In this document: positions 1 to 64,000 of the stretch, piece after piece
How positions within the stretch are numbered: position 1 is the stretch's first letter
Layout of the letters: each line of letters opens with the position of its first letter
Origin: Ostreococcus lucimarinus
Taxonomy: Eukaryota
Length of the DNA stretch: 64,000 bases
Reading direction: 5' to 3' (one strand)
Assembly (NCBI GenBank): GCA_000092065.1
Contig: CP000600.1
Notes under the pieces: model-generated
Told to the model about the DNA's origin: nothing
What the model saw: only the letters and a program-made list of their open reading frames with translations
Database searches by the model: none
Position numbers and translations under genes: made by a program

Positions 1-3000
1 GGGCGTCAAAAGCTTCTTTGATGCAGCCATGAGCAACTCTCGAAGACGAGGAATACCAAGCGTGACGTTTGCTTCGCCGCGGCCGGCAAAGTGGAAGGTA
101 TTCAACGTCATTTGTGTGGATGGTTCTCCAACAGACTGCGCGGCAATGACGCCGACGGCTTCGCCGGGGGGCGCAACGTACGTGAGATAACGCATATTCA
201 TCAGCATGGCAAACTCTTCAGCGGTCAAACCGGACTTTGCCGCCAATGAACTTTCATTCTTCTTTCCTTTCTCTTCGGCCCAGTAACCTTTCGGTCGCGA
301 GTCGATGAACGTTTTAAGTTCATCGCCGAATTTCTCTGGCAACACTCCCAACTGGTCGCCAAAGTTTTCCATGCAGAATCGCGGTAGCTCTTCTTTACGA
401 CCTATGGTCTCAAGAACACTTACTTTTTTCTTGTTGAGCTTGGGCAACATCGAAATCGCGGCTTCGTTGTTGAGCAAAATGAGTTCCGGGTTTTCGGCAA
501 GGAACTCAAACTTCTCCAAGTACCCAGAACGCGTGACGTCGACGCAATCCTCCCCGTATTGAAACTGCACAATGCTTCCATCGCTGTCACGCACGGTAAA
601 ATCGTAATGCACTCTCATCGATTCTAGGTTTTTCACCAAACAACGCTGCAAGTAACCAGAGCGCGCAGTCTTCACGGCGGTATCGACCAAACCTTCGCGA
701 CCAGCCATGCAGTGGAAAAAGTACTCGGCGGGATCCAATCCGCTAAAAAACCGACAGGCGATGTAACCGTTCGCCCGCGAGCTGATGTCGAAAGGCTCGA
801 ATGAAGGGAGCGTCTTACCACTCGGCATGCGAGGTACACGGCGACCCTCGAGCTCTTGCTGGCCCAAGGCGGCGGCGATTTGAGAAAAGTTCACAAGCGA
901 ACCCTTTGCGCCAGAGATGGTCATGATGGAGAGACAATTCTTTGAGAATGGCTTCTTTGTACCGAACGGGAGACACTTCTTCACGGTCGCCGAAGTCACC
1001 TTGTTCAAAGCGCCTGACGCTTTCATGTCCAATTGAGCGCCCCATTCGGGATTTTCGAGCAACTTCGCCGCGATAGCCGTCATCACTTCCTCATCCGATT
1101 TCCCGCTCGCTTCTGCGACATCTGCTGTAGCCGTCTTACACATCTCGTCTGCCTTGTTTAGCTCCACTACGCGATCTTTTTCTGCATCAGCGGTGAGAAT
1201 CAAATCATCGATACCGCACGTAAAGCCATGCTTTTGCAAAAAGTTGGTAAAAAGTCGGGAAAAAATTGACAATAAAGCGCCGGCTGTGGACCGTCCGTGG
1301 AGCTCGGCCACGGCGTGCACAAGGCCGTACTTGCCGAACATATTCTTGTCTACGACCCCAGAGCAAAAGTAGTTTCGTCTAATAATCAGTCGATCTTCGC
1401 CAGAGTCTTCACCGCCGAAAAACGTGGCTGGGATCTTGCACGGTGCGCTGAACGTTAGCGGTGGTCGCCCTCGAGTGATGTGCGATAAAACCGCGGCGAT
1501 GACTTGTTTGCCGGTCCAAAGTGCTTTTGGCTTGAGGAGAGCAGGCGCCGGGACGTCGATTTTCCCGTGCTCATCACCGCAGTAGTCCACGAGACCGCTG
1601 TAAAGAAGCTGCGTGAACTCGGATCGATCGAAGAAGCTGTCTCGCATGGAGAGCAACAACCCGGAACAGATGTGGTCTTGGATCAACCCTCTGAGAGGCT
1701 TCCCGTCCGTTGGTACGGTGAACTGACGATCGCCGTGCATGATTTCATACGCTTCGGCTCGTCCTAAGTGATCCTGCGGAAAGTGAAGGTTGATTTCATC
1801 CCCATCGAAATCGGCGTTGAAGGTGGAACAGTTGGAGTAGTGCATACGGACGACTCGCTGCCCCGGTAGAACCCGCGCAGTGTGCGCCAAAATACCAGGC
1901 TTGTGCAACGTTGGCTGACGATTAACGAGCATCACGTCGCCGTCGCGTAAATGTCTATACACCGTCTTTGCGAGCGGTCTCGCCGGCCCGTCCGCAGATC
2001 CAGCGGCCGTCGTTGCTAAGAGAGTCTTCGCTATGGCAGCTCGCTTTTCGGCGGTGAACTTGTCCAAGTGAATCACACGCCCTCGTTCGTCTTCGATCGC
2101 GTTCGCCCCTGGATGGATTTCAGGTCCGTTTTCAACGAGTGTGCGCATCAAGTCAACGTTATGTGGGGTGACGAGCTCGGGAAACGTGAGCTTTTTCGCG
2201 AACACCGGAGGAACGCCAATTTCGCTCGTGCCCAGGTATGGATCGGGGGAAATCACCGACCGTGCGGCGAAATTCACGCGCTTACCCATCATGTTCATGC
2301 GAAATAAACCCTCTTTCTTCTCAAGCTGCTGACGAATCCCAATAGCCTGCTTGGCTTCTTGGGTGTCAGCCTTCGTGGCGTCGATGAGCCGATTCACGCC
2401 GGATTGCAAAGCCAACCAAGCGCGTACGGCTCGGCCTGCTCGCACCTCAGGCGGCTCTGGGACCGTTGGAGGCGTCCTAAAGAGCTCGGCCAGACTTAAA
2501 TTGGCCTGGATAATCGTCGTGAGCGCCGTATTTTGCGGGTGATCAAAGATCATATCGCCCATCTTGCTTGGCGGCCGGAACTTTGACGGAGCCACGAGGA
2601 GTGTTTGAATGAAAAACCTCGCCGGATCACTTCGACGCTCTTCGCCTCGCTTCGTGCACTTATTCGGTGGGGTCGTCGCCCAGATCATGGAACAAAAATC
2701 GTACTCGTACATCCATAAACGTTTAAGCAAAGCTCGAGCCTCAATTGGGGTGATGTAAAGCGACTTTGCCGCCTCCTGCACGCGCTCATCCACGGACATC
2801 GTCTCTGAGTCGCTACTATCGCTATCGTCGCTGCTATCAGACTGCGCGTCGACGTCTCGGGCTTCACTACTCTTTTCAGCCGCACCCACGTCATCCGTCG
2901 ATCTATCCGACTCATCCCCTTCGCCGAGTCTCTTGCGCGCCTTCTTTTTCGCCGGCACGAGCTTCGGTTCCACAGCTGCGCCGGCCAACTTCGTCGCTCC

Positions 3001-3846
3001 AGCGTGTGAATCTGCGCTCTCGGCGCTAGCTTCGCGAGCAAGGTACGCCATATCGTCGTTGATGTCAATGCCCTTGGCTAAGTTGTTCTCGTGATGCGCC
3101 TTCGGAAGTGCACCTCTGAAGATCTTATTGTGTCCCTCGGGCGACACCTTCGGATTCATAGCCCCACAGTTCTCACACTTCTTCGGTTGTATCGCGAGAA
3201 ACTCCTTGATTAAATTTCGCGCTGCCGTGGACGTGATCGAAGTCCATACGACCGGTTCACCTCGACCACGCGTTTTCAATCTCGGCAAGACGTCGTGGAT
3301 GTTGTCTAAATCCATCTCCTCCGCATCGCCGTCGCCCTCGACCTCTTTAAACACTGAGCTCATCTCTTCCTTCGCCTTCTTGCTAATCTCCGGAAGTACT
3401 CCCTCGGCCGCTTCCATGTCACCATCCATGAGCATCTCTAACCGCTCTCGAAACCTTCGCACGCGACTGGCGTGCAAGCGAAACTTGTGACAATGAAAAC
3501 ACGTCGTCTTCAGCAACCGCACCACCGTGCCGAACGTCAACGGGTTGTACACCGGCACGACGAGCTCGAGGTGTCCAAAGTGTCCCGCGCACATCCCTCC
3601 CGGAAATTTACACGTCACGCACGTCGTTTTCGAGTCCGTCGGTCCGAGCGCGGGGTCGTACAGACCATCCGCCACCGCGTTGTTCAACCCGTCGAACAGC
3701 ACCGGGTTCGTGATCCTCTTCACCGATATCTTGCGCACATCCTCGGCGTCGTAAAAGCTGAAGCTCGCGCTCGCGATCTCTTTCTGCACCAGTCCGCGCT
3801 GTTTGACCCGGTGTCGCGCCGTCGTCGCCGTCGCATCGCGCGGCAT
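1..3846 (-). CDS. RPA1: DNA-directed RNA polymerase I largest subunit (A190/RPA1 type), N-terminal ~1280 aa; the C-terminus lies beyond the window start
   Basis: Read directly on the minus strand from ATG at 3846..3844: MPRDATATTARHRVKQRGLVQKEIASASFSFYDAEDVRKISVKRITNPVLFDGL...CVTCKFPGGMCAGHFGHLELVVPVYNPLTFG...CFHCHKFRL. This is the N-terminal zinc clamp; PVYNPL and CxHCHxFRL are Pol I-like rather than Pol II/III. Downstream: GKRVNFAARSVISPDPYLGTSEIGVPPVFAKKLTFPE and the catalytic LVNRQPTLHKPGILAHTARVLPGQRVVRMHYSNCSTFNADFDGDEINLHFPQ. The reading frame stays open to position 1. It is absent from the ORF track only because it has no stop inside the window. Confidence 0.8.
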   Translation of the reverse strand, partial: MPRDATATTARHRVKQRGLVQKEIASASFSFYDAEDVRKISVKRITNPVLFDGLNNAVADGLYDPALGPTDSKTTCVTCKFPGGMCAGHFGHLELVVPVYNPLTFGTVVRLLKTTCFHCHKFRLHASRVRRFRERLEMLMDGDMEAAEGVLPEISKKAKEEMSSVFKEVEGDGDAEEMDLDNIHDVLPRLKTRGRGEPVVWTSITSTAARNLIKEFLAIQPKKCENCGAMNPKVSPEGHNKIFRGALPKAHHENNLAKGIDINDDMAYLAREASAESADSHAGATKLAGAAVEPKLVPAKKKARKRLGEGDESDRSTDDVGAAEKSSEARDVDAQSDSSDDSDSSDSETMSVDERVQEAAKSLYITPIEARALLKRLWMYEYDFCSMIWATTPPNKCTKRGEERRSDPARFFIQTLLVAPSKFRPPSKMGDMIFDHPQNTALTTIIQANLSLAELFRTPPTVPEPPEVRAGRAVRAWLALQSGVNRLIDATKADTQEAKQAIGIRQQLEKKEGLFRMNMMGKRVNFAARSVISPDPYLGTSEIGVPPVFAKKLTFPELVTPHNVDLMRTLVENGPEIHPGANAIEDERGRVIHLDKFTAEKRAAIAKTLLATTAAGSADGPARPLAKTVYRHLRDGDVMLVNRQPTLHKPGILAHTARVLPGQRVVRMHYSNCSTFNADFDGDEINLHFPQDHLGRAEAYEIMHGDRQFTVPTDGKPLRGLIQDHICSGLLLSMRDSFFDRSEFTQLLYSGLVDYCGDEHGKIDVPAPALLKPKALWTGKQVIAAVLSHITRGRPPLTFSAPCKIPATFFGGEDSGEDRLIIRRNYFCSGVVDKNMFGKYGLVHAVAELHGRSTAGALLSIFSRLFTNFLQKHGFTCGIDDLILTADAEKDRVVELNKADEMCKTATADVAEASGKSDEEVMTAIAAKLLENPEWGAQLDMKASGALNKVTSATVKKCLPFGTKKPFSKNCLSIMTISGAKGSLVNFSQIAAALGQQELEGRRVPRMPSGKTLPSFEPFDISSRANGYIACRFFSGLDPAEYFFHCMAGREGLVDTAVKTARSGYLQRCLVKNLESMRVHYDFTVRDSDGSIVQFQYGEDCVDVTRSGYLEKFEFLAENPELILLNNEAAISMLPKLNKKKVSVLETIGRKEELPRFCMENFGDQLGVLPEKFGDELKTFIDSRPKGYWAEEKGKKNESSLAAKSGLTAEEFAMLMNMRYLTYVAPPGEAVGVIAAQSVGEPSTQMTLNTFHFAGRGEANVTLGIPRLRELLMAASKKLLTP

Positions 3847-4171
3847 CGCGGCGCCGATGCCGGCGGCGGCGGCGGCGGTTCGAGCGCGGCGACGACGCGC
3901 GCGACGACGCGTTCGAGGCGCGCGCGACGGGAGCGCGCGCGATGAACGTTCGTACCCGCGGCGGGTGTCGTCGCGAAAGTCGCGCGGGCGCCGAGACGAC
4001 GGGGCGTCCGTCTGTGCGGCGCGGGTTTTCAGTCGGTTGGAGCGACGGCTCTGCGAGGTCGCGTCGCGGAGAAGAAATGGATGAAACACTCTAAAGCTCG
4101 ATTTGATCACACGCGAGACTACGGCGCTCGCGAACGATGTTGTTGTGTAGATCTATGGAGACTATGTTTTG

Positions 4172-5278
4172 TTAATGCATCGGAGAGTGCAGGTCGTCGT
4201 AATCGGAAGAATTGCTCACATAGGAAAGGGGCGGCGTGCCGAGATCGCTGCCGAGCGCGATAAACGTCGCGTTTGGATCCTCGAATTTTCTAATCCACGG
4301 GTGCTTCATAATGCGCTCGATGTTGAAACGACGTCGAGGGTCGACGCGCAAACATCCCGCGATCAAGTCTTTGGCGCCCATGCTGATGGAGTCCCACGTC
4401 TCCACGTCGTACTTGAAGGCGGTGAAGTTGCCTTGGCGAATTTTCTCGCAAAGCGTTCGACTATCTTCGCCTTCAAAGGGAAGGTATCCCGCCAATAACG
4501 TGTACATGATCACGCCGAACGACCATACATCCACCGACGGTTGCCGATCGCGTCCTCGAGAGTCCGGCTTCAAGCGCTCGGGCGCGGCGAAGTGTAACTT
4601 TCGCGCATCCTCTGGAAACGTTCGCGTCACCGGTTGTCCCAACTCATCCTCGATCTCGTACGTCCCGTACTCCACGACGTACGGCGAAGGGTGTCCCGCT
4701 AACGATGCATAACGCATCGACGTCACCACTAATTCCATGTTATCTTCCTCTCTAAACACCAACGTATCTAAATCCAAATTCCCACACGTCACCCCGCAGT
4801 CGACGAGGTGCTTCAACACCGACGCCAGTTGCACCATGATCTCCCGCGCCTCGTCCTCACCGAGCTTCGCCCCGTCCTTCTGTTGCAAGTAATCGATCAG
4901 TTTCGCCCCGCGCAACCGATCCACGATCAACACCCCCATCGCCGGTCTCTTTCGCAGCTCCGTGAAGCTCTCGTACACGCTCGCCACGCCGTCGTGACGC
5001 AACAACTGCAACACGTACTCCTCCATGGAAAACTGCGATATCGTCAAGCTCTCGCCGTCCGCCTGCTTTTTCAACCGCGCCAACACCGCCGTTCGCGCGC
5101 TCCCGTCTTCCCTCGACACGACGTCGAACGCGCCTCCGTACGCGTCGAACGTCGCCTTGGATTCCACCTCGTACGCGTCCACGAACGCCACCGGAAACAA
5201 CGACTTCATCACCGCGAGCGACCGATCGCGCGCCTTCACGCTCCCCGCGCGCTTCAGCGTTCCCTGCGCGCATCCCAT
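4172..5278 (-). CDS. Predicted pseudokinase (CAMK-like fold, degenerate catalytic motifs) with an N-terminal MGC dual-acylation motif
   Basis: Within ORF 4172..5614(-); the first in-frame ATG is at 5278 (aa 113 of the ORF-track protein, which begins at a non-ATG start). Protein starts MGCAQGTLKRAGSVK, a Gly2/Cys3 myristoylation plus palmitoylation consensus. Kinase subdomains VIII-XI are clear (HFAAPERL, DVWSFGVIMYTLLAGYLPF, CLRVDPRRRFNIERIMKHPWI). The catalytic loop HRDLKPEN is replaced by CGNLDLDT and the DFG motif by SLAG, and there is no clean GxGxxG loop. Confidence 0.6.
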   Translation of the reverse strand: MGCAQGTLKRAGSVKARDRSLAVMKSLFPVAFVDAYEVESKATFDAYGGAFDVVSREDGSARTAVLARLKKQADGESLTISQFSMEEYVLQLLRHDGVASVYESFTELRKRPAMGVLIVDRLRGAKLIDYLQQKDGAKLGEDEAREIMVQLASVLKHLVDCGVTCGNLDLDTLVFREEDNMELVVTSMRYASLAGHPSPYVVEYGTYEIEDELGQPVTRTFPEDARKLHFAAPERLKPDSRGRDRQPSVDVWSFGVIMYTLLAGYLPFEGEDSRTLCEKIRQGNFTAFKYDVETWDSISMGAKDLIAGCLRVDPRRRFNIERIMKHPWIRKFEDPNATFIALGSDLGTPPLSYVSNSSDYDDLHSPMH

Positions 5279-5305
5279 GACGCGCGCCCTCGCGCTCGCC
5301 GCGCG

Positions 5306-5355
5306 TCGTCGAATTCGCGTCGAATTCGCGTCGAATTCGCGTCGTTGAATTCGAA
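5306..5355. repeat. Tandem repeat (gaattcgcgtc)x~4 between the pseudokinase 5' end and the CBP20 3' end
   Basis: Seen directly: cgtcgaattcgcgtcgaattcgcgtcgaattcgcgtcgttgaattcg. Confidence 0.8.
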
Positions 5356-5401
5356 AGGTCGCGACGCGCGCGCGCGTCCCGCGATCGATCGACGCGCGCG
5401 T

Positions 5402-5456
5402 CGACCGCGTCGACCGCGTCGACCGCGTCGACCGCGTCGACCGCGTCGACCGCGTC
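5402..5456. repeat. Tandem 9-mer (cgaccgcgt)x6, followed downstream by (caaa)n at ~5607-5625 and (gatc)5 at ~5650-5672
   Basis: Seen directly: tcgaccgcgtcgaccgcgtcgaccgcgtcgaccgcgtcgaccgcgtcgaccgcgtcg; caaacaaacaaacaaactaacacacacacc; gatcgatcgatcgatcgatcg. Confidence 0.8.
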
Positions 5457-5710
5457 GCGACGTGCGGACGCGCGCGCGAACGCGGCGAACGCGCCGGAGA
5501 ATGCGCGACGTTTCGCGAAACCCACGATTGGCGATCCCGAGCCCCGCGAGACGAGACGCGAGACGAAGCGCGAGACGCGGCGACGCGCGAACGATCGACG
5601 TCGCGAACAAACAAACAAACAAACTAACACACACACCGCTACTCTCTTCCACGCCGACGCCCGCCGCGATCGATCGATCGATCGACGACGCGCGTCCTCC
5701 GGCGCGCGCG

Positions 5711-6232
5711 CTACGCGTCCTCGGCGCCGTCGTCGCGCGCGCGCTTCTCCCCCACCTCCGCGCTCGCCCGCATCCCCTCCAGCTCGTCCCGCAACAATTT
5801 CCCGTACCCGCCCCGCCCCGCGTCGTAGTACGTCCTGTACTCGTCTCGCACCTGCCCACCGGATTTCCCTCGTCCGAACTCGCGTCCCGGCTCGTAGCCC
5901 CAGTCGAAGTCGATCCTGATCTCGCGATCGTCCAGTTTCGTCCCGTTCAGGTACCGCACGCACCGCTCGGCGTCCGCGCGCGTCTCGTACTCGACGAACG
6001 CGAATCCGCACGGCGTGCGCCGCGCGCTGTCGAGGCCGACGACGATGGCGCGCACGACGCCGACGGATCGAAACAGCGCGTGCATCTGATTCTCCGTCGT
6101 GTAAAAGGACACGTTCCCGACGTACAGCGTCGTCGACGCGCGCAGGCGGTCGAGGTACTCGTCGAGCGTGCCGTTGAACCGGCGGTCTTTGTACTGCGTC
6201 AGCGGCTCGCGGTCGAGGAACAGGCGCGCCAT
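5711..6232 (-). CDS. NCBP2: Nuclear cap-binding protein subunit 2 (CBP20), an RRM protein
   Basis: First ATG at 6232 (aa 136 of ORF 5711..6637). [145 protein letters not shown]. This matches the CBP20 signature [53 protein letters not shown]. Confidence 0.85.
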
Positions 6233-6697
6233 GACGCGTCGATTCGAGATTCGATTCGATGCGGCGCGATGTGACGCGGCGTCGTCTCGCGTCGCATTCG
6301 TCGACGCGCATGCGCGAGCGATCGAGCGAGCGCGACGATGGCGACGACGACGACGCGGAACCGCGCGGGCGCGGCGCGACGGCGCGCGCGATCGCGACGT
6401 GGGCGAAGCGCGGCGTCGCGAGCGCGCTCGGCGTCGTCCTCGCGCTGTACGTCGTCGGTCTGGCGGTGCCGGAGGCGCGAGGCGACGAGGAAGCGGCGAT
6501 AGAGGAAGCGCGCGCGACGGGACGCGCGAAAGAGACGCCGACGAGCTCGAGGATCGAGTACGTGCCGCAGGCGCCGCGCGCGGGACGATGAGACGACGAG
6601 GCGCTCGACGACGGCGCGACGGCGACGGTGTACGCATTAATTTTTTGTGTGAATTGTAATTGAAGCTACGGATGCTACGGCTACTGCGCGCGCGCGA

Positions 6698-7696
6698 TCA
6701 CGCGTCGGGCTCGAGCTTGATTTTTTTCGCTCGACGCTTTTCGGACGTCGGCGTCGCGGATTCCTTGAACGCGGACGGGCACGACGCGTCGGCGGCGAGC
6801 GGGCACTCGGCGCACTTCGGTCGAAGCGGCGTGCACGTGAGCTGGCCGAAGCCCACCAACAGCGGGTTGATCTCGATCCACTCGTCCCGGGGAAGCCAAC
6901 GCTCGAGCGACGCGCGCGTGTCCTCGGGCGTCTTTTTACGCGGCGATCCATTCTTACCGATCGCGCGCTCGGGCGTCCACCCGAGGCGCTCGGTGATTCG
7001 ATGCACGTGCACGTCGACGCAAATTCCCGTCGGCTTTTGCCATCCGACGTTCATGACCAAGTACGCCATCTTCGGTCCGACGCCCGGCAGCGCGCACAGC
7101 GTCTCGACGCTCGAGGGAATGTCCCCGTCGTACTCGTCCAATAAAATCTTCGCCGTCGCCCGTAAATATTGCGCCTTGCGCCTGTGAAATCCCACCGGGT
7201 TCAGCATCGCGTCCAGGGCGTCCTCATCCGTGTTCAGCACGTTCTCCGGCGTGCACCCGTGCGCGCGCAGTCGCGCCATCGCCGCGTGATTGATCTCGTC
7301 CCTCGTCTGCGAGCTCAGCATCGCGCTCGTGAGCGTCAAATATCTCCGATACTTTTCCTCATCCATCGCGCCGCCCTCGCCCTCGACGTCGGCGATCTTT
7401 TCGCACCCCATCGTGTCCACCGCCGCCCGCGGTCCCTCCGCGCGCCAACGCTTGATCGTCGCCAGCGTCTTTTCCCATCCCTCCGGCGCCGTCGTCTCGC
7501 GCGCGGGCTCGAACGCCATCTGCACCGTCTTCGAGCGGCGCTTCGGCGTCGACGGCGGCGCGACGGCGGCGCGCGTCGTCGTCGCGTCGTCGACGTCGCG
7601 GCGTCCGGGCGCGGGCGCGCCGAGGGCTTGGGAAAACGCGCTTCCCATCGCGCGCGCGCGCGAGTCGACGACGCGCGCGAGGACGCGAGGGCGCAT
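6698..7696 (-). CDS. NTH1: Endonuclease III-like DNA glycosylase (NTH1 family, HhH-GPD with a 4Fe-4S cluster loop)
   Basis: ATG at 7696 (cat on + at 7694-96). HhH-GPD core: ALPGVGPKMAYLVMNVGWQKPTGICVDVHVHRITERLGW. C-terminal Cys cluster: CTPLRPKCAECPLAADASC (C-x6-C-x2-C-xn-C). Has a Lys/Arg-rich N-terminus. Confidence 0.8.
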   Translation of the reverse strand: MRPRVLARVVDSRARAMGSAFSQALGAPAPGRRDVDDATTTRAAVAPPSTPKRRSKTVQMAFEPARETTAPEGWEKTLATIKRWRAEGPRAAVDTMGCEKIADVEGEGGAMDEEKYRRYLTLTSAMLSSQTRDEINHAAMARLRAHGCTPENVLNTDEDALDAMLNPVGFHRRKAQYLRATAKILLDEYDGDIPSSVETLCALPGVGPKMAYLVMNVGWQKPTGICVDVHVHRITERLGWTPERAIGKNGSPRKKTPEDTRASLERWLPRDEWIEINPLLVGFGQLTCTPLRPKCAECPLAADASCPSAFKESATPTSEKRRAKKIKLEPDA

Positions 7697-7783
7697 GCGC
7701 CGAGGTGTGCGGAGCCGACGCGACGCGCGACGAGGCGAACGACTCGCGCGGCGCGCGTGGATTACAAAACGCGGCGGCGACGA

Positions 7784-9070
7784 TCAGTTCCAATCGTCCT
7801 CGGGCTCGTCGTCGGCGACGTCGGCGGCGCGCGCGTCGGCGACGATCGGCGACGCCGCGGCGGCGGGCGCGACGGCGGCTAATACCTCCTCCTTGAGCGG
7901 CTTCTTAAAGAATTGTCGCAACGTCGCGATGTGATTCAGCACCTCGCGCTTGCCTTCGCCGTTCACGGATGAGGTGTAAAGCATGGGCGGTAACTCGTCC
8001 CAATACTCGCTCACTTCGCGGCAAAATTCTTCGACGTTTTCCGCCGGGTTGGCGCGCTTGCCGGCGCCAACTTTTTTACGCTTGTCCACCTTGGTGAACA
8101 CCACGGTCACGGGCACGCCGGCTTCGCCGAGCCAATCGAGACACTCCAAATCTAAACGCTGCGGTTTCACCGTGCTGTCGATCAAGAGCAACACGGTGAT
8201 GAGCGATTCTCGTTTGATCAAATATTCGCGCGTAAACGCCGCCCACTTTTCTCGCAAATCCTCCGGCGCGTTCGCGTACCCGTAACCGGGAAGATCGACG
8301 AGGTAAAACTTCCCATCCCCGGTCGTCATGCGATAGTGATTGATCGTCTGCGTCTTCCCAGGATTCTTCGACGTCTTCGCCAACGACTTACGATTCGTGA
8401 GCATGTTCACCAGCGAGCTCTTCCCGACGTTCGACCGACCGATGACGGCGATCTCCGGCAGCGTCGGTTTCGGGCATCCCGCCAAGTCCACGCACGCCTG
8501 CACGAACTCGCAGCTCTTCACATTCGCCCCGCGTCCCTGATCTGCGAGCTCGAGCGTGCGCACGCCCAGCGCGCCTTCGTCGTCGTCGTCGTCGTAATCC
8601 TCCGCGTAATCCTCGAACCCATCCGACGTCTCCAGCACCACCACGTCCTCCGCGCGCCCTTCCCGTCGCGTCGCGTCGCTTCCCGTCGCCGTCGTCCGCC
8701 GCTTCGCCCGCGCGGGCGCCGGGACGTCGTCGTCGAAGTCTCGACACTCCCTCGGCGCGTCTCGCGTCCTCGCGCGTCCGCCGCGTCCGCCGCGTCCGCC
8801 GCGTCCGCGCCCGCCGCCGCCGCCGCCGCCGCGCCCCCGCGCGCGCGCGCGCGTCGCCGTCGTCTCGCCGCGCGCGGACGCCTCCGCGCGCGCGTGCGAC
8901 GCCGCGCGCGCGGCGAACGCGCCGCCGCCGCCGCATTCGCCCGGACGTCCTCGCGCCGTCGTCGCGACCGCGACCGCGCGCGCGCGCGCGCGCGAGGGCT
9001 CGCGCGCGGCGCGGCGCGCGACGGAGGCGCGCGCGCCGCGCGCGAGCGCGCTCGCGGCGCCGCGGAGCAT
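7784..9070 (-). CDS. engB: EngB/YihA-type ribosome-biogenesis GTPase with an Arg/Gly-rich organellar presequence
   Basis: First ATG at 9070 (aa 294 of ORF 7784..9949; the upstream part is Arg-rich antisense read-through). G1 motif IAVIGRSNVGKSSLVNMLTNRKSLAKTSKNPGKTQTINHY; DLPGYGYA; TKVDK. The N-terminus carries an RGG repeat encoded by (cgccgcgtc)x4 at ~8775-8812. Confidence 0.75.
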   Translation of the reverse strand: MLRGAASALARGARASVARRAAREPSRARARAVAVATTARGRPGECGGGGAFAARAASHARAEASARGETTATRARARGRGGGGGGGRGRGGRGGRGGRARTRDAPRECRDFDDDVPAPARAKRRTTATGSDATRREGRAEDVVVLETSDGFEDYAEDYDDDDDEGALGVRTLELADQGRGANVKSCEFVQACVDLAGCPKPTLPEIAVIGRSNVGKSSLVNMLTNRKSLAKTSKNPGKTQTINHYRMTTGDGKFYLVDLPGYGYANAPEDLREKWAAFTREYLIKRESLITVLLLIDSTVKPQRLDLECLDWLGEAGVPVTVVFTKVDKRKKVGAGKRANPAENVEEFCREVSEYWDELPPMLYTSSVNGEGKREVLNHIATLRQFFKKPLKEEVLAAVAPAAAASPIVADARAADVADDEPEDDWN

Positions 9071-9274
9071 GTCGACGCGATGTGACGCCGCCGAGCGCCA
9101 TCGCGCGACGCGTCGCGCCGCGATTCGACGCGCCCGACTTCGCGCGTCGACGCCGCGCGCGCGCGCGCGCGAGAGCGCTCGACGCGCGTCGTCGACGGCG
9201 ACGCCGGGACGCGGCGACGCGGATTCGGGACGCGGCGCGCCGAGGACGGATCGAAGATTTAAAATTAAATCAAA

Positions 9275-10384
9275 ATGTCGAAACGGTCGGACGACGGCGA
9301 CGACGACGAGGCGCGCGCGACGATGCGCGCGCCGCACGAGCGCGCGATGCGGGTGAAAATGATATCGACGACGCGACCGGCGACGGCGGCGCACGAGCTG
9401 GACGCGTCGGAGGCGCTGCTGAAACGGGACGGGAAGGACATCCATAAGCGAAGCGCGGCGAAAAAGGCGCGGTACGCGATGGTGTTCCCGGGACAGCTGA
9501 GCGTGAGCAAAGAGGGAAGGATCGGGGAGATGCGAGAGATGCACACGCAGGCGCCGGTGGTGTACTTGGATTTCGAGGGAGGGCGGATAAAGATGCTGGG
9601 GAGCATCGTGCGGCCGAAGTCGACGCGATACTTTACGCTGAACGCGAAGTCGAAGGATAGGATGAACCTGGAGGAGTGGTTCGAGAGCGTGATCGTGTTT
9701 CCGAGTTGGTACTGGATCGGGACGAAGGAGGAGAATCCCGAGGAGAAACCGTTGGCGCTTCCGGCGGAGTTGGGGGATTTGGCGGGGGAGGCGGAGACGG
9801 ATTGGGACGCGTCCGTGGCGGCGGGGAGCGGAAAGGCGGCGACGACGCCGACGACGGGTGCCACGGCGACGGCGATGAAGGCGAGTGAAACCGTTGTCGG
9901 CGATGACGCGAAAGACGCCGCGGACGGCGGTCGAAGACCGCGTCGACAAGCCGCGACGGTGGCGCGCAAGAAGATGTACGCCGACGACAGCGAGGCGGAA
10001 GAGGCGAGCGACGACGACGACGACGACGGACGCGTCACGTCCCCGATCGTCGTGCGTGGAAAAGTGGAGTCGTTCATGCCTCCACCGCCACCCGTGACAG
10101 CTCCCGCGCCGGTGCGCGAATCGATCGCGGCGCCCGCCCGAACGTCCGTTTCGGCGCCGTCGCGACGAGCCTCCGTTTCGGCGCCGTCGCGACGAGCCTC
10201 CGTTTCGGCGCCCAAGGTGGCGCCCGCGGCGAAGCGTCAGAAGAAGGACAGCGACGCCATCGTCATCGAGAGCGACTCGGACGATATCGAAAAGTCGGAT
10301 GATGACGATGATGAGATGGAGCTCGACGACGACGACGACGAGAGCGAGAGCGAGGACGAGGACGACGACAGCGATTTCGAATGA
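9275..10384 (+). CDS. Hypothetical acidic (probably nuclear) protein; conserved central block, 11-aa tandem repeat and Asp/Glu tail
   Basis: ATG at 9275. Central conserved-looking block VVYLDFEGGRIKMLGSIVRPKSTRYFTLNAKSKDRMNLEEWFESVIVFPSWYWIGTKEENPEE. Then RTSVSAPSRRASVSAPSRRASVSAPK, encoded by a 33-nt tandem repeat at ~10120-10215. C-terminus DDDDDEMELDDDDDESESEDEDDDSDFE. No family assignment I can defend. Confidence 0.5.
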   Translation: MSKRSDDGDDDEARATMRAPHERAMRVKMISTTRPATAAHELDASEALLKRDGKDIHKRSAAKKARYAMVFPGQLSVSKEGRIGEMREMHTQAPVVYLDFEGGRIKMLGSIVRPKSTRYFTLNAKSKDRMNLEEWFESVIVFPSWYWIGTKEENPEEKPLALPAELGDLAGEAETDWDASVAAGSGKAATTPTTGATATAMKASETVVGDDAKDAADGGRRPRRQAATVARKKMYADDSEAEEASDDDDDDGRVTSPIVVRGKVESFMPPPPPVTAPAPVRESIAAPARTSVSAPSRRASVSAPSRRASVSAPKVAPAAKRQKKDSDAIVIESDSDDIEKSDDDDDEMELDDDDDESESEDEDDDSDFE

Positions 10385-10445
10385 CTTGGGCGATTAGCGA
10401 GCGTTGAGTGTAATTCATTAAAATCAATATGCCACGAGACGGGTC

Positions 10446-11576
10446 TCAATACTTCTTCAAGAACTCTTGCAAGTCTTGCACCGCGGATTTCGACCCGACG
10501 AACATCGGGCTCTTTTCGTGAATATGCTTCGGCACGACGTCGAGCACGGATTCGTTCGCCTTCGGGCCTCGCGTCGACATGCCACCGGCTTGTTCGGCAA
10601 TCATGGAGATTGGCGCGATTTCATACAGCAACCGCGCCTTACCGTTCGGCGCCGACGTATCTGGCGGGTATAGCCAAATTCCGCCATAGAGCAAAGTGCG
10701 GTGGAAATCTCCGATGAGCGCTCCGATGTACCGATACGTCCACGGCTTGCCGCCGTCGCTACCACCCTTTTGTAGATGCGCGACGTAATCCTTGAGCTCG
10801 GGCGCCCACAAGTTGACGTTGCCGTTATTCCCCGAGTAAATGCGTTGCATCTTATCCCCGTCCGGAATCGTCACGCGTTCCTTCGAGCACACGAACTCGC
10901 CGACGTTTTCGTCAAAGTCGTACTGCGCGACGCCGTCTCCCGTCGTCAGCACGAACACGCACGACGAGCTATACATGCAGTATCCCGCCGCCACGAGCGC
11001 CTCGCCGCTCTGCAACGAATTCGTCAAGCAATTCGCCAGCGTCTCCTCCGCGCTATCCGTATCCTTAATCTCGCACGCGCCCGGCGCGTACACCCCGAAG
11101 ATGCTCCCCGTCGTCACGCACGCGTCGATGTTGCTCGACCCATCGATCGGATCGAACGTCACGATGTATCCACTCGCTCGTTCCACCGCGATCGGCGTGT
11201 CTTCCTCCTCCGTCACGATCACGCTCGCCCGTCCGCACGCGCGCAGCGTCTCCACGAAGACGTCGTTCGCGATGACGTCGAGTTTCTTCTGCTCGTCCCC
11301 GCTCGCGTTCGACCCGCCGGCGGCGCCGGTGTTCCCCGCGATCGGCGCGCGCGCGACGAGCGCGCGCACGCGCTTGCACGCGATGGCGACCGAGTTGAGC
11401 GCGATGGCGAGATCGGCGTCGATGTCCCCGCGCGCGCTCGCGCTCGCCAGGTGCGCGCTGAGCGACTCGCCGAGCGCGGCGCGCGCGCGCATCGCGCGCG
11501 CGGGCGCGCGGCGCGCGCGTCGCGGCGCGCGCGCGGGCGCGCGAGCGATGCGGGCGCGCGCGGCGAGCGTCGACAT
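10446..11576 (-). CDS. SBPASE: Sedoheptulose-1,7-bisphosphatase, chloroplast precursor (FBPase/SBPase family)
   Basis: ATG at 11576 (the ORF-track start 11609 is GTG). Transit-peptide-like MSTLAARARIARAPARAPRRARRA..., then GGSNASGDEQKKLDVIANDVFVETLRA...IVTFDPIDGSSNIDACVTTGSIFGVY...GKPWTYRYIGALIGDFHRTLLYGGIWLYP...KARLLYEIAPISMIAEQAGG, as in SBPase/FBPase. Confidence 0.85.
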   Translation of the reverse strand: MSTLAARARIARAPARAPRRARRAPARAMRARAALGESLSAHLASASARGDIDADLAIALNSVAIACKRVRALVARAPIAGNTGAAGGSNASGDEQKKLDVIANDVFVETLRACGRASVIVTEEEDTPIAVERASGYIVTFDPIDGSSNIDACVTTGSIFGVYAPGACEIKDTDSAEETLANCLTNSLQSGEALVAAGYCMYSSSCVFVLTTGDGVAQYDFDENVGEFVCSKERVTIPDGDKMQRIYSGNNGNVNLWAPELKDYVAHLQKGGSDGGKPWTYRYIGALIGDFHRTLLYGGIWLYPPDTSAPNGKARLLYEIAPISMIAEQAGGMSTRGPKANESVLDVVPKHIHEKSPMFVGSKSAVQDLQEFLKKY

Positions 11577-11652
11577 GGCGTCGCGTCGCGGAGTGTCGAA
11601 TCGCGACACTCATCCGCGCGCGACGCGCGAACGACGCCGACGCGCGCGCGGG

Positions 11653-12534
11653 ATGTCGCGCGCGAGCGTCGCGGCGACGCCGCGCGCGCTCGCGCGCGCG
11701 CGCGCGACGTCGCGCGTCGCGCGAGGTCGACGCGCGGTGGAACGTTTGAGAATTCTCGAGCGCGCGACGACGACGACGCGCGCGAACGCGTACGACGACG
11801 GCGACGGGGACGGCGACGACGACGGGAGACGCGCGTACGAGCGCGGGTCGCGGTCGACGACGCAGGGCGATCGCTTGCGGGAGGCGCGACGGCGGGAATC
11901 GGCGTACGAGCGCGCGCCGCCTCGAGCGGGACGGGGCGGCGGCGGCGGCGGAAGGATGGCGTACGAGGACGACGGGTACGACGACGGTGGTGGACCGGGA
12001 AAAGAGTTGAATAAATTTCTCATCGCGGGCGCGTTCGTGGTGGGGATCGGGGCGGGGGTGGTGTTCGACACGGCGGTGGACTTGGAGCCGTCGAACGTGG
12101 CGTCGAGGGAGATTTTGGATAGGCGGACGCCGAGCTCGGAGCTGTGCATGGCGAACGGGGCGTCGGCGATGGTGTTTGATCAACGCGTGTTCTTGTCGTT
12201 GAACCCGTTTAACGTGTACGTGGCGCAGCCGGAGGTGAAACCGGGGTGCGTGGTTCGCCGGTCGAATTGGGGCGTGTTGGAGCGAAACAACGTAGTGGAT
12301 AAAAAGGCTGAAGACGTGTGCAAGCAGCATTTGAACACGTTCGCGTTCGTGGGTGATCTAGACAAGTCCCCGGAGGTGTCGTGCGTGTATCACAGCGAGG
12401 ACGCCGAGAATCAATTCATGAAGGATCCGTCCAAAGCGGTGTTGGGGGACGGAGTCGCCCAAGCGATGCGCGAGGCCACGGCGGCGAAAAAGGCCGACAT
12501 GGGGCCGCAGGCGGGTCCGAAAGGTTTCCGGTGA
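11653..12534 (+). CDS. Hypothetical protein with one TM helix and a conserved C-terminal domain (possibly plastid-targeted); start uncertain
   Basis: 3' part of ORF 10840..12534 (the 5' 800 nt of that ORF is antisense to SBPase). Confident portion: KELNKFLIAGAFVVGIGAGVVFDTAVDLEPSNVASREILDRRTPSSELCMANGASAMVFDQRVFLSLNPFNVYVAQPEVKPGCVVRRSNWGVLERNNVVDKKAEDVCKQHLNTFAFVGDLDKSPEVSCVYHSEDAENQFMKD. In-frame ATGs at 11575, 11653 and 11956; 11653 (MSRASVAATPRALARARATSRVARG..., transit-peptide-like) is chosen provisionally. TGTAA signal follows at ~12552. Confidence 0.4.
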   Translation: MSRASVAATPRALARARATSRVARGRRAVERLRILERATTTTRANAYDDGDGDGDDDGRRAYERGSRSTTQGDRLREARRRESAYERAPPRAGRGGGGGGRMAYEDDGYDDGGGPGKELNKFLIAGAFVVGIGAGVVFDTAVDLEPSNVASREILDRRTPSSELCMANGASAMVFDQRVFLSLNPFNVYVAQPEVKPGCVVRRSNWGVLERNNVVDKKAEDVCKQHLNTFAFVGDLDKSPEVSCVYHSEDAENQFMKDPSKAVLGDGVAQAMREATAAKKADMGPQAGPKGFR

Positions 12535-12616
12535 TCGATCGGTGCCGTCGTTGTACGTGTGTAATGAACCAACCAATTTGTTTTCTTTGTTTTACATGTG
12601 CTAGTACACCGCGCAG

Positions 12617-14377
12617 CTAGGCGTCGGTGGGTTGAGAATCTTCACCCGCCGGCGACGATAACTGCGTTGCCTGAGATGCGAACAGCTCGGTCAGCGTCCT
12701 TTGGGAGACGTCGATCACGGGTTGCACTTTTTGCCGTTTCGGCGACTTCCCGTTCGTCGATGTCGTCTCGAGGTGATTTCCGCTCGTTTGCCCGTTCAAC
12801 ACCGCGCCGAGATTATCCAACTTCTTCTTTATGCTTTGCCAAATGATTTCGTCGATCGTGTCCTTGGCGTGTAGGTACTGCACCAAAACGCTCGATTGCT
12901 GCCCGATTCTGTGCGCTCTATCCTCAGCCTGAATCAAGTCGCCAGGCGTCCACACCATTTCGCCGAAGATCACCGTCGAAGCCGCGGTGAGCGTCAAGCC
13001 CATCCCCGCGGCTTTGATGCTGAGAATCGCCACGCGAACGTCGTCGCGACGCTGGAACGCGTTCACTAAGTCGCCTCTCACCGCCGCTGGCGTCGATCCG
13101 TCGATGCGAATCGTTTTGACTTTCTTCGCGTCCATACACTGAGCCACGGCGTCGAGCAAGACGCCGTGATGCGCGAAGAACAAAAATTTCGACGTACTCC
13201 CGTCGATCAACGTCTCCAAGTACTCGCACACCGATTTCGTCTTCGCCTTGGCGCTCGCTAAGAAGAGCTCGTTTAGCAGCCTTTTTTCTTCCAGCTCGTT
13301 CCCGCCTCTCTGACGCAGTTCGTCGAGTAGCGATTTTATGCGGCGCACGTCGCCCATGCTCGACTTCTCCAGCGCGAGCCAAACCTGCGTTCGTTGCTTC
13401 GGCGGCAAGTCCTTGAGCACGTCCTTTTTCAAACGACGCACCATACAAAGCTTTGAAATCATGACGTGCAGTTCGTCGGCGTGAGTACATCCCGTGTACA
13501 TGCCGAACGGCCCGCCGTTTGCGCAGTACCGCGCGCCGTACTCGTTCAATCGCGCGAAGACTTTCGGCACCAAGGCCTCGAGCTGGGTGAACAGCTCGAT
13601 CGGCCTGCTGAGCGCTGGCGTGCCCGTCAGACAAATCGCGCGATTGGCATCCTTGAGCAGCGGCATCACCGCCTGCGTTCTCTGCGCGCGTCGATCCTTT
13701 AAAAAATGACTCTCGTCGCACACGACGATTTTATACCGCTTCGCGAGCAATTTCGAGCGAAGCTTCACGACGAGCGAGTACGGCACGATGTCGAACGGTC
13801 GTCCTTCGTCGAGTTTCCACCCCTCGCTCGCCGCCCCCACGCACGCGACGTCGCCGTCCGCGACGTCGAGCCACGATTGCAAAGCGTTTCGCCAAGCCTC
13901 GCGCAACGAAGTCGGCACTAAAATGAGCGCCGGGCACTCCTCGCGATAACACGCCAACAACGCGCACGCCTGCACCGTCTTCCCCAGCCCCATCTCGTCC
14001 CCGATCAACACGCGTCCCCGTCGCCTCAGCGCGTACATCACCCCCGTCCTCTGAAATTCAAACATCTTCGCGTCCAGCGCCTTCGGCACGCCTCTCGCGT
14101 ACGCCCCCGCCGCGTCCTCCTCGAACCGCACCTCCGCGCACCGCAGCGCCATCCCCGGCACGTCCAGCACTCGCGCGTTCGTCCGACGCACGAGCGCGTC
14201 GCGAATCGCGCGCACCGCGCCCGCCGGCGCCGTCCACGCGCCGTCGCTCGCGCGCGTCGCGCCCGCGTCCCGCGCCGCCGCCGCCGCCGCCTCCCCGAGC
14301 GCGCCCGCGCGCGGCGTCGCGCGCGCGATCGCGAACGCGTCCCCAGGTTCGCGAAGCGCGAACTCGATCGTCGTCGG

Positions 14378-14429
<52 letters not shown>

Positions 14430-14533
14430 GATTCCGCGCGCATTCGCCGTCGCAGCGCCTCGCTCGCGTCCGCGACCGCGCGCGCGGCGCGCTCGGCGTC
14501 GACGGCGTCGTCCCACGCGTCCCACGCGTCCAT
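12617..14533 (-). CDS. SNF2-family DNA-dependent ATPase, SMARCAL1/ZRANB3-like subfamily
   Basis: ATG at 14533 (MDAWDAWDD). Motif I VLIGDEMGLGKTVQACALLA; DEAH-box region IVVCDESHFLKD; motif VI HRIGQQSSVLVQYLHAKDTIDEIIWQ. Poly-Thr tract (TTTTTTTTTATTATTAPTT) encoded by (gtc/cgt)n at ~14390-14430. Confidence 0.8.
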
Positions 14534-14792
14534 CGTCGCGACGCGCCGCCGCGAAGCGCCGCCGCGACGCCGCCGACCGCGCGCGCGCGAGTGCCTCGTT
14601 CGCGCGACGGATCGGGCGACGGACGGGTTTTAGTATTGCGTCGTATCCCAAACCCTAGGATACAATATACATATTCAACGACCCAGTAGACGCATCGGCG
14701 CGCGCTGTAGATATACACGACACCGCACTGTATGCGCACACACGCAATCCGCGAGCCGGTCGCGATCGCGGCACACCTCGACGCATCCCGCG

Positions 14793-17700
14793 ATGCGCGC
14801 GCACGTCACCCTCCGCGCGGCGACGCCCGCGCGCGCCGCCGCGACCGTGCGCGCGGGCCGACGACCGTCCGCGATGCGCGCCGACGCGGCGCCGACGCGC
14901 GCGACGAGCGCGCGCGTCGCGTACGGCAACGCGTCGACGACGACGCTCAAGCTCGACGCGCGAGGCGCGACGCGAAGGCCGACCCTAGGCGGGGGGCGTC
15001 GACGATTCGAGACGCGCGCGATGTTTGAGGTGCGCGCGACGCGACCGCGAGGGCGGGGCACGCGAGCGTGTATTTTGATGCGTCGCGGACGCGGCGCGGA
15101 GGGGGAGGGGCGACGCGGGAGAGGACGAGGGACTGACGAGACGATGGCTTCGATCGACGCGCGCGCAGCGGTTCACGGAGAAGGCCATCAAGGTGGTGAT
15201 GTTGGCGCAGGAGGAGGCGCGGCGATTGGGGCACAACTTCGTCGGGACCGAACAGGTGAGTGGAGAGAATATTGAACGCGCGAACGGGCGCGGATTCGGG
15301 GCGCGGGGAAGGGGTAGGGCGGCGTCGGGGGGGACGCGGAGGACGCGACGTTAGGTTTAAGCGGGAAGGCGCGGCGCGCGGGGAACGCGCGGCGGCGTCG
15401 CGGGCGCGAGGAACGCGAGGACGGCGCGCGAGGACGCGTGGGAGGGGTGGAAGATGCGCGCGCGCGCGCGCGACGGCGCGATACGGACGGTGACTGACGA
15501 GACGGCGTTCGCGACGCGACAGATCATGCTCGGTTTGATTGGCGAAGGCACCGGCATCGCGGCCAAGGTGCTCAAGTCGATGGGCATTTCGTTGAAGGAA
15601 GCGCGCATCGAGGTTGAGAAGATTATTGGACGCGGTTCCGGTTTCGTCGCGGTGGAGATTCCGTTCACGCCGCGCGCGAAGCGCGTGTTGGAGCTCGCGC
15701 TCGAGGAGGCGCGCCAGTTGGGCCACAACTACATCGGCACCGAACACTTGTTGCTCGGTTTGCTCCGTGAAGGCGAGGGCGTGGCTGCGCGCGTGCTCGA
15801 AAACCTCGACGCCGACCCGGCAAAGATTCGTTCTCAAGTGATTCGCATGGTTGGTGAGACGCAAGAAGCCGTCGGCGCGGGCGCCGGCGGCGGCCAAGGC
15901 GCGCAATCCGGCTCCAAGACGCCGACTTTGGAAGAGTTCGGTAGCGACCTCACCAAGAAGGCTGAAGAGGGTAAGCTCGATCCGTGCATCGGTCGTGCGA
16001 ACGAAATCGTTCGCGTCACGCAAATTCTCGGTCGCCGTACCAAGAACAACCCGTGCTTGATTGGTGAACCGGGCGTCGGTAAGTCTGCCATTGCCGAAGG
16101 TCTCGCGCAAAAGATTGCCGCCAACGACGTTCCGGATACTCTCGACTCCAAGCGTATGATGACGCTCGATATGGGTTTGCTCGTCGCCGGTACCAAGTAC
16201 CGTGGTGAGTTCGAGGAGCGTCTCAAGAAGCTCATGGACGAAGTGAAGAGTGATGAAAACATCATCCTTTTCATCGACGAAGTCCACACGCTCATCGGCG
16301 CCGGCGCGGCGGAGGGCGCCATCGATGCGGCGAACATCTTGAAGCCGGCCTTGGCGCGTGGTGAACTCCAGTGCATCGGTGCGACGACTATTGACGAGTA
16401 CCGCAAGCACATCGAGAAGGATCCGGCGCTCGAGCGTCGTTTCCAACCGGTTCAAGTTCCGGAGCCGTCGGTGGATGAAACCATTCAAATTCTCCGCGGA
16501 CTCCGCGAGCGTTACGAATTGCACCACAAGCTCAAGTACGATGACGACGCTTTGATCGCCGCCGCAAAGTTCTCGAGCCAGTACATCTCCGATCGTTTCT
16601 TGCCGGACAAGGCGATCGATCTCATCGATGAGGCTGGTTCTCGCGTGCGACTGGAAAACGCCGCCCTCCCGGAGGAAGCCAAGGAACTCGATAAGGAGCT
16701 CAAGGCTTTGATGAAGGAGAAGGATACGGCCATCCGCTCTCAGGATTTCGAAGCCGCTGGTGGCCTTCGTGATCGCGAAGTCGAGCTCAGAGCTCAAATC
16801 AAGCAAATCACCGAGCGAAAGCAAGAGGAGAACAAGGCGAAGGCTGAATCCGGTGACGCGTCTGGTCCGACGGTGGTCGAGCAAGACATTGCCGATATTG
16901 TCGCCGCCTGGACTGGTATCCCCGTCGATAAGGTGTCTTCCGATGAAGGTACCCGATTGATGGACATGGAAGAAACCCTTCACAAGCGATTGGTTGGTCA
17001 AGAAGAAGCCGTCGTGGCGTGCGCTCGCGCCATTCGCCGCGCCCGTACCGGCTTGAAGAACCCGAACCGTCCGGTCGCGTCCTTCATCTTCTCCGGTCCC
17101 ACTGGTGTCGGTAAATCCGAGCTCGCCAAGTCCCTCTCTGCCTTTTACTTCGGTTCCGAAGAAGCCATGGTTCGTCTTGATATGTCCGAATTCATGGAGC
17201 GCCACACTGTTTCCAAGCTCATCGGTTCCCCGCCGGGTTACGTCGGTTACTCTGAGGGTGGTCAGCTCACCGAGGCTGTTCGGCGGCGTCCGTACACCCT
17301 CGTGCTTTTCGATGAAATCGAAAAGGCGCACCCGGATGTGTTCAACATGATGCTTCAAATCCTCGAAGACGGTCGCTTGACCGACTCCAAGGGTCGCGTG
17401 ATTGACTTCAAGAACACCCTCATCATCATGACGTCGAACGTTGGTGCGTCGGCGATTGAAAAGGGTGGCGGTGGATTGGGCTTCCAACTCGACGACAACG
17501 CGGAGGATCAGTCCTACAACCGCATTAAGAGCTTAGTCATGGAAGACTTGAAGAACTACTTCCGACCGGAATTCCTCAACCGTCTTGACGAAATCATCGT
17601 GTTCCGTCAACTCAACAAGCAAGAAGTGCGAGAAATTGCGTACATCATGCTCGAGAACGTCTTCAAGCGCCTTAAGGAGAAGGAAATCGTCCTCGAATGC

Positions 17701-17949
17701 ACGGAGCGATTCAAGGATCGTCTCGTCGACGAGGGTTTCTCTCCGGCGTACGGTGCGCGTCCTTTGCGTCGCGCCATCATGCGCTTGCTTGAGGACAACC
17801 TCTCCGAGAAGATGCTCACGGGTGAGATTTCGGAGGGTTCGTCGTGCATTATGGACGTGAACGCGGAAGGTGAAATCACGGTGTTGACTGGCGACGGTAG
17901 AGAGCTGAAGGCTGGTAGCGCGATCGGTGGTCCGGCTGGCATCGCGTAA
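14793..17949 (+). CDS. CLPC: Chloroplast ATP-dependent Clp protease chaperone subunit ClpC (Hsp100); 3 exons: join(14793..15029,15169..15255,15523..17949)
   Basis: Exon 1 (from ORF 14793..15275): transit peptide [31 protein letters not shown]...RAMFE. Donor gtgcgc at 15030. Exon 2 (frame shift +1; acceptor cgcgcag at 15166-68): [29 protein letters not shown]. Donor gtgagt at 15256. Exon 3 (acceptor gacag at 15520-22, ORF 15454..17949 frame): [92 protein letters not shown]..., two AAA+ modules ([16 protein letters not shown]; [12 protein letters not shown]). Junctions MFE|RFTEKAIKV and GTEQ|IMLGLIGEG reproduce the conserved ClpC N-domain exactly. Intron lengths 139 and 267 nt fit the frames. 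Confidence 0.85.
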
Positions 17950-18256
17950 TTCTAGGCTGCGAGAACGCTTAAAAAATGATTGATTACAAAATGACTTTTG
18001 TTCTTTGGGGGTCACCCCATCATCAGCGTCGGAGCCTGTGTTATTAGGCGATTTAGATTACGTGTCTCTCACGCATGTTATACGATGAAACGAGCGAATT
18101 AACACCCGCGCGCGCCGAACCACATAAGTGACCTCTTCTCCTCTGAGCTCGTCAGTCCACGACACGGCCCGAATTCTCAGAGCAATTTGACAGATTGTTT
18201 TGATTGTTTGTATCGATTATCACAACTGTTGTATGTTCGTAACGTCGCAACGAATC

Positions 18257-21121
18257 CTAAGCCAGCAACTGAACCAAGTCCCCCCGTATAGAGCACGTCT
18301 CTTGCTCGACGAGTAACATCGCTGCGTCTCGAACTTCCTGCACGCTGAGCGCCATAGAACCGTCTCTCTCCGCGAGCATCTTTACCAACTCACTCAATCT
18401 AAGTCGACCGCTCGACGACGTCAAGCACGCCGTGATACCGTCAGCGATGACCTTGCGGTGTTGACGATCGCTCGCACTGTGTCCGGTTAAAATCTTGTCC
18501 ATGTCGATGGTGCCCGTTCGGGGATCGACGGCGGATTGTTGCATGGCGACGCGCATCAAACGCAACGCTTCCTTCGCGTCGTCGCGATCGACTCGGACGC
18601 TCAAGCGCATACGGGCGAGAGACTCTGAAAGACGGATCAAAGACTCCAACTGTCTCGGCGTCGCCGTGATCACTTTACGACTACCTCCCATGCGACGCAT
18701 CTCCACGTACCCTTCGACGAGCTCCTCCGCGGCTTCATCGCTCAGCACCGGTTGTACGTGAGATCGCGCGAAAGAAACGTAGTCGGTGAGCAACGACGCT
18801 TCAATCGCGCCGCGCTTCTTTTGCGGCGGATCTTTGTAGTGCAAGCTCACCAAGTGTCGCGCCAATCGTCGATCCGTCTCCGGGTTCGCGCGATCGAGCA
18901 AAAGGTACAACAAATCGAAACGCGAGAGAAGCGTGGGCGGAAGCTGAATGTTCTCCACCATGGACATATTTGGGTTGTATCGACTCCCCACCGGGTTCGC
19001 GGAGGCAAGCACGGATGTTCGCGCGTTTAACACGGCGATGATGCCAGCCTTGGCGATGGAAACCGTTTGTTGCTCCATGACTTCGTGCAACATCGATCGA
19101 GCGCTATCAGACATTTTGTCAAACTCGTCGATGCAACAAATTCCTCTATCGGAAAGCACAAGGGCTCCAGATTCAAGAACCATGTCCTTTGATTCCGGAT
19201 CGCGTGTGACGTACGCCGTGAGACCGACCGCTGAGGAACCTCTGCCCGAGGTGTACATGCCGCGCGGCGCGATGCGGTGGACGTACGTCAACAATTGCGA
19301 CTTGGCCACCCCCGGATCACCGACTAGTAAAACGTTTATATCACCGCGAACTTTATTTGCTGCGGTGCCACTGAATGTCTTGTTCGTCGCCCCGAAGAGT
19401 TGGCACAGTAGCCCTTTCTTCACGTCTTCCAACTCCCAAATCGACGGCGCGAGCGACGCCACGAGACGTTGGTAAATATCCGGCGATCGCCCGAGCTCTT
19501 CGATCTCCGCCGTCCTCGCCGGAGTGAACTCGAGTTGGGCGTTCGGATTTTGATTGCTCGCCGGTTTCGATGCGCGCTCGGCGGAAGAATGCTTCGCCGC
19601 TTCGTCGTCTTCGGTGCCCGCGGTGTTTCGCATGCGATTACCGGCGTCTTTTCTAATGTGAATAATGTCCAAGTACGTCTTGTACACGCTCTTCAACGTC
19701 CTTCGCGTCGAACTGATGCGAATCGGCACGGCGCGGTACACTCCCGTGACTTCCACGCGATCGCCGGGTTTGGCTTGGTCGACGAGTTCGTCGAAAACGC
19801 ACATCGAAACAGTGTGTGGGGTTTCACCCTCGGGAATCGCGTCCGGCGTCTCTTGCATTTTGACGGTTTGCTTGTTCGCGAAGACGCACTGGTTATGAAT
19901 CAACGTCATCGTCCCTGGCTTTCCGCACTCCGTACACTTGAGCGGGGGCTCGTTCACGCGTCCACGATCAACCTGAACGTGCTCGGGGGCGAACCCGCAC
20001 ATCAAGCATTTGAAGTACGCGAGCTTCAGATCGGGAATAATCGTCGTGCATCGCGTCACCATCCCGCGCACGCACACCATCTTGTCAATATCCGAAGGAT
20101 TCAAGTCACGCATCGGCTTGGCGTCCATCATGTTGAACGGTCGAACGATGATTCGCGCGGCGGGCGTGTCCTCGTCCATATCTTCGGGCGCGACGACGTT
20201 TTCCAAAAAGTATTCGTTCGCCACGACATCAAAGAGCGGAATGATCTCTTGCGGATAATGAATCAACTGCTTGTACAAAAACTCATCGTACTCGTGCACG
20301 TGTTGACAATCCAAATCCAAGTGCGTGTGCTCTTTTTCGTAAATCTCTCGCATGCGCTCGTCGTAGTACGAATCCGCGGAGTCGGGCAATTCAAAGTTTT
20401 CGATAAACCTCCGAAAGCGCTGCTGCGTGTCGAGCACGTTCACCCTCGTCCCCCAAATGTACGTCTGCGCCGCCACCTCATCCCGCTGCGCCTGCGCCGC
20501 GTGCAAGTGTTCGCCCGCGCTCATCGGCGGCGACGCCAAGAAATCCGCCGCGTCCTGCGTCGCCGTCAACTGTGTCATCTCCTGCGTCCCGTATCGTTGA
20601 CTCGCCCCCGGCGCGCCGAATCCGTCGTCGTCCCCGTCCGTCACCCGCCTCGCCCTCGCGCTCCCATTCAGCCCCAAATCGCTCCTCGGCGTCGCTCTCG
20701 GCGTCCCAAACAATCTCGGCGTCCCAAACTGTCCCTGTCCCTGTCCCTGTCTCGCCGGCGTCACCGCCTCCCGCGTCCCGTTCGCCCCGCTCGACCGTCG
20801 CCGCGCCGGCGGCGAAAACAAATCCTCCATCGGGCTCCCTCTCCCTCGTCCCGCGCCCTCGGGCCCCCCGACCGCCCGCGCCCGCGGCGGCGACATCAAC
20901 CCCACGTCCGCGCCCGCGCTCGCCCCGCCTCGCCCCCCCGACCGCGTCGGCGCCGCGTTCTCGTCGTCCTCGTCCCCAGCTGTCGTCGCGATCGCGACGT
21001 CCCGCCCGTCCCGCGTCGTCGTCTCCGCGTTCGCGTCGCTCAGCCGTCGTCGCGTCGTCGCCGGCGACGCCGACGGCAACCTCGACGGCGCCTTCCTCGG
21101 GCTTCGTCGCGGCGTCGACAT
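18257..21121 (-). CDS. MCM4: DNA replication licensing factor MCM4
   Basis: First ATG at 21121 ([23 protein letters not shown]...; the ORF-track start 21208 is GTG). Zn finger CLMCGF..CTECG; Walker [12 protein letters not shown]; Walker B/arginine finger [31 protein letters not shown]...[11 protein letters not shown]. Ser/Thr-Pro-rich N-tail is typical of MCM4. A TGTAA-type signal (ttttgtaatc, minus strand) lies in the shared 3' UTR zone at ~17980. Confidence 0.85.
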
Positions 21122-21495
21122 CGCCGTCGAGCGCGTCGCGGTGTCGCGCGGCGTTTGAAATCCGCCGCGCGCGCGATTCAAACGCGCGACGAGACTGGGT
21201 TTACACACGGACGCATCGATCCCCCGTCGACCGGTCGCGACTCGACGACGCGGGGGGTCCGCGTCGTCGATCGGTCGGATCGTATATAGGCGTTCGACGC
21301 CGCGATGTGCGACGCGCGCGCGCGATTTTCATTTACGTCGCGGGTTCAGGGTCGCGCGACGTCGGCGACGTCGGCGCGCGCGCGGGCGCGACGCGCGCGC
21401 GCGACGCGCGGCACACCGCGACGACGTCGCGACCGACCCACGAGGCGCCGCACGTCGCGCGTCGACACACGCCACCGCGCACCACGAGCTCGAAC

Positions 21496-22476
21496 ATGTT
21501 CGCGCGAACCATCGGCCGCGCGCGCCCCGCGCGCGCGACGCCCGCGGACAAGCGCGCGGACAAGCGCGCGGCGGCGACGCGCGCGATGACGCGCCCGGTC
21601 GCGCTCGGCGACGCGCGCGCGGTATTTACGACGAGCGCGTTCAGGGCGAACGCGGTCGAGCGCGCGCGCGACGTGCGCGCGCGCGGGGCGAGACGGTCGA
21701 CGGTGATGGCGGCCAAGGTGGCGGGGTACATCAAGCTCGCGATCGAGGCGGGGAAGGCGTCGCCGGCGCCGCCGATCGGACCGGCGCTCGGCGCGAAGGT
21801 GCGTGAGAATATTTCGTTCGACGCGACGACGGCGCGCGCGGGACGCGCGCGCGGACGCGCGCGAGGGAGGGGTGGGAGAACGCGCGCGGCGGGTGAGGGT
21901 GGAAGACCTAGGCGAGAGAGGGTTTCGCGCGGCGACGCGAGCGCGCGAGGGACGACGGCTGGGCGCGACGCGCGGGCGCGGTGGCGAGGGAGACGCGCGC
22001 GCGATGGATCGATGGTCGCGGGGGACGCGCGCGGCGCGGTCGGGACGCGAGTGGTGCGGTGAATCGACGCGAACGGCGACTGACGACGACGACGACGCGC
22101 GCGCGCGATTCGCGGCACGCAGGGCGTGAACATCATGATGTTTTGCAAGGAGTACAACGCGCGCACGCAAGATCAACCGGGTATGATCATCCCGGTCGAG
22201 ATTACCGTTTTCGAGGATAAGTCCTTCACGTTCATTTTGAAGACCCCGCCGGCGTCGGTGTTGTTGAAGAAAGCCGCGGGCGTGCCCAAGGGGGCGGGCG
22301 ATCCGCAAAAGCAAGTCGTCGGGCGCGTGACCAAGGAGCAACTCGAGGAAATCGCCAAGATTAAGATGCCCGATTTGAACTGCGTCAAGGTGGAAAGTGC
22401 GATGAAGGTCGTCGCCGGTACCGCGGCGAACATGGGGATCAAGATTGACGGCTGGCCCGAGGTCGACGCCGCGTAA
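21496..22476 (+). CDS. RPL11: Organellar (plastid or mitochondrial) ribosomal protein L11, 2 exons: join(21496..21798,22123..22476)
   Basis: Exon 1 (in ORF 20572..22062 frame): presequence [24 protein letters not shown]..., then [31 protein letters not shown]. Donor gtgcgt at 21799. Acceptor cacgcag at 22120-22. Exon 2: [54 protein letters not shown]..., stop at 22474-76. Bacterial-type L11 signature PPVGPALG|QGVNIM..FCK.FNA.T is restored across the splice. TGTAA signal at ~22606. Confidence 0.8.
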
Positions 22477-23388
22477 AGCGCGACGACGACTGCGGACGCC
22501 CCGTCGTAGCCGAGACGAAGGCGCGCCGAAGAACATTCTTACGCTCCCGTGGCGATAAATTCATATAAATTGCTCGAAGACCTCGCGTAGTGGTCTGCGT
22601 TAGATTTGTAAATGCTTTATACCTAGTGATGAAAACGAACGCCCCCTCGACTCGCGAAGAGACGACCCTCGCGCGCCCAAGCCCTATCCGCGAAACGCGA
22701 ATCGGTGCGTGTGAATTATAACAATGCTACGCTGACGACGCCCTACTTCTTCAACTCCCGGTGAAGCGTGTGCTTTTGCAAGAACGGATTGTACTTCATC
22801 AACTCCAATCTCTGCGACGTGTTACGACGGTTCTGCGAATCGAAAACGAGCGCGCCTCCGTCAGTCCTTCGTCCCGAAACCCTCAAATCGTCCCGTCGTC
22901 CCATCCCTCGTCGTCCCGCGCCGTCCCGCGCCGGCCTCGGCGCGCGTCCCGCGCGCGCCCGCTTCGCCTCGCGTTCGCCCGCGCGTCATCGCTTACCTTC
23001 TGGGTCATGTATCGCGACATCCCCTGCACGCCGCTCTCCTTTTGCTCGGTGCACTCGAGGGTGACTTGCAGGCGCACGTCCTTCTTCTTGCTCGCCGCCG
23101 TGACGACGAGCGCGCCGCGCGAGCGCTCTCTGGCGCTCGCGGCCGACGGGCGCGCGGCGAGCGAGCTGGTGGAGCAGACGTTGGCGCGGGCGGCGAGCAT
23201 GGCGAGTCGCGGCGCGGAGTGCCGGCGCGGCGATCGGGCGGCGGACGTCGGCATCGCGCGCGTGTGCGCAAACAGTACGCGTGTACTTTTATGGGGTGGT
23301 CGGTCGGACACCGCGCGCGCGAACCGCGCCCGAACCGCGCGCGCCGACGCGCGCGACGCGAGTCCGCGACGCCGACGCGCGCGCCGTC

Positions 23389-24082
23389 ATGTCCGCCGAC
23401 GCCTCGACGCGACGATTCAAGATTTACACCAAGACGGGCGACGCGGGGACGAGCTCGCTGTACAATTGCGAACGACGCGATAAGGACGACGCCGCGTTCG
23501 ACGCGCTCGGGGACGTCGACGAGTGCAACGTCGCGTGCGGGATCGCGCGGGAGTTTTGCGTCGATGAAAACAACGGGCTCGAGGCGCAGGTGCGGCGTCG
23601 ACGACGACGGACGCGAGGGGAGAGAGCGAGGCGACGACGCGCGGCGAGCGACGACTGACGGGGACGACGAACGACGCGACGCGCAGCTCGCGGAGATTCA
23701 GAGTCGATTGCTCGACGTGGGATCGGCGGTGGCGACGCCGCTGTATGCAAGCTCGGACGCGATGAAAGCGCGCGCGGCGTTTTCGGAGACGCACGTGGAG
23801 ACGTTGGAGGGATGGATCGACGGGATGGACGCCGAGTTGCCGGCGCTGTCGAGTTTTCTGCTCGTGTCGGGGGGGAAGGCGAGCGTGTTTTTACACCAAG
23901 CGCGCGTCGTGTGTCGACGCGCGGAGCGTAGGTGCGTGCCGTTGGTGCGGAGCGGAGCGGTACCGGACGTGGTGCGGGTGTACTTGAATAGATTGAGCGA
24001 TTACATGTTCACCGCCGCGCGTTTCGCGGCGATGAAAGCGGGCAGAGAGGAGGAGGCGTACAAAAAGTCGACGGCGAATTGA
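23389..24082 (+). CDS. MMAB: ATP:cob(I)alamin adenosyltransferase, PduO/MMAB type, 2 exons: join(23389..23589,23687..24082)
   Basis: Exon 1: MSADASTRRFKIYTKTGDAGTSSLYNCERRDKDDAAFDALGDVDECNVACGIAREFCVDENNGLEAQ (compare the family consensus KIYTKTGDKG.S...ERR.KDD..FEA.GT.DEL). Donor gtgcgg at 23590. Acceptor gcgcag at 23684-86. Exon 2: LAEIQSRLLDVGSAVATPLYASSDAMKARAAFSETHVETLEGWIDGMDAELPALSSFLLVSGGKASVFLHQARVVCRRAERRCVPL... Intron 97 nt, consistent with the +1 frame change between ORFs 23281..23658 and 23042..24082. Confidence 0.8.
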
Positions 24083-24160
24083 ATCGGGACGTGTCGAAAT
24101 AATCGAGCGAGCTTGCAAATACTACGTCTACGTTAGGTGTACAAATGATCTATTCAACGC

Positions 24161-24931
24161 TCAGTCGTCGAAGAGCGACGCCGCGAGCTCTTCGACCGTG
24201 TCGAAGACGACGTGGAAATTTCGCGCGTTGGCTTCTTCGCGCAAATCGTGCGACCCCCAATTCACGCCCACCGCCAACATCCCAGCCGACTTCGCCGCCG
24301 CACCGTCGCTCGGTGCGTCCCCGACGTACGCCATCGATCGATCGATGCCGTCGAGGCCGAGCTCGCGCGCGATTTGAACCAACCCATCCGGCTCTGGCTT
24401 CGCTCGCGGCACGTCGTCGGCGCCGTACACGCGCGCCATCACATCCACGCATTCGTTCGCCGCGATCACCGCCCGCGCGTACGCCCCGCACGCGTTACTC
24501 AGCACCGCCTGTTTTCTCCCCTCTTCGCGCAATCGCACGACGATGCGGGCGATTCCGGGGTAAAATCCCGCCGTCGTCGTCGTCACGAGCGCCACGTATG
24601 CGTCGTCGAACGCCGCGCCGAGCGCCTCTCCGCACGCGTCGTCCGCGTTCTTCGTCGCGTGCCACGCGAGGCGACGGGGCGTGGTATAGCGCGTCCCGCG
24701 CAGGTACTCGTCGCGCGTGATCTCGCGCAGCGCGGCGTCGCGCAGGACTTTGTTGGTCGAGCTGAAGCCCAGCTCGGTGCTGTCGGCGAGCGTCCCGTCG
24801 ACGTCCCAGAGGACGACGCGCGCGCGGCGCAGGGCCGCGCGGTTCGAATCGCCGCGCGACGCGCTCGAGGCGCGCGCGGCGGTGGCGCCGCGCGTCGCGC
24901 GCGGCGGCGGCGACGCGCCGAGAGTCGCCAT
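24161..24931 (-). CDS. HAD-superfamily hydrolase, subfamily IA (CbbY/phosphoglycolate-phosphatase-like)
   Basis: First ATG at 24931 (MATLGASPPPRATRG...). Motif I VVLWDVDGTLADST; motif IV-like AYVGDAPSDGAAAKSAGMLAVGVNWG. Confidence 0.7.
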   Translation of the reverse strand: MATLGASPPPRATRGATAARASSASRGDSNRAALRRARVVLWDVDGTLADSTELGFSSTNKVLRDAALREITRDEYLRGTRYTTPRRLAWHATKNADDACGEALGAAFDDAYVALVTTTTAGFYPGIARIVVRLREEGRKQAVLSNACGAYARAVIAANECVDVMARVYGADDVPRAKPEPDGLVQIARELGLDGIDRSMAYVGDAPSDGAAAKSAGMLAVGVNWGSHDLREEANARNFHVVFDTVEELAASLFDD

Positions 24932-25011
24932 GTGCGGGCGCGCCGGATGAAAGAGTATAATGACAACGCTAATTCGGTGCTCGTTCGGCGCGATGATCGT
25001 ACAGTACATGA

Positions 25012-25866
25012 TTATGATTTTTGTGGTTTGACGGCAGACTTGTTCGCGACGGCGGCGAACTGGTCGGTGATGGCGTCGAAGGCGTGGACGCACGCGCCGA
25101 GGGCGCGTCGCGACGTCGATTTCGCAAAATCCGTGGCTTCGTCCAATGTCGGCGCGCGGATGTCGCCCTTGGCGTGCGCTTGCTTGAGCTTTCCCGCCGC
25201 CGTTGTGGCGTGTTGTTTCGAGTAGTCGAACGCCTTTGTAGTCGCCGAGCGCACGTGGGGCGCGGCGAAGTCGACGAATTTCTTCGTCGCGGCGAGCGCC
25301 GACTTGGCCGCCTCGGCGGCTTTTTCGCCAGCTCCGGGCCCGAGTGGGGCCTCGTACGTCGACTGCTTGAACGTCTCCTTGACTTCACGCAAAGGCGCGA
25401 CGGGGATACCGAGCTCGGACGCCATGTGTACGACTTGCTCGCGATATCGCAGCGCGTCTTGAAACTCTTGGTTACTCTCCACTCTTCGCGCGTGGGCCTT
25501 GTGCACGAGCGCATTCGCCTCATGAATCGCGCGCACCAGCTTGGGATGCTCGGCGATGACGTCGTATGCTTCGCCATCGGCATGATGCCGCTCGACGATC
25601 GGTTCGACGTCGTGGGATACCGTCGGCGTCGGCGCGACTGGCGCCTCCGACTCTGGCGTCTCGAACGAGCGCTCGTTCACGGACACCACGCGCACCGCCG
25701 CGTCGGTCGCTTCTGTTTCGTCGCTCGACGTCGACGCAGATATCACGGCGGTATCCTCGACGTCAGCGCCGACGTCCGATCTCGTCGACGCGTCCGCCCG
25801 CTCGTCGGCGGCGCCTTCCGGCGCCGGCGCCGAGACATCCTTCGGCTTTTCTTCAACCTTAAAATT

Positions 25867-25904
<38 letters not shown>

Positions 25905-26628
25905 CTCCCGCGGGCCCGGTCGCGCGCATCGTCTTCGCCGCCTTCGCCCTCGCCGCCTCCTTCGCCTCGTCCAATCGCTTCGCGAGCTTCGCCGCCTCGT
26001 CGTCTCGCTCGACGCGCCGCTTCGCCAGCGTCTCCGACTCTCGCGTCTCCATCGCGTATTTCTCCCGCTCCGCGCGCGTGGGCTTTATCCCGCGAAACAC
26101 CAACCACGCAACGGGCGCCAGCATCGTCGACACCACGCCCGCGAAGAGCGCGCCGCCGTCCGCCGCCACTCTCGCGCGTCTTCGGTCCGCGCGCGCCCAC
26201 GACGCCGCCCTCGACGCGTCGTCCTCGCCGTCGCCCTCGCCGTCGCCGTCGCCGTCGCCGTCGCGGCCGTTCGATCCGCCGTCGCCGTCGCCGCCGTCGT
26301 CGTCGTCGCCGTCGTCCCGGGACGTCGAGCCGCGCGCGTCGCGCGTCGTCGCGTCGTCGCGTCGCGTCGCCGCGTGCCCCTCGGCGTCGCGCGCGCGCGC
26401 GTCGCTCGGCGCGTCGTCGGCGCCCGGCGCGCGCGACGTCGGCGTCGCGAGCGACGAGACGTCGCCGTCGTCGCCGAGCGAGGCGCGCGAGGACGCGCGC
26501 GCGCGCGCGCGGGGCGCGATTGCGCGCCGACGCGAATTCGCGAATTCGCCGACGCGCGCGGGACGCGCGCGGGACGCGCGCGCGGACGCGCGGACGCGCG
26601 AGGCGGCGCGCGAGGACGCGGCGCGCAT
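25012..26628 (-). CDS. Hypothetical protein (transit-peptide-like N-terminus, one predicted TM helix, coiled-coil-like region) with coding hexamer microsatellites
   Basis: ATG at 26628. N-terminus [26 protein letters not shown].... TM-like ALFAGVVSTMLAPVAWLVF. (gccgtc)x6 at 25862-25900 encodes ATATATATATAT, and (gtcgcc)n at ~26215-26290 encodes DGDGDGDGEGDG in the same protein. No recognisable domain. Confidence 0.45.
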
Positions 26629-26779
26629 CGCGCGAGGTCGCGGCGGCGCGGCGCGAGGCGAGACGACGGACGGTCGTCGAGTGCGGGCGCGGCGCGCGAA
26701 CGCGGCGGTTGGTCTGGCGAGCCGACGCTCGGCGCGCGAATGGTTAAAAGCTACTACGTGCGCGCGCGCGTCGGTGAAT

Positions 26780-28648
26780 CTAATCTTCGTCCATGGCGTC
26801 GACGTCGCGCGCGGCGTCGTCGGCGTCGGAGTCGTCGTCGTCCTTGATCTCCACCTTGGGCTGCGAACCGCCGGCGCGGTAGGCTTCCATCTCGCGCTCG
26901 TATCGAATCTTGTCCTCGTCGGCTTGTTGCTGGTACACGCTCTTTTCTTCGTCGGTGATCGTCTTCCACTTTTCGCCGAGCGCCTTGGCGACGTCGGTGA
27001 CGCCGAACGAAGGGTTAGCGGCGGTGATTTCGGCGCGCTTGGCGGCGGAGAAGAACATGTACGCGGACAAGCCTCGTTTCGGAGCGTTCGGATCCTTCTT
27101 CGCGCGTTTGGCTTTGGGCGACTTCTTCGACTTCTTCGCGCCCTCGTCGCTTTCGCTGTCGGAATCGCTGTCGGTGGGCTCGCCGCCGTCGGACTCGCTT
27201 CCCGCGGCGAAGTCTTCGTCCTCTTCGCTGTCGTCGTCGCCGCGTCGCGCGTAGCCTTCGTCGTCGTCGTCCGAAGCTTCGGCGATGAGCTGGTCCGCGC
27301 GCGCGTTGGCGTCGACGTTGGAGATTCTCACTTGTTTGGCGGTCAAGAAGTTAACCAAGTTCTGGAACTCCGACCGTTGAATGCCGTGGAAATCGTACGA
27401 TGAGCCATTCTTCATATTCACAGAGACGTCAAACGTCCTGCCGCTCGTCGCGCCCTGCGCGCTGTGACGCTCAAACTCAACCTCATCGACTTCGCTGTAG
27501 TGCAACAACAGCGGAGGTTTGGGCAAGTAGAAGAACGCTTTTTCAAGCGGGTACAGTAGGCCGACGTCAGCCTTGTGCGACACGCGGATGGCGTGTCCGC
27601 CCGCCGAGGCGGTGAATAAGCTTTGTCTCGTCAACTTGACGCCAGCCATGTTTTTCAATACGCGCACGAAGACTTCTCCCGAGGAGCCGTCGTAAGTCGA
27701 CTCGAGGGTGGGGAACTTGTCTTTCATGTCTGCAGCCAAGTTTGGTTCCACCGTGAGATGATCGTCGTCGTTGAACATGGCGAGAATGTGCGGGTAAAAC
27801 GTTTGTCCCTTGCGAATCGGTGGGTCGAGCGCGATGACCGCGTGCGACTGGTTCGAGTGCGGCTTCGGAAGCAAGTACACGCGAACGATGGAGCTGTACT
27901 GAACCTTGAAGTCCAGCGTCGAGGATTGCATGCGCATGTGCGTGTTGTGCAACTCGATCGAAACCTTGCCTCTCGGGACGACCATGGAGACGCCGTCGAA
28001 TTCCGCCACGGGTTCGCCCGCCTCGGCGTCGGCGGCGGCGATCGACATGATCGCCGCGTGCAAACGCTTCGCCGCGGTGTCATCGGGATCTTCCATATCG
28101 TCTCCTTTCCAAGTCTCGCTGCCCGGCGGAACGTAAAACGACATCTCCACCAAAGAATCCTTCTCCGCCGCCGTGTCGTCGTGGTGAAATTGCAAGACGA
28201 CGTCGCTCTTCCCGACGACCGTCGCCTCGGAGATGTACTGCCCATCGATCTCAAACGCCGTCTTCCCACCGACCTCAAACACCGTCCCGCTCCCCTCGAT
28301 CGCGACGTCGCCCCAGTTCCGTCCGTTCACGTTCATCTTCGTCTCGCCGCTCGCGCACCCCAGCTCGCGCGCCGCGTACTCCGCCGCGTTCTTCGCGTCC
28401 TCCGTCCCCATCCCTCCCAGCACGAGCGTCCGTCCGTCCGTCGATCGCACTCGCAGCACCCCACCCGTCGGCGCGTCGCTCCATCGCACCTCGCGCACCT
28501 TCCCCGCCTCGATCTCCGTCTTCTTCTGCTCGCCCGCGCCCGTCGCCGCTCGAAACCGCGCGCCGATCGCCTTGCTCAGCGTCAACTCTCCCTGCGTCCC
28601 GCTCCCGCGTCCGAGCGCGCGCGCCGCGACGGTAAACTCCGCGCTCAT
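26780..28648 (-). CDS. SSRP1: FACT complex subunit SSRP1 (POB3-like domains plus C-terminal HMG box)
   Basis: ATG at 28648 (MSAEFTVAARALG; 622 aa counted). The ORF-track 1002-aa version is an Arg-rich upstream read-through. Mid domain ...VSIELHNTHMRMQSSTLDFKVQYSSIVRVYLLPKP.... Acidic SDDDDEG...SDSDSESDEG. HMG box KKDPNAPKRGLSAYMFFSAAKRAEITAANPSFGVTDVAKALGEKWKTITDEEKSVYQQQADEDKIRYEREMEAY. Confidence 0.85.
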   Translation of the reverse strand: MSAEFTVAARALGRGSGTQGELTLSKAIGARFRAATGAGEQKKTEIEAGKVREVRWSDAPTGGVLRVRSTDGRTLVLGGMGTEDAKNAAEYAARELGCASGETKMNVNGRNWGDVAIEGSGTVFEVGGKTAFEIDGQYISEATVVGKSDVVLQFHHDDTAAEKDSLVEMSFYVPPGSETWKGDDMEDPDDTAAKRLHAAIMSIAAADAEAGEPVAEFDGVSMVVPRGKVSIELHNTHMRMQSSTLDFKVQYSSIVRVYLLPKPHSNQSHAVIALDPPIRKGQTFYPHILAMFNDDDHLTVEPNLAADMKDKFPTLESTYDGSSGEVFVRVLKNMAGVKLTRQSLFTASAGGHAIRVSHKADVGLLYPLEKAFFYLPKPPLLLHYSEVDEVEFERHSAQGATSGRTFDVSVNMKNGSSYDFHGIQRSEFQNLVNFLTAKQVRISNVDANARADQLIAEASDDDDEGYARRGDDDSEEDEDFAAGSESDGGEPTDSDSDSESDEGAKKSKKSPKAKRAKKDPNAPKRGLSAYMFFSAAKRAEITAANPSFGVTDVAKALGEKWKTITDEEKSVYQQQADEDKIRYEREMEAYRAGGSQPKVEIKDDDDSDADDAARDVDAMDED

Positions 28649-30000
28649 CTCGCCGAGCCGTTCGGCGTCTCGATCGCGCGTCTCAATCGCGCCGCGCGTC
28701 GCCTCGAAGCTCTTTCGCGATGCTTTTTGAAATCCAAAAGATCTCGCGTTCGCGTCGCGTCGTCCGCCGTTCGCGCGTCGTTCGCGCGTTCGCGCGTTCG
28801 CGCGTTCGAGACCGCGACCGAGGCGCTTCGGCGCGCGGTCGCTCGCCTCGTCGCGCGCGCGGTCGCGGCGTCGGCGTCCGCGGCGTCGCGCGCCGCGCGT
28901 CGCGCACAGGGAGGCGAGCGAAACACGGACCAGTCTCACGGATACGAAACGACACAACACGGACCGGTGACCCGAAACGACGCCGACGGTCGCGCGCGCC
29001 GTCGACGCCGACGCGCGCGACGACGATGGCGCGCGCGCCGGCGACCGACGGCGGCGACGCGGCGTCGGCGTTTCGCGCGCGCGATGACGGCGCGAGACGC
29101 GCGTATAACGTCGAGATCCCGGCGGCGTGGCAGCGCGAGAGCGTGGACGAGTCGCTGCTGCGAGGGCACAGAAGCGCGTGTACAACGGCAACGCGCACTG
29201 ATCGTCGTACGCGTACACGCCTCGCGATCGCCCCGAGCGCCGAGGAGGGCGCCGCGACCGTCGCCCTCCTCGAGCGAGGTTTCGCGAACGCGCTTGCTCG
29301 CGACGAGCTCCGGCGCCGCGCAAAGCTTCGCGAGACGACTCGCAGCCGCGCGCGCACATATCGCTCGGTCGCCCGCGTCTTGACCGGGCGCGAGCGCGAT
29401 TTGCGCGAGCCGCGCGAAATTTCGGTCCCCCGCGACGCGCGCGTTCTCCGCCACGCGTCGTTGGCGTCGCAGAAACTTTTTCGCGTGCGTCTTCTTCGTC
29501 ATGCCTCCATGTGACGTTTCGTCTCGGCGTCTCGACCTCGTGACGCGCGCCTCGGACGCGCGCGAGGGCACCTCGGCACTCTGCGACGCGCGCGCGACTC
29601 GGCGCGGTCGTCGCGGACGCGTCGCGAGAGAAGAAAAAAAGTCGAGCGTCGAACCGCGCGTCGTTCGAGCGCCGCGCCGCGGCGCGCGCGACGCGCGGAC
29701 GCGCGAGATGGGGCGCGTTGAAGCGGCGTTTCTCGGCGCCGGATCCCGCCTCGGGCGGCGCCTCGGGCGTCGCGCGCGCGACTAGCAAGACACGAAAACG
29801 AAGGAAAGAAAGCGGGTACGAATTCTTTTGAATCGATGTGCGCGGCGATGGACGCGCGCGCGCGCGTTCGCGCGCCGACTCGCGCGATCGTCATCTCCGA
29901 GACGGGCCGCGCAGACTGACCCTCGCGCAGAGGCCGACGCCAGAAGACACGCGAAACAAGGCGGCGATAGCGTACAAACTATCGCTCGCCTGCGGCAGGT

Positions 30001-30033
30001 TAACCCAGGGTTGACCCAGGGTTGACCCAGCCG
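30001..30033. repeat. Tandem 11-mer (gggttgaccca)x3 inside the 1.7-kb gene-free spacer between SSRP1 and Cpn20
   Basis: Seen directly: taacccagggttgacccagggttgacccagccgcag. Confidence 0.8.
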
Positions 30034-30380
30034 CAGCATTACACCCTCGCGACGCGAGGACGCGAAGGAGGGACAGCTCGCTCGCGCGATCTCGTAGCCC
30101 TCGAAAGTAGCGATTGTAATGCGCCGGAAGACTTCCATCGAGTCGCTTCGCCGAGAGAGCGCCGACGACGTCGAGCGCGGCGCCGCCGTCGCAGACGCCG
30201 CCGCCTCCCCGCGCTAGCCTACCCTCCCAATATTAGTATACTTCACCCACCGTCGTTTTCTTCCCCATCGCGCGTCGCGCGACGACGTCCACGACGTCTC
30301 CAAATTCCGCGCGCGCCGCGGAGGCGTCCTTCCAGAAGCCGACGCCGCGCGCGCGTCCTCATTACTCGCCGCACATCCGA

Positions 30381-31280
30381 ATGTTCGCCGTCTCCGCGCA
30401 CTCGCGCGCGCGCATCGCGCCCGCGGTCATTCCGCGCGCGCGCGCGCGCGTCGTCACGCGCGCCGGCGCCGCGTTCGAGGTGCCGTCGGCGTACAAGACG
30501 GTGACGCCGTGCGGCGCGGGCGTCTTAATCAAGGTGGCGGCCGCGGAAACGGTGACCAAGGGCGGGATCGTGCTCACGGAGAGCGCGCAGCGCAAGCCCA
30601 CGAGCGGTGCGTCGACGCGTTCGACCGACGCGCGCGCGCTCGAGGACGGGCGACGCGACCGCGCGACGCGCGCGGGGGATAAAGGACGACACCCTAACCT
30701 TGAGGGTTTGACGGCGGGACGCGCGGCGAGACGCGCGAGACGCGAATGGATCGACGCGCGAACGCGAGCGACGCGCGAAGACTGACGACGATGACGAATG
30801 AATCGCGCAGGCGACGTCACGGCGATCGGACCGGACGTGAAACACGTCAAGACCGGTTCCACGGTGTTGTACAGCAGATTCGGCATCGGGTGCACCGACG
30901 TGGTCGTCGCCGGCGAGGAGTACACGATGATTCGAGAACAAGATCTCATCGGTACGCTCCCGAGCAGCGGCGCGCGCGCGAACGATATCCCAAAGCTTCA
31001 ACCTTGCGGCGATCGCGTCCTGTTGTCGGTGGAGAAGGCGGCCGCGGAAACCAAGGGGGGCATCTTACTCACGGAGGGGTCCAAGGAGAAGCCCATCGTC
31101 GGCACCGTCGTCGCCGTCGGGCCGGGCAAGGCGGGCGAAAAAGACGAAGAAGTCAAGCCGATGACCCTGAAGGCGGGCGACAAGGTGATTTACTTCAAGT
31201 ACGCCGGTGACCAAATGACCGACGAGGAAGGCAACGGCTTCGTCGTCTTGCACGAGAGCGACTGCTTGGCCAAGCTTTAA
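30381..31280 (+). CDS. CPN20: Chloroplast 20-kDa co-chaperonin Cpn20 (double GroES), 2 exons: join(30381..30606,30811..31280)
   Basis: Exon 1: MFAVSAHSRARIAPAVIPRARARVVTRAGAAFEVPSAYKTVTPCGAGVLIKVAAAETVTKGGIVLTESAQRKPTS+G. Donor g|gtgcgt (30607). Acceptor cgcgcag (30808-10). Exon 2: (G)DVTAIGPDVKHVKTGSTVLYSRFGIGCTDVVVAGEEYTMIREQDLIGTLPS, then second GroES domain LQPCGDRVLLSVEKAAAETKGGILLTEGSKEKPIVGTVVAVGPGKAGEKDEEVKPMTLKAGDKVIYFKYAGDQMTDEEGNGFVVLHESDCLAKL. Intron 204 nt, phase 1. Confidence 0.8.
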
Positions 31281-31745
31281 GCCGCGCGCGCGTCGCGTCG
31301 CTCGTTTAGAACGTCGACGTTGTGAGTACCAGCGCCGGATCGAACGTCGAACCGACACATCGCAGAGCCTTCGCCGCGCGCGTCGCGTCGCGTCCTCCCC
31401 TCGCGTCCTCGCCCTCGCCGACAAAAAAGAACGCAACGCGTAAACAGAAACCACGATACTCGCTCCGCGCGAACCCGCGCGTCGGCGCCTTCGCCGCGCG
31501 ATCGGCGCGATCGCTTACGGGCCGATCCATCGACCGACCGCGCGCGCGCGTACGCGCAAACAGTCTCGCGATCGAACCACCACCCAATAAACCACCCATC
31601 GCATTGAAATCACGCATTCAAAGACCCCGAACCGGTATCGATCTCCACCCCGCGCCGCCCGACGCGACGCCCGTCGCGCGCGCGGTCGATCGCGCGATCG
31701 CGCGCTTCGTCGCGCCGCGACACTCCCGCACGCGCGCACAGGACC

Positions 31746-33152
31746 ATGCAAGTCAACGCCCTGCTCAAGAAAGCCGCCCCCGCGCCCGCCAAGACCGCCA
31801 AGGCGCCGGCGAAGACGCAGATCAAGAAGGCGCCGGCGAAGAAGGCGTCGCCGTCGCTGCCGTCGCTGCCGAATCCGTTCGGCGGCGCCGCGCCCAAGGC
31901 GAGCGCGAAGACGGTCAAGAAGGCCGCGCCGGCGAAGAAGGCGGTCGCGAAGAAGGCGCCGGTCAAGAAGGCGCCGGTCAAGAAGAAGGCGCCGGTCGCG
32001 AAGAAGGCGGCCAAGTCGCCGACCGCGGCCAAGGAGGCGCTCGCGAAGTGGTACGGTGCGTATCTTTTAAAGGCGATCGGATAGGATCGTTCGACGCGCG
32101 CGACGACGCGCGGACGCGCACAGGACGCGCGCGCGCGATGGGAATCGATCGTTAAGTGCGCGTTCGCGCGAACGGGGCGACGCGGGACGCGCGCGCGGGA
32201 GGACGCGTGGCGGAAATCGGAAGATATGGTTGCGATCGCGCGCGCGGGACGGAGGCGGGACGCGGGACGGACGCGCGCGAGGGACGATAGAGCGGGCGCG
32301 AGGGACGCGCGGCACGCGGGGGGGTGAGAAGGGCGAAGGAAACGCGCGCGATGGGGAGACTGACGATGCGCGACGACGCGTTCGACGCAGGTCCGGACCG
32401 TAAGTTGTACTTGCCGGGCGGCCTCTTGACCAAGGCGGATTTGCCGAGCTACCTCGACGGTACGCTCGCGGGTGATTACGGCTTCGACCCGCTCGGCCTC
32501 GGCGCCGACGGTGCGATCAAGCAATACCGCGTCGCGGAAGTCATCCACGCTCGATGGGCGATGCTCGCGATCCCGGGTGTCGTCATCCCGGAGGCGCTCG
32601 GCTTGCCGGGCGGCGTCTGGACGGAAACCGGCAAGGTGTTCCTCGACGGCGAAACCGGCCGTCCGTTCTTCCTCGAGAACCCGATCGTGTTCGCGGCCGT
32701 CCAAGTTGCGCTCATGGCTGGTGTCGAGCAATTCCGCTCGAGCGGTGAAGGTCCGGCCGGTTTCGTGCCGTTCAAGGGCAAGTTCGACGAGTCGGCGTTC
32801 AAGGGCCTCGACCCGATCAACCCGGGTGGCCCGCTCGACTTCTTCAACGTCGCCTCCAACCCGCAAGACTTGGCCCTCTTGAAGGTCAAGGAAATCAAGA
32901 ACGGTCGCTTGGCGATGATCGCCATGTTGGGCGTCTTCGTGCAAGGTCTTACCACCGGTGAAGGTCCGGCTGCCAACTGGGGCAAGCACGTCGCCGATCC
33001 GTTCGGTACGTAACGCGCGCGCGCGCCTCGCCCATCGACGACCGCGTTCGCGTGTTTTCCACGAGCACTCACTGACCCCGCTATCTCTCGTCTCCCACGC
33101 AGGTTACAACTTCGTCACCCTTCAAGCCGTCGACCGCACGCCGGTTCTTTAA
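31746..33152 (+). CDS. LHC: Chlorophyll a/b-binding light-harvesting protein (LHC family) with a long Lys/Ala/Pro-rich N-terminal exon; join(31746..32055,32391..33013), or with a candidate terminal intron join(31746..32055,32391..33005,33103..33152)
   Basis: Exon 1 ends ...AKEALAKWY+G (donor g|gtgcgt at 32056). Exon 2 starts (G)PDRKLYLPGGLLTKADLPSYLDGTLAGDYGFDPLGLGADGAIKQYRVAEVIHARWAMLAIPGVVIPEAL...KVKEIKNGRLAMIAMLGVFVQGLTTGEGPAANWGKHVADPFG. The splice rebuilds the LHC hallmark WYGPDR. First and third helix motifs E..H.RWAML and E.KNGRLAM are present. See findings for the optional 3' intron (gtacgtaa...cactcactgacc-polyPy-acgcag). TGTAA signal at ~33233. Confidence 0.8.
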
Positions 33153-33392
33153 GCGCGAGTTTGAAACAATTTTTCAAACTTTTGTGACGCGACCTGTTCA
33201 TGTATAGCCGCTCGACCGGCTCGCTCGTTCACTTGTAACGGAAGACCGTGATATTCAACCACGACGCGCTCGACGCGTCGGCGCGCGACGCGTCACATCA
33301 CCGATAGCTGCCGCCAGCGCGCATCTCTCTCCAGTCGTCGCCGCGTCGCCGCGCGCGCCGCGCCGCACTCGGCGCCTCCGCGCGGCGTCGTC

Positions 33393-34592
33393 ATGGCATC
33401 CATCGCCATCGCCCGCGCGTCGACGTCGTCCCGCGCCCGCGCGACGACGATCCGATCGAAGTCGCCTTCATCGACGCCTCCGCCGTCGCCGGCGCGTCGA
33501 ACGCGCGCGCGCGCGTCGATCGTCGACGACGCGCGCGCGGTCGCGTCCATCGGCAGCGCGACGCCGAAACGCCGTCGTCGCGCGCCGACGCGCGGCGACG
33601 TCGCGGCGGCGCATCGCGCGACGGCGGCAGAAGCGTCCGCGGCGACGCCGAGCTCGAACGAGACGTCGGCGACGTCGAGCATCGTCACGCTGCTCGTCGC
33701 GGGCGTGGCGAGCGTCGGTTGCATCGCGGCGACGCACGCGGCGCGAGGTCCGCACGCGCGCGCGATCGGATCGATGGCGCTGGGGTTGTTGCTCGCGCTC
33801 GTGGGGTACAAGAAAAAGTCGCTCGACGAAAGCGGGGCGCTCGCGGCGATCGGGGTGGGGTTCGGGAGTATTTACGCGGATGTTCGATTCGGCGCCGCGC
33901 TCGCGGCGTTCTTCTTCGCGTCGAGCGCGGTGACGCGCGTGCGGTCGGACGTGAAGAAGCGGGTGGATGAACACTTTAAAGTCGGTGGTGGGCGCGATTG
34001 GGTGCAAGTGTTCGCGAATGGGTTCGTGCCGACGGTCATCGCGCTCGCGTTCGCGTCGGGCGGTTTCGGCGCCGAGGCGACGAGCGCTTTGGCGAGCGCG
34101 TACCTCGGATATTACGCGTGCTGCGGCGGCGATACGTTTGCGAGTGAGCTCGGGGTTTTGTCAAAATCCAAGCCCAGGTTGATCATCGACTGGCGGCGCG
34201 AGGTCGCCGCGGGAACGAACGGCGGCGTCACCGCGTTGGGCTGGGTCGCGAGCGCGAGCGGCGGCGCCGTCGTCGGCGCGGCGTTCCATCTAGGTCAATC
34301 AGCCCTTCGCGCGGTCGCGACCGACGGCGGCGCGCTCGTCGCGCCCTCTAACGCCGCGTCAGTGATCGCATTCGGTGCCGTCGCCGGCGTCTTCGGCTCG
34401 CTCGTGGACAGCGTTCTCGGCGCCACGATTCAATACTCGGGCTTTTGCGAAGAGCGTCAAAAAGTCGTCAGCAAACCCGGGCCCACGGTGACCCGCATCA
34501 GTGGTTCAGAATTCCTCAGCAATAGCGCGGTGAATTTGGTGTCCGGCGTGATAACCGCCGTCGTCGCCGCGTGGCTGTCGCCTTTGTTGTAA
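33393..34592 (+). CDS. DUF92/TMEM19-family integral membrane protein, possibly VTE6-like phytyl-phosphate kinase; transit-peptide-like N-terminus
   Basis: ATG at 33393. Multi-pass hydrophobic protein with the family's CCGGDTFASELGVLSK motif and Gly-rich loops (GSMALGLLLALVGYKKKSLDESGALAAIGVGFGSIYAD...). Assignment to DUF92 is from memory of the family motif. The VTE6 function is inference from the plastid-type presequence. Confidence 0.6.
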   Translation: MASIAIARASTSSRARATTIRSKSPSSTPPPSPARRTRARASIVDDARAVASIGSATPKRRRRAPTRGDVAAAHRATAAEASAATPSSNETSATSSIVTLLVAGVASVGCIAATHAARGPHARAIGSMALGLLLALVGYKKKSLDESGALAAIGVGFGSIYADVRFGAALAAFFFASSAVTRVRSDVKKRVDEHFKVGGGRDWVQVFANGFVPTVIALAFASGGFGAEATSALASAYLGYYACCGGDTFASELGVLSKSKPRLIIDWRREVAAGTNGGVTALGWVASASGGAVVGAAFHLGQSALRAVATDGGALVAPSNAASVIAFGAVAGVFGSLVDSVLGATIQYSGFCEERQKVVSKPGPTVTRISGSEFLSNSAVNLVSGVITAVVAAWLSPLL

Positions 34593-34654
34593 CGCATCGC
34601 GCCGCGGCGCCGTCGCGCGCGTCTTCCCGTCGCCTCACCTCGCGCCTCTCCCCG

Positions 34655-35224
34655 ATGTTCCCTCCCCGCGCCGGTCAGTGCGCGTGCGTCATCGACGGCG
34701 CGCACACCGAGTTCTTGATCACCGAGTACGCCGACCGCGTCCTCGTCGTCGCGACGCAGATCGGTAAACTCGGCACGGTGTTTCATCTCTCTCGCAGTCA
34801 ATCGGTCGAGCTCAGCGATCCCTCCTACGAGGACGACGGCGAGACGATGGACGACGCGACGGCGAGCATGGACACCGTCATCGCGCGCACGGTGATCGGC
34901 AGGCGCGACGACGACGCGCTGCGGGCGTGCGCGAGAAGGATAGCGGACGTGCTGTTCACCGAAGGTTTGGAAAAGTGCGTCGAGCGACGCCGCGACGAGA
35001 CGACGCGCGAACGCGACGACGACGCGCGAACGCCAGACTGACGCGAAAACGCCGGGCGCGCGATTTTTACGACGCGCAGGCCGATCGTGTGCGCGCTGGG
35101 GTTGCGGTCGGACGCGAGCTTGGAGGCGAAGCGGGCGGTGGCGCGAGTCGCCGTCGAACGCGGTCGCGAGTTGTTGGCGGCGTCGCGCGCCGCGGAGGGA
35201 AGCGGAAGTCGTAGTTTTGATTAG
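34655..35224 (+). CDS. PSMG3: Proteasome assembly chaperone 3 (PSMG3/PAC3)-like, 2 exons: join(34655..34974,35080..35224)
   Basis: ATG at 34655 (MFPPRAGQCACVIDGAHTEFLITEYADRVLVVATQIGKLGTVFHLS; compare human VVCTAFSSHILVVVTQFGKMGTLVSLE). Donor aa|gtgcgt at 34975. Intron contains cagactgacg and ends gcgcag (35077-79). Exon 2 in the same frame: (K)PIVCALGLRSDASLEAKRAVARVAVERGRELLAAS..., resembling the PSMG3 C-terminus RAVLLAVAVKDKSMEGLKAL. Stop at 35222-24. Confidence 0.55.
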
Positions 35225-35261
35225 CGTGCGCAGTGCTGTGCAATACATAGATGTTGATAGG

Positions 35262-36341
35262 TTAGAGCTCGTCTTTGGTGGTGGGATCGAACGCGCACGA
35301 GCCGTCGCCGGCGTCGGAGGCGCACGCCTCTTTCGCTCGCGCCTCCGCCTCCGCCTTCAGCTTTGCCTGTGCGATCTTCTCTTCGAGATTGCGATAATCT
35401 TTCGTCTCATCGTGCGTCATTGTAGCGTTCGTGCCGTTGACGTTGACCACGACGTCGCCGCTTTGCGAGTTTTTGACGTTCAAGTCGTCCACCGTCGTAT
35501 TCAGCAATTTGTCGATATCTACGTCGATGCCTTGCGCCTCGACGTGTTCCTTGAATCGCTCCGCACCCTCCTTTTGCAGCCGGCGCTTCTTCTCCGCCCC
35601 GGTTTCCAATTCATCCGCGCCGGCATTCCTTAGTATCTCGGCGATCTCGCGTTCGCCCATCAGCATGGCGAGCTTTTGCGCCGATAGCCCCAAGTCCATC
35701 ATCGGTGTCTTTTGCACGTAATTGACCACAGCTCCGGCCTCGACCAAGATCCGTACGCACTCCGCGCACTTGGATAACACCGAACGCATGAGCACGGTGT
35801 ACCCGATCGCGTCAATCTCGTTTACGTTGGCGCCGTAATCGATCAACAAATCCATCGCTCGCGCGTTTCCTAAGAACGCCGCCTTCATGATCGGCACGTA
35901 ATGCCGCGTCTCTCCCAACTTTTGACACTTCTCTCTCAAATTCGGCTTCCATCTCAACAAATCTTCGAGCTCCTCCATATCGTCGTCATCGATCGCCTCG
36001 TGTATCGAACCGATCGCGCTCTCGCCTTCGCCGAGCTCGGGATCGTACGGCTTAAATTCCTCCTCCTCGACCGGCTTCTTCGCCGCCTTCTTCACCGACT
36101 TCTTCCGTCGCTTCTTTTCCTTGATCACCGATTCGACCGATTCCACGTCCACGGGCACCTCCTCCCTCTTCGCGTCCGCGACGACGTTCGCCGTCGCCGT
36201 CTCGCCGTCCGCCGCCGTCGCCGCGTCGCTCTCCCCGTTCCACCCGAAATTCGCCTCGCACGCGCGCGCGCGCACCGCGACGACGATCGCGCACGCGCAC
36301 GCCAGGACGATTTTCGCGCCGCGTCCGCGCGCGCGTCGTCG

Positions 36342-36373
<32 letters not shown>

Positions 36374-36395
36374 TCGATGATTCCGCGAGCACCAT
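35262..36395 (-). CDS. Ankyrin-repeat protein with signal-anchor-like N-terminus and C-terminal KDEL (predicted ER-retained)
   Basis: ATG at 36395 (377 aa counted). MVLAESSTTTTTTTTATTRRRARGRGAKIVLACACAIVVAVRARA (hydrophobic stretch), then ankyrin repeats (HYVPIMKAAFLGNARAMDLLIDYGANVNEIDAIGYTVLMRSVLSKCAECVRILVEAGAVVN), a coiled-coil-like Lys/Glu region, and final residues ...FDPTTKDEL. Poly-Thr encoded by (cgt)n at ~36345-36385. Confidence 0.6.
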
Positions 36396-36542
36396 CTCGC
36401 GCGCGTCCGGCCGCGCGCGCGTCCCGCGTCCCGCGTCCGTCCCGCGCCGCGCGCCGCGTCCCGCGCGTCCGTCCTCGCGGCTCGCGTCGCGCGCGCGCGT
36501 CGCGCGCGGTCGTGTGTCGTCGCCACTCGTCGACGCGACGCG

Positions 36543-38207
36543 ATGGCGACGCGCGCCGCGCTGTCGACGCGGCCGGCGCCGGCGCGCGCGCGCGCGCGTC
36601 CCGCGCGGCGCGCGACGATCGCGCGCGCGCGCGACGCGGACGTCGTCGTCGTCGGCGCCGGTCTCGGCGGCCTGAGCGCGGCGGCGCTGCTCGCGTCGCG
36701 GGGACTGCGCGTGACCGTGCTCGAGGCGCACGTCGTCGCGGGCGGCGCCGCGCACGCGTGGACGCGCGGTGGATACACGTTCGAATCCGGACCGTCGCTG
36801 TACTCGGGGCTGGAGGCGCGACCGACGACGAACCCGATGGGACAGGTGCTGCACGCGATCGACGAACGCGTGGCGTGCGCGCGGTACAACACGTGGACGT
36901 GTCACCTGCCGGAGGGAACGTTCGTGACGGAGGTCGGGAACGATCAGTTCTTGGAGGTGCTGCGAGAGTACGTGGATGAGGAGGCGTGCGAGGAGTGGAC
37001 GCGGTTGAAGGCGCTGATGGAACCGCTGGCGACGGCGAGCGCGTCGCTGCCGCCGGCGGCGGTGCGAAGCGACGTCGGAGGGGCGTTCACGCTGGCGCGA
37101 TTCGTGCCGGGATTGGTGCGATCGGCGCCGTACATCGGGAAGATTATGGCGCCGTATAGCAAGTTTATGGCGGAGAACGACATCAAGCACCCGTTCATTC
37201 GTAATTACATGGAGATGCTCTGTTTTTTGCTCAGCGGGGCGCCCGCGAGCGGAACGATGGCGGCGGAGATCGGATACATGTTTGACGATTGGTACAAGCC
37301 AAACTCGATGCTCGAGTTTCCGATGGGCGGGAGCGGAGCGATCGTGGACGCGCTCGTGCGAGGGCTGAAGAAGTTTGGCGGCGAGCTAGAGCTCGGGACA
37401 CACGTCGAGGAAATCATCGTCGAAGGCGAAGGCAAGGAGAAGCGCGCGACGGGCGTGCGGACGAGAGACGGAAAGGTTTACAAGGCTAACAAGGCTGTGA
37501 TATCGAACGCAACGCTCTGGGACACGGTACCGATGCTACCACCGGATGCGATGCCTCGAGAGTGGATAGAAGAAGCGACATCGACGGCGATGTGCGAGTC
37601 GTTCATGCACTTGCATCTCGGCATCGACGCCGCCGGCCTTCCCGATGACTTAGAGATTCATCACATTTACGTCGAAGATTGGGATCGCGGCGTCACGGCG
37701 GAGCAAAACATGGTGCTCGTGAGCATTCCTTCCGTACTCGACCCCTCGATGGCGCCCGAGGGCAAGCACGTGATTCACGCGTACACGCCCGGAAACGAGC
37801 CCCTCGATATTTGGGACGGGCTCGACCGTAACTCGGACGAGTACAAAAAGTTGAAGGAGGAACGCTCGCAAGTGCTTTGGAAAGCTGTAGAAAAGATCAT
37901 CCCAGACGTGCGCAAACGCTGCGAAATCACGATGGTCGGCACGCCCGTGACGCAAAAGAGATTCTTGCGAAGGGCGAAGGGCACGTACGGGGGCACGGGT
38001 TGGATATCCGAGGATCAAGACAGCATTCCGATCACGAGCGCGTCGACGCCGCTTCCAGGCCTGCTTGTCGTCGGCGACTCTAACTTTCCCGGCCCTGGCG
38101 TCCCGGCCGTAGCCGCGGGCGGTTGGAGCGCGGCGAATGAATTGATTTCGCCGCTTCAAACCGCCGCTTTGCTCGACAAAGTGTGTCCTCCGGGGACGTC
38201 AAAGTGA
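36543..38207 (+). CDS. FAD-dependent oxidoreductase of the carotenoid isomerase/desaturase (CrtISO-like, amine-oxidase fold) family, plastid-type presequence
   Basis: ATG at 36543. Dinucleotide-binding motif DVVVVGAGLGGLSAAALLASRGLRVTVLEAH. C-terminal FAD-binding segment RFLRRAKGTYGGTGW...PLPGLLVVGDSNFPGPGVPAVAAGGWSAANEL. N-terminus MATRAALSTRPAPARARARPARRA. Confidence 0.7.
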   Translation: MATRAALSTRPAPARARARPARRATIARARDADVVVVGAGLGGLSAAALLASRGLRVTVLEAHVVAGGAAHAWTRGGYTFESGPSLYSGLEARPTTNPMGQVLHAIDERVACARYNTWTCHLPEGTFVTEVGNDQFLEVLREYVDEEACEEWTRLKALMEPLATASASLPPAAVRSDVGGAFTLARFVPGLVRSAPYIGKIMAPYSKFMAENDIKHPFIRNYMEMLCFLLSGAPASGTMAAEIGYMFDDWYKPNSMLEFPMGGSGAIVDALVRGLKKFGGELELGTHVEEIIVEGEGKEKRATGVRTRDGKVYKANKAVISNATLWDTVPMLPPDAMPREWIEEATSTAMCESFMHLHLGIDAAGLPDDLEIHHIYVEDWDRGVTAEQNMVLVSIPSVLDPSMAPEGKHVIHAYTPGNEPLDIWDGLDRNSDEYKKLKEERSQVLWKAVEKIIPDVRKRCEITMVGTPVTQKRFLRRAKGTYGGTGWISEDQDSIPITSASTPLPGLLVVGDSNFPGPGVPAVAAGGWSAANELISPLQTAALLDKVCPPGTSK

Positions 38208-38354
38208 GGCTGTGATTCATTTTTAGAACTCATTTCGTTATATTAAGTAAAGAATTAAGAGTCGTAAGAGTTAATTTCAGAGCGCTGTAACGTGTAAGAC
38301 GCGCTCACTGCGGCTGAGCGGATTCGCCGCCGCGACGTTCTCGTCGTCGCGCGA

Positions 38355-38900
38355 TCAAGCCGCCGGAGGCACGTCGTCTCCGTCGTCGTCGTCAGCCATG
38401 AACGCATCCTTCGCCGACGCCTCGTGCGAGGCATGTCTCGATCCCTTTCCAGAGTGTTTTTCCTTGTGCTTTCGGATCGCTCTCGTCACGATATCCGCGC
38501 ACGAATCAATCGTCGCGTACAAGTTCTCTCCCGTCCCGTCGGCGTGCAGCGTCGTCCCTCGCGTCATCAAAACCGTCACCTCCGTCTTGTGTTCGTGCCC
38601 GCCTCGAGAATCCTCCCCGCCGCGCGCGCTGCATCGCACGTCCACCTCACGAATTTCCCTCGGATCCACGTGCGAGCACGCCTTCCCGATCTTCGCGCGG
38701 CAGTACTCGTCGATCGCCGGCGTGATCTCCAAATGCAGCCCTTGGACGAGCATCTTCACGTCCGATCCCGCGTTCGCCGCGCGCACGCGCACCGCGCCGC
38801 GCGCGCCCCCCCCCCGCGCGGAGCATTTTCGCGCGCGCGTCCACCGCGCGTCGCGCACCGCGCTCGCGCCGCACGACGTCCTCGGCACCGCGTTCGACAT
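38355..38900 (-). CDS. HPF: Ribosome hibernation-promoting factor / plastid-specific ribosomal protein PSRP1-like (RaiA/HPF family)
   Basis: ATG at 38900. Transit-like N-terminus, then MLVQGLHLEITPAIDEYCRAKIGKACSHVDPREIREVDVRCSARG...HKTEVTVLMTRGTTLHADGTGENLYATIDSCADIVTRAIRKHKEKHSGK; compare bacterial HPF N..GHNVEITPALR.FV..KF.KL....[38 protein letters not shown]. Confidence 0.75.
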   Translation of the reverse strand: MSNAVPRTSCGASAVRDARWTRARKCSARGGGARGAVRVRAANAGSDVKMLVQGLHLEITPAIDEYCRAKIGKACSHVDPREIREVDVRCSARGGEDSRGGHEHKTEVTVLMTRGTTLHADGTGENLYATIDSCADIVTRAIRKHKEKHSGKGSRHASHEASAKDAFMADDDDGDDVPPAA

Positions 38901-39279
38901 CCTCGGTCGTTACGCGTCGTTCGCGATGTTTTCAAGATTACTTTCGCGCCCCTCTCGCGTCTCTTCCGGCGCGCGTCTCGCGCGCGCGACGCTCGACGCG
39001 GTGCGACGAGAATTCGTCCTCGCGTTCGCGCGCGCGTCGAGTCGATCGCGCGTTCGACGGCGCGGCGTTCGCGTCGTAATGTGCGATCGATCCGTCGATC
39101 GCGATCCACGTCAGATTTTCAGCGCGCGCGATCGCTCGCTCGATCGATCGATCGCGCGATCGGCGATCGAACCTCGCGAAGAGGTTTCGCGGCGTCGGTC
39201 GATCGACGATGCGAGTTTCGAGGCGCGCGCGCGCGATCGATCGAGCGGCACTGCGCGACGCGCGCGCGCGTCGTCGACG

Positions 39280-40776
39280 ATGCGCGCGCGACTCGTCGCG
39301 TCGAGCGCGCGGTTGTGCGCGCGACGCGCGGTGAGGGCGCGACGGGAGTGCGCGCGGGCGTGCGCGACGACGCCGGGGGCGAGAGTCGCGCCGCGACGGG
39401 CGTGGGGGACGCGAACGCGCGCGACGTCGTCGCGAGGGGGCGACGGCGGACGGACGACGACGACGGTGGATCCGACGCGCGCGAGCGAGCGCGGGGCGAA
39501 GCGGGCGACGATCGATCTGCAGCCGCCGAAGGGGACGCGAGATTTCCCGCCGGAGGAGATGCGACAGCGGTCGTGGCTGTTTGGACACTTTCGAGAGTGC
39601 GCGAAGGTTTTCGGGTTCGACGAGTTCGACGCGCCGGTGCTGGAGAGCGAGGAACTGTTCACGAGGAAGGCTGGGGAAGAGATCACGACGCAGTTGTATA
39701 ACTTTTCGGATAAGGGCGATCGCAGGGTGGCGCTGAGGCCGGAGTTGACGCCGTCGTTCGCGCGGTTGATTTTGCAGCAAGGCAAGTCGTTGGCGTTGCC
39801 GGCGAAGTGGTTCGCGATCGGGCAGTGCTGGAGATACGAGCGCATGACGCGAGGAAGACGTCGGGAGCATTATCAGTGGAATATGGACATCGTCGGCGTG
39901 AGCGGGGTGGAGGCGGAGGCGGAGTTGTTGGCGGCCATTACGACGTTTTTCAAGAGGGTGGGGGTGACGAGCGCCGACGTAGGCATCAAGGTGAGCTCGC
40001 GAAAGCTGTTGCAGGAGGTGTTGACGCGGTTCGGGATCGACAGCGAATCTTTCGCGCCCGTGTGTGTGGTGGTGGATAAGATTGAAAAGCTCCCGCGCGA
40101 AAAGATTGAGGAAGAGCTCAGAGAGCTCGGCGTGAGCGACGAGGCGGTGGAGGGCATCTTGGCGGCGACGTCGATGCGCACGGTAGAAGAGCTCGAGGCC
40201 CTCATCGGCCCGGACGCGGAGGCGGTGAAGGACTTAAAGAAGCTTTTTGAGTACGCCGATGCGTACGGCTACCGAGATTGGCTCGTGTTCGACGCGTGCG
40301 TCGTTCGCGGTTTGGCGTACTACACGGGCATCGTCTTCGAAGGTTTCGATCGCGCGGGCGAACTTCGCGCCATCTGCGGTGGCGGGCGATACGACATGCT
40401 TCTTGGGGCGTTAGGCGGCGAGAATCAACCCATGGTCGGGTTCGGGTTCGGCGACGCCGTCATCGTGGAGCTGCTCAAGGATAAGGGTTTGATGCCCGAC
40501 TTTTCCAAGGGCGACGTCCAAGACTTGGTGTTCCCGCTCGGCGAGTCGCTGCGCCCGGCGGCGATGCGCGTCGCCGCCCAGCTTCGCGACGCCGGTCGCA
40601 CCGTTGATCTCATCCTCGAAGACAAGAAAGCGAAATGGGCGTTCAAGCAAGCCGAACGCGTCGGCGCCCAACGCGTCATTTTGCTCGGCGAAAAGGAATG
40701 GGAAGCGGGGAACGTTCGCGTCAAAGACTTAGCCAGCCGCGAAGAGGTCGACGTCAAATTGGAAGATCTCAAATAA
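39280..40776 (+). CDS. HARS: Histidyl-tRNA synthetase (class II); start may lie further upstream
   Basis: 3' two-thirds of ORF 38398..40776 (whose 5' end is antisense to HPF). ATG at 39280 (MRARLVASSARLCARRAV..., aa 295 of the ORF). Alternative in-frame ATGs at 39079 and 38926. Class II motifs: GTRDFPPEEMRQRSWLFGHFRECAKVFGFDEFDAPVLESEELF; motif 2 WFAIGQCWRYERMTRGRRREHYQWNMDIVG; motif 3 region GGGRYDMLLGALGGENQPMVGFGFGDAVIVELL; anticodon-binding domain. Confidence 0.85.
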   Translation: MRARLVASSARLCARRAVRARRECARACATTPGARVAPRRAWGTRTRATSSRGGDGGRTTTTVDPTRASERGAKRATIDLQPPKGTRDFPPEEMRQRSWLFGHFRECAKVFGFDEFDAPVLESEELFTRKAGEEITTQLYNFSDKGDRRVALRPELTPSFARLILQQGKSLALPAKWFAIGQCWRYERMTRGRRREHYQWNMDIVGVSGVEAEAELLAAITTFFKRVGVTSADVGIKVSSRKLLQEVLTRFGIDSESFAPVCVVVDKIEKLPREKIEEELRELGVSDEAVEGILAATSMRTVEELEALIGPDAEAVKDLKKLFEYADAYGYRDWLVFDACVVRGLAYYTGIVFEGFDRAGELRAICGGGRYDMLLGALGGENQPMVGFGFGDAVIVELLKDKGLMPDFSKGDVQDLVFPLGESLRPAAMRVAAQLRDAGRTVDLILEDKKAKWAFKQAERVGAQRVILLGEKEWEAGNVRVKDLASREEVDVKLEDLK

Positions 40777-40886
40777 TTAATAAATGATGCATTATCACTT
40801 TCAAATTGGAAGGTCTAAAATAATTGATGCGTTCTCACTCTCGGCAAACATCCACGAATCCGTGAGACGCGCGCGCGCGACTTCTC

Positions 40887-41429
40887 TCAGTAACACTTTC
40901 CGCCCTCCGTCGGAATCGCGTTCGGCACGTATCCAAAGTGTAAAACCTGGTTCGCGAGCACTCCCAATCCGATCAACGCCACCAAGAACGAGATACCTTC
41001 CGCGCCACCGAGCACGCCTCCCGGGCCCGCCGGAAGCCCCGAGCCCGTCTTAATCTTCTTCGCCGTCGCCGCGACGACGAACGCCGTCACCACGAGATAA
41101 GAAACGCCCTCCAACGCGCCGAGGCTTCCGCCGGGCCCCGGCGGCAGCCCGCACCCGGTGTTGTACAGCACCCAGAGCGACCAGGACGTCACGCCGTTGG
41201 CGACGAGCCCGACCGCGCCCGCGATCGCTTGCGCGTCACCCGAAAGCAAACCACTCATCGTTTCGTCGCCGTCCACCGACTTTAAATCGTTCACCAGGTC
41301 CGCCTCGAAGAATCCTTTCTCGTCCTTCTTCGGCGCCGCGCGCGCGAGAACGCGCGCGCGTCCGTTCCGCGGCGCCGCGCGCGCGGCGACGCGCGCGCGC
41401 GGTCGCGCGGTCGCTCTCAAAGTCAACAT
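40887..41429 (-). CDS. Small predicted thylakoid/plastid membrane protein with an internally duplicated Gly-rich TM motif (unassigned family)
   Basis: First ATG at 41429 (aa 182 of ORF 40887..41972). MLTLRATARPRARVAARAAPRNGRARVLARAAP (transit-like)...VGLVANGVTSWSLWVLYNTGCGLPPGPGGSLGALEGVSYLVVTAFVVAATAKKIKTGSGLPAGPGGVLGGAEGISFLVALIGLGVLANQVLHFGYVPNAIPTEGGKCY. Two copies of GLPxGPGGxLGxxEG(V/I)S(Y/F)LV, each followed by a hydrophobic helix. Confidence 0.5.
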   Translation of the reverse strand: MLTLRATARPRARVAARAAPRNGRARVLARAAPKKDEKGFFEADLVNDLKSVDGDETMSGLLSGDAQAIAGAVGLVANGVTSWSLWVLYNTGCGLPPGPGGSLGALEGVSYLVVTAFVVAATAKKIKTGSGLPAGPGGVLGGAEGISFLVALIGLGVLANQVLHFGYVPNAIPTEGGKCY

Positions 41430-41472
41430 GTGTGCCTCTCGAGTCGCGCAGTGACGCCAAACGGCGTCGCTC

Positions 41473-43089
41473 ATGCGCGTCTGCGCCGCGTGCGAGCTCC
41501 GCTTTCGCGCGTGCGTCGACCGCGACGCGTACGTCGAGGCGTGCGACGCCGAGACGGCGCCGATCGAGCGATCGGGCGACGCGAACGAGGCGTCGAGCGC
41601 GTCGAGCGCGTGTTCGGTGTGCCTGGGCATCTTACAAATCGCCGTCTCTCGCGCGCCGCGCGCGTCGAACGAGCGCGCGCGCGATGAAAGACCGAAAACC
41701 ATATTAGACATCGCGTCCGTCGACGCGTTCGCGACGCGCGCGGTCGCGCGTGGACACAGACCGGGGTCGTTTAAGCTTAACGTGATTTTACCGGCGGCGG
41801 TGCTCGCGCGCGAGAGAGCGACGCTTTTATCGCGCGCGATCGATCCCGCGACGACGCGCGTGACGCCGATCGACGATGCGTTGCGAATCATCGTCGCGCC
41901 GACGCTCACGGAGGCGCTCGGGTGCGAGGAGAACGCGAACGGGGCTGAGTACGCGCTGACGGCGAAGTACAAGTACGGCGACGACCAACGCGAGACGGAA
42001 TTTCTATCCGCGGTGAAGCTTCAGTTGAGCGCGAAAGAGCGAGAGGCGAGGCATAAGCGAGGAAAGAAGGGATGGGATAAGCAGCGATGGCAGGGGAAGC
42101 GCAAGCGAGGTGGTGGAGGTGGGAAGAAGGATGACTTTCTCGCGAAGCTGAGTTCGCCAGAGGATCCGTTCGCGGACGAATTCGAGACGGCGACGAGGGC
42201 GTACGAAGACGCGGCGCGGCGTCTCGCCGACGCGCGATTCAACGAGAGCGATGCATTCATGGAGGCTTTCGAGCTGACCGCACCGCGGTATCGCGTGCGG
42301 TGCGTGCTGGAAGCGTTTCACGCGCCCGTGCACGTCGGCGGTTGGTACGTCAAGCTCGATCGCGGCGTGCCCCAGTCGCAGTGGATCTCTCGCGAGACTG
42401 GCGCGCGAATAGGGCGCGGAAGCGTGGTCGAGGCGATCGAACGAGTGGTTCTGAAGGGACTAGGATCGAATGGGGCGAAATTCAACAGTTCTGGTCGCGA
42501 AGACATGGACGTGCGCATGCTGAGCGACGGACGTCCGTTCGCGTTGCAGGTGCACGACCCCAAGACGCCGCTCGCGAGCGCGGAGAACGTGGCCGCCATG
42601 GAGCGCGAAATCAACGCACAGTCCGATATCACGGGCGTGCGCGTTCGCGGTCTGTGCTTCACGACGAAGGAAAACTATCACGCGGTCGGGATGAGCTCAG
42701 AAGAACACGAAAAAGAAAAGAGTTACGTCGCCATCGTGCGCGTCTCGCGCGAGGCGACGCCCGAGGACCACGAAAAGATCGCCTCGACGTCGCGCTTGGT
42801 CGTGCAGCAATCCACCCCCACGCGCGTCGCGCACAGACGCGCGGACTTGGTGCGTCCGAGGACGATCGTCAGCATGTCCTCCGAGCCCATCCCTGGATCT
42901 CCAGACTCCTTCATCCTGCGTCTTCGCACGCAAGCGGGCACGTACGTCAAAGAGTTCGTGCACGGCGACGCCGGGCGCACCGCCCCCAGTCTGGGCGACT
43001 TACTCGGCTGCAGGGCCGAGATCATTCAACTCGACGTCATCGCGATCAACGACGACTGGAATCCCAGCGGCGCTCCTCGCGTCGCCTAG
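41473..43089 (+). CDS. PUS10: tRNA pseudouridine synthase Pus10
   Basis: ATG at 41473. N-terminal Zn ribbon CAACELRFRAC...CSVCLG. Catalytic region GREDMDVRMLSDGRPFALQVHDPKTP and SFILRLRTQAGTYVKEFVHGDAGRTAPSLGDLLGCRAEIIQLDV, the Pus10 hallmark Y.KEF.HGD.GRT.PS. Confidence 0.75.
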   Translation: MRVCAACELRFRACVDRDAYVEACDAETAPIERSGDANEASSASSACSVCLGILQIAVSRAPRASNERARDERPKTILDIASVDAFATRAVARGHRPGSFKLNVILPAAVLARERATLLSRAIDPATTRVTPIDDALRIIVAPTLTEALGCEENANGAEYALTAKYKYGDDQRETEFLSAVKLQLSAKEREARHKRGKKGWDKQRWQGKRKRGGGGGKKDDFLAKLSSPEDPFADEFETATRAYEDAARRLADARFNESDAFMEAFELTAPRYRVRCVLEAFHAPVHVGGWYVKLDRGVPQSQWISRETGARIGRGSVVEAIERVVLKGLGSNGAKFNSSGREDMDVRMLSDGRPFALQVHDPKTPLASAENVAAMEREINAQSDITGVRVRGLCFTTKENYHAVGMSSEEHEKEKSYVAIVRVSREATPEDHEKIASTSRLVVQQSTPTRVAHRRADLVRPRTIVSMSSEPIPGSPDSFILRLRTQAGTYVKEFVHGDAGRTAPSLGDLLGCRAEIIQLDVIAINDDWNPSGAPRVA

Positions 43090-43132
43090 AATAGCGTTGT
43101 AGAACGCCGCAGAGCGCGACGCGAGCGACGCC

Positions 43133-44131
43133 ATGCGTCGTCCGCGCGTGCTCTTTTGCGGTCTAGAATTCGAAGACGGCTACGCCCACACGCGCGCGTA
43201 CGTCGACGACAACGATCTCGACGTGGACGTCGCGCGATGCGCGCGCGAGGACGTCGCGCGCGAGATCTCGCGCTGCGATGTCGCCGTTCCGCTCATGACG
43301 AAACTCGACGCCGAGCTGTTGAAAATCGGCGCCGCCGGCGCGCTGACGCACGTCCTGCAGTTCGGCGTCGGGTTAGAGGGCGTGGACATCGAGTGCGCGA
43401 CCGCGCTGGGCGTCACCGTGGCGCGGATCCCTTCGGAGAAGACGGGGAACGCGACGAGCACGGCGGAGCTCGCGGTGTACTTGGTCCTGGCGGCGCTGCG
43501 ACGTCACGACGCCATGTCGGCGAGCGTGCGGAGTCGTAAACTCGGCGCGCCGACGGGGAACGCGCTGAGCGAGTGCGAGGTGATGATACTGGGATGGGGG
43601 GCGATCGGGGTGAAGATTGCGGCGCGATTGCGCGGATTTGAGTGCGCGTTGACGGCGGCGCGTAAATCAAAGTGGGCCGAGGACGAGAGCGATCGATGTG
43701 GGATACCGTTGCGAGCGGTGTGCGGGACGAGCGACCGGGATGGATTGCGTGCGCTGTTGCGCGCGGCGGACGTGGTGTGCGTCGCGTGCACGCAAGATCC
43801 GTCGAACGCCGGGATGATCGACGACGAGTTTTTGGCGGCGATGAAGCCGGGCGCGGCGTTGGTGAACATCGCGAGAGGGGGCTTGTTCGATCGCGACGCC
43901 GTGTTGAAAAGCTTGAAAAGTGGGCATTTGGGTTATTTAGCGAGCGATGTGGCGTGGAGTGAACCTGTCGATCCCGAGGATCCGATCGTTCGGCACGAGC
44001 ACACGTACTTCACGCCTCACATCGCCGGAGTGACGCACTCGAGCTATAGAATGATGGGGGAAATAGTCGCGACTAGCGCGTCTCGCTTGGTCGAGTTTAG
44101 GAAATTAACCGATATACAGGTTGTGAATTAA
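43133..44131 (+). CDS. D-isomer-specific 2-hydroxyacid dehydrogenase family protein (glyoxylate/hydroxypyruvate-reductase-like)
   Basis: ATG at 43133. NAD-binding ILGWGAIGVKIAARLRGFEC. Catalytic region MKPGAALVNIARGGLFDRDAVLKSLKSGHLGYLASDVAWSEPV...HEHTYFTPHIAGVT (Arg/Glu/His triad context). Confidence 0.75.
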   Translation: MRRPRVLFCGLEFEDGYAHTRAYVDDNDLDVDVARCAREDVAREISRCDVAVPLMTKLDAELLKIGAAGALTHVLQFGVGLEGVDIECATALGVTVARIPSEKTGNATSTAELAVYLVLAALRRHDAMSASVRSRKLGAPTGNALSECEVMILGWGAIGVKIAARLRGFECALTAARKSKWAEDESDRCGIPLRAVCGTSDRDGLRALLRAADVVCVACTQDPSNAGMIDDEFLAAMKPGAALVNIARGGLFDRDAVLKSLKSGHLGYLASDVAWSEPVDPEDPIVRHEHTYFTPHIAGVTHSSYRMMGEIVATSASRLVEFRKLTDIQVVN

Positions 44132-44158
44132 AACAACGTTCTATCTACAGCGTGGTTT

Positions 44159-46177
44159 CTACTCCTCCCCGAGCGCGCTTCGGTGCAGCGCCTGAACCGA
44201 CGCTGGCATGATGCCTCCCCGCTTCCCGACCAAAAATCCTTGTCCGCCGACCGCCGCGTTGACACCGGCGTCTTTGTACTTCACCCTCCCCTTTTCTTTT
44301 TTACCTTTCTTTTGATACTTGTGCTCAGCGCGTTGTCGCTCTTTGGTTCTGCCCGTTTGGATTCCGAGCGTCGCCATCATGTCATCCAAAACCGCGGCGG
44401 CGAGCGGGTCGTCAGGCACGCCGTCATCGTTTTTCGACTCATTGCGAGCGCTAGGCTCGATCGCACCGGCGCCGTACCCGGCGACCGCATCTTCGCCCAC
44501 GCGCGACGCCCCGAGCGGGCCGTCGTAGCCATCTGGGGCGACGCAATACAGCAGCTTTCCGCTGATGTAATCCTTGAGCACGGCGCGACCGGCGCGAACT
44601 TCGTCCGGTCTATTGCCTTGAACGGTGTACCCGCGCGCAGCGCAGTACGCCCGCAGGAATTCGCGAGCGGTTGCGTTTCTCCCTTGGTCTTCATGGAGCG
44701 CGGGTAATGGAAGCGTCAAGTTGTACACGTGTTCGATGGTGGACCTCGGAATACGTTCGGCGATGATTTCGATCGGCTTGGTGACATCCGTGAGACGATC
44801 GACGGGTATGACGCCGTTACACACCAAATGCGCCTTTGACGTTGAGAATGTCGGAAACACGAGACCTGGGCAGTCGGCCAGAAGCAAATCGTCGCCGAGC
44901 TCGAGGGTTTGAAAGTGCTTCGTTTTACCGGGCGTGGCGCTCACGCCCGTCTTCTTCGACGCCACGATGGCGTTCACCGTGCTCGACTTGCCGACGTTCG
45001 GGTAACCCACCATACCGACCACGACACGGTTCGCTTGTGGGCCTTTACGTTTCACTCGAGTCGAACCCATGGCCTCCACCGCCGCTTCCGCGCGCTTTTG
45101 TAGAATGTCTAAGAGCTCGGCGCGGGACCAAATGTGCGCTGGATCGGCGGCGTCGGCGCTATCGAATTGCATCTGATGGAGCGTCTCAGCGTGCGCATCC
45201 GCGGCTTCACGCGCAGCTTCCGCCTTCGCGCTAAGTTCCGCGGCGAGCTCCATGGCGTCATCGTCGATCTCGTCACCCGCGTGAAGGGTCAATCGCCTGT
45301 TTGTCTCCTCGAGCTCCTTCGCCGTCTGCGCCGCCTTGGCGGCGATTTGTTCAGCCTCAATCTCCTCGTACGCCGCCTTAGCGGACCAAAACAAGAATGA
45401 AATCCCTTTGGCGTTGAAATACTCCGCCCACGCCCGGCGAAGTTCTTTACTGAGTAAATCCGCCTTGTTCAACAGCAGCATCGTCGCCTTGCCCGGATTC
45501 AGCTCCTTGACGTACGCCTCCAAATCCTCGCATCTATAAAACAACGGATCTCGCGCGTCCACCACTTGCACGACGACGTCCGATCGCTCGCACACTCGCC
45601 ACAACTGTCGCCAAATCTCCAAGTTCTTCTCGAACGGCGTCAGCGAGCACCTCGAATCTTCCTCGACCGCCGCCAGCGCGCGCCGCCACTCCAAAAACCC
45701 GCGCCGTTCGTTTTCATCCACCTCCTCCGCTCGCATCTCGTGCGTCCACGCCGGTCGTCTCGGCACGCTCAGCGCGTCTTTATGTAGCGTTTCCGCCTCC
45801 CCCCGCGCTCGCGCGCGCGCCGCCGCATCCTCCATCGCCGTCTCGTTCGTCGCGCCGCCGCCGTCTCGTCCGTCGTCGCCCCCCGCCACCACCGCCGCCC
45901 GCTCCCGTCCGCGCGCCGTCGTGAAGTCTCGATTCGCCAGCGACGCCAGGTGAAAGAATTCATCCAGCTCGCTCCGCTCGAGCACCGATCCGCTGCCGTC
46001 CGCGCGATTTATGTCCGTCGTTCGCGAGTAGTTCATGAAATCGCCCGCCGTGGACTCGTGCGCGCCGTACGCCGTCTGTCCCGCGCCCGGCGCCTCGCCG
46101 CGGCGCTTGGACCTCGCGAGCGATCCTCCGAGCGCGCCCTGCCTGGGCGCGCGCCCGCCGTCGCGCGCGCCGCCCAT
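44159..46177 (-). CDS. LSG1: Large-subunit GTPase 1 (LSG1), a circularly permuted YlqF/YawG-type GTPase
   Basis: First ATG at 46177 (MGGARDGGRAPRQ...; aa 63 of the ORF). DVVVQVVDARDPLFYRCEDLEAYVKELNPGKATMLLLNKADLL...VVGMVGYPNVGKSSTVNAIVASKKTGVSATPGKTKHFQTLELGDDLLLADCPGLVFP. Its stop (44159) is only 27 nt from the stop of the convergent dehydrogenase gene (44131). Confidence 0.85.
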   Translation of the reverse strand: MGGARDGGRAPRQGALGGSLARSKRRGEAPGAGQTAYGAHESTAGDFMNYSRTTDINRADGSGSVLERSELDEFFHLASLANRDFTTARGRERAAVVAGGDDGRDGGGATNETAMEDAAARARARGEAETLHKDALSVPRRPAWTHEMRAEEVDENERRGFLEWRRALAAVEEDSRCSLTPFEKNLEIWRQLWRVCERSDVVVQVVDARDPLFYRCEDLEAYVKELNPGKATMLLLNKADLLSKELRRAWAEYFNAKGISFLFWSAKAAYEEIEAEQIAAKAAQTAKELEETNRRLTLHAGDEIDDDAMELAAELSAKAEAAREAADAHAETLHQMQFDSADAADPAHIWSRAELLDILQKRAEAAVEAMGSTRVKRKGPQANRVVVGMVGYPNVGKSSTVNAIVASKKTGVSATPGKTKHFQTLELGDDLLLADCPGLVFPTFSTSKAHLVCNGVIPVDRLTDVTKPIEIIAERIPRSTIEHVYNLTLPLPALHEDQGRNATAREFLRAYCAARGYTVQGNRPDEVRAGRAVLKDYISGKLLYCVAPDGYDGPLGASRVGEDAVAGYGAGAIEPSARNESKNDDGVPDDPLAAAVLDDMMATLGIQTGRTKERQRAEHKYQKKGKKEKGRVKYKDAGVNAAVGGQGFLVGKRGGIMPASVQALHRSALGEE

Positions 46178-46337
46178 GCTCGCGTTCGGCGACGCGGCGA
46201 TGTGGCGGCGGCGCCGCACTTCCGCGCGCGACGACGCGACCGCGCGACGCGACCGCGCGCGCGAACGCGCACGACCCGCGAGCTCACGAACGCGCGCGCG
46301 CGAGGACGACGCGCGACGCGCGCGAGTCCGAGGCGAG

Positions 46338-46857
46338 ATGGCGACCAAGGTGCAGCGCATCATGACCCAGCCGATCGTGCGTTTCGACGCGACGCGACGA
46401 CGCGCGCGACGACGCGACCGCGACGCGACCGCGACGCGCGACGCGACCGCGCCTCGACGCGACCGCGACGCGCGCCTCGACGCGAGCGCGACGTCGACGG
46501 GACGCGCGCGGACGCGAATTCGAGAATTCCTCTAGGGTAGCCGCGCCGCGCGTCGACGCGAATCGAACGAAATCGAGCCGACGCGACGGACCGAACGACT
46601 GACGACGGCGCGATGACGCGTCGCGCGGACAGAATTTGATCTTTCGGTTCCTGCAGACCAAGGCTCGGGTGCAGATTTGGATGTACGAGAATCCGGACAC
46701 GTGCGTCGAGGGACGAATCGTCGGCTTCGACGAGTACATGAACTTGGTGTTGGACGACGCGGAGGAGGTGACGGAGAAGAAGTCGCGTCGCGTCGGCGTG
46801 GGGAGGATTTTGTTGAAGGGGGATAACATCACGTTGATGCGAAACGTGAGCAAGTGA
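46338..46857 (+). CDS. SNRPE: Small nuclear ribonucleoprotein Sm E, 2 exons: join(46338..46376,46633..46857)
   Basis: Exon 1: [13 protein letters not shown] (donor gtgcgt at 46377). The 256-nt intron ends gaacgactgacgacggcgcgatgacgcgtcgcgcggacag. Exon 2: [74 protein letters not shown]; compare human Sm[75 protein letters not shown]. Confidence 0.8.
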
Positions 46858-46999
46858 GCGCGCGCGCGCGCGACGCGGATGTAGCTTTGTTAATCGTAAA
46901 ATCACCGTAGGAAGGATTCGCCGGGCGCGGCGGACGCGCCGCGACGCCACACGACGACGCGCGTCTCGCGTCGCGTCGATCGCGTGGATTCGCGCGAAC

Positions 47000-49411
47000 A
47001 TGACGACGCCCTCGACGTCGCGGCACGCGCGCGAGCCGTCGATGTCGTCCACAGACGCGTTCGAGCACCAAAACTTTAACGCCGTGGATTTCATCAATCG
47101 AGTGCTCCCGGACGAACGCGCGCTCGCGGGCGTCGATAAGATGATCGCGAAGCTCCGCGCGCGCGTGAAACTGGTGGACGCGGAAATATTGGGCGCGCTG
47201 CGAGCGCAACACGGGAGCGAAGCGCGAGCGAGGGACGATTTCGAGGTGATCGTGAGCGGGATCGACGCGCTCGCGGAACGCGCGACGGAGACGGAGAGAA
47301 AGGCGGCGGCGACGGAGGCGAACGTGCGAGAGATATGCGCGGATATAGTGCGATTAGATAGGGCGAAGAATCACTTGACGAATTCCATCACGACGCTGCG
47401 ACGGTTGTCGATGTTCGTGAGCGGGATGGAACAGTTGGAGTTGTTCGCGTTGCGGAGGCAGTACGGGGACGCGGCGAATTTGTTGCAGGCGGCGTCGCAG
47501 TTGGCGACGCACTTCGAGGGGTACTCGCAGATTCCGAAGATTGCGGAGTTGCAGGAAAAGTATCGCGGGGTGAAGAATCAGTTGCGCGCGGCGGTGTTTG
47601 ATGATTTTCACACGACGTGGCTGCCGCACGTGATGGACGGCGACGCCGCGGCGCAGAAGAAATTACGCGACGCGTGCCTCGTCGTGAACGCGCTCGAACC
47701 GAGCGTGCGCGAAGAGTTAGTCGGCAACCTCACAAACAGAGAGCTGACCAACTACGCGTCAGTTTTCAGCGCGCACGAGAGTGGAGATTTCCTCGGTCGC
47801 ATCGCGAGACGGTATGATTGGATCACGCGACAGTTACAATCGAAGGAGTCCATGTGGGCGGTATTTCCAGCGCATTGGCGCGTGCCACAACTTTTAAGCG
47901 TGTCTCTTTGCAAGCTCACGCGCGCACAACTCGCGGAGGCGCTTGATGCCCGCGGGCCGCACGACGTACAAAAGCTCTTGCACGCGATGCACGTCACCAT
48001 AGAATTTGAGATGGAGTTAGACGAGCGTTTCGGCACTGGCGCGGGTGTGGAAGACGACGAGCTCGAAGGTGACAGTGCGTCGGCTTCGATGCTCCGGCAG
48101 AAACTCGAGCGCGCTGAGCGCGAGAAACAGACAGAAAACTTGCGCGGAGGGCGCGTCCTGCCCATGGATTCGGCCGCGGAAGCCGCGGCGACGTTCATGT
48201 TTCGGGGGAGCGTTGGATCGTGCTTCGAAGATCATCTCGCCGATTACGTCGCACTCGAGCGACGTCAATTATTTGAGCAGATCAACGAAAGTATTCGAAA
48301 CGAAACTTGGCAGGGTGACGAAACAAACCCACGAATTTTGGCGAGCGCGACGAGCGTGTTTTTGAACATAAAGAAAGTGTTCAAGCGATGCTCCAATTTG
48401 ACGCGCGGTAAGACGCTCTTCGCCGTGCACCAGGTGTTCGTACAAGTTCTCATCGCGTACGCCAAGGCTTTGAACGAACGCATCGACGTCGCAGCGTTGA
48501 ACGCGACGGACGCTCGCCGTCCCGAGGCGCAGCGAGCGGCGGAAATCAAGTGCATATGTCTCATCGTCAATACGGCTGAGTATTGCAACGAAACCGTCGG
48601 TCCACTCGGTGATTCTATGGTCAAATCGTTGGAAGACAATTTCAAGGAGAAAGTCGACATGATGGACGTCGAAGATGCGTTCAGCACGACACTGTCTGAG
48701 GCACTGAACAAACTCATCGGCGTGGTGGAGGCGAAATCAAACCTCGTCTCTGGGATGCTTCGCGTGAACTGGGGCGCGCTCGACGTCGTCGGCGACCAGA
48801 GCGAGTACGTAGACACGTTCGAACGCGCTATTGCGCACGCGATGCCTGTGCTTCGCGCTTCAGTGAGCGACATCCATCACACATTCTTTTGCGAGAAACT
48901 GGCGTCGTCAATCGCGCCGAAATTGTACATCGCAGTGTTCAAGTGCAAGCGCTTTTCGGAAATCGGCGGTCAGCAACTTTTGCTCGACATGCACGCGGTG
49001 AAAGCAATTTTACTGTCCTTGCCCGCCATAGCCGCTGCCGGTACGGACGTCACCGCCGAACCATCGGCGCCGCCGATGAGTTACGCGAAGATGATCGCTC
49101 GCGAGATGGGCAAAGTCGAAGCGCTCGTGAAAACTATCCTCTCCCCGAACGACGGATTGGCGGAAACGTTCAAAGCCCTCCTTCCCATGACAGCCAACGC
49201 CACGGATTTCAAAGCTATTTGCCTGCTCAAGGGCATGAAACCAAACGAAATCTCCGAGCCCCCGTTCGGGCTCTTCGCCTCGGTCGGCGCTCCCGCCAGC
49301 TCCAAGCCGCTCGAGGATTTACCCAACGTCCCGAACAGACCCAAGGCGCCGCGCATGGACAACGTCACCGCAAAAATGTCTGGCATGTTCAAGCAGGGCA
49401 CCAAACAATAG
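47000..49411 (+). CDS. VPS53: GARP complex subunit VPS53
   Basis: ATG at 47000. N-terminal region FNAVDFINRVLPDERALAGVDKMIAKLRARVKLVDAEI...ICADIVRLDRAKNHLTNSITTLRRLSMFVSGMEQLELFALRRQYGDAANLLQAASQLATHFEGYSQIPKIAELQEK; compare human VPS53 DYFINSLFPTEQSLANIDTVIATLR.R....[61 protein letters not shown]..IPQI. Confidence 0.8.
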   Translation: MTTPSTSRHAREPSMSSTDAFEHQNFNAVDFINRVLPDERALAGVDKMIAKLRARVKLVDAEILGALRAQHGSEARARDDFEVIVSGIDALAERATETERKAAATEANVREICADIVRLDRAKNHLTNSITTLRRLSMFVSGMEQLELFALRRQYGDAANLLQAASQLATHFEGYSQIPKIAELQEKYRGVKNQLRAAVFDDFHTTWLPHVMDGDAAAQKKLRDACLVVNALEPSVREELVGNLTNRELTNYASVFSAHESGDFLGRIARRYDWITRQLQSKESMWAVFPAHWRVPQLLSVSLCKLTRAQLAEALDARGPHDVQKLLHAMHVTIEFEMELDERFGTGAGVEDDELEGDSASASMLRQKLERAEREKQTENLRGGRVLPMDSAAEAAATFMFRGSVGSCFEDHLADYVALERRQLFEQINESIRNETWQGDETNPRILASATSVFLNIKKVFKRCSNLTRGKTLFAVHQVFVQVLIAYAKALNERIDVAALNATDARRPEAQRAAEIKCICLIVNTAEYCNETVGPLGDSMVKSLEDNFKEKVDMMDVEDAFSTTLSEALNKLIGVVEAKSNLVSGMLRVNWGALDVVGDQSEYVDTFERAIAHAMPVLRASVSDIHHTFFCEKLASSIAPKLYIAVFKCKRFSEIGGQQLLLDMHAVKAILLSLPAIAAAGTDVTAEPSAPPMSYAKMIAREMGKVEALVKTILSPNDGLAETFKALLPMTANATDFKAICLLKGMKPNEISEPPFGLFASVGAPASSKPLEDLPNVPNRPKAPRMDNVTAKMSGMFKQGTKQ

Positions 49412-49467
49412 CTCGACCGTTCCTTAGCCGTCTGTACGCCGACGACTGCCCCAACCGTCGCCACACC

Positions 49468-51720
49468 ATGCCCGACGACGACCTCGCGTCTTCCGTCACC
49501 CAACGCTTCGAGGCGCGCCTGCGCGACGTCTTCCCGTCCACCGCGCTCGCCGACGCCCTCGAAAACGTCCGCGCCATCGCGCTCGACGCCGACGAAGACG
49601 CCGCCGACGGGGATTTCGAGAGCGCTTTTTCAACGCTCGACAGCGCGCTCAAAGCGCTCGCGTCGAGCGATGTTCCCGACTCGCACCTCGACGCGCACGC
49701 GCAACGACTGCGTTTGCGCGCGTTCGTCGCGCGCGGGCGCGCGGCGCTGGCTCTGGGCGACGCGGAGGCGGCGCTCTCGCTGAGCCACGAAGCATTCGGC
49801 GAGAGCGCGTTCGACGGCGGCGACGCGGCGACGACGACGGAAGTCCTTCGCGTGAACGCGATGGCGCACAGCGCGCTCGGGAATCGCGAAGCGAGCGTGT
49901 TGGTGTGCGTGGACGCGCTGGCGCGCGGGTGCGACGTGAGCGATGGGTTTCCGGAGGACGCGGCGACGGACGCGCGGCGGCGAAGAGAGGCGCCGTGCGA
50001 TACGCCGCTCGATCGGTTCGTCATGCTCGTCATGCGCTTGAATCGCACGGATGAGGACAGACAGAGGATCGCGGGGGCGTTGGAGATGCTAGAGCGAGGC
50101 TTCATCGTGGATTCGAGGGATGAGAGTGGGCATAACGTGCTTTGGGGAGCTTTGATGGGAGCCGCGGCCGTCGCCGCGGACGAAGGCGCCGCGGCGGGCG
50201 AGGAAACGGTGGCGGTCTTGCGCATGCTTCTCGAACGAGGCGCTCGAGCGAATCAAAGGTATGATTCCGGCGAAACGCCGTTGCACTTGGCGGCGTCGAG
50301 CGGGGTCTTGGGCGCCGTCGCGGCGGTGTTGGAACACGGAGGCGATCCAAACGCTCGCAACGACGACGGAAGAACGCCGCTGATGCTCGCGTGCGCGCGC
50401 AAATTGGAAGAAAGTGAGCGTCCGCACATCGTTGAAACGCTCGTGAGTTGTGGGACAAACGTTGAAGCTCGTGATTCGAATGGTTTGACGGCGCTGCACA
50501 TCGCGTGCAAGTGCGGCAACGACGTCGTCGTCGAAGCGTTGCTTCGATGCAAAGCTGACTGGCGCGCGCGAACGCCGAAGCTCGGTGAATCAGCGGTGAT
50601 GCTCGCGTACACTCACGCGCGTGCTTCAGGAGTGATTGCGGAGATTTTGAAGTACGTCGAATCTCTCGAGGGCGAAGCCGCGATGGTTGGCGAGACTGAA
50701 TTTTTTCGCGCGACGTCTCCGCTCTTTGCGACGACGACGGCGGCGGTGCGTTGCGTGAAGGAAGACATCGCTCTGGCGAAATGGTGCGAGCGCGAAAAAG
50801 AAATAAGTGCGTGCATCGCTAAAGTGAGTGGTGTTACAACCGGGAGTGTTGATTCGGGCAAAATCATACGCTTTCCCGAAGATGCGTCGTGGAGTCCCGA
50901 GGCACGACAAGAAGTCACCGCGCTTTATTTCCGGGCGTGCGACTTTGAACTCGACGACGACGATGACAAATCAAACGTCGCCGTTTCGCTGTATCGCAAG
51001 TACGGGGACGTTCTGTCCGCGTTCATTCGATTCAATCACGCCAATTTCCCCATGTCACTCGGCGAGTCGTACGCCGACGGAGGGGAAACCTTGCCCATCG
51101 ATTTCGTTGCTCGAGCGCTTTACGCCTCGAAACAAGCGAGCGGCTCGTCGACCTGCGTCGGCGTATCCTCGAGTCTGACGCCCACCAAACTACATTCACC
51201 GGTGTACGTCGCGTTCATGACCGTCATGTCGCTCAGCGTCGATCGCACGTTTCACTACGCCCCGTTCATCACCGACAACGCGAAGGCTTGGTTGATGGCT
51301 GAATCAGCGTTTATTTGCGTGAGTCGAGGCGGCGCGTACACCGCGGCGCGATTGCGAGACGCACTGAACGTCCCAACGACGGTCATATTGCTCAGGTCTG
51401 ACGACGACGCAACGCCGGCGTGTTTTGTGGAAGACGCGACGGTGATCGAGCAATCGAAGTTTCGCGAGACGCGACTCGATTCGCACTCTCACGCGACGTT
51501 GCTCGTCGAACTCGTCCCGGGCGACACCGAGTTGCTCGAACTCGCCATTGACAGCTATGGCGGGACCACCCTCACGCTCGTAAACGCGCGCAGTGACGAC
51601 GCCGAGTGTGGGGCCGTCGCGCGCGCGCGCGGTTTCAAAGAAGACGCTCGCAAACGCGCGCCTTCGTTCGTCGCCTCTGGCCGTCCGTTCGCGTTCTCGC
51701 GATGGACCAAATCTCCGTAG
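49468..51720 (+). CDS. Hypothetical ankyrin-repeat protein (750 aa) with TPR-like N-terminal region and unassigned C-terminal domain
   Basis: ATG at 49468, in frame with ORF 48889..51720 (the upstream part overlaps the VPS53 3' end in another frame). ANK repeats: DSGETPLHLAASSGVLGAVAAVLEHGGDPNARNDDGRTPLMLACAR...GTNVEARDSNGLTALHIACKCGNDVVVEALLRC. C-terminal ~350 aa with no recognisable motif. Only 57 nt from the VPS53 stop. Confidence 0.55.
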   Translation: MPDDDLASSVTQRFEARLRDVFPSTALADALENVRAIALDADEDAADGDFESAFSTLDSALKALASSDVPDSHLDAHAQRLRLRAFVARGRAALALGDAEAALSLSHEAFGESAFDGGDAATTTEVLRVNAMAHSALGNREASVLVCVDALARGCDVSDGFPEDAATDARRRREAPCDTPLDRFVMLVMRLNRTDEDRQRIAGALEMLERGFIVDSRDESGHNVLWGALMGAAAVAADEGAAAGEETVAVLRMLLERGARANQRYDSGETPLHLAASSGVLGAVAAVLEHGGDPNARNDDGRTPLMLACARKLEESERPHIVETLVSCGTNVEARDSNGLTALHIACKCGNDVVVEALLRCKADWRARTPKLGESAVMLAYTHARASGVIAEILKYVESLEGEAAMVGETEFFRATSPLFATTTAAVRCVKEDIALAKWCEREKEISACIAKVSGVTTGSVDSGKIIRFPEDASWSPEARQEVTALYFRACDFELDDDDDKSNVAVSLYRKYGDVLSAFIRFNHANFPMSLGESYADGGETLPIDFVARALYASKQASGSSTCVGVSSSLTPTKLHSPVYVAFMTVMSLSVDRTFHYAPFITDNAKAWLMAESAFICVSRGGAYTAARLRDALNVPTTVILLRSDDDATPACFVEDATVIEQSKFRETRLDSHSHATLLVELVPGDTELLELAIDSYGGTTLTLVNARSDDAECGAVARARGFKEDARKRAPSFVASGRPFAFSRWTKSP

Positions 51721-51760
51721 CCCCCGTAGCCCCCGTAGCCCCCGTAGCCCCCGTAGCCCG
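51712..51760. repeat. Tandem 9-mer (cccccgtag)x4-5 in the convergent 3' spacer
   Basis: Seen directly: ccgtagcccccgtagcccccgtagcccccgtagcccccgtagcccggtag. It overlaps the ankyrin gene's stop codon. Confidence 0.8.
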
Positions 51761-51777
51761 GTAGTCCTAGCGGCGCG

Positions 51778-52320
51778 CTACACCCCAGGTTCATCGCAGC
51801 ACACCATGATGACGTCCGCGTCCACGGCGTCGCTCATCGCCGCCGGCACCGTCCTTCGCCGCATCGTGAAATCGTCGTCCCCGCTCGAGTACTCGTAAAT
51901 CGCCCCCTGCGCGTACTTCACCGCCAGCCCCACCATCGCGCGTCGCCCGTCGTCCGCGTCCTCCAAATCAAACCCCACGACGTACCCATCCTCTCGCCAT
52001 CCCTCCGAGAACCCGTACGACGCCCATCGTCGCCGCGCGTTCGCCGCCGCGAGCGCCGTCAGGTCCGCCTCCAGCCTCGCGTTCGCGCGCGCGTTCGCCT
52101 CCGCCGACGCGATCGCCCCCATCGGGTTGTGCGCCGTGATCGCGAACAGCGCGTGCGTCCGCACGATCGCCGGCACCGCCCGCGCGCCGTCGTCGTCGTC
52201 GTCGCGCGCGCGCGGCTTGAAAAACGTCGTGCTTCCGCGCGGCGTTCCCGGGACGTCGATCCACGCGTCGAACGAGCGCGCCCACAGCGCGCTAAGCGCG
52301 CCCTCGCGGTCGGTCGCCAT
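51778..52320 (-). CDS. Hypothetical protein (possibly DUF3293-like, motif ITAHNP); start uncertain (52320 or 52374)
   Basis: 3' part of ORF 51778..52746. [25 protein letters not shown]...[65 protein letters not shown]...[16 protein letters not shown]. The DUF3293 association is from memory of an 'ITAxNP' motif and is weak. Confidence 0.4.
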
Positions 52321-52509
52321 CGTCCGCGTCGACGCGCGACGCGGCGCGCGACACGGCGCGCGCGCGAGTCGCATCGTGCGGCGCGCGCGAACGCGAACGC
52401 GAACGCGCATCCAATCGATCGCCGCGTCGTCACACGCCGACGCGTCTACCGTCGCGGAGACCGCGGTCGCCGGCGCAGCGCCTCGCAACGCATCGCTCGA
52501 CGCCTCGCG

Positions 52510-54009
52510 ATGCCGCCGAAGAAGAAGCAGGACGCCGCGCCCGCGGAGGAGGAGGAGGAGGAGCTCTTGGATTACGACGACGTCGCGGACGCGGCGGAGA
52601 CCGCGGTCGCGCCGACGGACGACGGCGCGACGGACGGCAAGGACGCGGCGAAGAAGGGTTACGTCGGCATTCACAGCACCGGGTTTCGGGACTTTTTGCT
52701 CAAGCCGGAGCTGCTGCGGGCGATCGTGGATTGCGGATTCGAGCATCCGAGCGAAGGTGAGATCTCGGTTAAATTAATGGAATTAGAGCGCGCGAGAGTC
52801 GGCGAATCGCGCGCGAATCGGCGCGAATCGGCGACGAGGACGGCTCGCGGTGGGGCGAGGGCGCGAAGCGATCCCGAAGCGCGCGCGAGCGAACGTCGAG
52901 CGCGAGGACTGACTGCGAATTAACGTACGCGATTGGCAGTGCAACACGAATGCATTCCGCAAGCCATTCTCGGCATGGACGTGCTGTGCCAGGCGAAGTC
53001 TGGGATGGGGAAGACGGCCGTGTTCGTCATCACGGTTTTGCAGCAGCTCGATCCGGTGCCGGGCGAGGTCGGCGCGGTGGTGATGTGCCACACGCGCGAG
53101 CTGGCGTACCAAATTTCGCACGAGTTTGAGCGCTTTTCTACGTTTTTGGGCGACGTGACGACGGCGGTCGTTTTCGGCGGCATCCCCATCGCCCAGCAAA
53201 AGGAGCAACTTAAGTTGCAGCCTCCGAACATCGTCGTCGCGACGCCGGGTCGTTTGAAGGCGCTCGCGCAGGACGGTACCTTGAACCTCAAGAAGTGCGC
53301 GCACTTTGTGCTCGACGAGTGCGACAAGATGTTGGAAGCCGTCGACATGCGCGCCGACGTGCAGGAGATTTTCAAGATGACTCCCCACGACAAGCAGGTG
53401 ATGATGTTCACCGCGACGCTCTCCAAGGAGCTCCGCGCGCTGTGCAAGAAGTTTATGAACGATCCGATGGAGATTTTTGTCGACGACGAAACCAAACTCA
53501 CGCTGCACGGTTTGGTGCAGCACTACGTCAAGCTGGAAGAGGCGGAGAAGAACCGCAAGTTGAACGATTTGTTGGACTCTCTCATGTTCAATCAAGTCGT
53601 CATCTTCGTTTCCAGCGTGCAACGTTGCAAGGCTTTGGACAAGCTCTTGCAAGAGTGCAACTTTCCATCCATCGCCATTCACGGTTCGATGGGCCAAGAA
53701 GAGCGTTTAGCGCGCTACAAGTCGTTCAAAGATGGTGACAAGCGTATTCTTGTCGCCACCGATCTCGTCGCGCGCGGTATCGATATCGAGCGCGTGAACA
53801 TCGTCATCAACTACGACATGCCGTCCAGCGCGGATACGTATTTGCACCGCGTCGGTCGCGCCGGTCGCTTCGGCACCAAGGGTCTCGCCGTCACGTTCGT
53901 CGCCTCGTCCGAAGACACCGAGGTCTTAAGCTCTGTACACGAGCGCTTCGAAGTCGAGATCAAGGAGTTACCGGACGAGATCGATCAATCGACGTACATG
54001 CCGAGCTAA
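52510..54009 (+). CDS. UAP56: DEAD-box RNA helicase UAP56/SUB2 (DDX39B), 2 exons: join(52510..52756,52940..54009)
   Basis: Exon 1: [24 protein letters not shown]...[35 protein letters not shown]+g. Donor g|gtgaga at 52757. The 183-nt intron ends gaggactgactgcgaattaacgtacgcgattggcag. Exon 2: (V)[36 protein letters not shown]...DECDKML...[10 protein letters not shown]...[74 protein letters not shown]. Near-identical to human UAP56 across the junction ([32 protein letters not shown]). Confidence 0.85.
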
Positions 54010-54246
54010 TACGCGACGCGAATCTCGTCGTCTCGAAGACGCTCGGCCCGAGCCGCCCTCGCCTTCGAGACGCCTCTCGTACGGCGCGTTGAAACAAAAA
54101 CAAAACAACTTACAGAAATTACAGAAAACTTTCACACCCGCGCGCGTTTGATCGATCCCCGCGCCCGCGCGAAGCAGTCGCCGATTCGCTTCGCCTCCGC
54201 TCCGTCTCAACACCCTGCGCCCTGCGCCACAGATCGCCTCGCCGCG

Positions 54247-55752
54247 ATGGCGCCCATCGACGCGCGCGACGCGCGCGACGACGTCGCCGCGCCGCACTCG
54301 ATCATTCGAAGAGTGCTCGCCGCCGCGTCGTCTCCCGCATCGCGCGCGCGCGACGACGAACGCGCGTCGTTTTCGACGTCGCGCCAACACCTAGGACTCG
54401 GCTACGGCGCTGAAGACGACGCGGACGACGGGGGAAGCGACGTCGACGGGTTCCACGACGCGAGCGACGTCGTGATGTTCGCGTCCGACGCGAGCGACGC
54501 CGAGCGCGGGTCCGGGACGGCGATGACGACGCGGGAACGCACGACGACGCGGGCGCGCGGGCCGAGCCGAGCGCTCAGAGCGGGCGCGGGCGCGGCGGTG
54601 GGATCAGTGCTCGTTCTCGCCGCGATCGTCGGCTCGCGCCCGCGAGGAACGACGAGTGAGGTTGCGCTTTCGGTGGCGGACGAGGCCGACGCGCGCGAGG
54701 GATGGGAGCGAAGCGACGCGAGCTCGAGGGCGTCGGCGCCGGGCGGTTGGCGTTTGCCTGCGAATTACGTGCGTTCAGAAGCCTGGCGCACGAGCGAGTA
54801 CGCGTCGTTAGAGACTCAAAGGGACTATGTCATGTCTTCGCTCGGACGGTTTTTCGGGTTGAGCGGGCGTTTAGGCTCGGATTCCGCGTCTTGGAATCCG
54901 ACGACTGTGATTCTGGCAGACGGCGCGACGCTGCCAAAGGATTTCGACGTTCGCGAAAAGTGGCCCAAGTGCGCGGCGCTCGTGAGCGAAGCACTGGATC
55001 AGGGCGAGTGCGGTAGCTGTTGGGCAGTCGCGCCGGCGAAAGTCATGGCCGACCGTTTGTGCATCGCGACGAACGGGGCGGTGGCGTCGCACCTGTCGGC
55101 GATGCAGTTGTTGTCGTGCGGCAAGCTCGAAAACGGAACCTTCGACGCGGGTTCGACTTACAGTGGTAGCTGTGACGGTGGATTCCCGAACGAAGCCTAC
55201 GAAAAGGCTCGAACGAGCGGTATCGTCTCGGGTGGTTTGTTCGGTGACGACAAGACGTGCATGCCATACGCGTTCGCGCCGTGCCAACATCCATGCAACC
55301 CGAACCACGTCGCGCAATGCCCGACGACGTGTCGAAATAAGAACGTGAATTTGAGCTCTCAGCGCTACGAGGTTACTTCGCTCGTGACGTGCGGCACGAA
55401 TGATTTCAATTGTATGGCGCTCGAATTGTTCTACCACGGTCCGGTGTCTTCGTACGTCGGGGACGTATTCGACGAATTTTACAAGTATAAATCGGGCGTG
55501 TACTCGCTGTCAAAGGACGTCGCCGCGCGAGGGGAAAACCACGGCGGGCACGTCATGGAGGTTATCGGCTGGGGAACGACGGAGAGCGGCACGCGGTATT
55601 GGAAAGTGTACAACTCGTGGTTGAATTGGGGTGATCAAGGGTACGGAAAAATCGCGGTCGGCGAATTAAGCATTGGCGAATCCATCGAAGCGGTGAGGAT
55701 GTCCACGACGTCGGGCGCGGCGGCGACGACGAGCGAAACGCGGAGTAGTTAG
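54247..55752 (+). CDS. Cathepsin B-like papain-family (C1) cysteine protease with N-terminal signal-anchor (predicted type II membrane topology)
   Basis: First ATG at 54247 (MAPIDARD...; the ORF-track start 54148 is TTG). Hydrophobic anchor AGAAVGSVLVLAAIVGS. Catalytic Cys region DQGECGSCWAVAPAKVMADRLCIATNG. Cathepsin-B-like Cys-rich region LLSCGKLENGTFDAGSTYSGSCDGGFPNEAYEKA...CMPYAFAPCQHPC. His/Asn region GENHGGHVMEVIGWGTTESGTRYWKVYNSWLNWGDQGYGKI. Confidence 0.8.
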   Translation: MAPIDARDARDDVAAPHSIIRRVLAAASSPASRARDDERASFSTSRQHLGLGYGAEDDADDGGSDVDGFHDASDVVMFASDASDAERGSGTAMTTRERTTTRARGPSRALRAGAGAAVGSVLVLAAIVGSRPRGTTSEVALSVADEADAREGWERSDASSRASAPGGWRLPANYVRSEAWRTSEYASLETQRDYVMSSLGRFFGLSGRLGSDSASWNPTTVILADGATLPKDFDVREKWPKCAALVSEALDQGECGSCWAVAPAKVMADRLCIATNGAVASHLSAMQLLSCGKLENGTFDAGSTYSGSCDGGFPNEAYEKARTSGIVSGGLFGDDKTCMPYAFAPCQHPCNPNHVAQCPTTCRNKNVNLSSQRYEVTSLVTCGTNDFNCMALELFYHGPVSSYVGDVFDEFYKYKSGVYSLSKDVAARGENHGGHVMEVIGWGTTESGTRYWKVYNSWLNWGDQGYGKIAVGELSIGESIEAVRMSTTSGAAATTSETRSS

Positions 55753-55820
55753 CAGCATGTAACACTACTAGTACAGTAAAAGAATGACACTACGTAATGG
55801 TAGGCGCACCACGAAACCAA

Positions 55821-57131
55821 TTAAACCAAGAAGACGGTGTCCTTCAACTTTTGGACCTTGACGGAGAAGTTTTCCGCGTTGTTCAGTCGTTCCATCAAGA
55901 CGTGGCCCATGCACGCGCTCGGCGTGAAGCAACCACCGCTTCCCTCTTTCGCGAAATCCAAACGCGCGCGCTCTTCGGGAATGGCCAGGCAAAGCGCGGC
56001 TTCGCACGCGAGCGCCGCGGTGCCTTTATAACCCGGATCAGCCTTGATGAACTCGAACTCGCAGCAATACGAATCGACCGCCTCGCCCTTTGCGTCTCTA
56101 CCGTTCGCCACGACGTAGACGTGCGAAAATCCGTTCTCGCGCGTATCTTCGCTCGGACCTTCGCCTTGTTTCGGGAGTATCGTCTTTCGCATGAGCCAGC
56201 GCAGCGGAGGCACGACGAACGCCGCGCCGAACGCGCCCAACGTCAACGTGCCGAGAATCGCGTTCTTTTTCGACGCGCACAAATCGGATTCGTCGTACCT
56301 AAAGTTCTTCCCATAGCGCTCCGGATTCAGCGCGTACGACCGCGCGACGACTTTCGCGTTTATCCCCGCCATGATGCTCGGCATCGTCCATCGCTTCGTG
56401 TCCTCGTCGAACGCCCACGTCCCCTGCGGCGACGGCCATCGCTTCGCCGCTTCGACGTCCGGTTTATCCGCCCACCCCCCCGCGCACTTCGCGAAGAAAT
56501 GCGGATCCCCCATCCCGCGCGTCTCGCTCTTCGGCTTCGCCACGACGTTCGCCGCGCTCGCGATCGTCCCTCCCGACACGCCTCCCCTCGATCGTCCCGC
56601 GTGTCCTCTCGCGACGTCGATCTCCGCCGCGCCGCCGCGCTTCATCGTCGCCTCGCTCGCCAACGCCGTTCCCAGATCCCACGGCACGCTATCGTACCCC
56701 ACGCACGACACCAGCGCGCACCCCCTCGCCTTCGCCCTCTCGTGACACGTCTCCACCACGTCCCTGACGAACTGCGGCTCCCCCGTGATGTCGCAGTAAT
56801 CCGTCCCCGCGTCCGCGCAGCTCGCCGCGAGCGCGCGCGCCGCGTCCGCGTCGTACGGCCCCGCGAACGTCAGCACCGTCCGCGCGCGCCGCACCATCGC
56901 CTCGCGACTCGCCGCGTCGCGCGCGACGACGGTCGGGAACGTCACCCCGCGCGCATCGCGCGTCGCGTCCGCGCGCGCGCGTATTTTCGCCGCGTCGCGT
57001 CCCGCGATGGCGATCGACAGGTGCGGGTACTTGCGCGCGAGGTAATCCACCGCGAGCGCGCCCGTGAACCCGTTGGCGCCGTAGACGATCAGGTCGAACT
57101 CGCGCGTCGCGCGCGCCGCGACCGTCGCCAT
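55821..57131 (-). CDS. SCCPDH: Saccharopine dehydrogenase-like oxidoreductase (SCCPDH family)
   Basis: ATG at 57131 (aa 342 of ORF 55821..58154). MATVAARATREFDLIVYGANGFTGALAVDYLARKYPHLSIAIAGRDAAKIRA...LTFAGPYD..ARALAASCADAGTDYCDITGEPQFVRDVVETCHERAKARGCALVSCVGYDSVPWDLG, a Rossmann N-domain plus Sacchrp_dh fold. Confidence 0.75.
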   Translation of the reverse strand: MATVAARATREFDLIVYGANGFTGALAVDYLARKYPHLSIAIAGRDAAKIRARADATRDARGVTFPTVVARDAASREAMVRRARTVLTFAGPYDADAARALAASCADAGTDYCDITGEPQFVRDVVETCHERAKARGCALVSCVGYDSVPWDLGTALASEATMKRGGAAEIDVARGHAGRSRGGVSGGTIASAANVVAKPKSETRGMGDPHFFAKCAGGWADKPDVEAAKRWPSPQGTWAFDEDTKRWTMPSIMAGINAKVVARSYALNPERYGKNFRYDESDLCASKKNAILGTLTLGAFGAAFVVPPLRWLMRKTILPKQGEGPSEDTRENGFSHVYVVANGRDAKGEAVDSYCCEFEFIKADPGYKGTAALACEAALCLAIPEERARLDFAKEGSGGCFTPSACMGHVLMERLNNAENFSVKVQKLKDTVFLV

Positions 57132-57228
57132 CGAACGCGCCCGCGCGCGCGTCGTCGCGCGTCGATGAGTGCCGACGACGACGCACGCGCGGCGTCGCGC
57201 GACATCGCGACGCCGTCGTCGACGCGCG

Positions 57229-58533
57229 ATGGCGTCGAGCTTCGTGCGGCGCGGGCGCAGGTACAGGGACGCGCCCGCGTCGCGCGCGCGCGCGCCCGCG
57301 TCGAATGGCGACGGCGACGACGCGAATCGCGACGGCGACGACGCGAATCGCGACGAAAGGCGCGCGCGCGCGTCGAATCGCGACGGCGACGACGCGAATC
57401 GCGAGGGCGACGACGCGAATCGCGACGGCGCGGGCGTCGCGGGCGCGCGCGCGGGGCCGCACGGGCGCGCGCTCGTCTCGAGCGGGCACGGCGACGCGGA
57501 CGCGCTGCTGGGCGGCGGCCACGCGCTCGGGTCGCTCGCGGCGTGCGCGAGCGACGGCGCGAGCGCGCACGCGGAGGCGCTGTTCGGCGCGTGCTTCGTC
57601 GCGGAGGGCGCGGCGACGGCGCGGCATCGAACGTGCTGGGTGCGCGCGGGACGGGAGGGGCGGGCGGAGGCGACGCGGACGCTGCCGAGACGCGTCGTCG
57701 AGCGAGAGGGGGAGAGCGCGACGACGACGGACGATCGGGCGAGCGAGGCGAGCGAGGCGAGCGATGGGTTGCGAATCGCGTGGCAGTATCGACGATACCT
57801 GAGAGAGGGAAGGAACTTGGACGATTCCGGCGTCGGCGCGGCGCGCGCGACGACGACGGCGAGGACGACGAAGAAACGGAATTTGCGCGCGCCGGACGTG
57901 TGCCAGACGTACGATTGGACGAGGGAGGAGGATGAGGCGACGCTGCGGGACGCGGACGTTTCGTTCGAACGCTTCGGCGGCGATGAGGGCGACGGCGAGG
58001 GCGAGACGGACGCGTGGGCGCGATGTTTTGAGTTCGTGGAGACGTTCGTGCGCGGGTTGAGGGATGAGGAGGTCGGGCGCGTGTTGGTGCAGCCGGAGAC
58101 GCCGCGAGACGAAGGCGAGTGGGCCGCGTGCGCGAGGCTCGCGCGCGCGCTCAAGGGGTTGGTGCGCGAAACGAACGTCGCGTGCGTGATGATTCTTCCT
58201 CTCGCGCTCGCGCCGGCGCGATGGGGCGCGATGATTCGTCACGTCGCGGATTGCGCGATCGACGTGCAGCCGCTCGAAGGTCCGACGAGTGAGATCGAGT
58301 CGCTGTTACCCGAGCCGCACCTGTGCGTCGGGCTCGTCGCCGTTCGCAAACTTCAATTTCAAGGCGGCGTGGTGTCGCCGTTGACGCGCATGGATCGCGT
58401 GTATGCGTTACAGATGCGGAGAAAGCGCATGGCGATCAAACCGCTGCAGATTCGTCCGGAGGAGGAAAGGAAAAAGAGTGGCGGCGAGTCGGCGTGCGGC
58501 GCCGTCGAAGGCGTCGGTCTGGACGACTTTTAG
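57229..58533 (+). CDS. ELP4: Elongator complex protein 4 (ELP4/PAXNEB) with an in-frame 7-aa tandem repeat insertion near the N-terminus
   Basis: ATG at 57229 (the ORF-track start 57169 is GTG). MASSFVRRGRRYRD (human SFQRRGPR), then GRALVSSGHGDADALLGGGHALGS (human [24 protein letters not shown]). RIAWQYRRYLREG (human KIAWRYQLLPK). VACVMILPLALAPARWGAMIRHVADCAIDVQPLEG (human [33 protein letters not shown]). VGLVAVRKLQFQGG...LDDF (human GLIHIRQIPRLN...LDF). DGDDANR x5 encoded by the 21-nt repeat at 57309-57425. Confidence 0.7.
   Translation: MASSFVRRGRRYRDAPASRARAPASNGDGDDANRDGDDANRDERRARASNRDGDDANREGDDANRDGAGVAGARAGPHGRALVSSGHGDADALLGGGHALGSLAACASDGASAHAEALFGACFVAEGAATARHRTCWVRAGREGRAEATRTLPRRVVEREGESATTTDDRASEASEASDGLRIAWQYRRYLREGRNLDDSGVGAARATTTARTTKKRNLRAPDVCQTYDWTREEDEATLRDADVSFERFGGDEGDGEGETDAWARCFEFVETFVRGLRDEEVGRVLVQPETPRDEGEWAACARLARALKGLVRETNVACVMILPLALAPARWGAMIRHVADCAIDVQPLEGPTSEIESLLPEPHLCVGLVAVRKLQFQGGVVSPLTRMDRVYALQMRRKRMAIKPLQIRPEEERKKSGGESACGAVEGVGLDDF
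57309..57425. repeat. 21-nt tandem repeat (cgacggcgacgacgcgaatcg)x5, in-frame within ELP4 exon
   Basis: Seen directly: cgacggcgacgacgcgaatcgcgacggcgacgacgcgaatcgcgacgaaagg...gaatcgcgacggcgacgacgcgaatcgcgagggcgacgacgcgaatcgcgacggcgcg. Confidence 0.85.
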
Positions 58534-58574
58534 CTCGTAGAATTAGTGTCTGTCATGATGGATCAGTGACATTA

Positions 58575-60722
58575 TTACAGTTTGGCTTCCATGTTCAACG
58601 ACTTGATGGACGAAGGCGTGATCGTCGCTTCCAGAGCGGCGATGATGAAAATATGGGCGACGAGAAACGAGGCGGCTGTCGCTAAACACGCCGCGGCGGT
58701 GTCGAGAACGCTCACGGGCGTCATCCAAAATTGCATGCTGCGGTAAAACGCCGTCATGATGCTCGGTCTAGAATACGTGATCATTCGCACGCTCGACCGT
58801 TTCGTCGTCGCGACTTCGACGATCTGTTCGTCTTCGTCGACTTCGTCTGCTTCTTCTTCGACCATTTCTTCGTCTTGCTCCGTCAAAACTTCCACTTCGT
58901 CGTCGTCATCGTCGTCGTCGATTTCCTCCTCCGACGTGTTCCCACTCGTCGGACTCGGAATATACGTGCGAAGTTCGAAACGCTTGGCGGGGGTAAAGTT
59001 CACCCCTTTCTTTTTCACAGATTTCGCCGCGGCGTGTCTCAGTGCGGATGGCGGCGGATTTTTCAGCGCCGATTGCAGCGCGCTTGCCGGCGACTGTCGT
59101 CGCACCTGCACTTTCGTGGGCGGCGTGACATTCTCCGTCTCTTCGATCGCCTTCGTACCTAAAATATCCAAAAGATACATCCGCGCATCGTCGTCGCAAA
59201 TGTACAGCACGTCGTCTCTGCCACCGTCGAGGAAGAGCTGAATCGTCGCGAATTCCGTCGACGTGATGCCCCACCGCGAGCCACCGTCGAGGATGCTCTC
59301 GTGAATCTCTTTCGCGCATTCCAAATTGATTCGACCGATGCGCTCCATGCAGTCATCTGCAATCTCACACGCCTTTTCGTCGTATCTCTGACGGTCGATG
59401 TAACGATAAAACTTGGGTCGAACGAGTTTCCTAACGTGCGCCAAAACTCCGCCGGCGGCGTTCCCGCGCGCTTCGCTTACAGCCGCGACCCGCTCGATTT
59501 CGGCGTCTTCTCGTTTACTCCGCTCATTCACGACTAAATCTTTGAGATACTTCATCGCCGCGGCGTCTGTGACGTATGAATAGTCAGCGCGACCGCCTTC
59601 GATGATCATCTCAATCGTGCGAAGCTCGATATCAGTGATGCCCCAATGCGAGCCGCCATCTTCGATGCTGGCGTGGATCGCTTTCGCGCACGCCAATCCG
59701 ATCTTGCCTTGAGTTTGCGTCGCGACATCGGCAATGTGACATGCGTTCTCGTCGTACTTGACCCCGTCAATCGTCCTATACTGCGCTTGGCGCGCGAAAT
59801 TACTCAGCCTCTGCAGTGCGGCGGCGACTTTTCGCCGCTTCACCGTCGGCAAGAGTATCTCTGGCCCGAGGCTCTCTTCGTCCGCAATCAACGCGCCCAG
59901 GTGCTTTCGCGCGGCTGCATCGACTTGGAACGTATAATGCCCATCCACGCCACCCTCTACGATCATTCGAAGCGTCTGCAATCCCGCAGGTGTGATTCCA
60001 TACCTCGACCCCGTCGCCTTGACACTCAGCTCCACAGCCCGCGCGCACATTGAATCTACCTTGCCCTTCTTCTTCAAGCTCTCATCCACGATCGCGCACG
60101 CCGCTCGATCATATGACACACCATCGATTACTCTCAACTCCTTCGACGTGCTCCGCGTGGTCGCCAAGGTCACGCGCCGCATCAGACGCTCCGTCACCGT
60201 CAATCGTCTTCGCTTCGCCGCGCGTTCGCCGCGCGGCGACGTCCCGCCCCGTCTCTCTCTCTCCTCCGACGCCGCTTCTTCCCCGTCCTCCACATCGCTC
60301 CCATCCTCAAATCGCGTCGACAAATTCCGTTTCGTGCCGCTCTTTCTCGCGCTACTTCGTTCTCCACCATCCTCGCCTTCGCCGAACGCGCTCGAAATTC
60401 GCGCCGTCAACCACCGCGCGGCGTCGTCCTCCACCTTCACCACGCCTCCAGCGCCCCTTCCGCCACCGTTCGCGATCGCCGTCAGCGTCGCCGCGACATT
60501 CGGTTCGCGGTTCGTTTTCGCGAGCTCCCACAGCGCCTCCGCGCGCTCGAGCGTGAGCGGGGACTTGGTTCTTTTCGATTTTTGTCCCGAAGTCAAGATT
60601 TGTAACAGACTCTGCACGACATCGTCGTTGTATTTCGGCGTCGACGGGCGTCCGCGCGCGGGCGACGCTTTGCGCGCGGGCGAGCGAGGGGTTTTACGCG
60701 TCGTCGGCGCGCGCGCGGGCAT
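58575..60722 (-). CDS. Hypothetical tail-anchored protein with three tandem copies of an unrecognised ~95-aa Cys-containing domain
   Basis: ATG at 60722. Basic N-terminus MPARAPTTRKTPRSPARKASPARGRPSTPK. Three repeats: (1) IDGVSYDRAACAIVDESLKKKGKVDSMCARAVELSVKATGSRYGITPAGLQTLRMIVEGGVDGHYTF; (2) IDGVKYDENACHIADVATQTQGKIGLACAKAIHASIEDGGSHWGITDIELRTIEMIIEGGRADYSY; (3) IDRQRYDEKACEIADDCMERIGRINLECAKEIHESILDGGSRWGITSTEFATIQLFLDGGRDDVLY. Acidic stretch EEEIDDDDDDDEVEV.... C-terminal hydrophobic TM (AAACLATAASFLVAHIFIIAALEA). Confidence 0.55.
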   Translation of the reverse strand: MPARAPTTRKTPRSPARKASPARGRPSTPKYNDDVVQSLLQILTSGQKSKRTKSPLTLERAEALWELAKTNREPNVAATLTAIANGGGRGAGGVVKVEDDAARWLTARISSAFGEGEDGGERSSARKSGTKRNLSTRFEDGSDVEDGEEAASEERERRGGTSPRGERAAKRRRLTVTERLMRRVTLATTRSTSKELRVIDGVSYDRAACAIVDESLKKKGKVDSMCARAVELSVKATGSRYGITPAGLQTLRMIVEGGVDGHYTFQVDAAARKHLGALIADEESLGPEILLPTVKRRKVAAALQRLSNFARQAQYRTIDGVKYDENACHIADVATQTQGKIGLACAKAIHASIEDGGSHWGITDIELRTIEMIIEGGRADYSYVTDAAAMKYLKDLVVNERSKREDAEIERVAAVSEARGNAAGGVLAHVRKLVRPKFYRYIDRQRYDEKACEIADDCMERIGRINLECAKEIHESILDGGSRWGITSTEFATIQLFLDGGRDDVLYICDDDARMYLLDILGTKAIEETENVTPPTKVQVRRQSPASALQSALKNPPPSALRHAAAKSVKKKGVNFTPAKRFELRTYIPSPTSGNTSEEEIDDDDDDDEVEVLTEQDEEMVEEEADEVDEDEQIVEVATTKRSSVRMITYSRPSIMTAFYRSMQFWMTPVSVLDTAAACLATAASFLVAHIFIIAALEATITPSSIKSLNMEAKL

Positions 60723-60880
60723 GACGGCGCGCGCGGCGCGGTGTGCGGGCGCGGATGTCGGTTGTCTGGCGCAAACGGACGTTTGAAAATTTCAGAAACT
60801 TGGAACGACTGATGAAATGTTTGTTGTCTCTAATTACGCGCTAAGACTACGAGGGTGACCCGGGACGACCTGGGCGGGAT

Positions 60881-62509
60881 TCAATCCGATGGACGGTGCC
60901 GAGCGCGACGGCGGTTGCTTTTGCGTCGCGCGCGCGCGTCGTCCGTCTTGCGCTCGGCGGCGACTTTTTCGGCGGAGAGCTCGTCTTCGTCCTTCCGGCG
61001 CTTGCGATCGAACGCGTGTCCGAGCGCGCCGTCGTCTAAATCGTTGGAGAGCGTGCTCGACTTATCGCGCGATCTGCACGTCGGGTTGCACATCAGTTCC
61101 CGGCAATCGTCGATGAGACGGATCGGTTTGTTCTCGAACACCCACTCGGCGAGCGCCCTGTGATGGGAGATACCGTCGATGACGATGCCATCGAAATCGG
61201 TGTGCATGTAGCACGACGGCGCGAACACGCCGGCGGTGGCGTGTGACATCGCAGGTTCGAGAACGCGACGCATCTGCGACTGCCATTCGTGCGCGAACGT
61301 GACTTGCTTGTGTCGCGTAAAGTCGCCGCCAAAATTGTCGTGCAACCGCATTACGACGGAATCTAGAAGCGCTTGCGAAAAGAATAAGGGCGTTCGCGTG
61401 TGAGGGAAGGAATAGTCCGCCACCATACATCTCCACGGTGCGTCCTGATTCACCTCGACGCACGCCTTGGGAAGGCTCTCGCTCGCGTGCCAATAGTCTA
61501 CGTACTGCTTGAACGAAGCCTCGTCCCACGGTACGTACTTGAGCGAATCATCGGCGGCGCCCTCCGTATCGTTATGAAAGTAATGAAACCCAGCAAACGG
61601 CGCACCGACGATTTTCACCGTGCTCCGCGCTATGGCGCTGAACTTTGTGCGAAGTAGTTCCGCCCACTGGTCCACTTGCGCGATCAAACCGATCCCCCCC
61701 GCGCTTCGGCCCGCCAAGACGATGACGTCCGCGTCCTCTATGTTGTACGCCCGGACGAGCTCTTGTAAAACAGCCTCGACGATGTGTGCGCCCGAGTGCC
61801 ACATCCCACTCGCATCAGCCTCGTCAGATCGCCCCATGTACACATCACCCGAGCAATACCCCACGGTGACCATGTTGGCTCGCGAAAACGGCAAATCTTC
61901 GCCGTCGTCGTCCGCCGTCACCGCCTGGATGCCTCGATCAAACACGATCTCGTCCGGCAACAGTTCACTCGATCCTCTTTCCGTCCCAGAGCGTTCGGAG
62001 CACTCTGGGGCGTTCGTGCACTCGCCACCGCCTTGCAACATCACGACCCACGTCTTAGACGTCGCGAACTCGCGCGCGCTTCCCGATCCCCCGCTCGAAT
62101 CTCCCGCGCGCGCGACGCTCCCCCGCTTCGCCGACGGATACTCGTCGTCTACGTTTCGCACGCGTATGGGCGCGAGATTGACGTAATACGCCCCAGGAGT
62201 CCCATCCAAGCACCTCGCCTTTGGATATCGCTCCATGTCCAATTCCATCTTCTCCGCCGTCAATCGCCGCACGCCGCTCAACCCCGACGTCGCCTCCCGC
62301 TCGTGATCCCTCGCCGCGTGCCTAACGCTCACGACGTCAAACAACTTATTCCCGATCGACGCGCCCGCCATCACGCACAGCGCCGTGGCCACCGTCAGCA
62401 AACCGACGCCCGCGCCGACGCTCCTCGTCGACGCCGGCTTCAGCGTCCGCGCGCGCGCGCGCTCGCGAATCGCCACCAAGTCGCGCTCCGCGCGCGCGAA
62501 CCGCGACAT
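60881..62509 (-). CDS. Pectin acetylesterase / Notum-family carbohydrate esterase homologue with N-terminal signal anchor
   Basis: First ATG at 62509 (MSRFARAERD...; the ORF-track start 62599 is TTG). TM VGAGVGLLTVATALCVMAGASIG. PAE-family blocks RCLDGTPGAYYV, WVVMLQGGGECTN, GYCSGDVYMG, active-site Ser region VIVLAGRSAGGIGLI. Confidence 0.75.
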   Translation of the reverse strand: MSRFARAERDLVAIRERARARTLKPASTRSVGAGVGLLTVATALCVMAGASIGNKLFDVVSVRHAARDHEREATSGLSGVRRLTAEKMELDMERYPKARCLDGTPGAYYVNLAPIRVRNVDDEYPSAKRGSVARAGDSSGGSGSAREFATSKTWVVMLQGGGECTNAPECSERSGTERGSSELLPDEIVFDRGIQAVTADDDGEDLPFSRANMVTVGYCSGDVYMGRSDEADASGMWHSGAHIVEAVLQELVRAYNIEDADVIVLAGRSAGGIGLIAQVDQWAELLRTKFSAIARSTVKIVGAPFAGFHYFHNDTEGAADDSLKYVPWDEASFKQYVDYWHASESLPKACVEVNQDAPWRCMVADYSFPHTRTPLFFSQALLDSVVMRLHDNFGGDFTRHKQVTFAHEWQSQMRRVLEPAMSHATAGVFAPSCYMHTDFDGIVIDGISHHRALAEWVFENKPIRLIDDCRELMCNPTCRSRDKSSTLSNDLDDGALGHAFDRKRRKDEDELSAEKVAAERKTDDARARRKSNRRRARHRPSD

Positions 62510-62772
62510 CGCGTCGATCGTCGCGTCGCGCGCGCGCGCTCGCGCCCGTTCGCTCGCGCGCGCGCGCGTCCACGAACGATCGTCGTCGCGCAACACCAAA
62601 CTTTAGTGTTGCGCCTTCGCTCGCGCGCGGCGCCGCGCGCGCGTCGACGCGGCGCGTCGCGCGCGACGCGCGCTGACTCGCGCGGCGCTCGCGACGCTCG
62701 CGCGCGGCGTCGGTCGCGCGCGTCGAGACGACGCGTCGCGCACTGGCGTCGCCACTCGCGGTCGCGCGTCGG

Positions 62773-63990
62773 ATGCCGAGCGAATCCTTCGCGAAGCGTT
62801 CGCACCGCGTCGTCGCGTCCTGGATCAAGACCTGCGCGCTCGCGTGCTTCCTGACGATCATGTCCGTCGTCGTCGGCGTCGCGAGCGCGCTCAGGGCGCC
62901 GCGCGTGCTGGACGAGGGGCGAACGCGTCGACCGTGGCGACATCGGCGCGGGATTCGAAGACACGAATTGCGCGCGCGCGTCGAGGCGGCGCGCGTCAGG
63001 GACGAAACGAACGAACAGAAGACGCATTTGTTCGTGTGCGTGCACGGATTGGCGGGAACGCCCGACGATCTGTGCGCGATGGAGGCGAGGTTGTTGTCGC
63101 AGCGAGGGGCGGCGACGCATCGAGTGACGTGCAACGCGCCGTTGAATTCGTTCGATGGCGTCGACGCGGGGGCGCGGAGGATCGTGGAAGAGCTGCGGGA
63201 GGTGAGGAAAAAGTACCCGGGGTTGCGGAGGTTGACGCTGTACGGGAACTCGTTGGGGGGGATTTATGCGAGGTACGTCGCGGGGTTGCTTTACGCGGAA
63301 TCGAAGGATGGAACGATGCTGGACGGGTTGACGCCGTGTACGTTTTTGACGACTGCGACGCCGCATTTGGGGGTGGGGCCGTGGGGGTACTTTAAGATCG
63401 TACCCGAAGGGGCGCGGAACTTGTGGGCACGGAATCTCGGGGCGAGCGTGGAGGAGTTGACGCTTCGAGACGGGCATCGACGCGCGAGCGGGCGGCCGCT
63501 GTTGGCGGACATGGCGGATCCAGAGACGAAGGATCCGGTGGACTTTATCGCCGCTTTAGGGGCGTTCGAGCGACGGTGCGCGTACGCAAACGCTGTGAAC
63601 GACTTTTTGGTGAGCTACGAGACCGCGGCGATTAGTCCGGAATATTTAGATTCCGAAACCGAACGACGATGGCGCACGCTCGAAAAGCCACAAATCGTCG
63701 AGGAGTACGTCGTCGAGGGTTCGCCGATGCCGCCGACGACGACGTCGACGTCGAGAGGGTGGAGAAAGGATAGTCTAGCGCTGCAGCGGCGCATGGCGAG
63801 TGGATTACGAACGTTGACGTGGAAGCACGTCAACGTGGCGTTTCCCGGGCCGACGCCGCTGGCGCACAACAAGATTTGCGCGTTGCAGCGAAGCGAAGTC
63901 ATCGAAAGGCTTTTCAAGGAGGGCGAGTTCATCGTCGATCATCAAGCGAGCTACCTACTCGAACCTCTTCGACGCCAGACTTCGAGTTGA
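62773..63990 (+). CDS. DUF676-type putative serine esterase (lipase-like alpha/beta hydrolase)
   Basis: ATG at 62773. N-terminal TM CALACFLTIMSVVVGVASAL. HLFVCVHGLAGTPDDLCAMEARL...RRLTLYGNSLGGIYARYVAGLL (G-x-S-x-G nucleophile elbow). Stop at 63988-90. Confidence 0.7.
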   Translation: MPSESFAKRSHRVVASWIKTCALACFLTIMSVVVGVASALRAPRVLDEGRTRRPWRHRRGIRRHELRARVEAARVRDETNEQKTHLFVCVHGLAGTPDDLCAMEARLLSQRGAATHRVTCNAPLNSFDGVDAGARRIVEELREVRKKYPGLRRLTLYGNSLGGIYARYVAGLLYAESKDGTMLDGLTPCTFLTTATPHLGVGPWGYFKIVPEGARNLWARNLGASVEELTLRDGHRRASGRPLLADMADPETKDPVDFIAALGAFERRCAYANAVNDFLVSYETAAISPEYLDSETERRWRTLEKPQIVEEYVVEGSPMPPTTTSTSRGWRKDSLALQRRMASGLRTLTWKHVNVAFPGPTPLAHNKICALQRSEVIERLFKEGEFIVDHQASYLLEPLRRQTSS

Positions 63991-64000
63991 ATGCGTTCGC

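Follow-up and report, generated by a model that had tools for sequence, protein, structure and literature searches.

A predicted membrane-tethered, non-catalytic CAMK-like kinase fold in Ostreococcus lucimarinus

Ostreococcus has one of the smallest kinomes among free-living eukaryotes and serves as a minimal model of signalling. A survey of the O. tauri kinome lists "CaMK-like" genes and does not discuss inactive members (PMC4143559). The locus analysed here, in a stretch of 64,000 nucleotides of Ostreococcus lucimarinus DNA (the window), raises the question of what a protein does that begins like a lipid-modified regulator and continues as a kinase domain without the usual catalytic residues. 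No paper citing A4SAV7, XP_001422670 or ABP00987 was found in the literature, nor was anything relevant on Ostreococcus pseudokinases. The initial annotation proposed a membrane-anchored, inactive kinase scaffold with an MGC start, and sequence, predicted fold and conservation between lineages all support this core reading. We favour, with a probability of about 70%, an N-myristoylated and palmitoylated, membrane-tethered, non-catalytic CAMK-like scaffold, of which both the acylation and the inactivity are predictions from sequence.

The gene, its start codon and its predicted lipid anchor

The gene is a single, intronless exon on the minus strand, with its ATG at 5276-5278 and its TAA at 4172-4174, and its uninterrupted reading frame encodes 368 amino acids beginning with MGCAQGTLKR. 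The product is identical to the public model XP_001422670.1 (UniProt A4SAV7) of O. lucimarinus CCE9901, whose sole annotation is "predicted protein". The gene and its 5' end are laid out as follows:

4172-5278, minus strand: complete coding sequence of the CAMK-like pseudokinase, 368 codons plus TAA (exact-sequence look-up; Pfam PF00069, 2.4e-28)
5279-5710, no strand assigned: intergenic stretch separating the CBP20 gene from the pseudokinase gene (promoter and 5' leader), repeat-rich and non-coding, with tandem repeats and no in-frame ATG
5258-5278, minus strand: predicted acylation motif M1-G2-C3-A-Q-G6-T7, at the first ATG in orthologues, with G2 in 10/10 lineages, C3 in 9/10 and G or S at position 6 in 10/10
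5228-5257, minus strand: disordered basic linker, residues 8-17 (K9, R10, K15, R17), from the anchor to the folded domain (pLDDT below 50 for residues 1-17)

The frame stays open upstream of the start codon to position 5614 (336 nt), and metagenome gene callers produced several models extended in that direction, of 452 aa and 412 aa, as one might expect if the gene were mis-modelled and either started elsewhere or received a canonical N-lobe from an upstream exon. That is extremely improbable. The upstream frame holds no in-frame ATG, it reads as low-complexity RSTRST, the translation of the tandem repeat CGCGTCGAC, and it is unlike between strains (P0004); MG(C) is the first in-frame ATG at every locus examined, and in lineage L002 a stop lies one codon before it. 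An upstream exon or alternative start was rejected on these grounds. The initial annotation had itself named an upstream exon with a canonical N-lobe as a finding that would speak against it, and such an exon is not needed because a degenerate N-lobe is already encoded in this exon, 3' of the MGC codons (AF2). Together with the identical RefSeq model, this evidence upholds the MGC start.

Orthologues were found in 10 lineages, each as a full-length, intact reading frame at the same syntenic position in the gene order CBP20 – pseudokinase gene – RNA polymerase large subunit, and the family was found only in lineages sharing that order; these were called Ostreococcus-like from synteny and from a GC content of 0.56-0.62. 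An exhaustive profile search gave family members 504-618 bits, with a sharp gap to all other kinases. No close active paralogue was found. Scanning IMG/VR with the family alignment returned generic kinases only, at 21-36% identity, and no sign of a prasinovirus copy.

The N-terminus MGCAQGT matches the myristoylation pattern G-{EDRKHPFYW}-x(2)-[STAGCN]-{P}, as do those of all 10 lineages. N-myristoylation is predicted at Gly2 and S-palmitoylation at Cys3, and unlike these two residues positions 4-13 diverge between lineages, with the exception of the small residue at position 6. Predicted sites for dual acylation, taken as a Cys at position 3 or at 4-6 beside Gly2, are present here and in 9/10 lineages. 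Palmitoylation would not be universal in the family, because the abundant P0010/P0088 lineage begins MGGA[AS]S, with Gly3 in place of Cys3. As a background, 119 first-ATG reading frames of at least 100 aa were counted in the window (six frames); two have an N-myristoylation-type N-terminus, and a single one, this gene, starts with MGC. The neighbouring EndoIII gene, which begins MGSAFSQ, was rejected as a second such start since its orthologues begin further upstream, at a conserved M-L-x-R-V-x-A-R. N-myristoyltransferase (NMT) is general in eukaryotes, and the same N-terminal motif is functional in plant CDPKs, CBL1, Src-family kinases and G-alpha subunits.

Kinase fold and former active site

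The HMM search against kinase families that had been proposed as a check gave 99.7 bits for Pfam Pkinase (PF00069) against a cutoff of 31.7 (2.4e-28); the Pfam scan of the protein matched kinase domains only, with no EF-hand match. The AF2 model (pLDDT 82.7, pTM 0.83) contains both an N-lobe (beta1-beta5 and alphaC) and a C-lobe (alphaD-alphaI), so that a complete bilobal CAMK-type kinase fold is predicted with confidence. The CAMK group was recognised by the closest relatives in sequence and structure and by the C-lobe signature AKDLI…L..DP..R……HPW. By this measure the protein belongs to the group on its sequence and model-based matches: the best solved sequence relatives (phmmer, PDB) are all CAMK-group, namely the MSK1 C-terminal domain, CDPKs, CaMKI/II, MELK, CASK and DAPK, and the top Foldseek matches are CaMKII, the CASK pseudokinase in third place, PhK-gamma and DAPK, these structural matches having target TM-scores of 0.76-0.88 across some 300 columns. 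The parts of the folded domain and its tail are:

5174-5227, minus strand: family-specific helical extension before beta1, residues 18-35 (AF2 helices 21-27 and 30-35; P29 invariant, A31 nearly invariant)
4919-5173, minus strand: degenerate N-lobe, residues 36-120, beta1-beta5 and alphaC (AF2; mean pairwise identity 0.38)
4274-4918, minus strand: C-lobe, residues 121-335, including APE (4577-4585), DVWSFG (4514-4531) and R317 (4328-4330)
4613-4669, minus strand: family-specific beta-hairpin insert in the activation segment, residues 204-222, "YVVEYGTYEIEDELGQPVTRTFP" (AF2 strands 204-210 and 216-222)
4172-4273, minus strand: disordered C-terminal tail, residues 336-368, and stop (pLDDT below 50 for residues 342-368)

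The APE motif (A232-P233-E234), DVWSFG (residues 250-255) and the subdomain XI Arg (R317, invariant in the family) are all where the initial annotation had reported them as retained. It was likewise right that a kinase C-lobe is present, and needs amending only in that the protein is not a C-lobe alone, the N-lobe being there in degenerate form. Within the C-lobe, alphaF-alphaI is the best-conserved part of the whole protein. The hairpin insert has invariant Y207, R219 and T220 and lies in a DFG-to-APE segment of 45 residues. Acidic residues and Ser are frequent in the tail, "FEDPNATFIALGSDLGTPPLSYVSNSSDYDDLHSPMH", in which no helix is predicted; A-T338-F339 and T348-P-P-x-S352 are small conserved motifs within it. 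HPWIR has 38 residues after it, and neither an EF-hand or junction domain of the CDPK/CRK/CCaMK type (Pfam, AF2) nor, by inspection, a basic amphipathic autoinhibitory and calmodulin-binding helix of the CaMKI/II/IV type follows the kinase domain.

Three independent alignments served to map the catalytic positions: phmmer, a local HMM made from 19 canonical kinases, and the multiple alignment of the family. The equivalents found are:

4763-4786, minus strand: catalytic-loop equivalent C165-G-N-L-D-L-D-T172, in place of HRDLKPEN (alignments; codons checked by hand)
4712-4720, minus strand: DFG equivalent S187-M188-R189 (alignments; codons checked by hand)
5126-5143, minus strand: Gly-loop remnant A46-Y-G-G-A-F51, in place of GxGxxG (family alignment)
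5069-5080, minus strand: beta3 "VAIK" equivalent A67-R68-L69-K70 (phmmer alignment to CDPK 4mvf; family table)

The replacement of HRD by CGN (residues 165-167) is confirmed; C165 and G166 are invariant across lineages, the Asp position is N, D, S or L, with the catalytic Asp retained (CGD) in three lineages, and the loop Asn and Lys are replaced by T/S and by D/N/T. The DFG motif had been read as SLAG. That sequence sits at 192-195, and both the phmmer and the local HMM alignments place S187-M188-R189 there instead, with "VVTSMRYA" opposite "kiaDFGla"; a MAFFT alignment with one canonical kinase put DFG inside the hairpin insert and was discarded for that position. The metal-binding Asp of DFG is lost in all lineages (S/T/E), and the Phe position remains hydrophobic (M or F). 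The Gly loop is gone as GxGxxG, as had been claimed, yet a remnant, YGGAF, stays in this protein, and in two lineages it is RECQF/RECHC. At the beta3 Lys position the 10 lineages read K/R/T/T/R/S/S/K/R/K, with Lys in three including O. lucimarinus and Arg in three; the equivalent is uncertain by 2-4 residues in either direction, the three alignments giving K70, R68 or L66. K70 may thus be the beta3 Lys of O. lucimarinus, and such a Lys is not kept family-wide. Neither is the alphaC Glu position fixed.

None of the 10 lineages has the catalytic-loop Lys or either of the metal ligands, which would be the Asn of that loop and the Asp of DFG; every lineage has lost at least three canonical catalytic residues, and the full set is kept in none of the ten. 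Of the residues that define a catalytically competent kinase (beta3 Lys, alphaC Glu, HRD Asp, catalytic-loop Asn, DFG Asp), the last three are replaced in this protein by those of CGN, T172 and S187. The catalytic loss that the initial annotation wished to see followed through Mamiellophyceae orthologues extends to all 10 orthologous lineages; these are Ostreococcus-like and syntenic, and Mamiellophyceae-wide conservation is not demonstrable from them. With catalytic residues lost, an intact reading frame in 10 lineages and dN/dS below 1, the protein is a pseudokinase by the sequence definition. Some motif-defined pseudokinases, among them CASK, HER3 and the JH2 domain of JAK2, still show activity of a weak or atypical sort.

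Selection, alternative readings and proposed mode of action

The gene evolves fast. Identity between lineages is 41-51% compared to 69-86% for its neighbours, dN and dN/dS (0.55 overall) are both the highest of nine neighbouring genes, and two metagenomic models, P0004 and P0005, leave the family sequence partway in a frameshift-like manner, all of which would suit a decaying, functionless remnant under relaxed constraint and heading for loss. We hold such decay to be highly unlikely, as the syntenic frame is intact in 10 lineages despite saturated synonymous sites, the first alignment, of ten sequences, had more than 60 invariant columns, alphaF-alphaI is under constraint, conservation extends to the N-terminal motif and the family-specific hairpin, and P0004 and P0005, being single-member clusters, are more likely assembly or gene-calling errors. 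Relaxed constraint, as opposed to a specialised function, could still account for part of the dN/dS of 0.55. Constraint is unevenly spread, with dN/dS 0.88 for residues 14-120 (N-lobe and pre-beta1 extension) and 0.28 for residues 245-335 (alphaF-alphaI), and with a mean pairwise identity of 0.66 in alphaF-alphaI (residues 245-331) versus 0.34-0.45 elsewhere. Distant lineage pairs are saturated at synonymous sites (dS 0.9-1.7) and their dN/dS was left uninterpreted; the window and L008 differ at about 8 non-synonymous and 0 synonymous sites, too few to interpret. The N-lobe-biased divergence would instead be adaptive if the protein were a fast-evolving kinase decoy or sensor, anchored to a membrane and caught up in a conflict with pathogens such as prasinoviruses, or a thiol/redox switch acting through the invariant Cys165 that replaces the His of HRD; we consider this very unlikely.

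It is also unlikely that the protein is an atypical active kinase, using non-canonical residues in the way of CASK (Mg-independent) or WNK (displaced Lys), with the invariant Cys165 or K70 perhaps taking part. The invariance of C165-G166, M188 and A191 at the old active site, the alignment of K70 to the VAIK Lys in O. lucimarinus, the CGD of three lineages and the presence of CASK among the closest structural matches are what one would cite for such activity, and they have to be set against a catalytic Asp, a beta3 Lys and an alphaC Glu whose positions vary freely, which is unexpected for catalytic residues, against the family-wide absence of both metal ligands and the catalytic-loop Lys, the absence of the P+1 "GT" in the O. 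lucimarinus protein, and the almost neutral evolution of residues 14-120, which include the nucleotide-binding lobe. About as improbable is a soluble pseudokinase, neither lipidated nor membrane-bound, in which the MG(C) start is kept for another reason such as initiation context or N-terminal stability rules. Acylation is so far a prediction, PROSITE-type myristoylation patterns are permissive, and one lineage is without Cys3; yet conservation singles out Gly2, Cys3 and the small residue at position 6 as a set and does not extend to their neighbours, and the same motif is functional in PSKH1/PSKH2 (PMC9988210).

For the membrane-tethered, non-catalytic scaffold that we prefer, a mode of action can be outlined. 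The initiator Met would be removed, Gly2 N-myristoylated co-translationally and Cys3 then S-palmitoylated, as the motif suggests; aided by the basic residues K9, R10, K15 and R17, the acyl groups would tether the flexible linker of about 17 residues and the folded domain to a membrane. The domain is confidently predicted to keep its bilobal fold, and at the sequence level the residues for ATP/Mg binding and phosphotransfer are missing; because of this loss, the role expected of the protein is binding, not catalysis. Surfaces that might serve for it are the strongly conserved alphaF-alphaI region of the C-lobe, the APE/R317 core and the beta-hairpin of the activation segment, which could recruit, hold or allosterically regulate a membrane partner; this partner might be an active kinase or a protein that would otherwise be a substrate. 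We speculate that the invariant T220 and the TPPxS of the tail are regulatory sites for other kinases. With neither EF-hands nor a calmodulin-binding tail, the protein lacks the means to sense Ca2+ directly in the manner of a CDPK or CaMK.

Reading one conserved "protein kinase" as a lipid-anchored, non-catalytic protein would redraw the minimal signalling network of Ostreococcus. The family also illustrates relaxed catalytic constraint, the stretch containing the N-lobe being almost neutral and the candidate docking surfaces of the C-lobe fixed, and it offers a compact, single-domain case for the role of a membrane-tethered dead CAMK, a question that stands equally for PSKH2 and CaMKv. Its function is testable because homologous recombination is possible in O. 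tauri.

Relation to known systems

Plant CDPKs, at 38% identity over the C-lobe, are among the best named sequence matches outside the family, and a dual-acylation N-terminus of the form MGC or MGxC is typical of CDPKs, CRKs and CBL1-type (MGCxxSK) anchors. CDPKs and CRKs are active and carry a junction and a (degenerate) EF-hand domain, whereas the Ostreococcus protein ends about 40 residues past its kinase domain with no EF-hand match. The architecture of the pseudokinase is shared by the MG[N/I/T]C-initiated CAMK-like kinases P0191, P0203, P0210, P0211, P0241 and P0273, which combine an acylation-type N-terminus with a kinase domain only (320-345 aa) and are among the highest-scoring single-domain matches of the family profile, at 130-136 bits versus 504-618 for its members. 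Unlike the pseudokinase, they keep VAMK, HRDLKPEN, DFG and APE and have no hairpin insert in the activation loop, and they are presumably active, to judge from these motifs.

The CaM-kinase domain of CASK, the third Foldseek match, shares the CAMK type and non-canonical metal-binding residues with the Ostreococcus protein; CASK keeps HRD and the beta3 Lys, has Mg-independent activity and no lipid anchor, and is a multidomain MAGUK protein. CaMKv, which binds calmodulin, is like the Ostreococcus protein a CAMK-family pseudokinase, with no specific sequence relationship to it beyond the CAMK fold. Its enrichment at the plasma membrane needs N-terminal S-palmitoylation (Cys5), and it acts by protein interactions (PMC9371321). 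It differs from the Ostreococcus protein in being animal and neuronal, in not being myristoylated and in its long C-terminal extension.

A close parallel is human PSKH2, whose active paralogue is PSKH1 and which has, like the pseudokinase described here, an MGC N-terminus, a putative Cys3 palmitoylation site and a CAMK domain without EF-hands; experiments have shown myristoylation of PSKH2 at Gly2, a modification that governs where the protein localises (PMC9988210). The two differ in the extent of the loss: PSKH2 has the single change of HRD to HRN with all ATP-binding residues kept, whereas in the Ostreococcus protein the catalytic loop has lost its Lys and Asn, DFG has lost its Asp, and the Gly loop is gone as well. 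They differ also in distribution, PSKH2 being a chordate gene that is a pseudokinase in primates and has a clear active paralogue, and the Ostreococcus family having been found only in Ostreococcus-like algae. Orthology to the PSKH proteins is unlikely, and the likeness is probably one of analogy rather than of membership in the PSKH1/PSKH2 family, given the gap in the profile search between this family and all other kinases. By that analogy the family would represent a known kind of signalling scaffold in a fast-evolving form restricted to these lineages, with PSKH2 and CaMKv as its analogues.

The gene and its N-terminus

The gene under study encodes the 368-residue CAMK-like protein referred to here as the pseudokinase. 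The protein is identical in all its residues (100%) to the Ostreococcus lucimarinus CCE9901 entry XP_001422670.1 (UniProt A4SAV7), which is labelled merely "predicted protein" or "protein kinase domain-containing protein", so the window is O. lucimarinus nuclear DNA and the reading frame of the initial annotation is the public gene model. The features of the locus are as follows.

4172-5278, minus strand: pseudokinase reading frame, 368 codons, uninterrupted (ATG 5276-5278, TAA 4172-4174)
5307-5344: perfect tandem array of CGTCGAATTCG, 3.5 copies, intergenic between CBP20 and the pseudokinase
5397-5457: perfect tandem array of CGCGTCGAC, 6.8 copies, in the same intergenic region
5606-5685: (AACA)n and (CGAT)n repeats, further upstream of the pseudokinase

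The translated N-terminus reads MGCAQGTLKRAGSVKARDR. The frame stays open 5' of the ATG as far as 5614, a stretch with no in-frame ATG, made up of tandem repeats that give a low-complexity RSTRST translation. The two intergenic arrays are located in the shared promoter/5' leader region; they give the upstream frame the look of coding sequence and have misled metagenome gene callers into models of 412-452 residues. The possibility that an upstream exon supplies an N-lobe, raised initially, is moot, since a degenerate N-lobe lies in the same exon.

Orthologues come from ten distinct lineages, here called the family together with the pseudokinase. At every locus examined the first in-frame ATG is that of MG(C), which upholds the proposed start, and at the metagenomic locus L002 a stop codon lies one codon upstream. 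Three metagenome gene models began at a downstream Met, with the MGC codons just upstream and in frame. The N-termini read MGCAQG (window, L008), MGCAHG (L007), MGCVAS (L002), MGCAIS (L005), MGCFAS (L004 and the database protein P0327), MGCWNS (P0328), MGCASS (P0097) and MGGA[AS]S (P0010/P0088, one lineage). Gly2 is present in 10/10 lineages, as is a small residue in position 6, and Cys3 in 9/10; residues 4-13 are otherwise divergent and variable in length. MGC is the classical signal for myristoylation of Gly2 and palmitoylation of Cys3 in Src-family kinases, G-alpha subunits, plant CDPKs and CBL1. The PROSITE-type N-myristoylation pattern G-{EDRKHPFYW}-x(2)-[STAGCN]-{P} fits all family N-termini; as a rough background, it fits 2 of the 119 first-ATG reading frames of at least 100 residues in the window, where the pseudokinase is the only one with an MGC start. 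Elsewhere, the second Met of the EndoIII homologue (6698-7696, minus strand; MGSAFSQ) fits the pattern by coincidence: it is internal, since the orthologues start further upstream with a conserved presequence-like M-[LR]-x-R-V-x-A-R.

A complete but degenerate kinase domain

The initial annotation recognised the C-lobe of a kinase only, and this has to be revised, as the whole domain is present with a degenerate N-lobe. The Pfam Pkinase profile matches at 2.4e-28 (99.7 bits, cutoff 31.7), and the best sequence matches among solved structures are all of the CAMK group (MSK1 C-terminal domain, CDPKs, CaMKI/II, MELK, CASK, DAPK), several alignments spanning residues ~30 to ~333. From an alignment of 28 sequences AlphaFold2 gives a confident model (mean pLDDT 82.7, pTM 0.83), which contains the following elements.

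Residues 1-17 and 342-368: disordered ends
Residues 21-27 and 30-35: two short helices before beta1
Residues 36-120: beta1-beta5 and alphaC
Residues 127-330: alphaD to alphaI
Residues 204-210 and 216-222: extra beta-hairpin within the activation segment

Foldseek against the PDB retrieves CaMKII, the CASK pseudokinase, phosphorylase kinase gamma and DAPK, with target TM-scores of 0.76-0.88 over ~300 columns. Neither EF-hands nor a calmodulin-binding-type tail were found by Pfam or in the model, and the pseudokinase is therefore not a CDPK, a CRK or a CaMK-type Ca2+ decoder.

The catalytic residues were located by three independent alignments: phmmer to MSK1 and a CDPK, a local HMM of 19 canonical CAMK-like kinases, and the family alignment. 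All three place the catalytic loop and DFG alike. C165-G-N-L-D-L-D-T172 is the equivalent of HRDLKPEN, and the reading of HRD as CGN holds; the DFG equivalent is S187-M188-R189 ("ELVVTSMRYA" against "ikiaDFGla") and not SLAG (192-195), which had been named in its place and lies five residues downstream. The Gly loop, described as lost, is degenerate but survives as a shrunken A-Y-G-G-A-F (46-51). The P+1 "GT" is missing (…RKLHFAAPE), whereas APE (232-234), DVWSFG (250-255) and R317 are all present as first described. K70 is most probably the equivalent of the beta3 Lys (ARLK for VAIK), to judge by the alignment with CDPK and by the orthologue P0106, in which the local HMM matches "CAVK" with "vAiK"; as R68 or L66 takes this place in other alignments, this one position is uncertain.

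State of kinase motifs across the ten lineages
HRD: CG, then N, N, D, D, D, S, S, L, S, S; Cys-Gly the same in all, no constraint at the catalytic-Asp position
Catalytic-loop Lys: D/N/T in 10/10
Catalytic-loop Asn: T/S in 10/10
DFG: [S/T/E]-[M/F]-[R/V]; Asp gone in all, hydrophobic position retained
beta3 Lys: K, R, T, T, R, S, S, K, R, K
alphaC Glu: not fixed
Gly loop: xGGxF, or RECQF/RECHC

None of the ten lineages has a complete catalytic set. Invariant or nearly so are APE, DxWxFG, R317 and HPW, the stretch 'GNFTAF.YD.ETW..IS.GAKDLIAGCLRV', and Y207, R219 and T220 of the hairpin. The otherwise disordered and fast-evolving tail holds small conserved motifs at 4220-4267 (residues 338-352), A-T-F (338-339) and, in most lineages, the proline-directed phosphosite-like T348-P-P-x-S352.

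Distribution and rate of evolution

Word-indexed searches of 5.8 billion proteins recovered the ten lineages at 41-98% identity. Among 1.84 billion cluster representatives, an exhaustive HMMER profile search found only two full-length ones of the family (618 and 504 bits) and two fragments; the remaining matches were generic or multi-kinase proteins, with single-domain ones at 136 bits or less. Given this gap, the family is narrow and sharply set apart from other kinases. Its locus is constant: in all lineages with a long contig the pseudokinase lies between CBP20 and a ~1,740-residue RNA polymerase large subunit, within an eleven-gene block (SNF2, DUF3172, FBPase, an unknown gene, GTPase, EndoIII, CBP20, pseudokinase, RNA polymerase subunit, adenylosuccinate lyase, UvrB-like) ordered as in the window. 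Synteny and a GC content of 0.56-0.62 suggest that all ten lineages are Ostreococcus or very close relatives, and as far as could be shown the family is restricted to Ostreococcus, none of its members being traceable to Micromonas or Bathycoccus. The block occupies 1-14368 of the window (minus strand), the RNA polymerase gene starting at 3846 and running off the window start; the divergent lineages whose contigs are longest (L005, L009, L010, L012, L013) keep its order, shorter contigs covering part of it, and their block proteins are just 69-86% identical to those of the window. P0053 and P0003, which fall in one 90% cluster, differ from each other over residues ~160-200; there P0053 has exactly the O. 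lucimarinus type of sequence, which suggests recombination between lineages or chimeric metagenome assembly.

Against the closely related lineage L009 (dS ~0.15), the pseudokinase has a dN of 0.085 and a dN/dS of 0.55, the highest of nine syntenic genes (range 0.06-0.51). On small counts, dN/dS is 0.88 in residues 14-120 (the extension before beta1 and the N-lobe), 0.41 in the C-lobe and 0.28 in alphaF-alphaI. Mean pairwise identity is 0.66 in alphaF-alphaI and 0.34-0.45 in other regions, and between distant lineages and the window the pseudokinase is 41-51% identical, against 69-86% for CBP20, EndoIII, GTPase, FBPase and the RNA polymerase subunit. This regional pattern is that expected if the constraint of nucleotide binding is gone while C-lobe surfaces are still in use. 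A pseudogene does not fit: each lineage has an unbroken reading frame at this locus despite saturated synonymous sites. Between the window and L008, a 98%-identical metagenomic strain, there are ~8 non-synonymous and 0 synonymous differences and a 2-codon tail indel, a pattern that fits the high dN/dS, with counts too few for a test.

Proposed mode of action and known systems

As read from these sequences, the family retains the kinase fold, has lost the catalytic and metal-binding residues, whose positions are unconstrained, and conserves the C-lobe and the N-terminal motif. We infer myristoylation of the protein, joined in most lineages by palmitoylation, and that the lipid anchor, nearby basic residues and a flexible linker would hold it at a membrane. 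It would play a non-catalytic role as a docking or allosteric module, with the C-lobe and the family-specific activation-segment hairpin as candidate surfaces. Because the DFG-Phe position stays Met/Phe and the Cys-Gly replacing His-Arg is invariant, holding the former active site in one conformation seems to matter; we speculate that T220 and the tail T348-P-P-x-S352 are regulatory phosphosites. Two other roles, an arms-race decoy and a thiol-based switch at Cys165, are improbable and not supported: nothing positive points to either, and an IMG/VR scan with the family alignment found no viral homologue, only generic kinases at 21-36% identity. The predicted membrane-anchored inactive scaffold is the supported reading, with DFG corrected to SMR, an N-lobe added and the family confined to Ostreococcus as far as shown.

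Among the papers searched, none cites the accessions of the pseudokinase, and a survey of the O. tauri kinome mentions thirteen "CaMK-like" genes, leaving inactive ones undiscussed (PMC4143559). In concept human PSKH2 comes nearest: this pseudokinase of the CAMK group starts MGC, and its Gly2 myristoylation has been demonstrated and controls its localisation (PMC9988210); CaMKv, another CAMK pseudokinase, reaches the plasma membrane through palmitoylation (PMC9371321). On paper both have the same workings as the pseudokinase, yet it probably belongs to neither family. PSKH2 is a chordate gene one residue (HRN) away from an active kinase, whereas the Ostreococcus family is far more degenerate, bears an insert in the activation loop that is peculiar to it and, as far as shown, occurs only in Ostreococcus-like algae. 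In structure CASK is close, yet it retains HRD and Lys, with Mg-independent activity. Six single-domain CAMK-like kinases of 320-345 residues, whose starts MGNC, MGIC or MGTC are of the dual-acylation type (P0191, P0203, P0210, P0211, P0241, P0273), are among the best canonical matches of the family profile, with VAMK, HRDLKPEN and DFG intact, and may represent the active acylated type ancestral to the family or its active counterpart. The pseudokinase is a new lineage-specific addition to the known CAMK pseudokinases with a (here predicted) lipid anchor, set apart by its extreme degeneracy, conserved hairpin insert, invariant Cys-Gly and fast, N-lobe-biased evolution.

Follow-up and report, generated by a model that had tools for sequence, protein, structure and literature searches.

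The window, a stretch of 64,000 nucleotides of nuclear DNA from Ostreococcus lucimarinus CCE9901, carries approximately 40 genes and 11 introns, which corresponds to 0.28 introns per gene and 3.4% of the window length (Table 1). An earlier note on this DNA listed nine of these introns, namely both of ClpC and one each of L11, MMAB, Cpn20, LHC (CP26), PSMG3, SmE and UAP56. All nine are real and located at the codons it gave. Its generalization that every intron interrupts the first ~15-105 codons of its gene is wrong, since the intron of L33 and the 3'-terminal intron of CP26 had been overlooked. In the latter case the unspliced reading frame meets a TAA two codons into the intron, and this is why it escaped notice. 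As both overlooked introns lie in 3' halves, the list of the earlier note was itself skewed.

Table 1. Introns of the window with their splice signals and the NCBI proteins identical to the spliced gene models.
Intron	Coordinates	Strand	Length	Phase and position	Donor	Branch	A-to-3'ss	Acceptor	NCBI protein	Remarks
ClpC intron 1	15030..15168	+	139 nt	phase 0, after codon 79 of 916	GTGCGCG	GGACTGACG	32 nt	GCGCAG
ClpC intron 2	15256..15522	+	267 nt	phase 0, after codon 108	GTGAGTG	TGACTGACG	25 nt
Plastid ribosomal protein L11	21799..22122	+	324 nt	phase 0, after codon 101 of 218	GTGCGTG	CGACTGACG	39 nt
Plastid ribosomal protein L33	22833..22996	-	164 nt	phase 0, after codon 68 of 97	GTAAGCG	GGACTGACG			XP_001422677.1	at 70% of CDS
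MMAB (cobalamin adenosyltransferase)	23590..23686	+	97 nt	phase 0, after codon 67 of 198	GTGCGGC	CGACTGACG			XP_001422511.1
Cpn20	30607..30810	+	204 nt	phase 1, in codon 76 of 231	GTGCGTC	AGACTGACG			XP_001422512.1
CP26/LHC intron 1	32056..32390	+	335 nt	phase 1, in codon 104 of 324	GTGCGTA	AGACTGACG			XP_001422513.1
CP26/LHC intron 2	33006..33102	+	97 nt	phase 1, in codon 310 of 324	GTACGTA	TCACTGACC		ACGCAG	XP_001422513.1	3'-terminal; pyrimidine-rich tail
PSMG3/PAC3	34975..35079	+	105 nt	phase 2, in codon 107 of 154	GTGCGTC	AGACTGACG			XP_001422515.1	at 69% of CDS
SmE	46377..46632	+	256 nt	phase 0, after codon 13 of 87	GTGCGTT	CGACTGACG			XP_001422520.1
UAP56	52757..52939	+	183 nt	phase 1, in codon 83 of 438	GTGAGAT	GGACTGACT

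The spliced models of MMAB, Cpn20, PSMG3, SmE and L33 (97 aa) are identical, residue for residue, to NCBI proteins, and the doubly spliced CP26 (324 aa) is likewise an exact match. Direct evidence of splicing is available for CP26: five Logan RNA contigs (L005-L009) align to the window as three blocks that skip both introns, ending at 33005 and resuming at 33103 around the second one, which proves that introns 1 and 2 are removed from the mature mRNA. The exact spliced proteins of L11, L33, MMAB, PSMG3 and UAP56 are present as single ORFs in Logan assemblies, and on this indirect evidence their introns are probably removed from the mRNA as well. In case of L11 (218 aa) and UAP56 (438 aa), exact matches come from these assemblies only. 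A 198-aa MMETSP transcript product falls into the same cluster as MMAB. For the Cpn20 and SmE introns, the support consists solely of the exact NCBI protein model. Among the single-exon ORFs, six are identical to NCBI proteins, and another two deviate in the start codon alone.

All 11 introns are of the GT-AG type, with lengths of 97-335 nt and a GC content of 63-75%. Their donors start with GTGCG (seven introns), GTGAG (two), GTAAG or GTACG (one each); every acceptor ends in CAG, eight of them in CGCAG. The predicted lariat branch point ACTGAC occurs in each of the 11, its branch A lying 25-39 nt before the 3' end, and is extended to GACTGAC in 10 and to GACTGACG in nine. This motif is enriched in the introns far above chance. 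GACTGAC is ~240-fold more common there than elsewhere in the window, 11 of the 17 copies of ACTGAC on both strands are the predicted branch sites of the 11 introns, and GACTGACG was observed 10 times in the window against 4.45 expected, nine times inside an intron. The proposal of the earlier note that GACTGACG represents a near-invariant extended branch motif was right, and the motif equals the published species consensus (PMC2483917). For EST-confirmed O. lucimarinus introns outside chromosome 2, Irimia and Roy (2008) reported ACTGAC in 87.2% and GACTGACG in 66.5%, with GTGCGTG as the donor, CGCAG as the acceptor and 20-35 nt between BP and AG (PMC2483917). The strict branch site is thus already known, and finding it here is an ordinary rediscovery. 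Their paper holds no table of intron position along genes, and the word 'bias' is absent from it. The intron-poor, yeast-like picture that had been drawn of this DNA fits as well, considering the low intron density, the strict GTGCGT donors and CGCAG acceptors and the lack of a pyrimidine tract.

How far the introns are biased towards the 5' end depends on the scale. In absolute terms, 10 of 11 lie within 108 codons of the ATG. For a threshold of 110 codons, which was picked after seeing the data, these 10 compare with 2.8 expected under uniform placement over all 16,766 codons (p = 1e-5), and the same count remains significant given the host genes (p = 1e-3). In relative terms, the mean position is 0.39 of the CDS and the shift is not significant (p = 0.11), because the host genes are short; their median is 218 aa versus 431 aa in intronless genes (p = 0.0065). 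Three introns are even found at 69-95% of the CDS, and these (L33, PSMG3 and CP26 intron 2) lie 15-47 codons before the stop. The strong 5' bias claimed from the first reading is seen as distance from the ATG, not as relative position. For nine of the 11 introns, the start falls at codons 67-108, with gene lengths that range from 97 to 916 codons. The sample comprises 11 introns from a single window. Start-proximal introns are a usual tendency in intron-poor genomes, and in this respect the observation is ordinary and already known. A model for such 5'-biased introns of intron-poor eukaryotes was reportedly put forward by Fink in 1987. The canonical introns of Micromonas are 5'-biased according to Verhelst et al. 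2013 (PMC3879977).

We compared six of the intron sites with other lineages, those of ClpC (two), L11, CP26 (two) and UAP56. Five are common to other genera. The UAP56 intron recurs at the same codon and phase in another Ostreococcus (L010) and in the streptophyte Klebsormidium nitens (L014), where it is intron 2 of 8; the seven further introns are missing in Ostreococcus. Both ClpC sites, between MFE and RF for intron 1 and between TEQ and IM for intron 2, are occupied in a species of another genus (L017), which has a third intron further downstream that is missing in O. lucimarinus. In the same species a GTGCGA donor follows the same codon of L11 (between GAK and G), shortly before the available sequence stops. 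Both another Ostreococcus (L020) and Bathycoccus prasinos (L022) have CP26 intron 1, at an identical codon and phase. Neither of these two carries an intron at the site of CP26 intron 2, the one unshared site, and this intron may be a recent gain, complete with strict splice signals. One angiosperm ClpC has no introns at the two ClpC sites, so that not every 5' intron is shown to be ancient. Inspected by eye, the introns that relatives carry at the shared ClpC and CP26 sites look unrelated in sequence.

Quite probably, the introns of the window are ordinary U2-type spliceosomal introns of the non-outlier chromosomes, and mostly old survivors of massive intron loss. The species has few introns, and its spliceosome would rely on strict signals: a GTGCGT-type donor and (G)ACTGAC(G) ~25-39 nt before (CG)CAG, without a pyrimidine tract. 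Under such a strict-signal spliceosome, the motif would be a species-wide branch-site consensus rather than a sign of shared ancestry. That introns cluster near gene starts would follow from most of them being old ones that survived the loss; the survivors lie for the most part 40-325 nt downstream of the ATG, in host genes that are short and probably of high expression (plastid-targeted, housekeeping). Recombination with reverse-transcribed spliced mRNA, selection keeping promoter-proximal introns, or both may have caused the differential loss. With respect to the RT-mediated 3' intron loss suggested earlier, the survival of old introns is supported by the five shared sites, but the mechanism itself is presumed, and three introns sit near stop codons. 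In its simple form it predicts the fastest loss just where the introns of L33, PSMG3 and CP26 (intron 2) persist, and alone it does not predict the enrichment of introns in short genes; both points count against it. Moreover, outgroups have an intron closer to the 5' end in UAP56 (codon ~37) and in CP26 (codon 23) that is missing in O. lucimarinus, so that loss did not proceed strictly from 3' to 5', unless the outgroups gained these introns.

It is possible, though we lean against it, that selection for promoter-proximal introns, and not 3'-biased loss, was the main cause of the pattern. Introns located within a few hundred bases of the transcription start raise expression, as in yeast ribosomal protein genes and in plants, an effect termed intron-mediated enhancement. 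Selection would then retain such introns in short genes of high expression, at a fixed distance from the start that does not depend on gene length. The range of codons 67-108, found with 97 as well as with 916 codons, agrees with this, as does the nature of the host genes, short ones from classes with high expression (LHC, chaperonin, plastid ribosomal proteins, Sm protein, UAP56). Introns at codons 82 and 103 were kept, while the outgroup introns closer to the ATG are missing, and the introns of L33 and PSMG3 close to stop codons would be accounted for, too. An excess of introns in highly expressed genes is documented for O. lucimarinus (PMC2367439), and intron content correlates with expression in this species (PMC2367439) and in all Mamiellales (PMC3491373). 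However, the codon range was spotted after the fact among 11 introns, it does not include SmE (codon 13) or CP26 intron 2 (codon 310), and such selection is compatible with the loss model rather than exclusive of it. We consider it unlikely that a preferred absolute distance from the start sets the position in place of 3'-biased loss. If true, a preferred distance would imply a splicing-dependent, promoter-proximal function.

There is little probability that the 5' bias is an artefact of ORF and homology reading, an approach that detects an intron when it interrupts a conserved N-terminal region and overlooks short terminal exons and in-frame introns. The two overlooked introns, at 70% and 95% of the CDS, are indeed both in 3' halves, and the blind spot in CP26 is a stop codon just inside the intron that imitates the true gene end. 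On the other hand, a position-independent signal scan found no further sense-strand ACTGAC in any CDS of the window, a motif that 87% of the species' introns carry (PMC2483917), and when the 3' ends of all genes were searched for donor, branch and acceptor, CP26 alone came up. In-frame stops are present in all five introns of a length divisible by three, and hidden read-through introns should thus be rare. The exact agreement of single-exon ORFs with NCBI proteins speaks against an artefact as well, and the absolute bias persists when both extra introns are counted.

That the introns are copies of a 5'-preferring mobile intron carrying its own GACTGACG, an introner as in Micromonas, is very improbable. 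The related Micromonas does have introner families, among which IE-C of RCC299 carries GACTGACG (PMC3879977), the intron interiors are alike in a peculiar purine-rich, GACGCG-rich composition, and CP26 intron 2, missing from two relatives, could be a recent gain. Pairwise alignments of the interiors, however, score barely above dinucleotide shuffles (mean z = 1.0, maximum 3.8, 45 pairs). BLASTN of each intron against the window gave matches of just 16-40 nt, mostly 16-26 nt; the sole matches between introns are short GC-rich ones that ClpC intron 1 has within the SmE intron. In these comparisons, the introns share no sequence beyond splice signals and composition. Five sites are common to other genera, one of them with a streptophyte, and the one candidate gain sits at a 3' end. 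Micromonas introners prefer the gene centre to the 5' end (PMC3879977), and Ostreococcus is unmentioned in the main text of an introner survey (PMC9860276). The mobile-intron alternative raised in the earlier note hence finds no support, as the interiors are unlike beyond low-complexity composition and five sites are shared. For the 10 purine-rich introns it is largely refuted; no repeat family is seen within the window. The ends of CP26 intron 2 show a loose resemblance by eye (GGTACGTAAC and GGTTACAAC), which is not evidence of transposon hallmarks.

The main value of the analysis is as a control, in that real splicing signals can be recovered by reading raw sequence. It also cautions that introns at 3' ends are missed by gene models built from ORFs. 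The narrow range of absolute distances and the possible gain in CP26 were observed with 11 introns and only a handful of orthologues; should they prove general across the genome, they could bear on how intron loss, gain and function are debated.

Several known systems invite comparison. The BOC1 introns of Mamiellophyceae, the outliers on chromosome 2 of the same genomes, measure 40-65 nt, are AT-rich, and have weak splice sites and no branch motif (PMC3879977, PMC3491373); the introns described here are ruled out as members of this type by their length of 97-335 nt, their GC content of 0.63-0.75 and strict motifs, with ACTGAC in all. Micromonas introners (Worden 2009; Verhelst 2013; Simmons 2015; Huff 2016) belong to the same order and have the same GC-rich GT...GACTGAC...CAG layout, but they are multi-copy elements of high identity at unshared, mid-gene positions, whereas our introns are singletons in the window with five shared positions. 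Yeast-like intron-poor genomes (Saccharomyces and other hemiascomycetes) likewise combine few introns with a rigid branch site, and their introns are concentrated at the 5' end; the excess of introns in short housekeeping and ribosomal-type genes is yeast-like, too. The motifs differ, with ACTGAC here versus TACTAAC in yeast at the branch and GTGCGT versus GTATGT at the donor, and in contrast to the yeast-type 5' bias, the one observed here is clear just as absolute distance from the ATG, with three of 11 introns near the stop. The canonical introns of O. lucimarinus (PLoS Genet 4:e1000148; PMC2483917) come from the same organism and agree in signals and low intron density, with nothing essential that differs. 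Compared to them, CP26 intron 2 stands out as pyrimidine-rich, with CACTGACC, and the motif frequencies in the window are slightly above the genome-wide values, with ACTGAC in 11/11 versus 87% and GACTGACG in 9/11 versus 66.5%.

All nine introns listed in the earlier note are present in the window at the codons given there, and two further introns were found, one in the gene for plastid L33 and a second one in the LHC gene CP26. The spliced translations of MMAB, Cpn20, PSMG3 and SmE are identical in every residue to NCBI proteins, the spliced L33 product is XP_001422677.1, and the spliced models of L11 and UAP56 have exact matches in RNA-derived Logan assemblies. The claim that every intron interrupts the early codons of its gene is therefore refuted in its strongest wording by the 3' intron of CP26, while the nine positions stand. 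Transcripts, which the note had named as a possible refutation if they revealed many 3' introns, reveal this one and not many.

Introns of the window, with positions along the whole stretch
Intron	Position	Status	Remarks
ClpC introns	15030-15168 and 15256-15522	listed earlier, confirmed	
L11 intron	21799-22122	listed earlier, confirmed	
Plastid L33 intron	22833-22996		minus strand, after codon 68 of 97; absent from the earlier list
MMAB intron	23590-23686	listed earlier, confirmed	
Cpn20 intron	30607-30810	listed earlier, confirmed	
CP26 (LHC) intron 1	32056-32390	listed earlier, confirmed	
CP26 (LHC) intron 2	33006-33102		97 nt, phase 1 in codon 310 of 324, extreme 3' end; absent from the earlier list
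PSMG3 intron	34975-35079	listed earlier, confirmed	
SmE intron	46377-46632	listed earlier, confirmed	
UAP56 intron	52757-52939	listed earlier, confirmed	

Window proteins, spliced and unspliced, exactly match NCBI entries of Ostreococcus lucimarinus CCE9901, with a chromosome record of 549,133 bp. The GC content per 2-kb window is 53-71%, and composition and intron types exclude the low-GC outlier region of chromosome 2 (BOC1) as the origin. Codon-usage scoring and Pfam scans yield about 40 genes in 64 kb. Single ORFs are identical to NCBI proteins for SNF2, SSRP1, the amine oxidase, a 715-aa unknown, the saccharopine-dehydrogenase-like and the ankyrin protein; for FBPase and DUF676 the start codon is the sole difference. 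A frame change at the HisRS 5' end, hinted at by coding potential, is not supported: the alternative frame has no Pfam match, and the 498-aa single-ORF product is the form widely observed. If the minus-strand GTPase is given its longest ORF (ATG 46363), its start overlaps the SmE start codon (46338, plus strand) by 26 nt; codon scoring slightly prefers the downstream ATG at 46177 (232 vs 223). Four metagenome contigs (L001-L004) share 98.2-99.6% identity with the window, too close to expose non-coding segments, and the single-base indels of L003 look like assembly noise. An Rfam search of the window returned no RNA family, hence neither a known intron-hosted snoRNA nor a U2 gene for comparison with the branch motif.

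The extended branch-site motif GACTGACG occurs 10 times in the window against 4.45 expected, and nine of these copies are intronic. Its ACTGAC part is found 17 times on both strands, 11 times within the eleven introns, which make up 3.4% of the window; the other six copies lie antisense to coding sequence (four), past the MCM stop codon (one) and in a gene-free gap (one). For GACTGAC, the enrichment in introns over the remaining window is about 240-fold. The splice signals are strict: the predicted branch A is located 25-39 nt upstream of a CAG in every one of the eleven introns, the acceptor is CGCAG in eight and the donor GTGCG in seven. The earlier note's reading of the motif as a near-invariant extended branch site agrees with the literature: the window motif is the published O. 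lucimarinus consensus. Among EST-confirmed introns outside chromosome 2, 87.2% carry ACTGAC and 66.5% GACTGACG, and this intron class has the donor GTGCGTG, the acceptor CGCAG and a BP-AG distance of 20-35 nt (Irimia & Roy 2008, PMC2483917). Our branch-motif result is a rediscovery of a published, species-specific one. For the only exact copy of GACTGACG outside introns (18150-18157, minus strand), no donor could be identified and the only AGs follow within 5-20 nt; it is probably a chance occurrence. This copy sits in the AT-rich spacer that separates convergent genes, about 100 nt beyond the stop codon of MCM.

Apart from the introns, no CDS in the window contains a sense-strand ACTGAC. Since 87% of O. 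lucimarinus introns carry this motif, few introns should still be hidden, in a census that is blind to introns without ACTGAC and to UTR introns and leaves the signals at 29838-29943 and 18150 uncounted. Five introns have a length that is a multiple of three, and all five contain in-frame stops, so that read-through introns are expected to be rare. A scan for donor, branch and acceptor in the last 150 nt and the 450 nt downstream of each gene gave CP26 as the sole credible case. A more permissive scan (donor, CTRAY and AG in every CDS) did not discriminate, with thousands of combinations returned, and a density scan for GACGCG intron-like composition also marked Arg/Ala-rich N-terminal coding regions and tandem repeats. 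On inspection, no splice signals accompany its peaks in MCM, the region upstream of the kinase, Ank1 or unk2. Outside our sample, the 10 kb that adjoin the window on its right (L018, eight genes) contain zero ACTGAC-type introns and neither support nor contradict the bias.

Two regions deserve separate mention. Directly upstream of the protein kinase start (5278, minus strand), tandem repeats at about 5290-5480 (minus strand) comprise about six copies of GACGCGGTC together with GAATTCGACGC-type units; the N-terminus of the kinase product, MGCAQG, is a possible N-myristoylation signal. Between the starts of SSRP1 (minus strand) and Cpn20 (plus strand), 1.7 kb (28650-30380) hold no convincing ORF or Pfam match, which is unusual for so compact a genome. 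Within this stretch lie a tandem array of three GGTTGACCCAG copies (about 29998-30033) and intron-like plus-strand signals, namely GTGCGCG at 29838, GACTGACC at 29914 and CAG at 29925 and 29943; GACTGACC could not be assigned to an intron.

In the unspliced CP26 frame, a TAA follows two codons inside intron 2, and a reading by ORF or homology mistakes it for the true stop. The doubly spliced protein of 324 aa is XP_001422513.1, annotated as 'putative CP26'. It is encoded as a single ORF by five independent Logan RNA contigs, whose alignments to the window fall into three blocks (31509..32055, 32391..33005, 33103..33261); CP26 is spliced in RNA. Another Ostreococcus and Bathycoccus prasinos each have an intron that matches intron 1 in codon and phase. 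Intron 2 is missing in these two relatives, where DPFGYNFVTL is continuous (L020 about 2100-2175; L022 about 2090-2151). It is a compositional outlier and the sole pyrimidine-rich intron of the window, with a purine fraction of 0.38, a pyrimidine-rich tail and the branch CACTGACC. From this comparison, it may either have been gained recently or lost twice, and we consider it a candidate recent gain within an intron-poor genome. Exon 1 (31746-32055) encodes a Lys-, Ala- and Pro-rich N-terminal extension of about 100 aa, with histone H1-like KKAPAKK-type repeats, ahead of the conserved WYGPDR with which the LHC domain starts; the CP26 of Bathycoccus and of the other Ostreococcus has a similar extension.

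Position statistics cover 39 complete genes with 16,766 codons, 25% of which are within the first 110 of a gene. Ten of eleven introns fall in this range versus 2.8 expected (p = 1e-5 if uniform over all codons, p = 1e-3 given the host genes, with the threshold set post hoc). The relative positions are 0.09, 0.12, 0.15, 0.19, 0.32, 0.33, 0.34, 0.46, 0.69, 0.70 and 0.95; they average 0.39, which does not differ significantly from 0.5 in the downward direction (p = 0.11), and intron-host genes are short (median 218 aa vs 431 aa for other genes, p = 0.0065). The pattern is therefore one of absolute distance: introns lie 40-325 nt downstream of the ATG, mostly in short genes, and not in an early fraction of each gene. 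Nine of the eleven introns start at codons 67-108, independent of gene length. Within the searchable literature, we found no paper tabulating intron position for O. lucimarinus itself.

Within the window, the introns are singletons in sequence. Pairwise, their interiors resemble each other no more than dinucleotide shuffles do (mean z = 1.0, maximum 3.8), and BLASTN of each intron against the window gave matches of 16-40 nt only, mostly 16-26 nt, none between introns except for short GC-rich stretches of ClpC intron 1 matching inside the SmE intron. What they have in common is composition, purine-rich GACGCG/GGGACG runs. Ten introns (e.g., 46377-46632) are strongly strand-asymmetric, with a purine fraction of 0.56-0.69 and 63 copies of GACGCG in about 2 kb; they lack a pyrimidine tract.

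Several positions are shared with relatives. The UAP56 intron has counterparts that split the same Val codon, with phase unchanged, in another Ostreococcus (contig of 56% GC; its protein cluster includes an O. mediterraneus transcript) and in the streptophyte Klebsormidium nitens, there as intron 2 of 8; Chloropicon and one further relative encode UAP56 in a single ORF. Both ClpC sites recur in L017, a Mamiellophyceae-like contig (67% GC), whose third, further-downstream intron has no counterpart in the window; one angiosperm ClpC has neither intron. L11 in L017 has a GTGCGA donor after the same codon, shortly before the locus ends. By eye, intron sequences at shared sites look unrelated between species. 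The L017 introns at the ClpC and L11 sites (9282-10072) are pyrimidine-rich with a plain CTGAC; composition has thus fully turned over and position was kept. Judged by shared sites, the 5'-proximal introns predate the species in all five cases tested. Introns nearer to the ATG occur in Klebsormidium UAP56 (codon ~37) and Bathycoccus CP26 (codon 23); O. lucimarinus has neither.

The 5' clustering may have been shaped by 3'-biased loss, by selection for promoter-proximal introns or by both, and which one dominated we can only infer. Reverse transcriptase-mediated 3' loss in an intron-poor genome, as suggested earlier, would account for the clustering but sits less well with three introns near stops and a relative bias that is not significant. 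Together with the tight ATG distance, the short hosts and the absence of the two ATG-nearer outgroup introns, these three introns suggest that selection played some part, or at the least that the simple loss model is incomplete. A mobile intron with a 5' insertion preference, the other proposal, would explain the clustering too but is not supported: the interiors are unlike each other, and all five 5'-proximal sites tested are shared with relatives, an age that counts against recent insertion.

The overall finding is real, yet ordinary and already explained; a small possible novelty is left in the distance window and the candidate CP26 intron gain, both from this one window. Clustering at the 5' end is what one expects of an intron-poor genome. 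In such lineages branch sites become rigid (Irimia & Roy 2008, PMC2483917), and the introns that survive tend to lie 5', for which the classical explanation is recombination with cDNA of spliced mRNA (Fink 1987, as cited in PMC4540971). Canonical Micromonas introns show the 5' tendency too (PMC3879977), and highly expressed genes have an intron excess in O. lucimarinus (PMC2367439) and across the Mamiellales (PMC3491373).

What the first reader, a model, noticed from the sequence alone, without database searches (positions are those of the whole stretch)
33006..33102. Candidate 3'-terminal intron in the LHC gene, atypical for this locus (polypyrimidine tract)
The LHC ORF ends ...ADPFGT-taa, but the stop codon sits inside a perfect donor context TTC G|GTACGTAA. 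97 nt downstream is cactcactgaccccgctatctctcgtctcccacgcag|GT TAC AAC TTC..., which has a branch-like CTGAC, a polypyrimidine tract rare in this GC-rich DNA, and a CAG acceptor. Splicing 33005 to 33103 keeps the frame (intron 97 nt, phase 1) and continues into ORF 32958..33152, giving a C-terminus ...HVADPFGYNFVTLQAVDRTPVL. This resembles the LHC C-terminal 'ADP..N.(A)TNFVPGK' region better than the unspliced end does. It would be the only 3' intron here and structurally unlike the GC-rich introns above.
Basis: partly seen in the sequence, partly recalled or inferred. Interest (0 to 1): 0.55.

Follow-up and report, generated by a model that had tools for sequence, protein, structure and literature searches.

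The report
Real, already-annotated last intron of CP26
The proposed 97-base intron near the end of this light-harvesting (CP26/Lhcb5) gene of the tiny marine alga Ostreococcus lucimarinus is real and is spliced exactly as predicted, but the public gene model already includes it, so it is an ordinary feature.

Summary
Window 33006-33102 is a 97-nt, phase-1 GT-AG intron. It has the donor G|GTACGTAA, the branch motif ACTGAC (A at 33075, 27 nt before the acceptor) and the acceptor ACGCAG|GT.

Three polyadenylated transcript contigs that are 100% identical to the window, plus one from a related strain, join 33005 directly to 33103. The spliced 324-aa protein is residue-for-residue identical to RefSeq XP_001422513.1, "putative CP26" of Ostreococcus lucimarinus CCE9901. 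Its exon-3 tail, GYNFVTLQAVDRTPVL, is the conserved CP26 C-terminus from Bathycoccus to Arabidopsis.

Database proteins ending ...ADPFGT are prokaryote-style ORF calls on genomic DNA that start inside intron 1. They are not orthologues.

"Atypical" is only partly right. The intron carries the species' standard ACTGAC branch motif at a normal distance and is GC-rich (66%). However, unlike seven other introns in the window (all GACTGACG, purine-rich), it is pyrimidine-rich and has non-consensus flanks.

The intron is absent at this site from O. tauri, Bathycoccus, other Mamiellophyceae, Coccomyxa, Edaphochlamys, Marchantia and Arabidopsis. It is present at the same site and phase in Tetradesmus. 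This suggests, but does not prove, a lineage-specific gain.

Verdict: already known, low interest.

The parts
31746..32055 (+). CP26/Lhcb5 exon 1. It runs from the ATG through an Ala/Lys/Pro-rich N-terminal region to ...AKWYG, ending in phase 1.
   Evidence: cDNA blocks end at 32057, with a G/GT alignment ambiguity. The protein equals XP_001422513.1.
32056..32390 (+). Intron 1: 335 nt, GTGCGTA...GACTGACG...ACGCAG, purine-rich, 70% GC.
   Evidence: It is absent from cDNA contigs L001, L009, L010 and L011. The same WYG|P position carries an intron in Arabidopsis, Marchantia, Coccomyxa and Tetradesmus.
32391..33005 (+). Exon 2, encoding the chlorophyll a/b-binding domain up to ...HVADPF + G(1/3).
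   Evidence: Pfam PF00504 covers residues 122-289, E = 2e-40. The cDNA block 32390-33007 is 100% identical.
33006..33102 (+). Intron 2, the finding itself: a 97-nt, phase-1, U2-type GT-AG intron.
   Evidence: It is missing from four transcript contigs, which join 33005|33103. It is present in genomic and metagenomic contigs L004, L005, L008 and L017-L024. Between two haplotypes it is 78% identical while the flanking exons are 99.8-100% identical.
33006..33012 (+). 5' splice site GTACGTA. The species consensus is GTGCGTG. The in-frame TAA at 33011-33013 overlaps it.
   Evidence: The consensus is from Irimia & Roy 2008, PMC2483917. The TAA is not conserved in the L004/L005/L023 haplotype, which reads GTACGCATCG.
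33071..33076 (+). Branch-point motif ACTGAC. The presumed branch A is at 33075, 27 nt before the acceptor G at 33102.
   Evidence: ACTGAC is found in 87% of EST-confirmed non-chromosome-2 O. lucimarinus introns. The motif and its left flank CACTCACTGAC are invariant between haplotypes. Use of this A as the branch point is inferred, not measured.
33077..33099 (+). Pyrimidine-rich (C-rich) stretch between the branch motif and the acceptor, 18 of 23 pyrimidines.
   Evidence: only 1.6% of 23-nt windows reach this level. It stays pyrimidine-rich in the L004 haplotype (my count of 16 of 23 on the sequence). The corresponding tails of seven other introns are 33-54% pyrimidine.
33100..33102 (+). 3' splice site CAG, in the context ACGCAG|GT.
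33103..33152 (+). Exon 3 coding part. It completes the Gly codon and encodes YNFVTLQAVDRTPVL, with the stop TAA at 33150-33152.
   Evidence: The tail is conserved in Mamiellophyceae, core chlorophytes and land plants and aligns to the last residues of solved CP26 chains.
33153..33261 (+). 3' UTR, with TGTAA at 33234-33238 and poly(A) addition at about 33258-33261.
   Evidence: cDNA contigs L009-L011 match up to 33258-33261 and then continue as A-runs. TGTAA was read. Its role as the green-algal poly(A) signal is established knowledge and was not tested here.

Best explanation
Window 33006-33102 is the second and last intron of the nuclear gene for CP26 (Lhcb5), the minor monomeric antenna protein of photosystem II, in Ostreococcus lucimarinus or an identical genotype. 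It is an ordinary U2-type GT-AG spliceosomal intron that appears to be constitutively removed.

The likely mechanism is as follows. The 5' splice site G|GTACGT is recognised. The branch adenosine in ACTGAC (33075) attacks it. The CAG at 33100-33102, 27 nt downstream, is used as the acceptor. This joins G(33005) to GT(33103-33104), which rebuilds a Gly codon and reads on through 15 more codons (YNFVTLQAVDRTPVL) to the TAA at 33150-33152, giving the 324-aa protein.

The TAA at 33011-33013 is intronic and is a by-product of the GTACGTAA donor. It is the stop codon only of unspliced RNA, which would encode a 310-aa protein that lacks the conserved CP26 tail.

Shown: the splice junction, the polyadenylated mRNA structure, identity to the annotated protein, and conservation of the tail. 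Inferred: which A is the branch point, whether the pyrimidine-rich tract contributes to recognition, and the evolutionary origin. On origin, a gain in the O. lucimarinus lineage is more likely than retention of an ancient intron (roughly 60:40).
For: 1. Transcripts. L009, L010 and L011 are Logan assemblies of SRR28369231, SRR33975902 and SRR17229557. They are 100% identical to the window and align as three blocks..-32057 / 32390-33007 / 33102-33258..61, followed by poly(A). L001 is a JGI 1,106-nt contig from a related strain and shows the same two junctions. Only the 33005|33103 placement gives GT-AG ends.
2. The spliced translation is exactly P0121 = XP_001422513.1 / ABP00830.1, 'putative CP26', O. 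lucimarinus CCE9901, 324 aa.
3. The tail GYNFVT..(D/E)RTPVL is conserved in O. tauri, Bathycoccus and Mantoniella. Chlorophyceae have GYNLLTV..ERTPTL and land plants GNNLLTV..ERAPTL. Solved CP26 chains (6kac_S 2e-76, 7pi0_S, 5mdx_S, 5xnl_S, 3jcu_S) align through query residues 228-230 of 230, whereas LHCII-type chains score about 1e-42 and stop at 217-223.
4. The interval evolves as non-coding DNA. Between the two haplotypes the intron is 80/102 identical with indels, exon 2 is 614/615 and exon 3 is 53/53. The splice signals are conserved and the TAA is not.
5. The signals fit the published O. lucimarinus main-genome intron class, with ACTGAC in 87% of confirmed introns. The branch-to-acceptor distance of 27 lies within the 25-39 range of seven other introns in the window.
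6. Evidence on origin. The site is uninterrupted in O. tauri-type L002 (TTCGGCTACAAC), L006, L007 and the Bathycoccus ORF P0037. It is also uninterrupted in Edaphochlamys, Coccomyxa, Arabidopsis and Marchantia.
Against: Nothing contradicts the splicing itself.
- The transcript evidence consists of assembled contigs, so a minority of intron-retaining mRNA is not excluded.
- The branch point has not been mapped.
- Recent gain is questioned by Tetradesmus obliquus, which has an intron at exactly the same codon and phase (TTCG|GTGAGT...CTGCAG|GCTACAAC). Intron loss is generally much commoner than gain in these streamlined genomes, so an ancient intron with many independent losses remains possible.
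- I did not compare the window nucleotide-for-nucleotide with the GenBank chromosome record. The organism assignment rests on the exact protein match and the 100%-identical cDNAs.
Confidence: 0.97

Rival explanations
1. There is no intron. The gene ends at the TAA at 33011-33013, the protein ends ...ADPFGT, and the downstream ORF 32958..33152 is a chance open frame in GC-rich DNA.
For: A continuous ORF 32324..33013 exists. Many database 'proteins' end ...ADPFGT: P0004 on 254 contigs, P0131 on 327 contigs, and P0005.
Against: Those entries start inside intron 1 (MGRLTMRDDAFDAG.., MRDDAFDAG.., or a read-through of the whole of intron 1 in P0005). They are therefore gene calls on unspliced genomic or metagenomic DNA. 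Four transcript contigs lack the 97 nt. The RefSeq model is the spliced one. The tail encoded after the intron is conserved across green algae and land plants. In the L004 haplotype the TAA is absent and read-through would add 22 unrelated residues.
Confidence: 0.01
2. The intron is real, but its retention is regulated (for example by light or the diel cycle) to produce a C-terminally truncated CP26 ending ...PFGT. The immediate in-frame TAA would be a designed feature.
For: The stop sits only two codons into the intron, so a retained-intron mRNA would give a defined 310-aa product. As this is the last intron, such an mRNA would probably escape nonsense-mediated decay (inference). The signals deviate from the strict species consensus: GTACGTA against GTGCGTG and CACTGACC against GACTGACG.
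Against: No retained-intron transcript was seen among the contigs retrieved. The TAA is not conserved in the sister haplotype. The truncated form would lose a tail that is conserved across green algae and land plants. O. tauri, Bathycoccus and other relatives lack the intron altogether and so could not use such a switch.
Confidence: 0.03
3. On origin: the intron is ancestral to Chlorophyta, shared with Tetradesmus, and was lost independently in all the other sampled lineages. It was not gained recently.
For: Tetradesmus obliquus has an intron at the identical codon and phase. Intron 1 of the same gene is demonstrably ancient, since WYG|P is shared with Arabidopsis, Marchantia, Coccomyxa and Tetradesmus. 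Mamiellales genomes are intron-poor through massive loss, and 3' introns are preferentially lost (established knowledge).
Against: It needs at least six independent losses: land plants, Coccomyxa, Edaphochlamys, Bathycoccus, O. tauri, and the L006, L007 and P0039 lineages. The alternative needs two gains. Other Mamiellophyceae CP26 genes carry 3' introns at different positions (FVQ|G, NGR|L), which suggests turnover or gain in this region. The intron's composition is unlike the seven other introns in the window.
Confidence: 0.35
4. The intron is a copy of a mobile introner element or transposon-derived intron family, as in Micromonas pusilla.
For: It is lineage-specific. Its composition differs from neighbouring introns. 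Introner families are known in the sister genus Micromonas (PMC4540971).
Against: There is no second copy in the 64-kb window apart from (CG)n matches. A degenerate pattern taken from its conserved 3' half found eight metagenomic contigs, and all are this same CP26 locus. Similarity to the flanking exons or to intron 1 does not go beyond (CG)n. No terminal inverted repeats, and no duplication beyond the obligatory G|GT, were seen on reading the ends. No Rfam family matched and the fold is unremarkable (z = -0.44).
Confidence: 0.03

Closest known systems
Annotated gene model for CP26 of Ostreococcus lucimarinus CCE9901 (XP_001422513.1 / ABP00830.1, UniRef100_A4SAX4)
   Same: The protein obtained by joining 31746-32055, 32391-33005 and 33103-33152 is identical over all 324 residues. 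The public model therefore already uses this intron.
   Different: Nothing at the protein level. I could not view the record's exon coordinates directly.
Main-genome (non-chromosome-2) spliceosomal introns of O. lucimarinus, as described by Irimia & Roy 2008 (PMC2483917)
   Same: GT-AG ends, a GTRCGT-type donor, an ACTGAC branch motif and a CAG acceptor. The length (97 nt) is near the published median of 111. The branch-to-acceptor spacing is within the local range.
   Different: It lacks the extended GACTGACG motif (CACTGACC instead) and the G at donor positions +3 and +7. On the sense strand it is pyrimidine-rich (62%; 78% in the tail), whereas the seven other introns in the window are 32-41% pyrimidine.
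CP26 (Lhcb5) of Chlamydomonas and land plants (PDB 6kac_S, 7pi0_S, 5mdx_S, 5xnl_S, 3jcu_S)
   Same: These are the best single-domain matches in the PDB and align end to end, including the exon-3 tail. The motif WYGPDR...DPFG(Y/N)N(F/L)(V/L)T...RxP(V/T)L is shared.
   Different: The Ostreococcus protein has a roughly 100-residue Ala/Lys/Pro-rich N-terminal region. In Arabidopsis and Marchantia the last exon is uninterrupted at PFG|NN.
Last intron of Tetradesmus obliquus CP26 (GCA_030272055.1, CP126222.1; locus L013)
   Same: It interrupts the same Gly codon of PFG|YN in the same phase 1.
   Different: It is about 290 nt, has a GTGAGT donor and a true T-rich tract, and shows no sequence similarity. 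Edaphochlamys and Coccomyxa lack it, so whether the two introns are homologous is unresolved.

Membership tests
U2-type GT-AG spliceosomal intron | The interval is absent from mature polyadenylated mRNA, with exact joining of the flanks | tested here: met
   cDNA contigs L001, L009, L010 and L011 join 33005|33103.
U2-type GT-AG spliceosomal intron | GT at the 5' end and AG at the 3' end | tested here: met
   GT at 33006-33007 and AG at 33101-33102. The three other placements allowed by the GGT alignment ambiguity are non-canonical.
U2-type GT-AG spliceosomal intron | A branch-point adenosine upstream of the acceptor that is used in lariat formation | not testable with these tools
   The motif ACTGAC is at 33071-33076, with its A 27 nt from the 3' splice site. 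Lariat mapping would be needed.
O. lucimarinus main-genome intron class (Irimia & Roy 2008) | Contains the ACTGAC branch motif (87% of confirmed introns) | tested here: met
O. lucimarinus main-genome intron class (Irimia & Roy 2008) | Extended GACTGACG branch motif (66.5% of introns) and GTGCGTG donor | tested here: not met
   The intron has CACTGACC and GTACGTA. This places it in the minority of the class that has the core motif without the extended one (87.2% against 66.5%). These are not obligatory features.
Ostreococcus chromosome-2 outlier-region introns (intron-dense region with weak signals) | Weak or no ACTGAC branch motif, GTRNGT donor, and location in the low-GC outlier region | tested here: not met
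   ACTGAC is present. The window is 63.5% GC, and neighbouring introns follow the main-genome consensus.
CP26 / Lhcb5 (minor PSII antenna) | Chlorophyll a/b-binding domain | tested here: met
   PF00504, E = 2e-40, 139 bits against a cutoff of 22.3.
CP26 / Lhcb5 (minor PSII antenna) | Closer to CP26 than to other LHC subfamilies | tested here: met
   CP26 chains score E = 1e-53 to 2e-76, against about 1e-42 for LHCII-type chains. Sources name the homologues 'LHCII chlorophyll a/b binding protein 5' or CP26.
CP26 / Lhcb5 (minor PSII antenna) | CP26-specific C-terminal tail ...DPFG(Y/N)N(F/L)(V/L)T...RxP(V/T)L | tested here: met
   It is present only in the spliced product.
CP26 / Lhcb5 (minor PSII antenna) | Binds pigments and sits at the CP43 side of the PSII core | not testable with these tools
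   Inferred from homology only.
   All the closest named homologues and solved structures are CP26/Lhcb5.
Introner elements / transposon-derived intron families | Many near-identical copies at unrelated loci | tested here: not met
   There is no other copy in the window. All eight metagenome hits to a degenerate intron pattern are this same locus. The search was limited to exact pattern matches, so it is not exhaustive.

The most novel reading that the evidence does not exclude
The intron is a young, single-copy gain in the O. lucimarinus lineage, inserted into the Gly codon of PFG|YN after the split from O. tauri. It has not yet acquired the lineage's strict signals: it has CACTGACC and GTACGTA and is pyrimidine-rich rather than purine-rich. 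It landed at exactly the site and phase that was hit independently in Tetradesmus. That would be a dated, non-introner intron gain with intron-less sister alleles available for comparison, and a case of parallel insertion at one site.
Probability: 0.55. Interest if true: 0.35.

Novelty: already known. Interest (0 to 1): 0.12.

Why it matters
For annotation, this confirms the public three-exon CP26 model. It also flags hundreds of metagenome-derived 'proteins' ending ...ADPFGT as truncated artefacts of prokaryote-style gene calling on eukaryotic DNA.

Biologically the intron itself is routine. The one point with some value is its presence or absence among close Ostreococcus relatives, combined with its off-consensus, opposite-skew composition. 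If it is a recent gain, it would be a small, clean example for studying how new introns arise and adapt in an intron-poor genome with unusually strict splice signals.

Tried and rejected
1. Introner or repeat origin. BLASTN-short of intron 2 and intron 1 against the window found only (CG)n matches. A degenerate pattern scan of metagenome contigs hit only the same locus.
2. Tandem-duplication origin or transposition from intron 1. Local alignments of the intron to 300 nt of each flank (both strands) and to intron 1 gave scores explained by the shared (CG)n run. Nothing was significant in the exonic flanks.
3. An embedded small RNA or structured element. Rfam found only a 17.9-bit chance hit elsewhere in exon 1. 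The intron's fold is no better than shuffles (z = -0.44).
4. Proteins ending ADPFGT as orthologue evidence. Rejected, because they are ORF calls starting in intron 1.
5. Two pattern-based candidate introns (23275-23686 and 46377-46632) could not be supported by coding context. They were left out of the comparison set.
6. Literature searches for a prior description of this intron, or of intron gain in Ostreococcus CP26, found nothing specific.
7. Taxonomic labels for the intron-less relatives L006 and L007 and for the L004 haplotype could not be obtained. The gain-versus-loss question therefore could not be placed on a named tree.
Full report
**The observation**

- The long ORF 32324..33013 ends ...HVADPFGT-TAA.
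- The TAA (33011-33013) lies within TTC G|GTACGTAA.
- Ninety-seven bases further on, ...cactcactgaccccgctatctctcgtctcccacgcag| is followed by GTTACAACTTC.
- Joining 33005 to 33103 keeps the frame (phase 1) and extends the protein by YNFVTLQAVDRTPVL to a TAA at 33150-33152.
- The 23 bases between CTGAC and CAG hold 18 pyrimidines. Only 1.6% of 23-nt windows of this 64-kb sequence reach that level on either strand. The tract is C-rich rather than U-rich.

**The gene**

The gene has a second, upstream intron. The structure is exon 1 at 31746-32055, intron 1 at 32056-32390 (335 nt), exon 2 at 32391-33005, intron 2 at 33006-33102, and exon 3 at 33103-33152.

The 324-aa product carries one chlorophyll a/b-binding domain (PF00504, E = 2e-40). 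It is residue-for-residue identical to P0121 = XP_001422513.1 / ABP00830.1, [quoted passage not shown].

Solved CP26 chains are the best single-domain PDB matches: 6kac_S at 2e-76, then 7pi0_S, 5mdx_S, 5xnl_S and 3jcu_S. They align to the last residues of the query. LHCII-type chains score about 1e-42, and their alignments stop before the tail. The gene is therefore CP26/Lhcb5, not a prasinophyte Lhcp.

**Direct evidence for splicing**

Three Logan transcript contigs come from independent sequencing runs: L009 (SRR28369231), L010 (SRR33975902) and L011 (SRR17229557). They are 100% identical to the window. Each aligns in three blocks...-32057, 32390-33007 and 33102-33258/33261, and then runs into poly(A). 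A JGI contig from a related strain (L001) shows the same two junctions.

The three-base overlap at each block boundary is the G|GT ambiguity. Only the 33005|33103 placement gives GT-AG ends. The poly(A) site lies about 21-23 nt after a TGTAA at 33234-33238.

**Evidence from conservation**

The exon-3 tail is the conserved CP26 C-terminus.
- Bathycoccus: ...HVADPFGYNFVTLNAVDRTPVL.
- O. tauri: ...NPFGYNFVTITSGIDRTPVL.
- Mantoniella: ...PFGYNFVTLTAIERTPVL.
- Tetradesmus and Edaphochlamys: ...PFGYNLLTVLG.E(E/D)R.PTL.
- Arabidopsis and Marchantia: ...DPFGNNLLTV....ER.P(T/S)L.

Many database entries end ...ADPFGT (P0004, P0131, P0005 and others, on hundreds of contigs). They begin with MGRLTMRDDAFDAG or MRDDAFDAG, which is intron-1 sequence, or they read through the whole of intron 1. 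They are prokaryote-style ORF calls on unspliced genomic or metagenomic DNA.

**Behaviour as non-coding DNA**

A sister haplotype (L004, L005, L023) carries the intron at the same place. Its version is 100 nt long, only 80/102 identical and has indels. Exon 2 is 614/615 identical and exon 3 is 53/53. The donor GTACG, CACTCACTGAC, the pyrimidine-rich tail and GCAG are kept. The TAA is not kept, and read-through there would add 22 unrelated residues.

No Rfam family matches the region, and the intron's predicted fold is unremarkable.

**Is it atypical?**

Partly. Irimia & Roy (PMC2483917) reported that EST-confirmed O. lucimarinus introns outside chromosome 2 have the donor consensus GTGCGTG. 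They also found that 87% contain ACTGAC and 66.5% the extended GACTGACG.

I identified seven other introns in the window.
- Intron 1 is confirmed by cDNA.
- RPL11 (21799-22122), PAC3 (34975-35079) and RPL33 (minus strand, 22996-22833) have Pfam domains whose reported coordinates span the junction.
- ClpC (15030-15168 and 15256-15522) and Cpn20 (30607-30810) have spliced products that match Clp_N and Cpn10 in two stretches each. The stretch crossing the junction was not listed, and the first ClpC junction rests on the conserved N-terminus MFE|RFTEKAIK.

| Feature | Seven other introns | Intron 2 |
|---|---|---|
| Branch motif | GACTGACG in all seven | CACTGACC |
| Donor | GTGCGT in four; GTGCGC, GTGAGT and GTAAGC in one each | GTACGTA |
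| GC content | 70-75% | 66% |
| Pyrimidine on sense strand | 32-41% | 62% |
| Pyrimidine in branch-to-acceptor tail | 33-54% | 78% |
| Branch A to acceptor | 25-39 nt | 27 nt |
| Length | 105-335 nt | 97 nt |

Intron 2 therefore has the core ACTGAC at a normal distance, identical to intron 1, and a normal length. It also has non-consensus flanks and the opposite strand skew. It is GC-rich, not "unlike the GC-rich introns". It is also not the only intron near a 3' end here: the RPL33 intron lies 29 codons and the PAC3 intron 48 codons before their stops.

**Origin**

The site is uninterrupted in all of the following.
- An O. tauri-type contig with conserved synteny Cpn20-CP26-DUF92-PAC3 (L002: CCGTTCGGCTACAAC).
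- Two further Mamiellophyceae contigs (L006, L007).
- Bathycoccus (ORF P0037) and the P0039 lineage.
- Edaphochlamys, Coccomyxa, Arabidopsis and Marchantia.

The site is interrupted, in the same codon and phase, in Tetradesmus obliquus (TTCG|GTGAGT...CTGCAG|GCTACAAC).

By contrast, intron 1 (WYG|P) is at a position shared by Arabidopsis, Marchantia, Coccomyxa, Tetradesmus and all Mamiellophyceae examined. It is therefore ancient. Other Mamiellophyceae carry 3' introns at different places (FVQ|G, NGR|L).

Two gains are more parsimonious than six or more losses. However, losses are common in these genomes and I lack a labelled tree, so I put lineage-specific gain at about 55-60%.

I found no source for the sequence. 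There is no other copy in the window. All eight metagenome hits to a degenerate intron pattern are this same locus. Similarity to the flanking exons or to intron 1 does not go beyond a (CG)n run.

**Verdict**

The feature is a real intron that appears to be constitutively spliced and is already built into the public CP26 gene model of O. lucimarinus. Its slightly off-consensus, pyrimidine-rich make-up and patchy phylogenetic distribution are mildly interesting for intron evolution but are not a new kind of element. Interest is low (0.12) and the novelty rating is already known.

Noticed in passing
window 15030-15168, 15256-15522, 21799-22122, 22833-22996 (minus strand), 30607-30810, 32056-32390, 34975-35079: Seven introns (ClpC x2, RPL11, RPL33, Cpn20, CP26 intron 1, PAC3) all carry the extended branch motif GACTGACG. 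All are strongly purine-rich on the sense strand (32-41% pyrimidine) and 70-75% GC. This uniform composition makes CP26 intron 2 the local outlier.
   Followed up: partly
window 32391-33005 compared with L004 196-810: Exon 2 is 614/615 identical between two haplotypes, and the single difference is non-synonymous (V to I). Their introns are only 78% (intron 2) and 88% (3' part of intron 1) identical. Synonymous sites seem almost frozen relative to the introns. Possible causes are very strong codon-usage selection, gene conversion, or hypervariable introns.
   Followed up: no
window 32055|32391 (intron 1 position, WYG|PDR): The phase-1 intron after WYG is at the same position in Arabidopsis (L015), Marchantia (L016), Coccomyxa (L014), Tetradesmus (L013) and all Mamiellophyceae genomic ORFs seen. 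It is an ancient position across green algae and land plants, kept even in this intron-poor genome.
   Followed up: partly
L013 about 3529-3812 (Tetradesmus obliquus CP126222.1): Tetradesmus CP26 has an intron in exactly the same Gly codon and phase as the Ostreococcus intron. Edaphochlamys and Coccomyxa do not. This is either parallel gain at one site or a deep retention.
   Followed up: partly
proteins P0039, P0046, P0047, P0052, P0053 and P0056-P0059 (relatives; no window coordinates): Other Mamiellophyceae CP26 genes are interrupted at different 3' positions, after ...FVQG / ...FLQ and after ...IKNGR. This is seen as ORFs that run into unrelated sequence there. It suggests intron turnover in the 3' third of this gene.
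   Followed up: no
window 31746-32040 (exon 1): A roughly 100-residue Ala/Lys/Pro-rich, highly basic N-terminal region precedes the LHC domain. It is present in all Mamiellophyceae CP26 sequences but varies in length, with in-frame indels between strains (for example AKKASPS against AASPS; the exon-1 cDNA block of L001 is 95.6% identical with two gaps). Its function is unknown.
   Followed up: no
window 33159-33179: A perfect 8-bp inverted repeat, GTTTGAAA-caatt-TTTCAAAC, sits just after the stop codon in the 3' UTR. It is also present in the related-strain cDNA L001. TGTAA at 33234-33238 precedes the poly(A) site by about 21-23 nt.
   Followed up: no
window 31509-31745: cDNA contig L009 starts at 31509, 237 nt before the ATG. 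L010, L011 and L001 start at about 31722-31739. This could be alternative transcription starts or read-through from the upstream Cpn20 gene.
   Followed up: no
window 30607-35079 compared with L002: The gene order Cpn20 (two GroES domains) - CP26 - DUF92 membrane protein - PAC3 is conserved between the window and O. tauri-type contigs.
   Followed up: partly
protein P0045 (ENA contig, 1,446 nt): In one relative the ORF continues after ...KEIKNGR with a different LHC-like C-terminus ([40 protein letters not shown]...). This could be an assembly chimera with another LHC gene or an alternative exon.
   Followed up: no
proteins P0195, P0244 and P0246: Plant CP26 sequences are deposited under Escherichia coli, Vibrio parahaemolyticus and Acinetobacter baumannii names. 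These are evidently contaminant contigs in bacterial assemblies.
   Followed up: no

Follow-up and report, generated by a model that had tools for sequence, protein, structure and literature searches.

A tail-anchored protein of Ostreococcus lucimarinus with repeated copies of an uncurated helical domain, a tentative candidate for an inner nuclear membrane tether

In this work, we ask whether an ORF with internal repeats from Ostreococcus lucimarinus is a genuine gene, what its repeated domain is, and where in the cell its product may act. The analysed window is a stretch of 64,000 nucleotides. A preliminary description, made from its letters alone, had placed the ORF at 58575-60722, and the position proved exact: on the minus strand, a complete, intron-less frame with an ATG start, stop codon included, encodes 715 amino acids. 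The protein has 22 orthologues, with identities ranging from 39 to 99%, none of which (0/22) features a Pfam domain; start, motifs and membrane anchor are kept down to 39% identity. Comparison of the gene with a 91%-identical orthologue gives a dN/dS of 0.28. Many metagenome contigs carry the same gene model with the same adjoining genes, a case of conserved synteny; the gene turns up in 238 index blocks from marine assemblies, the adjoining genes being the same at all six places shown, and related family members were drawn from transcriptome catalogues (MMETSP, MERC). The ORF is a real, conserved green-alga gene under constraint, and its product, a tail-anchored membrane protein restricted to a lineage of small, Mamiellophyceae-like marine green algae, has so far been a "hypothetical protein": no published description of it, or of its repeated domain, was found in the literature.

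Three tandem copies of a domain had been recognized in the preliminary description. They are found at aa 193-284 (repeat 1, 59871..60146), 311-402 (repeat 2, 59517..59792; HMM E-value 5e-50) and 435-525 (repeat 3, 59148..59420), all on the minus strand, as is every feature located below. Pairwise BLASTP gives E-values of 4e-25 for repeats 1 and 2 (43% identity), 2e-16 for repeats 1 and 3 (34%) and 2e-30 for repeats 2 and 3 (48%): judged from sequence comparison, the similarity among these ~92-aa repeats is far above chance and not of the low-complexity type. The count was nonetheless incomplete, as a fourth, degenerate copy, consisting of four helices without a beta-hairpin, lies at aa 33-113 (60384..60626). 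Its orthologue alignment matches the family profile with an hhalign probability of 97.9% (E 5e-13), it gives a weak HMM match in orthologues, and AF2 places its helices at residues 33-44, 58-68, 75-84 and 99-113, with a pLDDT of 64-87 over the block. The copy number is thus 3 + 1, three full and one degenerate; a six-frame HMM search of the 64,000-nt window found no further copies elsewhere in it.

An HMM based only on the three full copies in the window detects their counterparts in each orthologue, with E-values from 1e-19 to 1e-50. Repeat 1 is the most divergent copy, while repeat 3 is the best conserved across species, with 66% within-class identity, and is the one kept in two-repeat orthologues, showing 61% identity to the second repeat of these proteins. 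The three classes are orthologous across species, and the repeats ancient.

As for the signature, cysteine and histidine had been taken as invariant, together with a WGIT and a DGG box, and this does not hold for all copies. Each copy contains two cysteines, the histidine is found in copies 2 and 3 only, and so are the first DGG box and the tryptophan of WGIT, copy 1 reading VELSV and ATGSRYGIT. The expectation of a real folded module, by contrast, is borne out not only by the significance of the repeat comparisons, but also by structure prediction: AF2 models the single unit, represented by repeat 2, with a pLDDT of 87.4 and a pTM of 0.78, as a beta-hairpin (YRTIDGVKYD) followed by four helices. 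The domain, of ~90 aa, is accordingly predicted to combine a beta-hairpin of pattern Y[RK]xIDGxxYD with a four-helix bundle. In the full-length model, the units are arranged as beads on a string, with disordered segments at 116-178 and 523-656 and a terminal helix; the copies have pI values of 4.7-6.7, the linkers of 10-12.

The domain could not be placed in any known family in the preliminary description, and database searches agree. No Pfam-A or NCBIfam match at the curated threshold was found for the whole protein, nor for its parts (each repeat, the degenerate N-terminal copy, the C-terminal motif region and the anchor); repeats, motif region and anchor have no match even at E-values up to 10. 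The whole protein gives only noise far under the cut-off (VEFS-Box, E 0.35; IF-5A, E 0.011), and the N-terminal copy only EcsC, at E 0.05, below threshold. Solved structures in the PDB offered no sequence-profile or fold match, the modelled unit has no specific structural neighbour, and scanning of about 70 relatives revealed no catalogued family covering the domain.

The domain is not private to the 715-aa protein, and belongs to a wider unnamed family. An exhaustive profile search of 1.84 billion proteins identified ~77 credible clusters (50% identity), all unnamed, distributed over green algae, further marine protists and a small number of bacteria. The window's three copies were used in building the search profile, so that their own match to it is circular; independent relatives are recovered down to an E-value of 1e-3. 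A word-indexed search with a broad profile returned 17 short unnamed marine fragments and nothing else. The family core, Y[RK]xIxGxxYD ... DGxG[VI]TxxExxT[LI] ... A, extends over about 90 positions. The cysteine and histidine columns are lineage-specific, being occupied by Leu, Asp or Glu, or variable, in relatives. Single-copy versions, which the preliminary description had proposed to seek, do occur in the family beside multi-copy ones. The family is genuinely uncurated and without a solved neighbour; now that it is delimited, and has a confident predicted fold, it merits both a database entry and a structure.

Relatives carry the domain in varied contexts. A SAP domain lies directly upstream of it in four proteins, an HMG-box accompanies it in a cluster of 79 members, and a PHD is found in some relatives. 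In a single transcript, P0110, the domain lies N-terminal to a transmembrane segment and a Sad1/UNC (SUN) domain, a position that faces the nucleoplasm in canonical inner-membrane proteins; a large protein search for other SUN fusions returned only the P0110 query, and the transcript could be mis-assembled. Other partners are organellar ribosomal protein L27 (P0097 and P0106, organellar-type L27 with a presequence), EF-hands with CCCH, DeoC, kinase, LRR and VWA. Some relatives feature a weak CAAD-type membrane anchor. Bacterial loci, in Myxococcales, Nannocystaceae and Bacteroidales MAGs, share no neighbour, the adjacent genes (formate-THF ligase, AAA ATPase, thioesterase, succinyl-CoA ligase, MnmE) being unrelated housekeeping ones. 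Since non-nuclear partners and bacteria are represented too, the domain is a general module rather than a nuclear marker.

The basic N-terminus, the acidic stretch and the C-terminal membrane anchor noted at the outset were all confirmed. The N-terminus (aa 1-29, 60636..60722) has a pI of 12, no acidic residues and SPAR/SPAR/TPK motifs; it might act as an NLS, a DNA-binding tail or a set of CDK sites. Its start, MP[AP]R, is common to the orthologues and to a paralogous family B. A first linear motif, TKRNLSxRF (aa 130-138, 60309..60335), lies within a disordered segment of pLDDT below 50, and 15 orthologues show no variation at its K131, R132, N133, L134, S135, R137 or F138. Two basic clusters follow. 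KRR[KR]LT (aa 170-175, 60198..60215), with K170, R171, L174 and T175 invariant and R172 at least 90% conserved, is monopartite NLS-like, fits the pattern K[KR]x[KR] and is a putative NLS; KRRK (aa 295-298, 59829..59840), with R297 invariant and K295 and R296 at least 90% conserved, falls in the linker between repeats 1 and 2, whose pI is 11.7.

Downstream of repeat 3, a disordered region (aa 533-591, 58950..59126; pLDDT below 50) contains the motifs TPPxxVxV, PASxLxSALK and KKKGVxFTPxxRFxxRTYxPSP, with many invariant columns. Within it, KKKGVNFTP (aa 570-578, 58989..59015) fits by regular expression the RVxF-type pattern [KR]-x(0,1)-[VI]-{P}-[FW]; no variation is seen at G573, V574, F576, T577 or P578, conservation is at least 90% at K571 and K572, and docking of PP1 at this site may be speculated. 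The acidic low-complexity stretch (aa 596-640, 58803..58937; net charge -26) is kept by orthologues in position and not in sequence. A weak 21-bp periodicity was detected by TRF in the DNA encoding it, at 58814-58876.

A juxtamembrane helix, predicted by AF2 at aa 644-667 (58722..58793), ends with FWM, which opens the conserved motif FWMTPVSxxDTAAAC; this continues over aa 668-679 and, in the alignment of C-termini, is common to family B. The paralogous anchored family (P0072, P0075, P0086, P0089, P0090, P0093) likewise has a PVS..D.AAA membrane motif. The single C-terminal transmembrane helix (aa 672-697, 58632..58709; 672-701 in the AF2 model) reaches 2.28 in its top 19-residue Kyte-Doolittle window, at aa 679, and is conserved in all orthologues. 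It is the lone strongly hydrophobic segment and ends 18 residues before the C-terminus, inside the limit of ~30 for this class; the N-terminus is basic and hydrophilic, with no signal peptide, and no other 19-residue window exceeds 1.7: these are the features of a tail-anchored protein. Some 670 residues would thus lie on the cytosolic or nucleoplasmic side, with the domain copies strung on basic disordered linkers. The short lumenal tail (aa 698-715, 58578..58631), EATITPSSIKSLNMEAKL, is 18 aa long; across orthologues it ranges from 8 to 28 aa, its last residue being L, M, T, V, N or I (endings such as ...EAKL, ...ETSM, ...RNPT, ...PAQV and ...DELI in the C-terminal alignment).

On these grounds we tentatively favour the reading that the protein is an NLS-bearing, tail-anchored component of the inner nuclear membrane, and that its acidic helical modules may bind nuclear partners. 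The C-terminal helix, itself plainly present, would be put into the ER post-translationally. The KRRK-type clusters and the ~130-aa disordered spacer, equally part of the observed anatomy, would then allow the protein to reach the inner nuclear membrane by way of the pore membrane. There, we infer, the neutral-to-acidic helical modules would serve as multivalent protein-binding units, while the basic linkers would contact DNA, both retaining the protein and tethering chromatin to the envelope; TKRNLSxRF, KKKGVxFTP and the S/TP sites, observed as conserved motifs, are likely docking or phosphorylation sites that might regulate the tether. Reporters combining an NLS, a disordered region and a tail anchor (Groves et al. 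2019, reviewed in PMC7746247) have shown this architecture to be sufficient for inner-nuclear-membrane targeting in plants. The near-invariant basic clusters, the disordered spacer and the relatives with SAP, HMG-box, PHD and SUN count in favour of such a location; the NLS assignment, being made from simple patterns, counts against it, as do the basic, acid-free N-terminus, which could be an organellar presequence, and a cytosolic part of ~74 kDa, large for passage to the inner membrane.

A tether of this kind would be of interest in these organisms. Among nine plant nuclear-envelope families, only SUN was found in Ostreococcus (PMC7746247), and ultrasmall green algae possess few recognisable envelope proteins (PMC9871001), those of the Ostreococcus and Micromonas type having almost none beyond nucleoporins and SUN (PMC7746247, PMC9871001). 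A conserved tail-anchored protein with NLS-like clusters and multivalent helical modules is a concrete candidate for attaching chromatin to the envelope in small green algae, testable in a transformable alga.

A broader version of this reading, which we regard as doubtful, would make the domain the partner-binding head of a set of membrane-to-genome tethers, ancient and not recognised before, that algae share with other protists. In this equally doubtful extension, the set would be tail-anchored or SUN-linked at the inner nuclear membrane, would combine anchor, coiled coil and SAP elsewhere, and would have bacterial antecedents. If so, it would fill the LEM/HeH-lamin role in lineages without those systems. 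LEM and HeH proteins of the inner nuclear membrane, such as emerin, LAP2beta and yeast Heh1/Heh2, carry small helical nucleoplasmic modules towards the N-terminus, NLS-like clusters, an extended disordered spacer and an anchor located at the C-terminus or close to it. The window protein resembles them in its helical modules, basic clusters, disordered spacer, C-terminal anchor and proposed chromatin tethering, as a functional analogy only: Pfam scans found neither LEM (PF03020) nor HeH in it, SAP occurs only in distant relatives, and the module here, of ~90 aa, is acidic, is made of a hairpin and four helices, and is present in 3 + 1 copies. NEAPs, to our knowledge restricted to seed plants, share with it, as the plant reporters do, an NLS, a spacer and a C-terminal anchor; they are, however, coiled-coil proteins, whereas the window protein consists of globular helical repeats, with no sequence similarity detected between the two.

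Alternatively, the protein may be a tail-anchored scaffold that faces the cytosol from the ER, the outer nuclear membrane or some other endomembrane; its modules would then recruit cytosolic partners, and the basic clusters would not be import signals. The tail-anchor topology itself is compatible with such a location, as are the size of the cytosolic portion and the promiscuity of the domain, found in non-nuclear contexts (EF-hand/CCCH, DeoC, kinase, LRR, bacterial). Yet the two KRRK-type clusters and the long disordered spacer fit the plant inner-membrane rule (PMC7746247), and SAP, HMG, PHD and SUN co-occur in relatives. The window protein resembles outer-membrane KASH proteins in having a short lumenal tail after a C-terminal transmembrane helix; however, it and its orthologues lack a conserved PPPX (animals) or xVPT (plants) ending, and tail length varies. 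The C-terminal tail alignment therefore rules out a KASH identity, and a role as outer-membrane partner of SUN is not supported. Should the protein be an ordinary ER scaffold, the domain definition alone would be of lasting value.

An organellar location is unlikely. In that case the protein would be a plastid or mitochondrial membrane-to-nucleoid anchor comparable in function to PEND or MFP1, with a transit peptide at its N-terminus, a helix lodged in the envelope or thylakoid, and linkers that bind organellar DNA. PEND is acidic in character and has internal repeats, a basic N-terminus and a hydrophobic anchor at its C-terminus, whereas MFP1 has an anchor, a coiled coil and a C-terminal DNA-binding end. 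The latter layout is mimicked by the SAP-containing relatives P0074, P0077 and P0091; MFP1-like relatives, in which SAP and a long coiled coil accompany a weak CAAD-like anchor, would suit an organellar role, as would the fusion to presequence-bearing L27 and the first ~30 residues of the window protein and its orthologues, acid-free and rich in A, R, S, T and P. The CAAD matches, however, reach only 16.8-22.7 bits, against a Pfam threshold of 30.7, and the membrane motif is common to membrane-anchored paralogues. Soluble relatives with the same N-terminal layout, starting with MP[AP]R, such as P0078, have their folded domain starting near residue 13, and the SUN fusion at residue 1, which leaves no room for an organellar presequence. 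Unlike PEND, the window protein has an anchor without a bZIP or other PEND feature (Pfam scans), and the domain of its relatives begins at residues 1-13. PEND and MFP1 are membrane-anchored nucleoid tethers, which favours the comparison, but they are land-plant families (PMC4154389).

That the repeat is a metal or calcium module, either a Cys/His site or a degenerate EF-hand pair, making the protein a membrane-bound ion sensor or buffer, is highly improbable. Two cysteines per copy and a histidine in copies 2 and 3 might suggest a metal site, which is ruled out by the lack of conservation of these columns across the family. Several relatives bear true EF-hands as well, and the wider family has short DG-x-I-S-x-x-E strings resembling the end of an EF-hand loop and its exiting helix, with faint EF-hand and SHOCT-like matches in the distant relatives P0080 and P0102. 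Even this string is absent from the window copies, however, and the canonical Ca-loop ligand positions, read from the sequence, are not oxygen donors. EF-hand ancestry is largely refuted, as the family profile compared with an EF-hand-pair alignment gives an hhalign probability of 0.6% over 12 columns, with no structural match and no EF-hand Pfam match in the window protein. Finally, the reading of the ORF as non-functional, a chance frame or a decaying repeat, deserves practically no credence: many long spurious overlapping ORFs do arise in the GC-rich DNA of this region, but the conservation, selective constraint, shared neighbourhood and transcribed relatives reported above, together with the confident predicted fold, refute it for practical purposes.

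The ORF at 58575-60722 on the minus strand runs uninterrupted from ATG to stop and encodes a protein of 715 aa. Among 5.8 billion proteins searched, 22 relatives were found, with 39-99% identity and 54-100% query coverage, all unnamed or annotated as "hypothetical", and no Pfam domain was found in any of them. Orthologues can be aligned over the full length: the start, MP[AP]R, and the repeats are conserved, as are the membrane segment (FWMTPVSxxDTAAAC...) and a series of invariant linear motifs: TKRNLSxRF, KRR[KR]LT, LGPE...KRR, TPPxxVxV, PASxLxSALK and KKKGVxFTPxxRFxxRTYxPSP. Marine metagenomes also carry the gene on numerous contigs (238 index blocks), where a pectin-acetylesterase-like gene, PAXNEB/Elp4, a saccharopine-dehydrogenase-like gene and peptidase C1 recur as neighbors, and synteny is kept around a 58%-identical orthologue. 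The idea that this frame is not a gene is refuted by the orthologues, by their conserved full-length alignment and by a dN/dS of 0.28 against a 91%-identical orthologue.

Self-comparison of the protein defines three units, R1, R2 and R3, at aa 193-284, 311-402 and 435-525, confirming the triplication noticed in the preliminary description. Repeat-versus-repeat BLASTP gives E values of 4e-25, 2e-16 and 2e-30, with 34-48% identity across 82-92 residues: this similarity is well above chance and not compositional. The count of three is right for full units, but a fourth, degenerate copy lies at aa 33-113: in a profile-profile comparison, aa ~54-112 match the domain's final three helices (probability 97.9%, E 5e-13), so that the protein has 3 + 1 copies. 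Similarly, the boxes described as invariant hold in part, since copy 1 lacks the His, the WGIT Trp and the first DGG that copies 2 and 3 have. Across species, identity is 56-66% within the R1, R2 and R3 classes and 32-43% between them; each repeat is orthologous between species, which makes the triplication old. Orthologues with two repeats retain one R1-like and one R3-like unit.

The flanking features were also correctly recognized: a basic N-terminus (aa 1-29, pI 12, no acidic residues), an acidic stretch (aa 596-640, net charge -26) and, 18 residues before the C-terminus, the sole strongly hydrophobic segment (aa 672-697), giving the protein a tail-anchor topology. Domain copies are neutral to acidic (pI 4.7-6.7) and linkers strongly basic (pI 10-12); the orthologue alignment contains two invariant K-R-R-K-type clusters.

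An AlphaFold2 model of a single unit, built on an alignment of 21 units, is confident (mean pLDDT 87.4, pTM 0.78) and predicts four helices after a beta-hairpin (YRxIDGxxYD). Modelled at full length (mean pLDDT 60), the protein resembles beads on a string: four helices within aa 33-113, the three repeat units (block pLDDT mostly 74-90), disorder at 116-178 and 523-656, with a spacer of ~130 aa preceding the membrane anchor, a juxtamembrane helix at 644-667 and a terminal helix at 672-701. Neither the whole protein nor any of its pieces matched Pfam-A (2025 copy) or NCBIfam 20; single-sequence and profile queries found nothing among PDB sequences, and Foldseek gave no match below E 0.5 in PDB and BFVD. 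Against these collections, the central claim of a real but unrecognized folded module stands.

The module is part of a wider family that is rare and unnamed. When 1.84 billion cluster representatives were searched exhaustively with an HMMER profile (E cut-off 1e-3), 79 proteins were selected, 32 of them at E <= 1e-10; two, P0118 and P0142, look spurious. Alignment of 38 diverse units (A3) yields the core Y[RK]xIxGxxYD ... L..A ... G.I....A ... DGxG[VI]TxxExxT[LI] ... A..[FYW]L. A "GG" flavor (I.eGG..g.Y) is found in green-algal-looking proteins, including the present one, and a shorter "KFT" flavor in sequences from other marine eukaryotes and from bacteria. The bacterial occurrences are genuine and include Myxococcales MCB9748839.1, on a 1.4 Mb contig, Saprospiraceae HMO40797.1, and loci in Nannocystaceae and Bacteroidales MAGs. 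MAGs of Myxococcales, Nannocystaceae and Bacteroidales encode stand-alone two-copy proteins of 175 aa (L009 5001-5525; L010-L014), the genes for which adjoin unrelated housekeeping genes. All named members are "hypothetical protein", and no paper containing the motif strings was found in the searchable literature; the domain deserves curation.

Pfam scans of ~70 relatives revealed diverse partner domains, among which those of DNA or chromatin type (SAP, HMG, PHD) and a SUN fusion stand out. Very long coiled-coil proteins (P0074, P0077, P0091, P0087) end in SAP and, directly after it, two domain copies; they also feature a weak, sub-threshold CAAD-like N-terminal anchor. In the first three (1500-1700 aa) this two-helix anchor is followed by ~1200 aa of coiled coil and by the C-terminal SAP and two domain copies, a layout reminiscent of MFP1-type membrane-DNA tethers. 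An HMG-box precedes three copies in P0109 (a cluster of 79 sequences), and PHD is found in one member (E 2.4e-6). P0110 carries the domain at 1-92, a TM at ~157 and Sad1/UNC (SUN) at 278-403 (30.4 bits, cut-off 22); in canonical SUN proteins the portion N-terminal to the membrane is nucleoplasmic. This fusion is known from one MMETSP transcript, for which a protein search detected no relatives, and is therefore of limited weight.

EF-hands and a CCCH finger occur in P0076 and P0111, and EF-hands also in 3 of 49 members of another Pfam scan. With P0130, P0138 and P0141, likewise from other marine eukaryotes, these two show a recurrent architecture in which 2-5 domain copies are combined with a coiled coil, a CCCH zinc finger, a conserved C-terminal region and, in most cases, two pairs of EF-hands. 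In P0097 and P0106 one copy forms a C-terminal extension of organellar-type ribosomal protein L27, an unusual ribosomal-protein fusion. DeoC aldolase, protein kinase, DUF4116, LRR and VWA complete the set, whose diversity indicates that the domain is portable and serves in several compartments. A second anchored family (P0072, P0075, P0086, P0089, P0090, P0093, P0129) combines 1-2 N-terminal copies with a long disordered region and the motif SPNTWLRRR; its C-terminal membrane helix opens, like that of the window protein, with PVS..(D).AAA, and a conserved helix follows it on the lumenal side.

The window protein is tail-anchored, carries repeated interaction modules and may be an envelope tether. 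We tentatively propose that it links the envelope to chromatin at the inner nuclear membrane, a reading we consider plausible, if somewhat short of probable. The protein would be inserted post-translationally into the ER; NLS and spacer would then assist passage to the inner nuclear membrane, where helical modules binding nuclear proteins and basic linkers touching DNA would retain it, under regulation through conserved short motifs (S/TP sites and the RVxF-like KKKGVxFTP). An NLS, a disordered region and a tail anchor suffice for such targeting in plants (PMC7746247). These algae have no recognizable lamina, LEM, NEAP or KASH proteins (PMC7746247; PMC9871001), and would, if the proposal is true, gain an envelope-chromatin tether; a testable hypothesis for the cellular place of the protein is thereby added.

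A cytosol-facing scaffold on the ER or outer membrane agrees with the tail-anchor topology and with domain promiscuity, but leaves the invariant basic clusters unexplained, and we regard it as somewhat less likely. The lumenal tail lacks conservation, so a KASH role is unsupported. A plastid membrane-nucleoid anchor of the PEND or MFP1 type (PMC4154389) would suit the acid-free N-terminus and the L27-fused and CAAD-like relatives; it is improbable, however, as PEND features are all absent and soluble relatives starting with MP[AP]R, such as P0078, can begin their folded domain already at residue 13, too early for an organellar presequence to fit in front of it. A metal- or Ca-binding module is essentially refuted. 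Cys and His, which the preliminary description counted among the invariant residues, are not the family signature: outside the window copies, their positions in A3 vary or are taken by Leu, Asp or Glu. They are lineage-specific and not ligands.

KKKGVNFTP (58989-59015, aa 570-578), invariant or nearly so across all orthologues, matches the RVxF-type pattern for phosphatase-1 docking, [KR]-x(0,1)-[VI]-{P}-[FW], and lies in a disordered segment, with S/TP sites adjoining. TKRNLSxRF (60309-60335, aa 130-138), invariant in 15 orthologues within disordered, poorly conserved surroundings, includes an RxL-like string.

GC content is 58-71% and intergenic gaps measure 40-160 bp, values that, together with the marine provenance of the sequences, tentatively point to a Mamiellophyceae-like picoalga. 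At 55800-58250 and 61000-62900, where GC reaches 71%, many long ORFs overlap on both strands (e.g. 712, 777 and 517 aa), Arg/Ala-rich and evidently spurious; ORF length by itself is no evidence of a gene here. Between the divergent saccharopine-dehydrogenase-like and PAXNEB/Elp4 genes, 57288-57430 holds 1.9 copies of a 72-bp unit (95% match), composed of 21-bp units (CGAATCGCGACGGCGACGACG); one frame reads GDGDDANRD repeats, at the beginning of the long PAXNEB ORF. Imperfect CG-dinucleotide runs (62522-62722; TRF, 23 and 51 copies, 67-73% match) are found at the 5' end of the pectin-acetylesterase-like gene and upstream of it.
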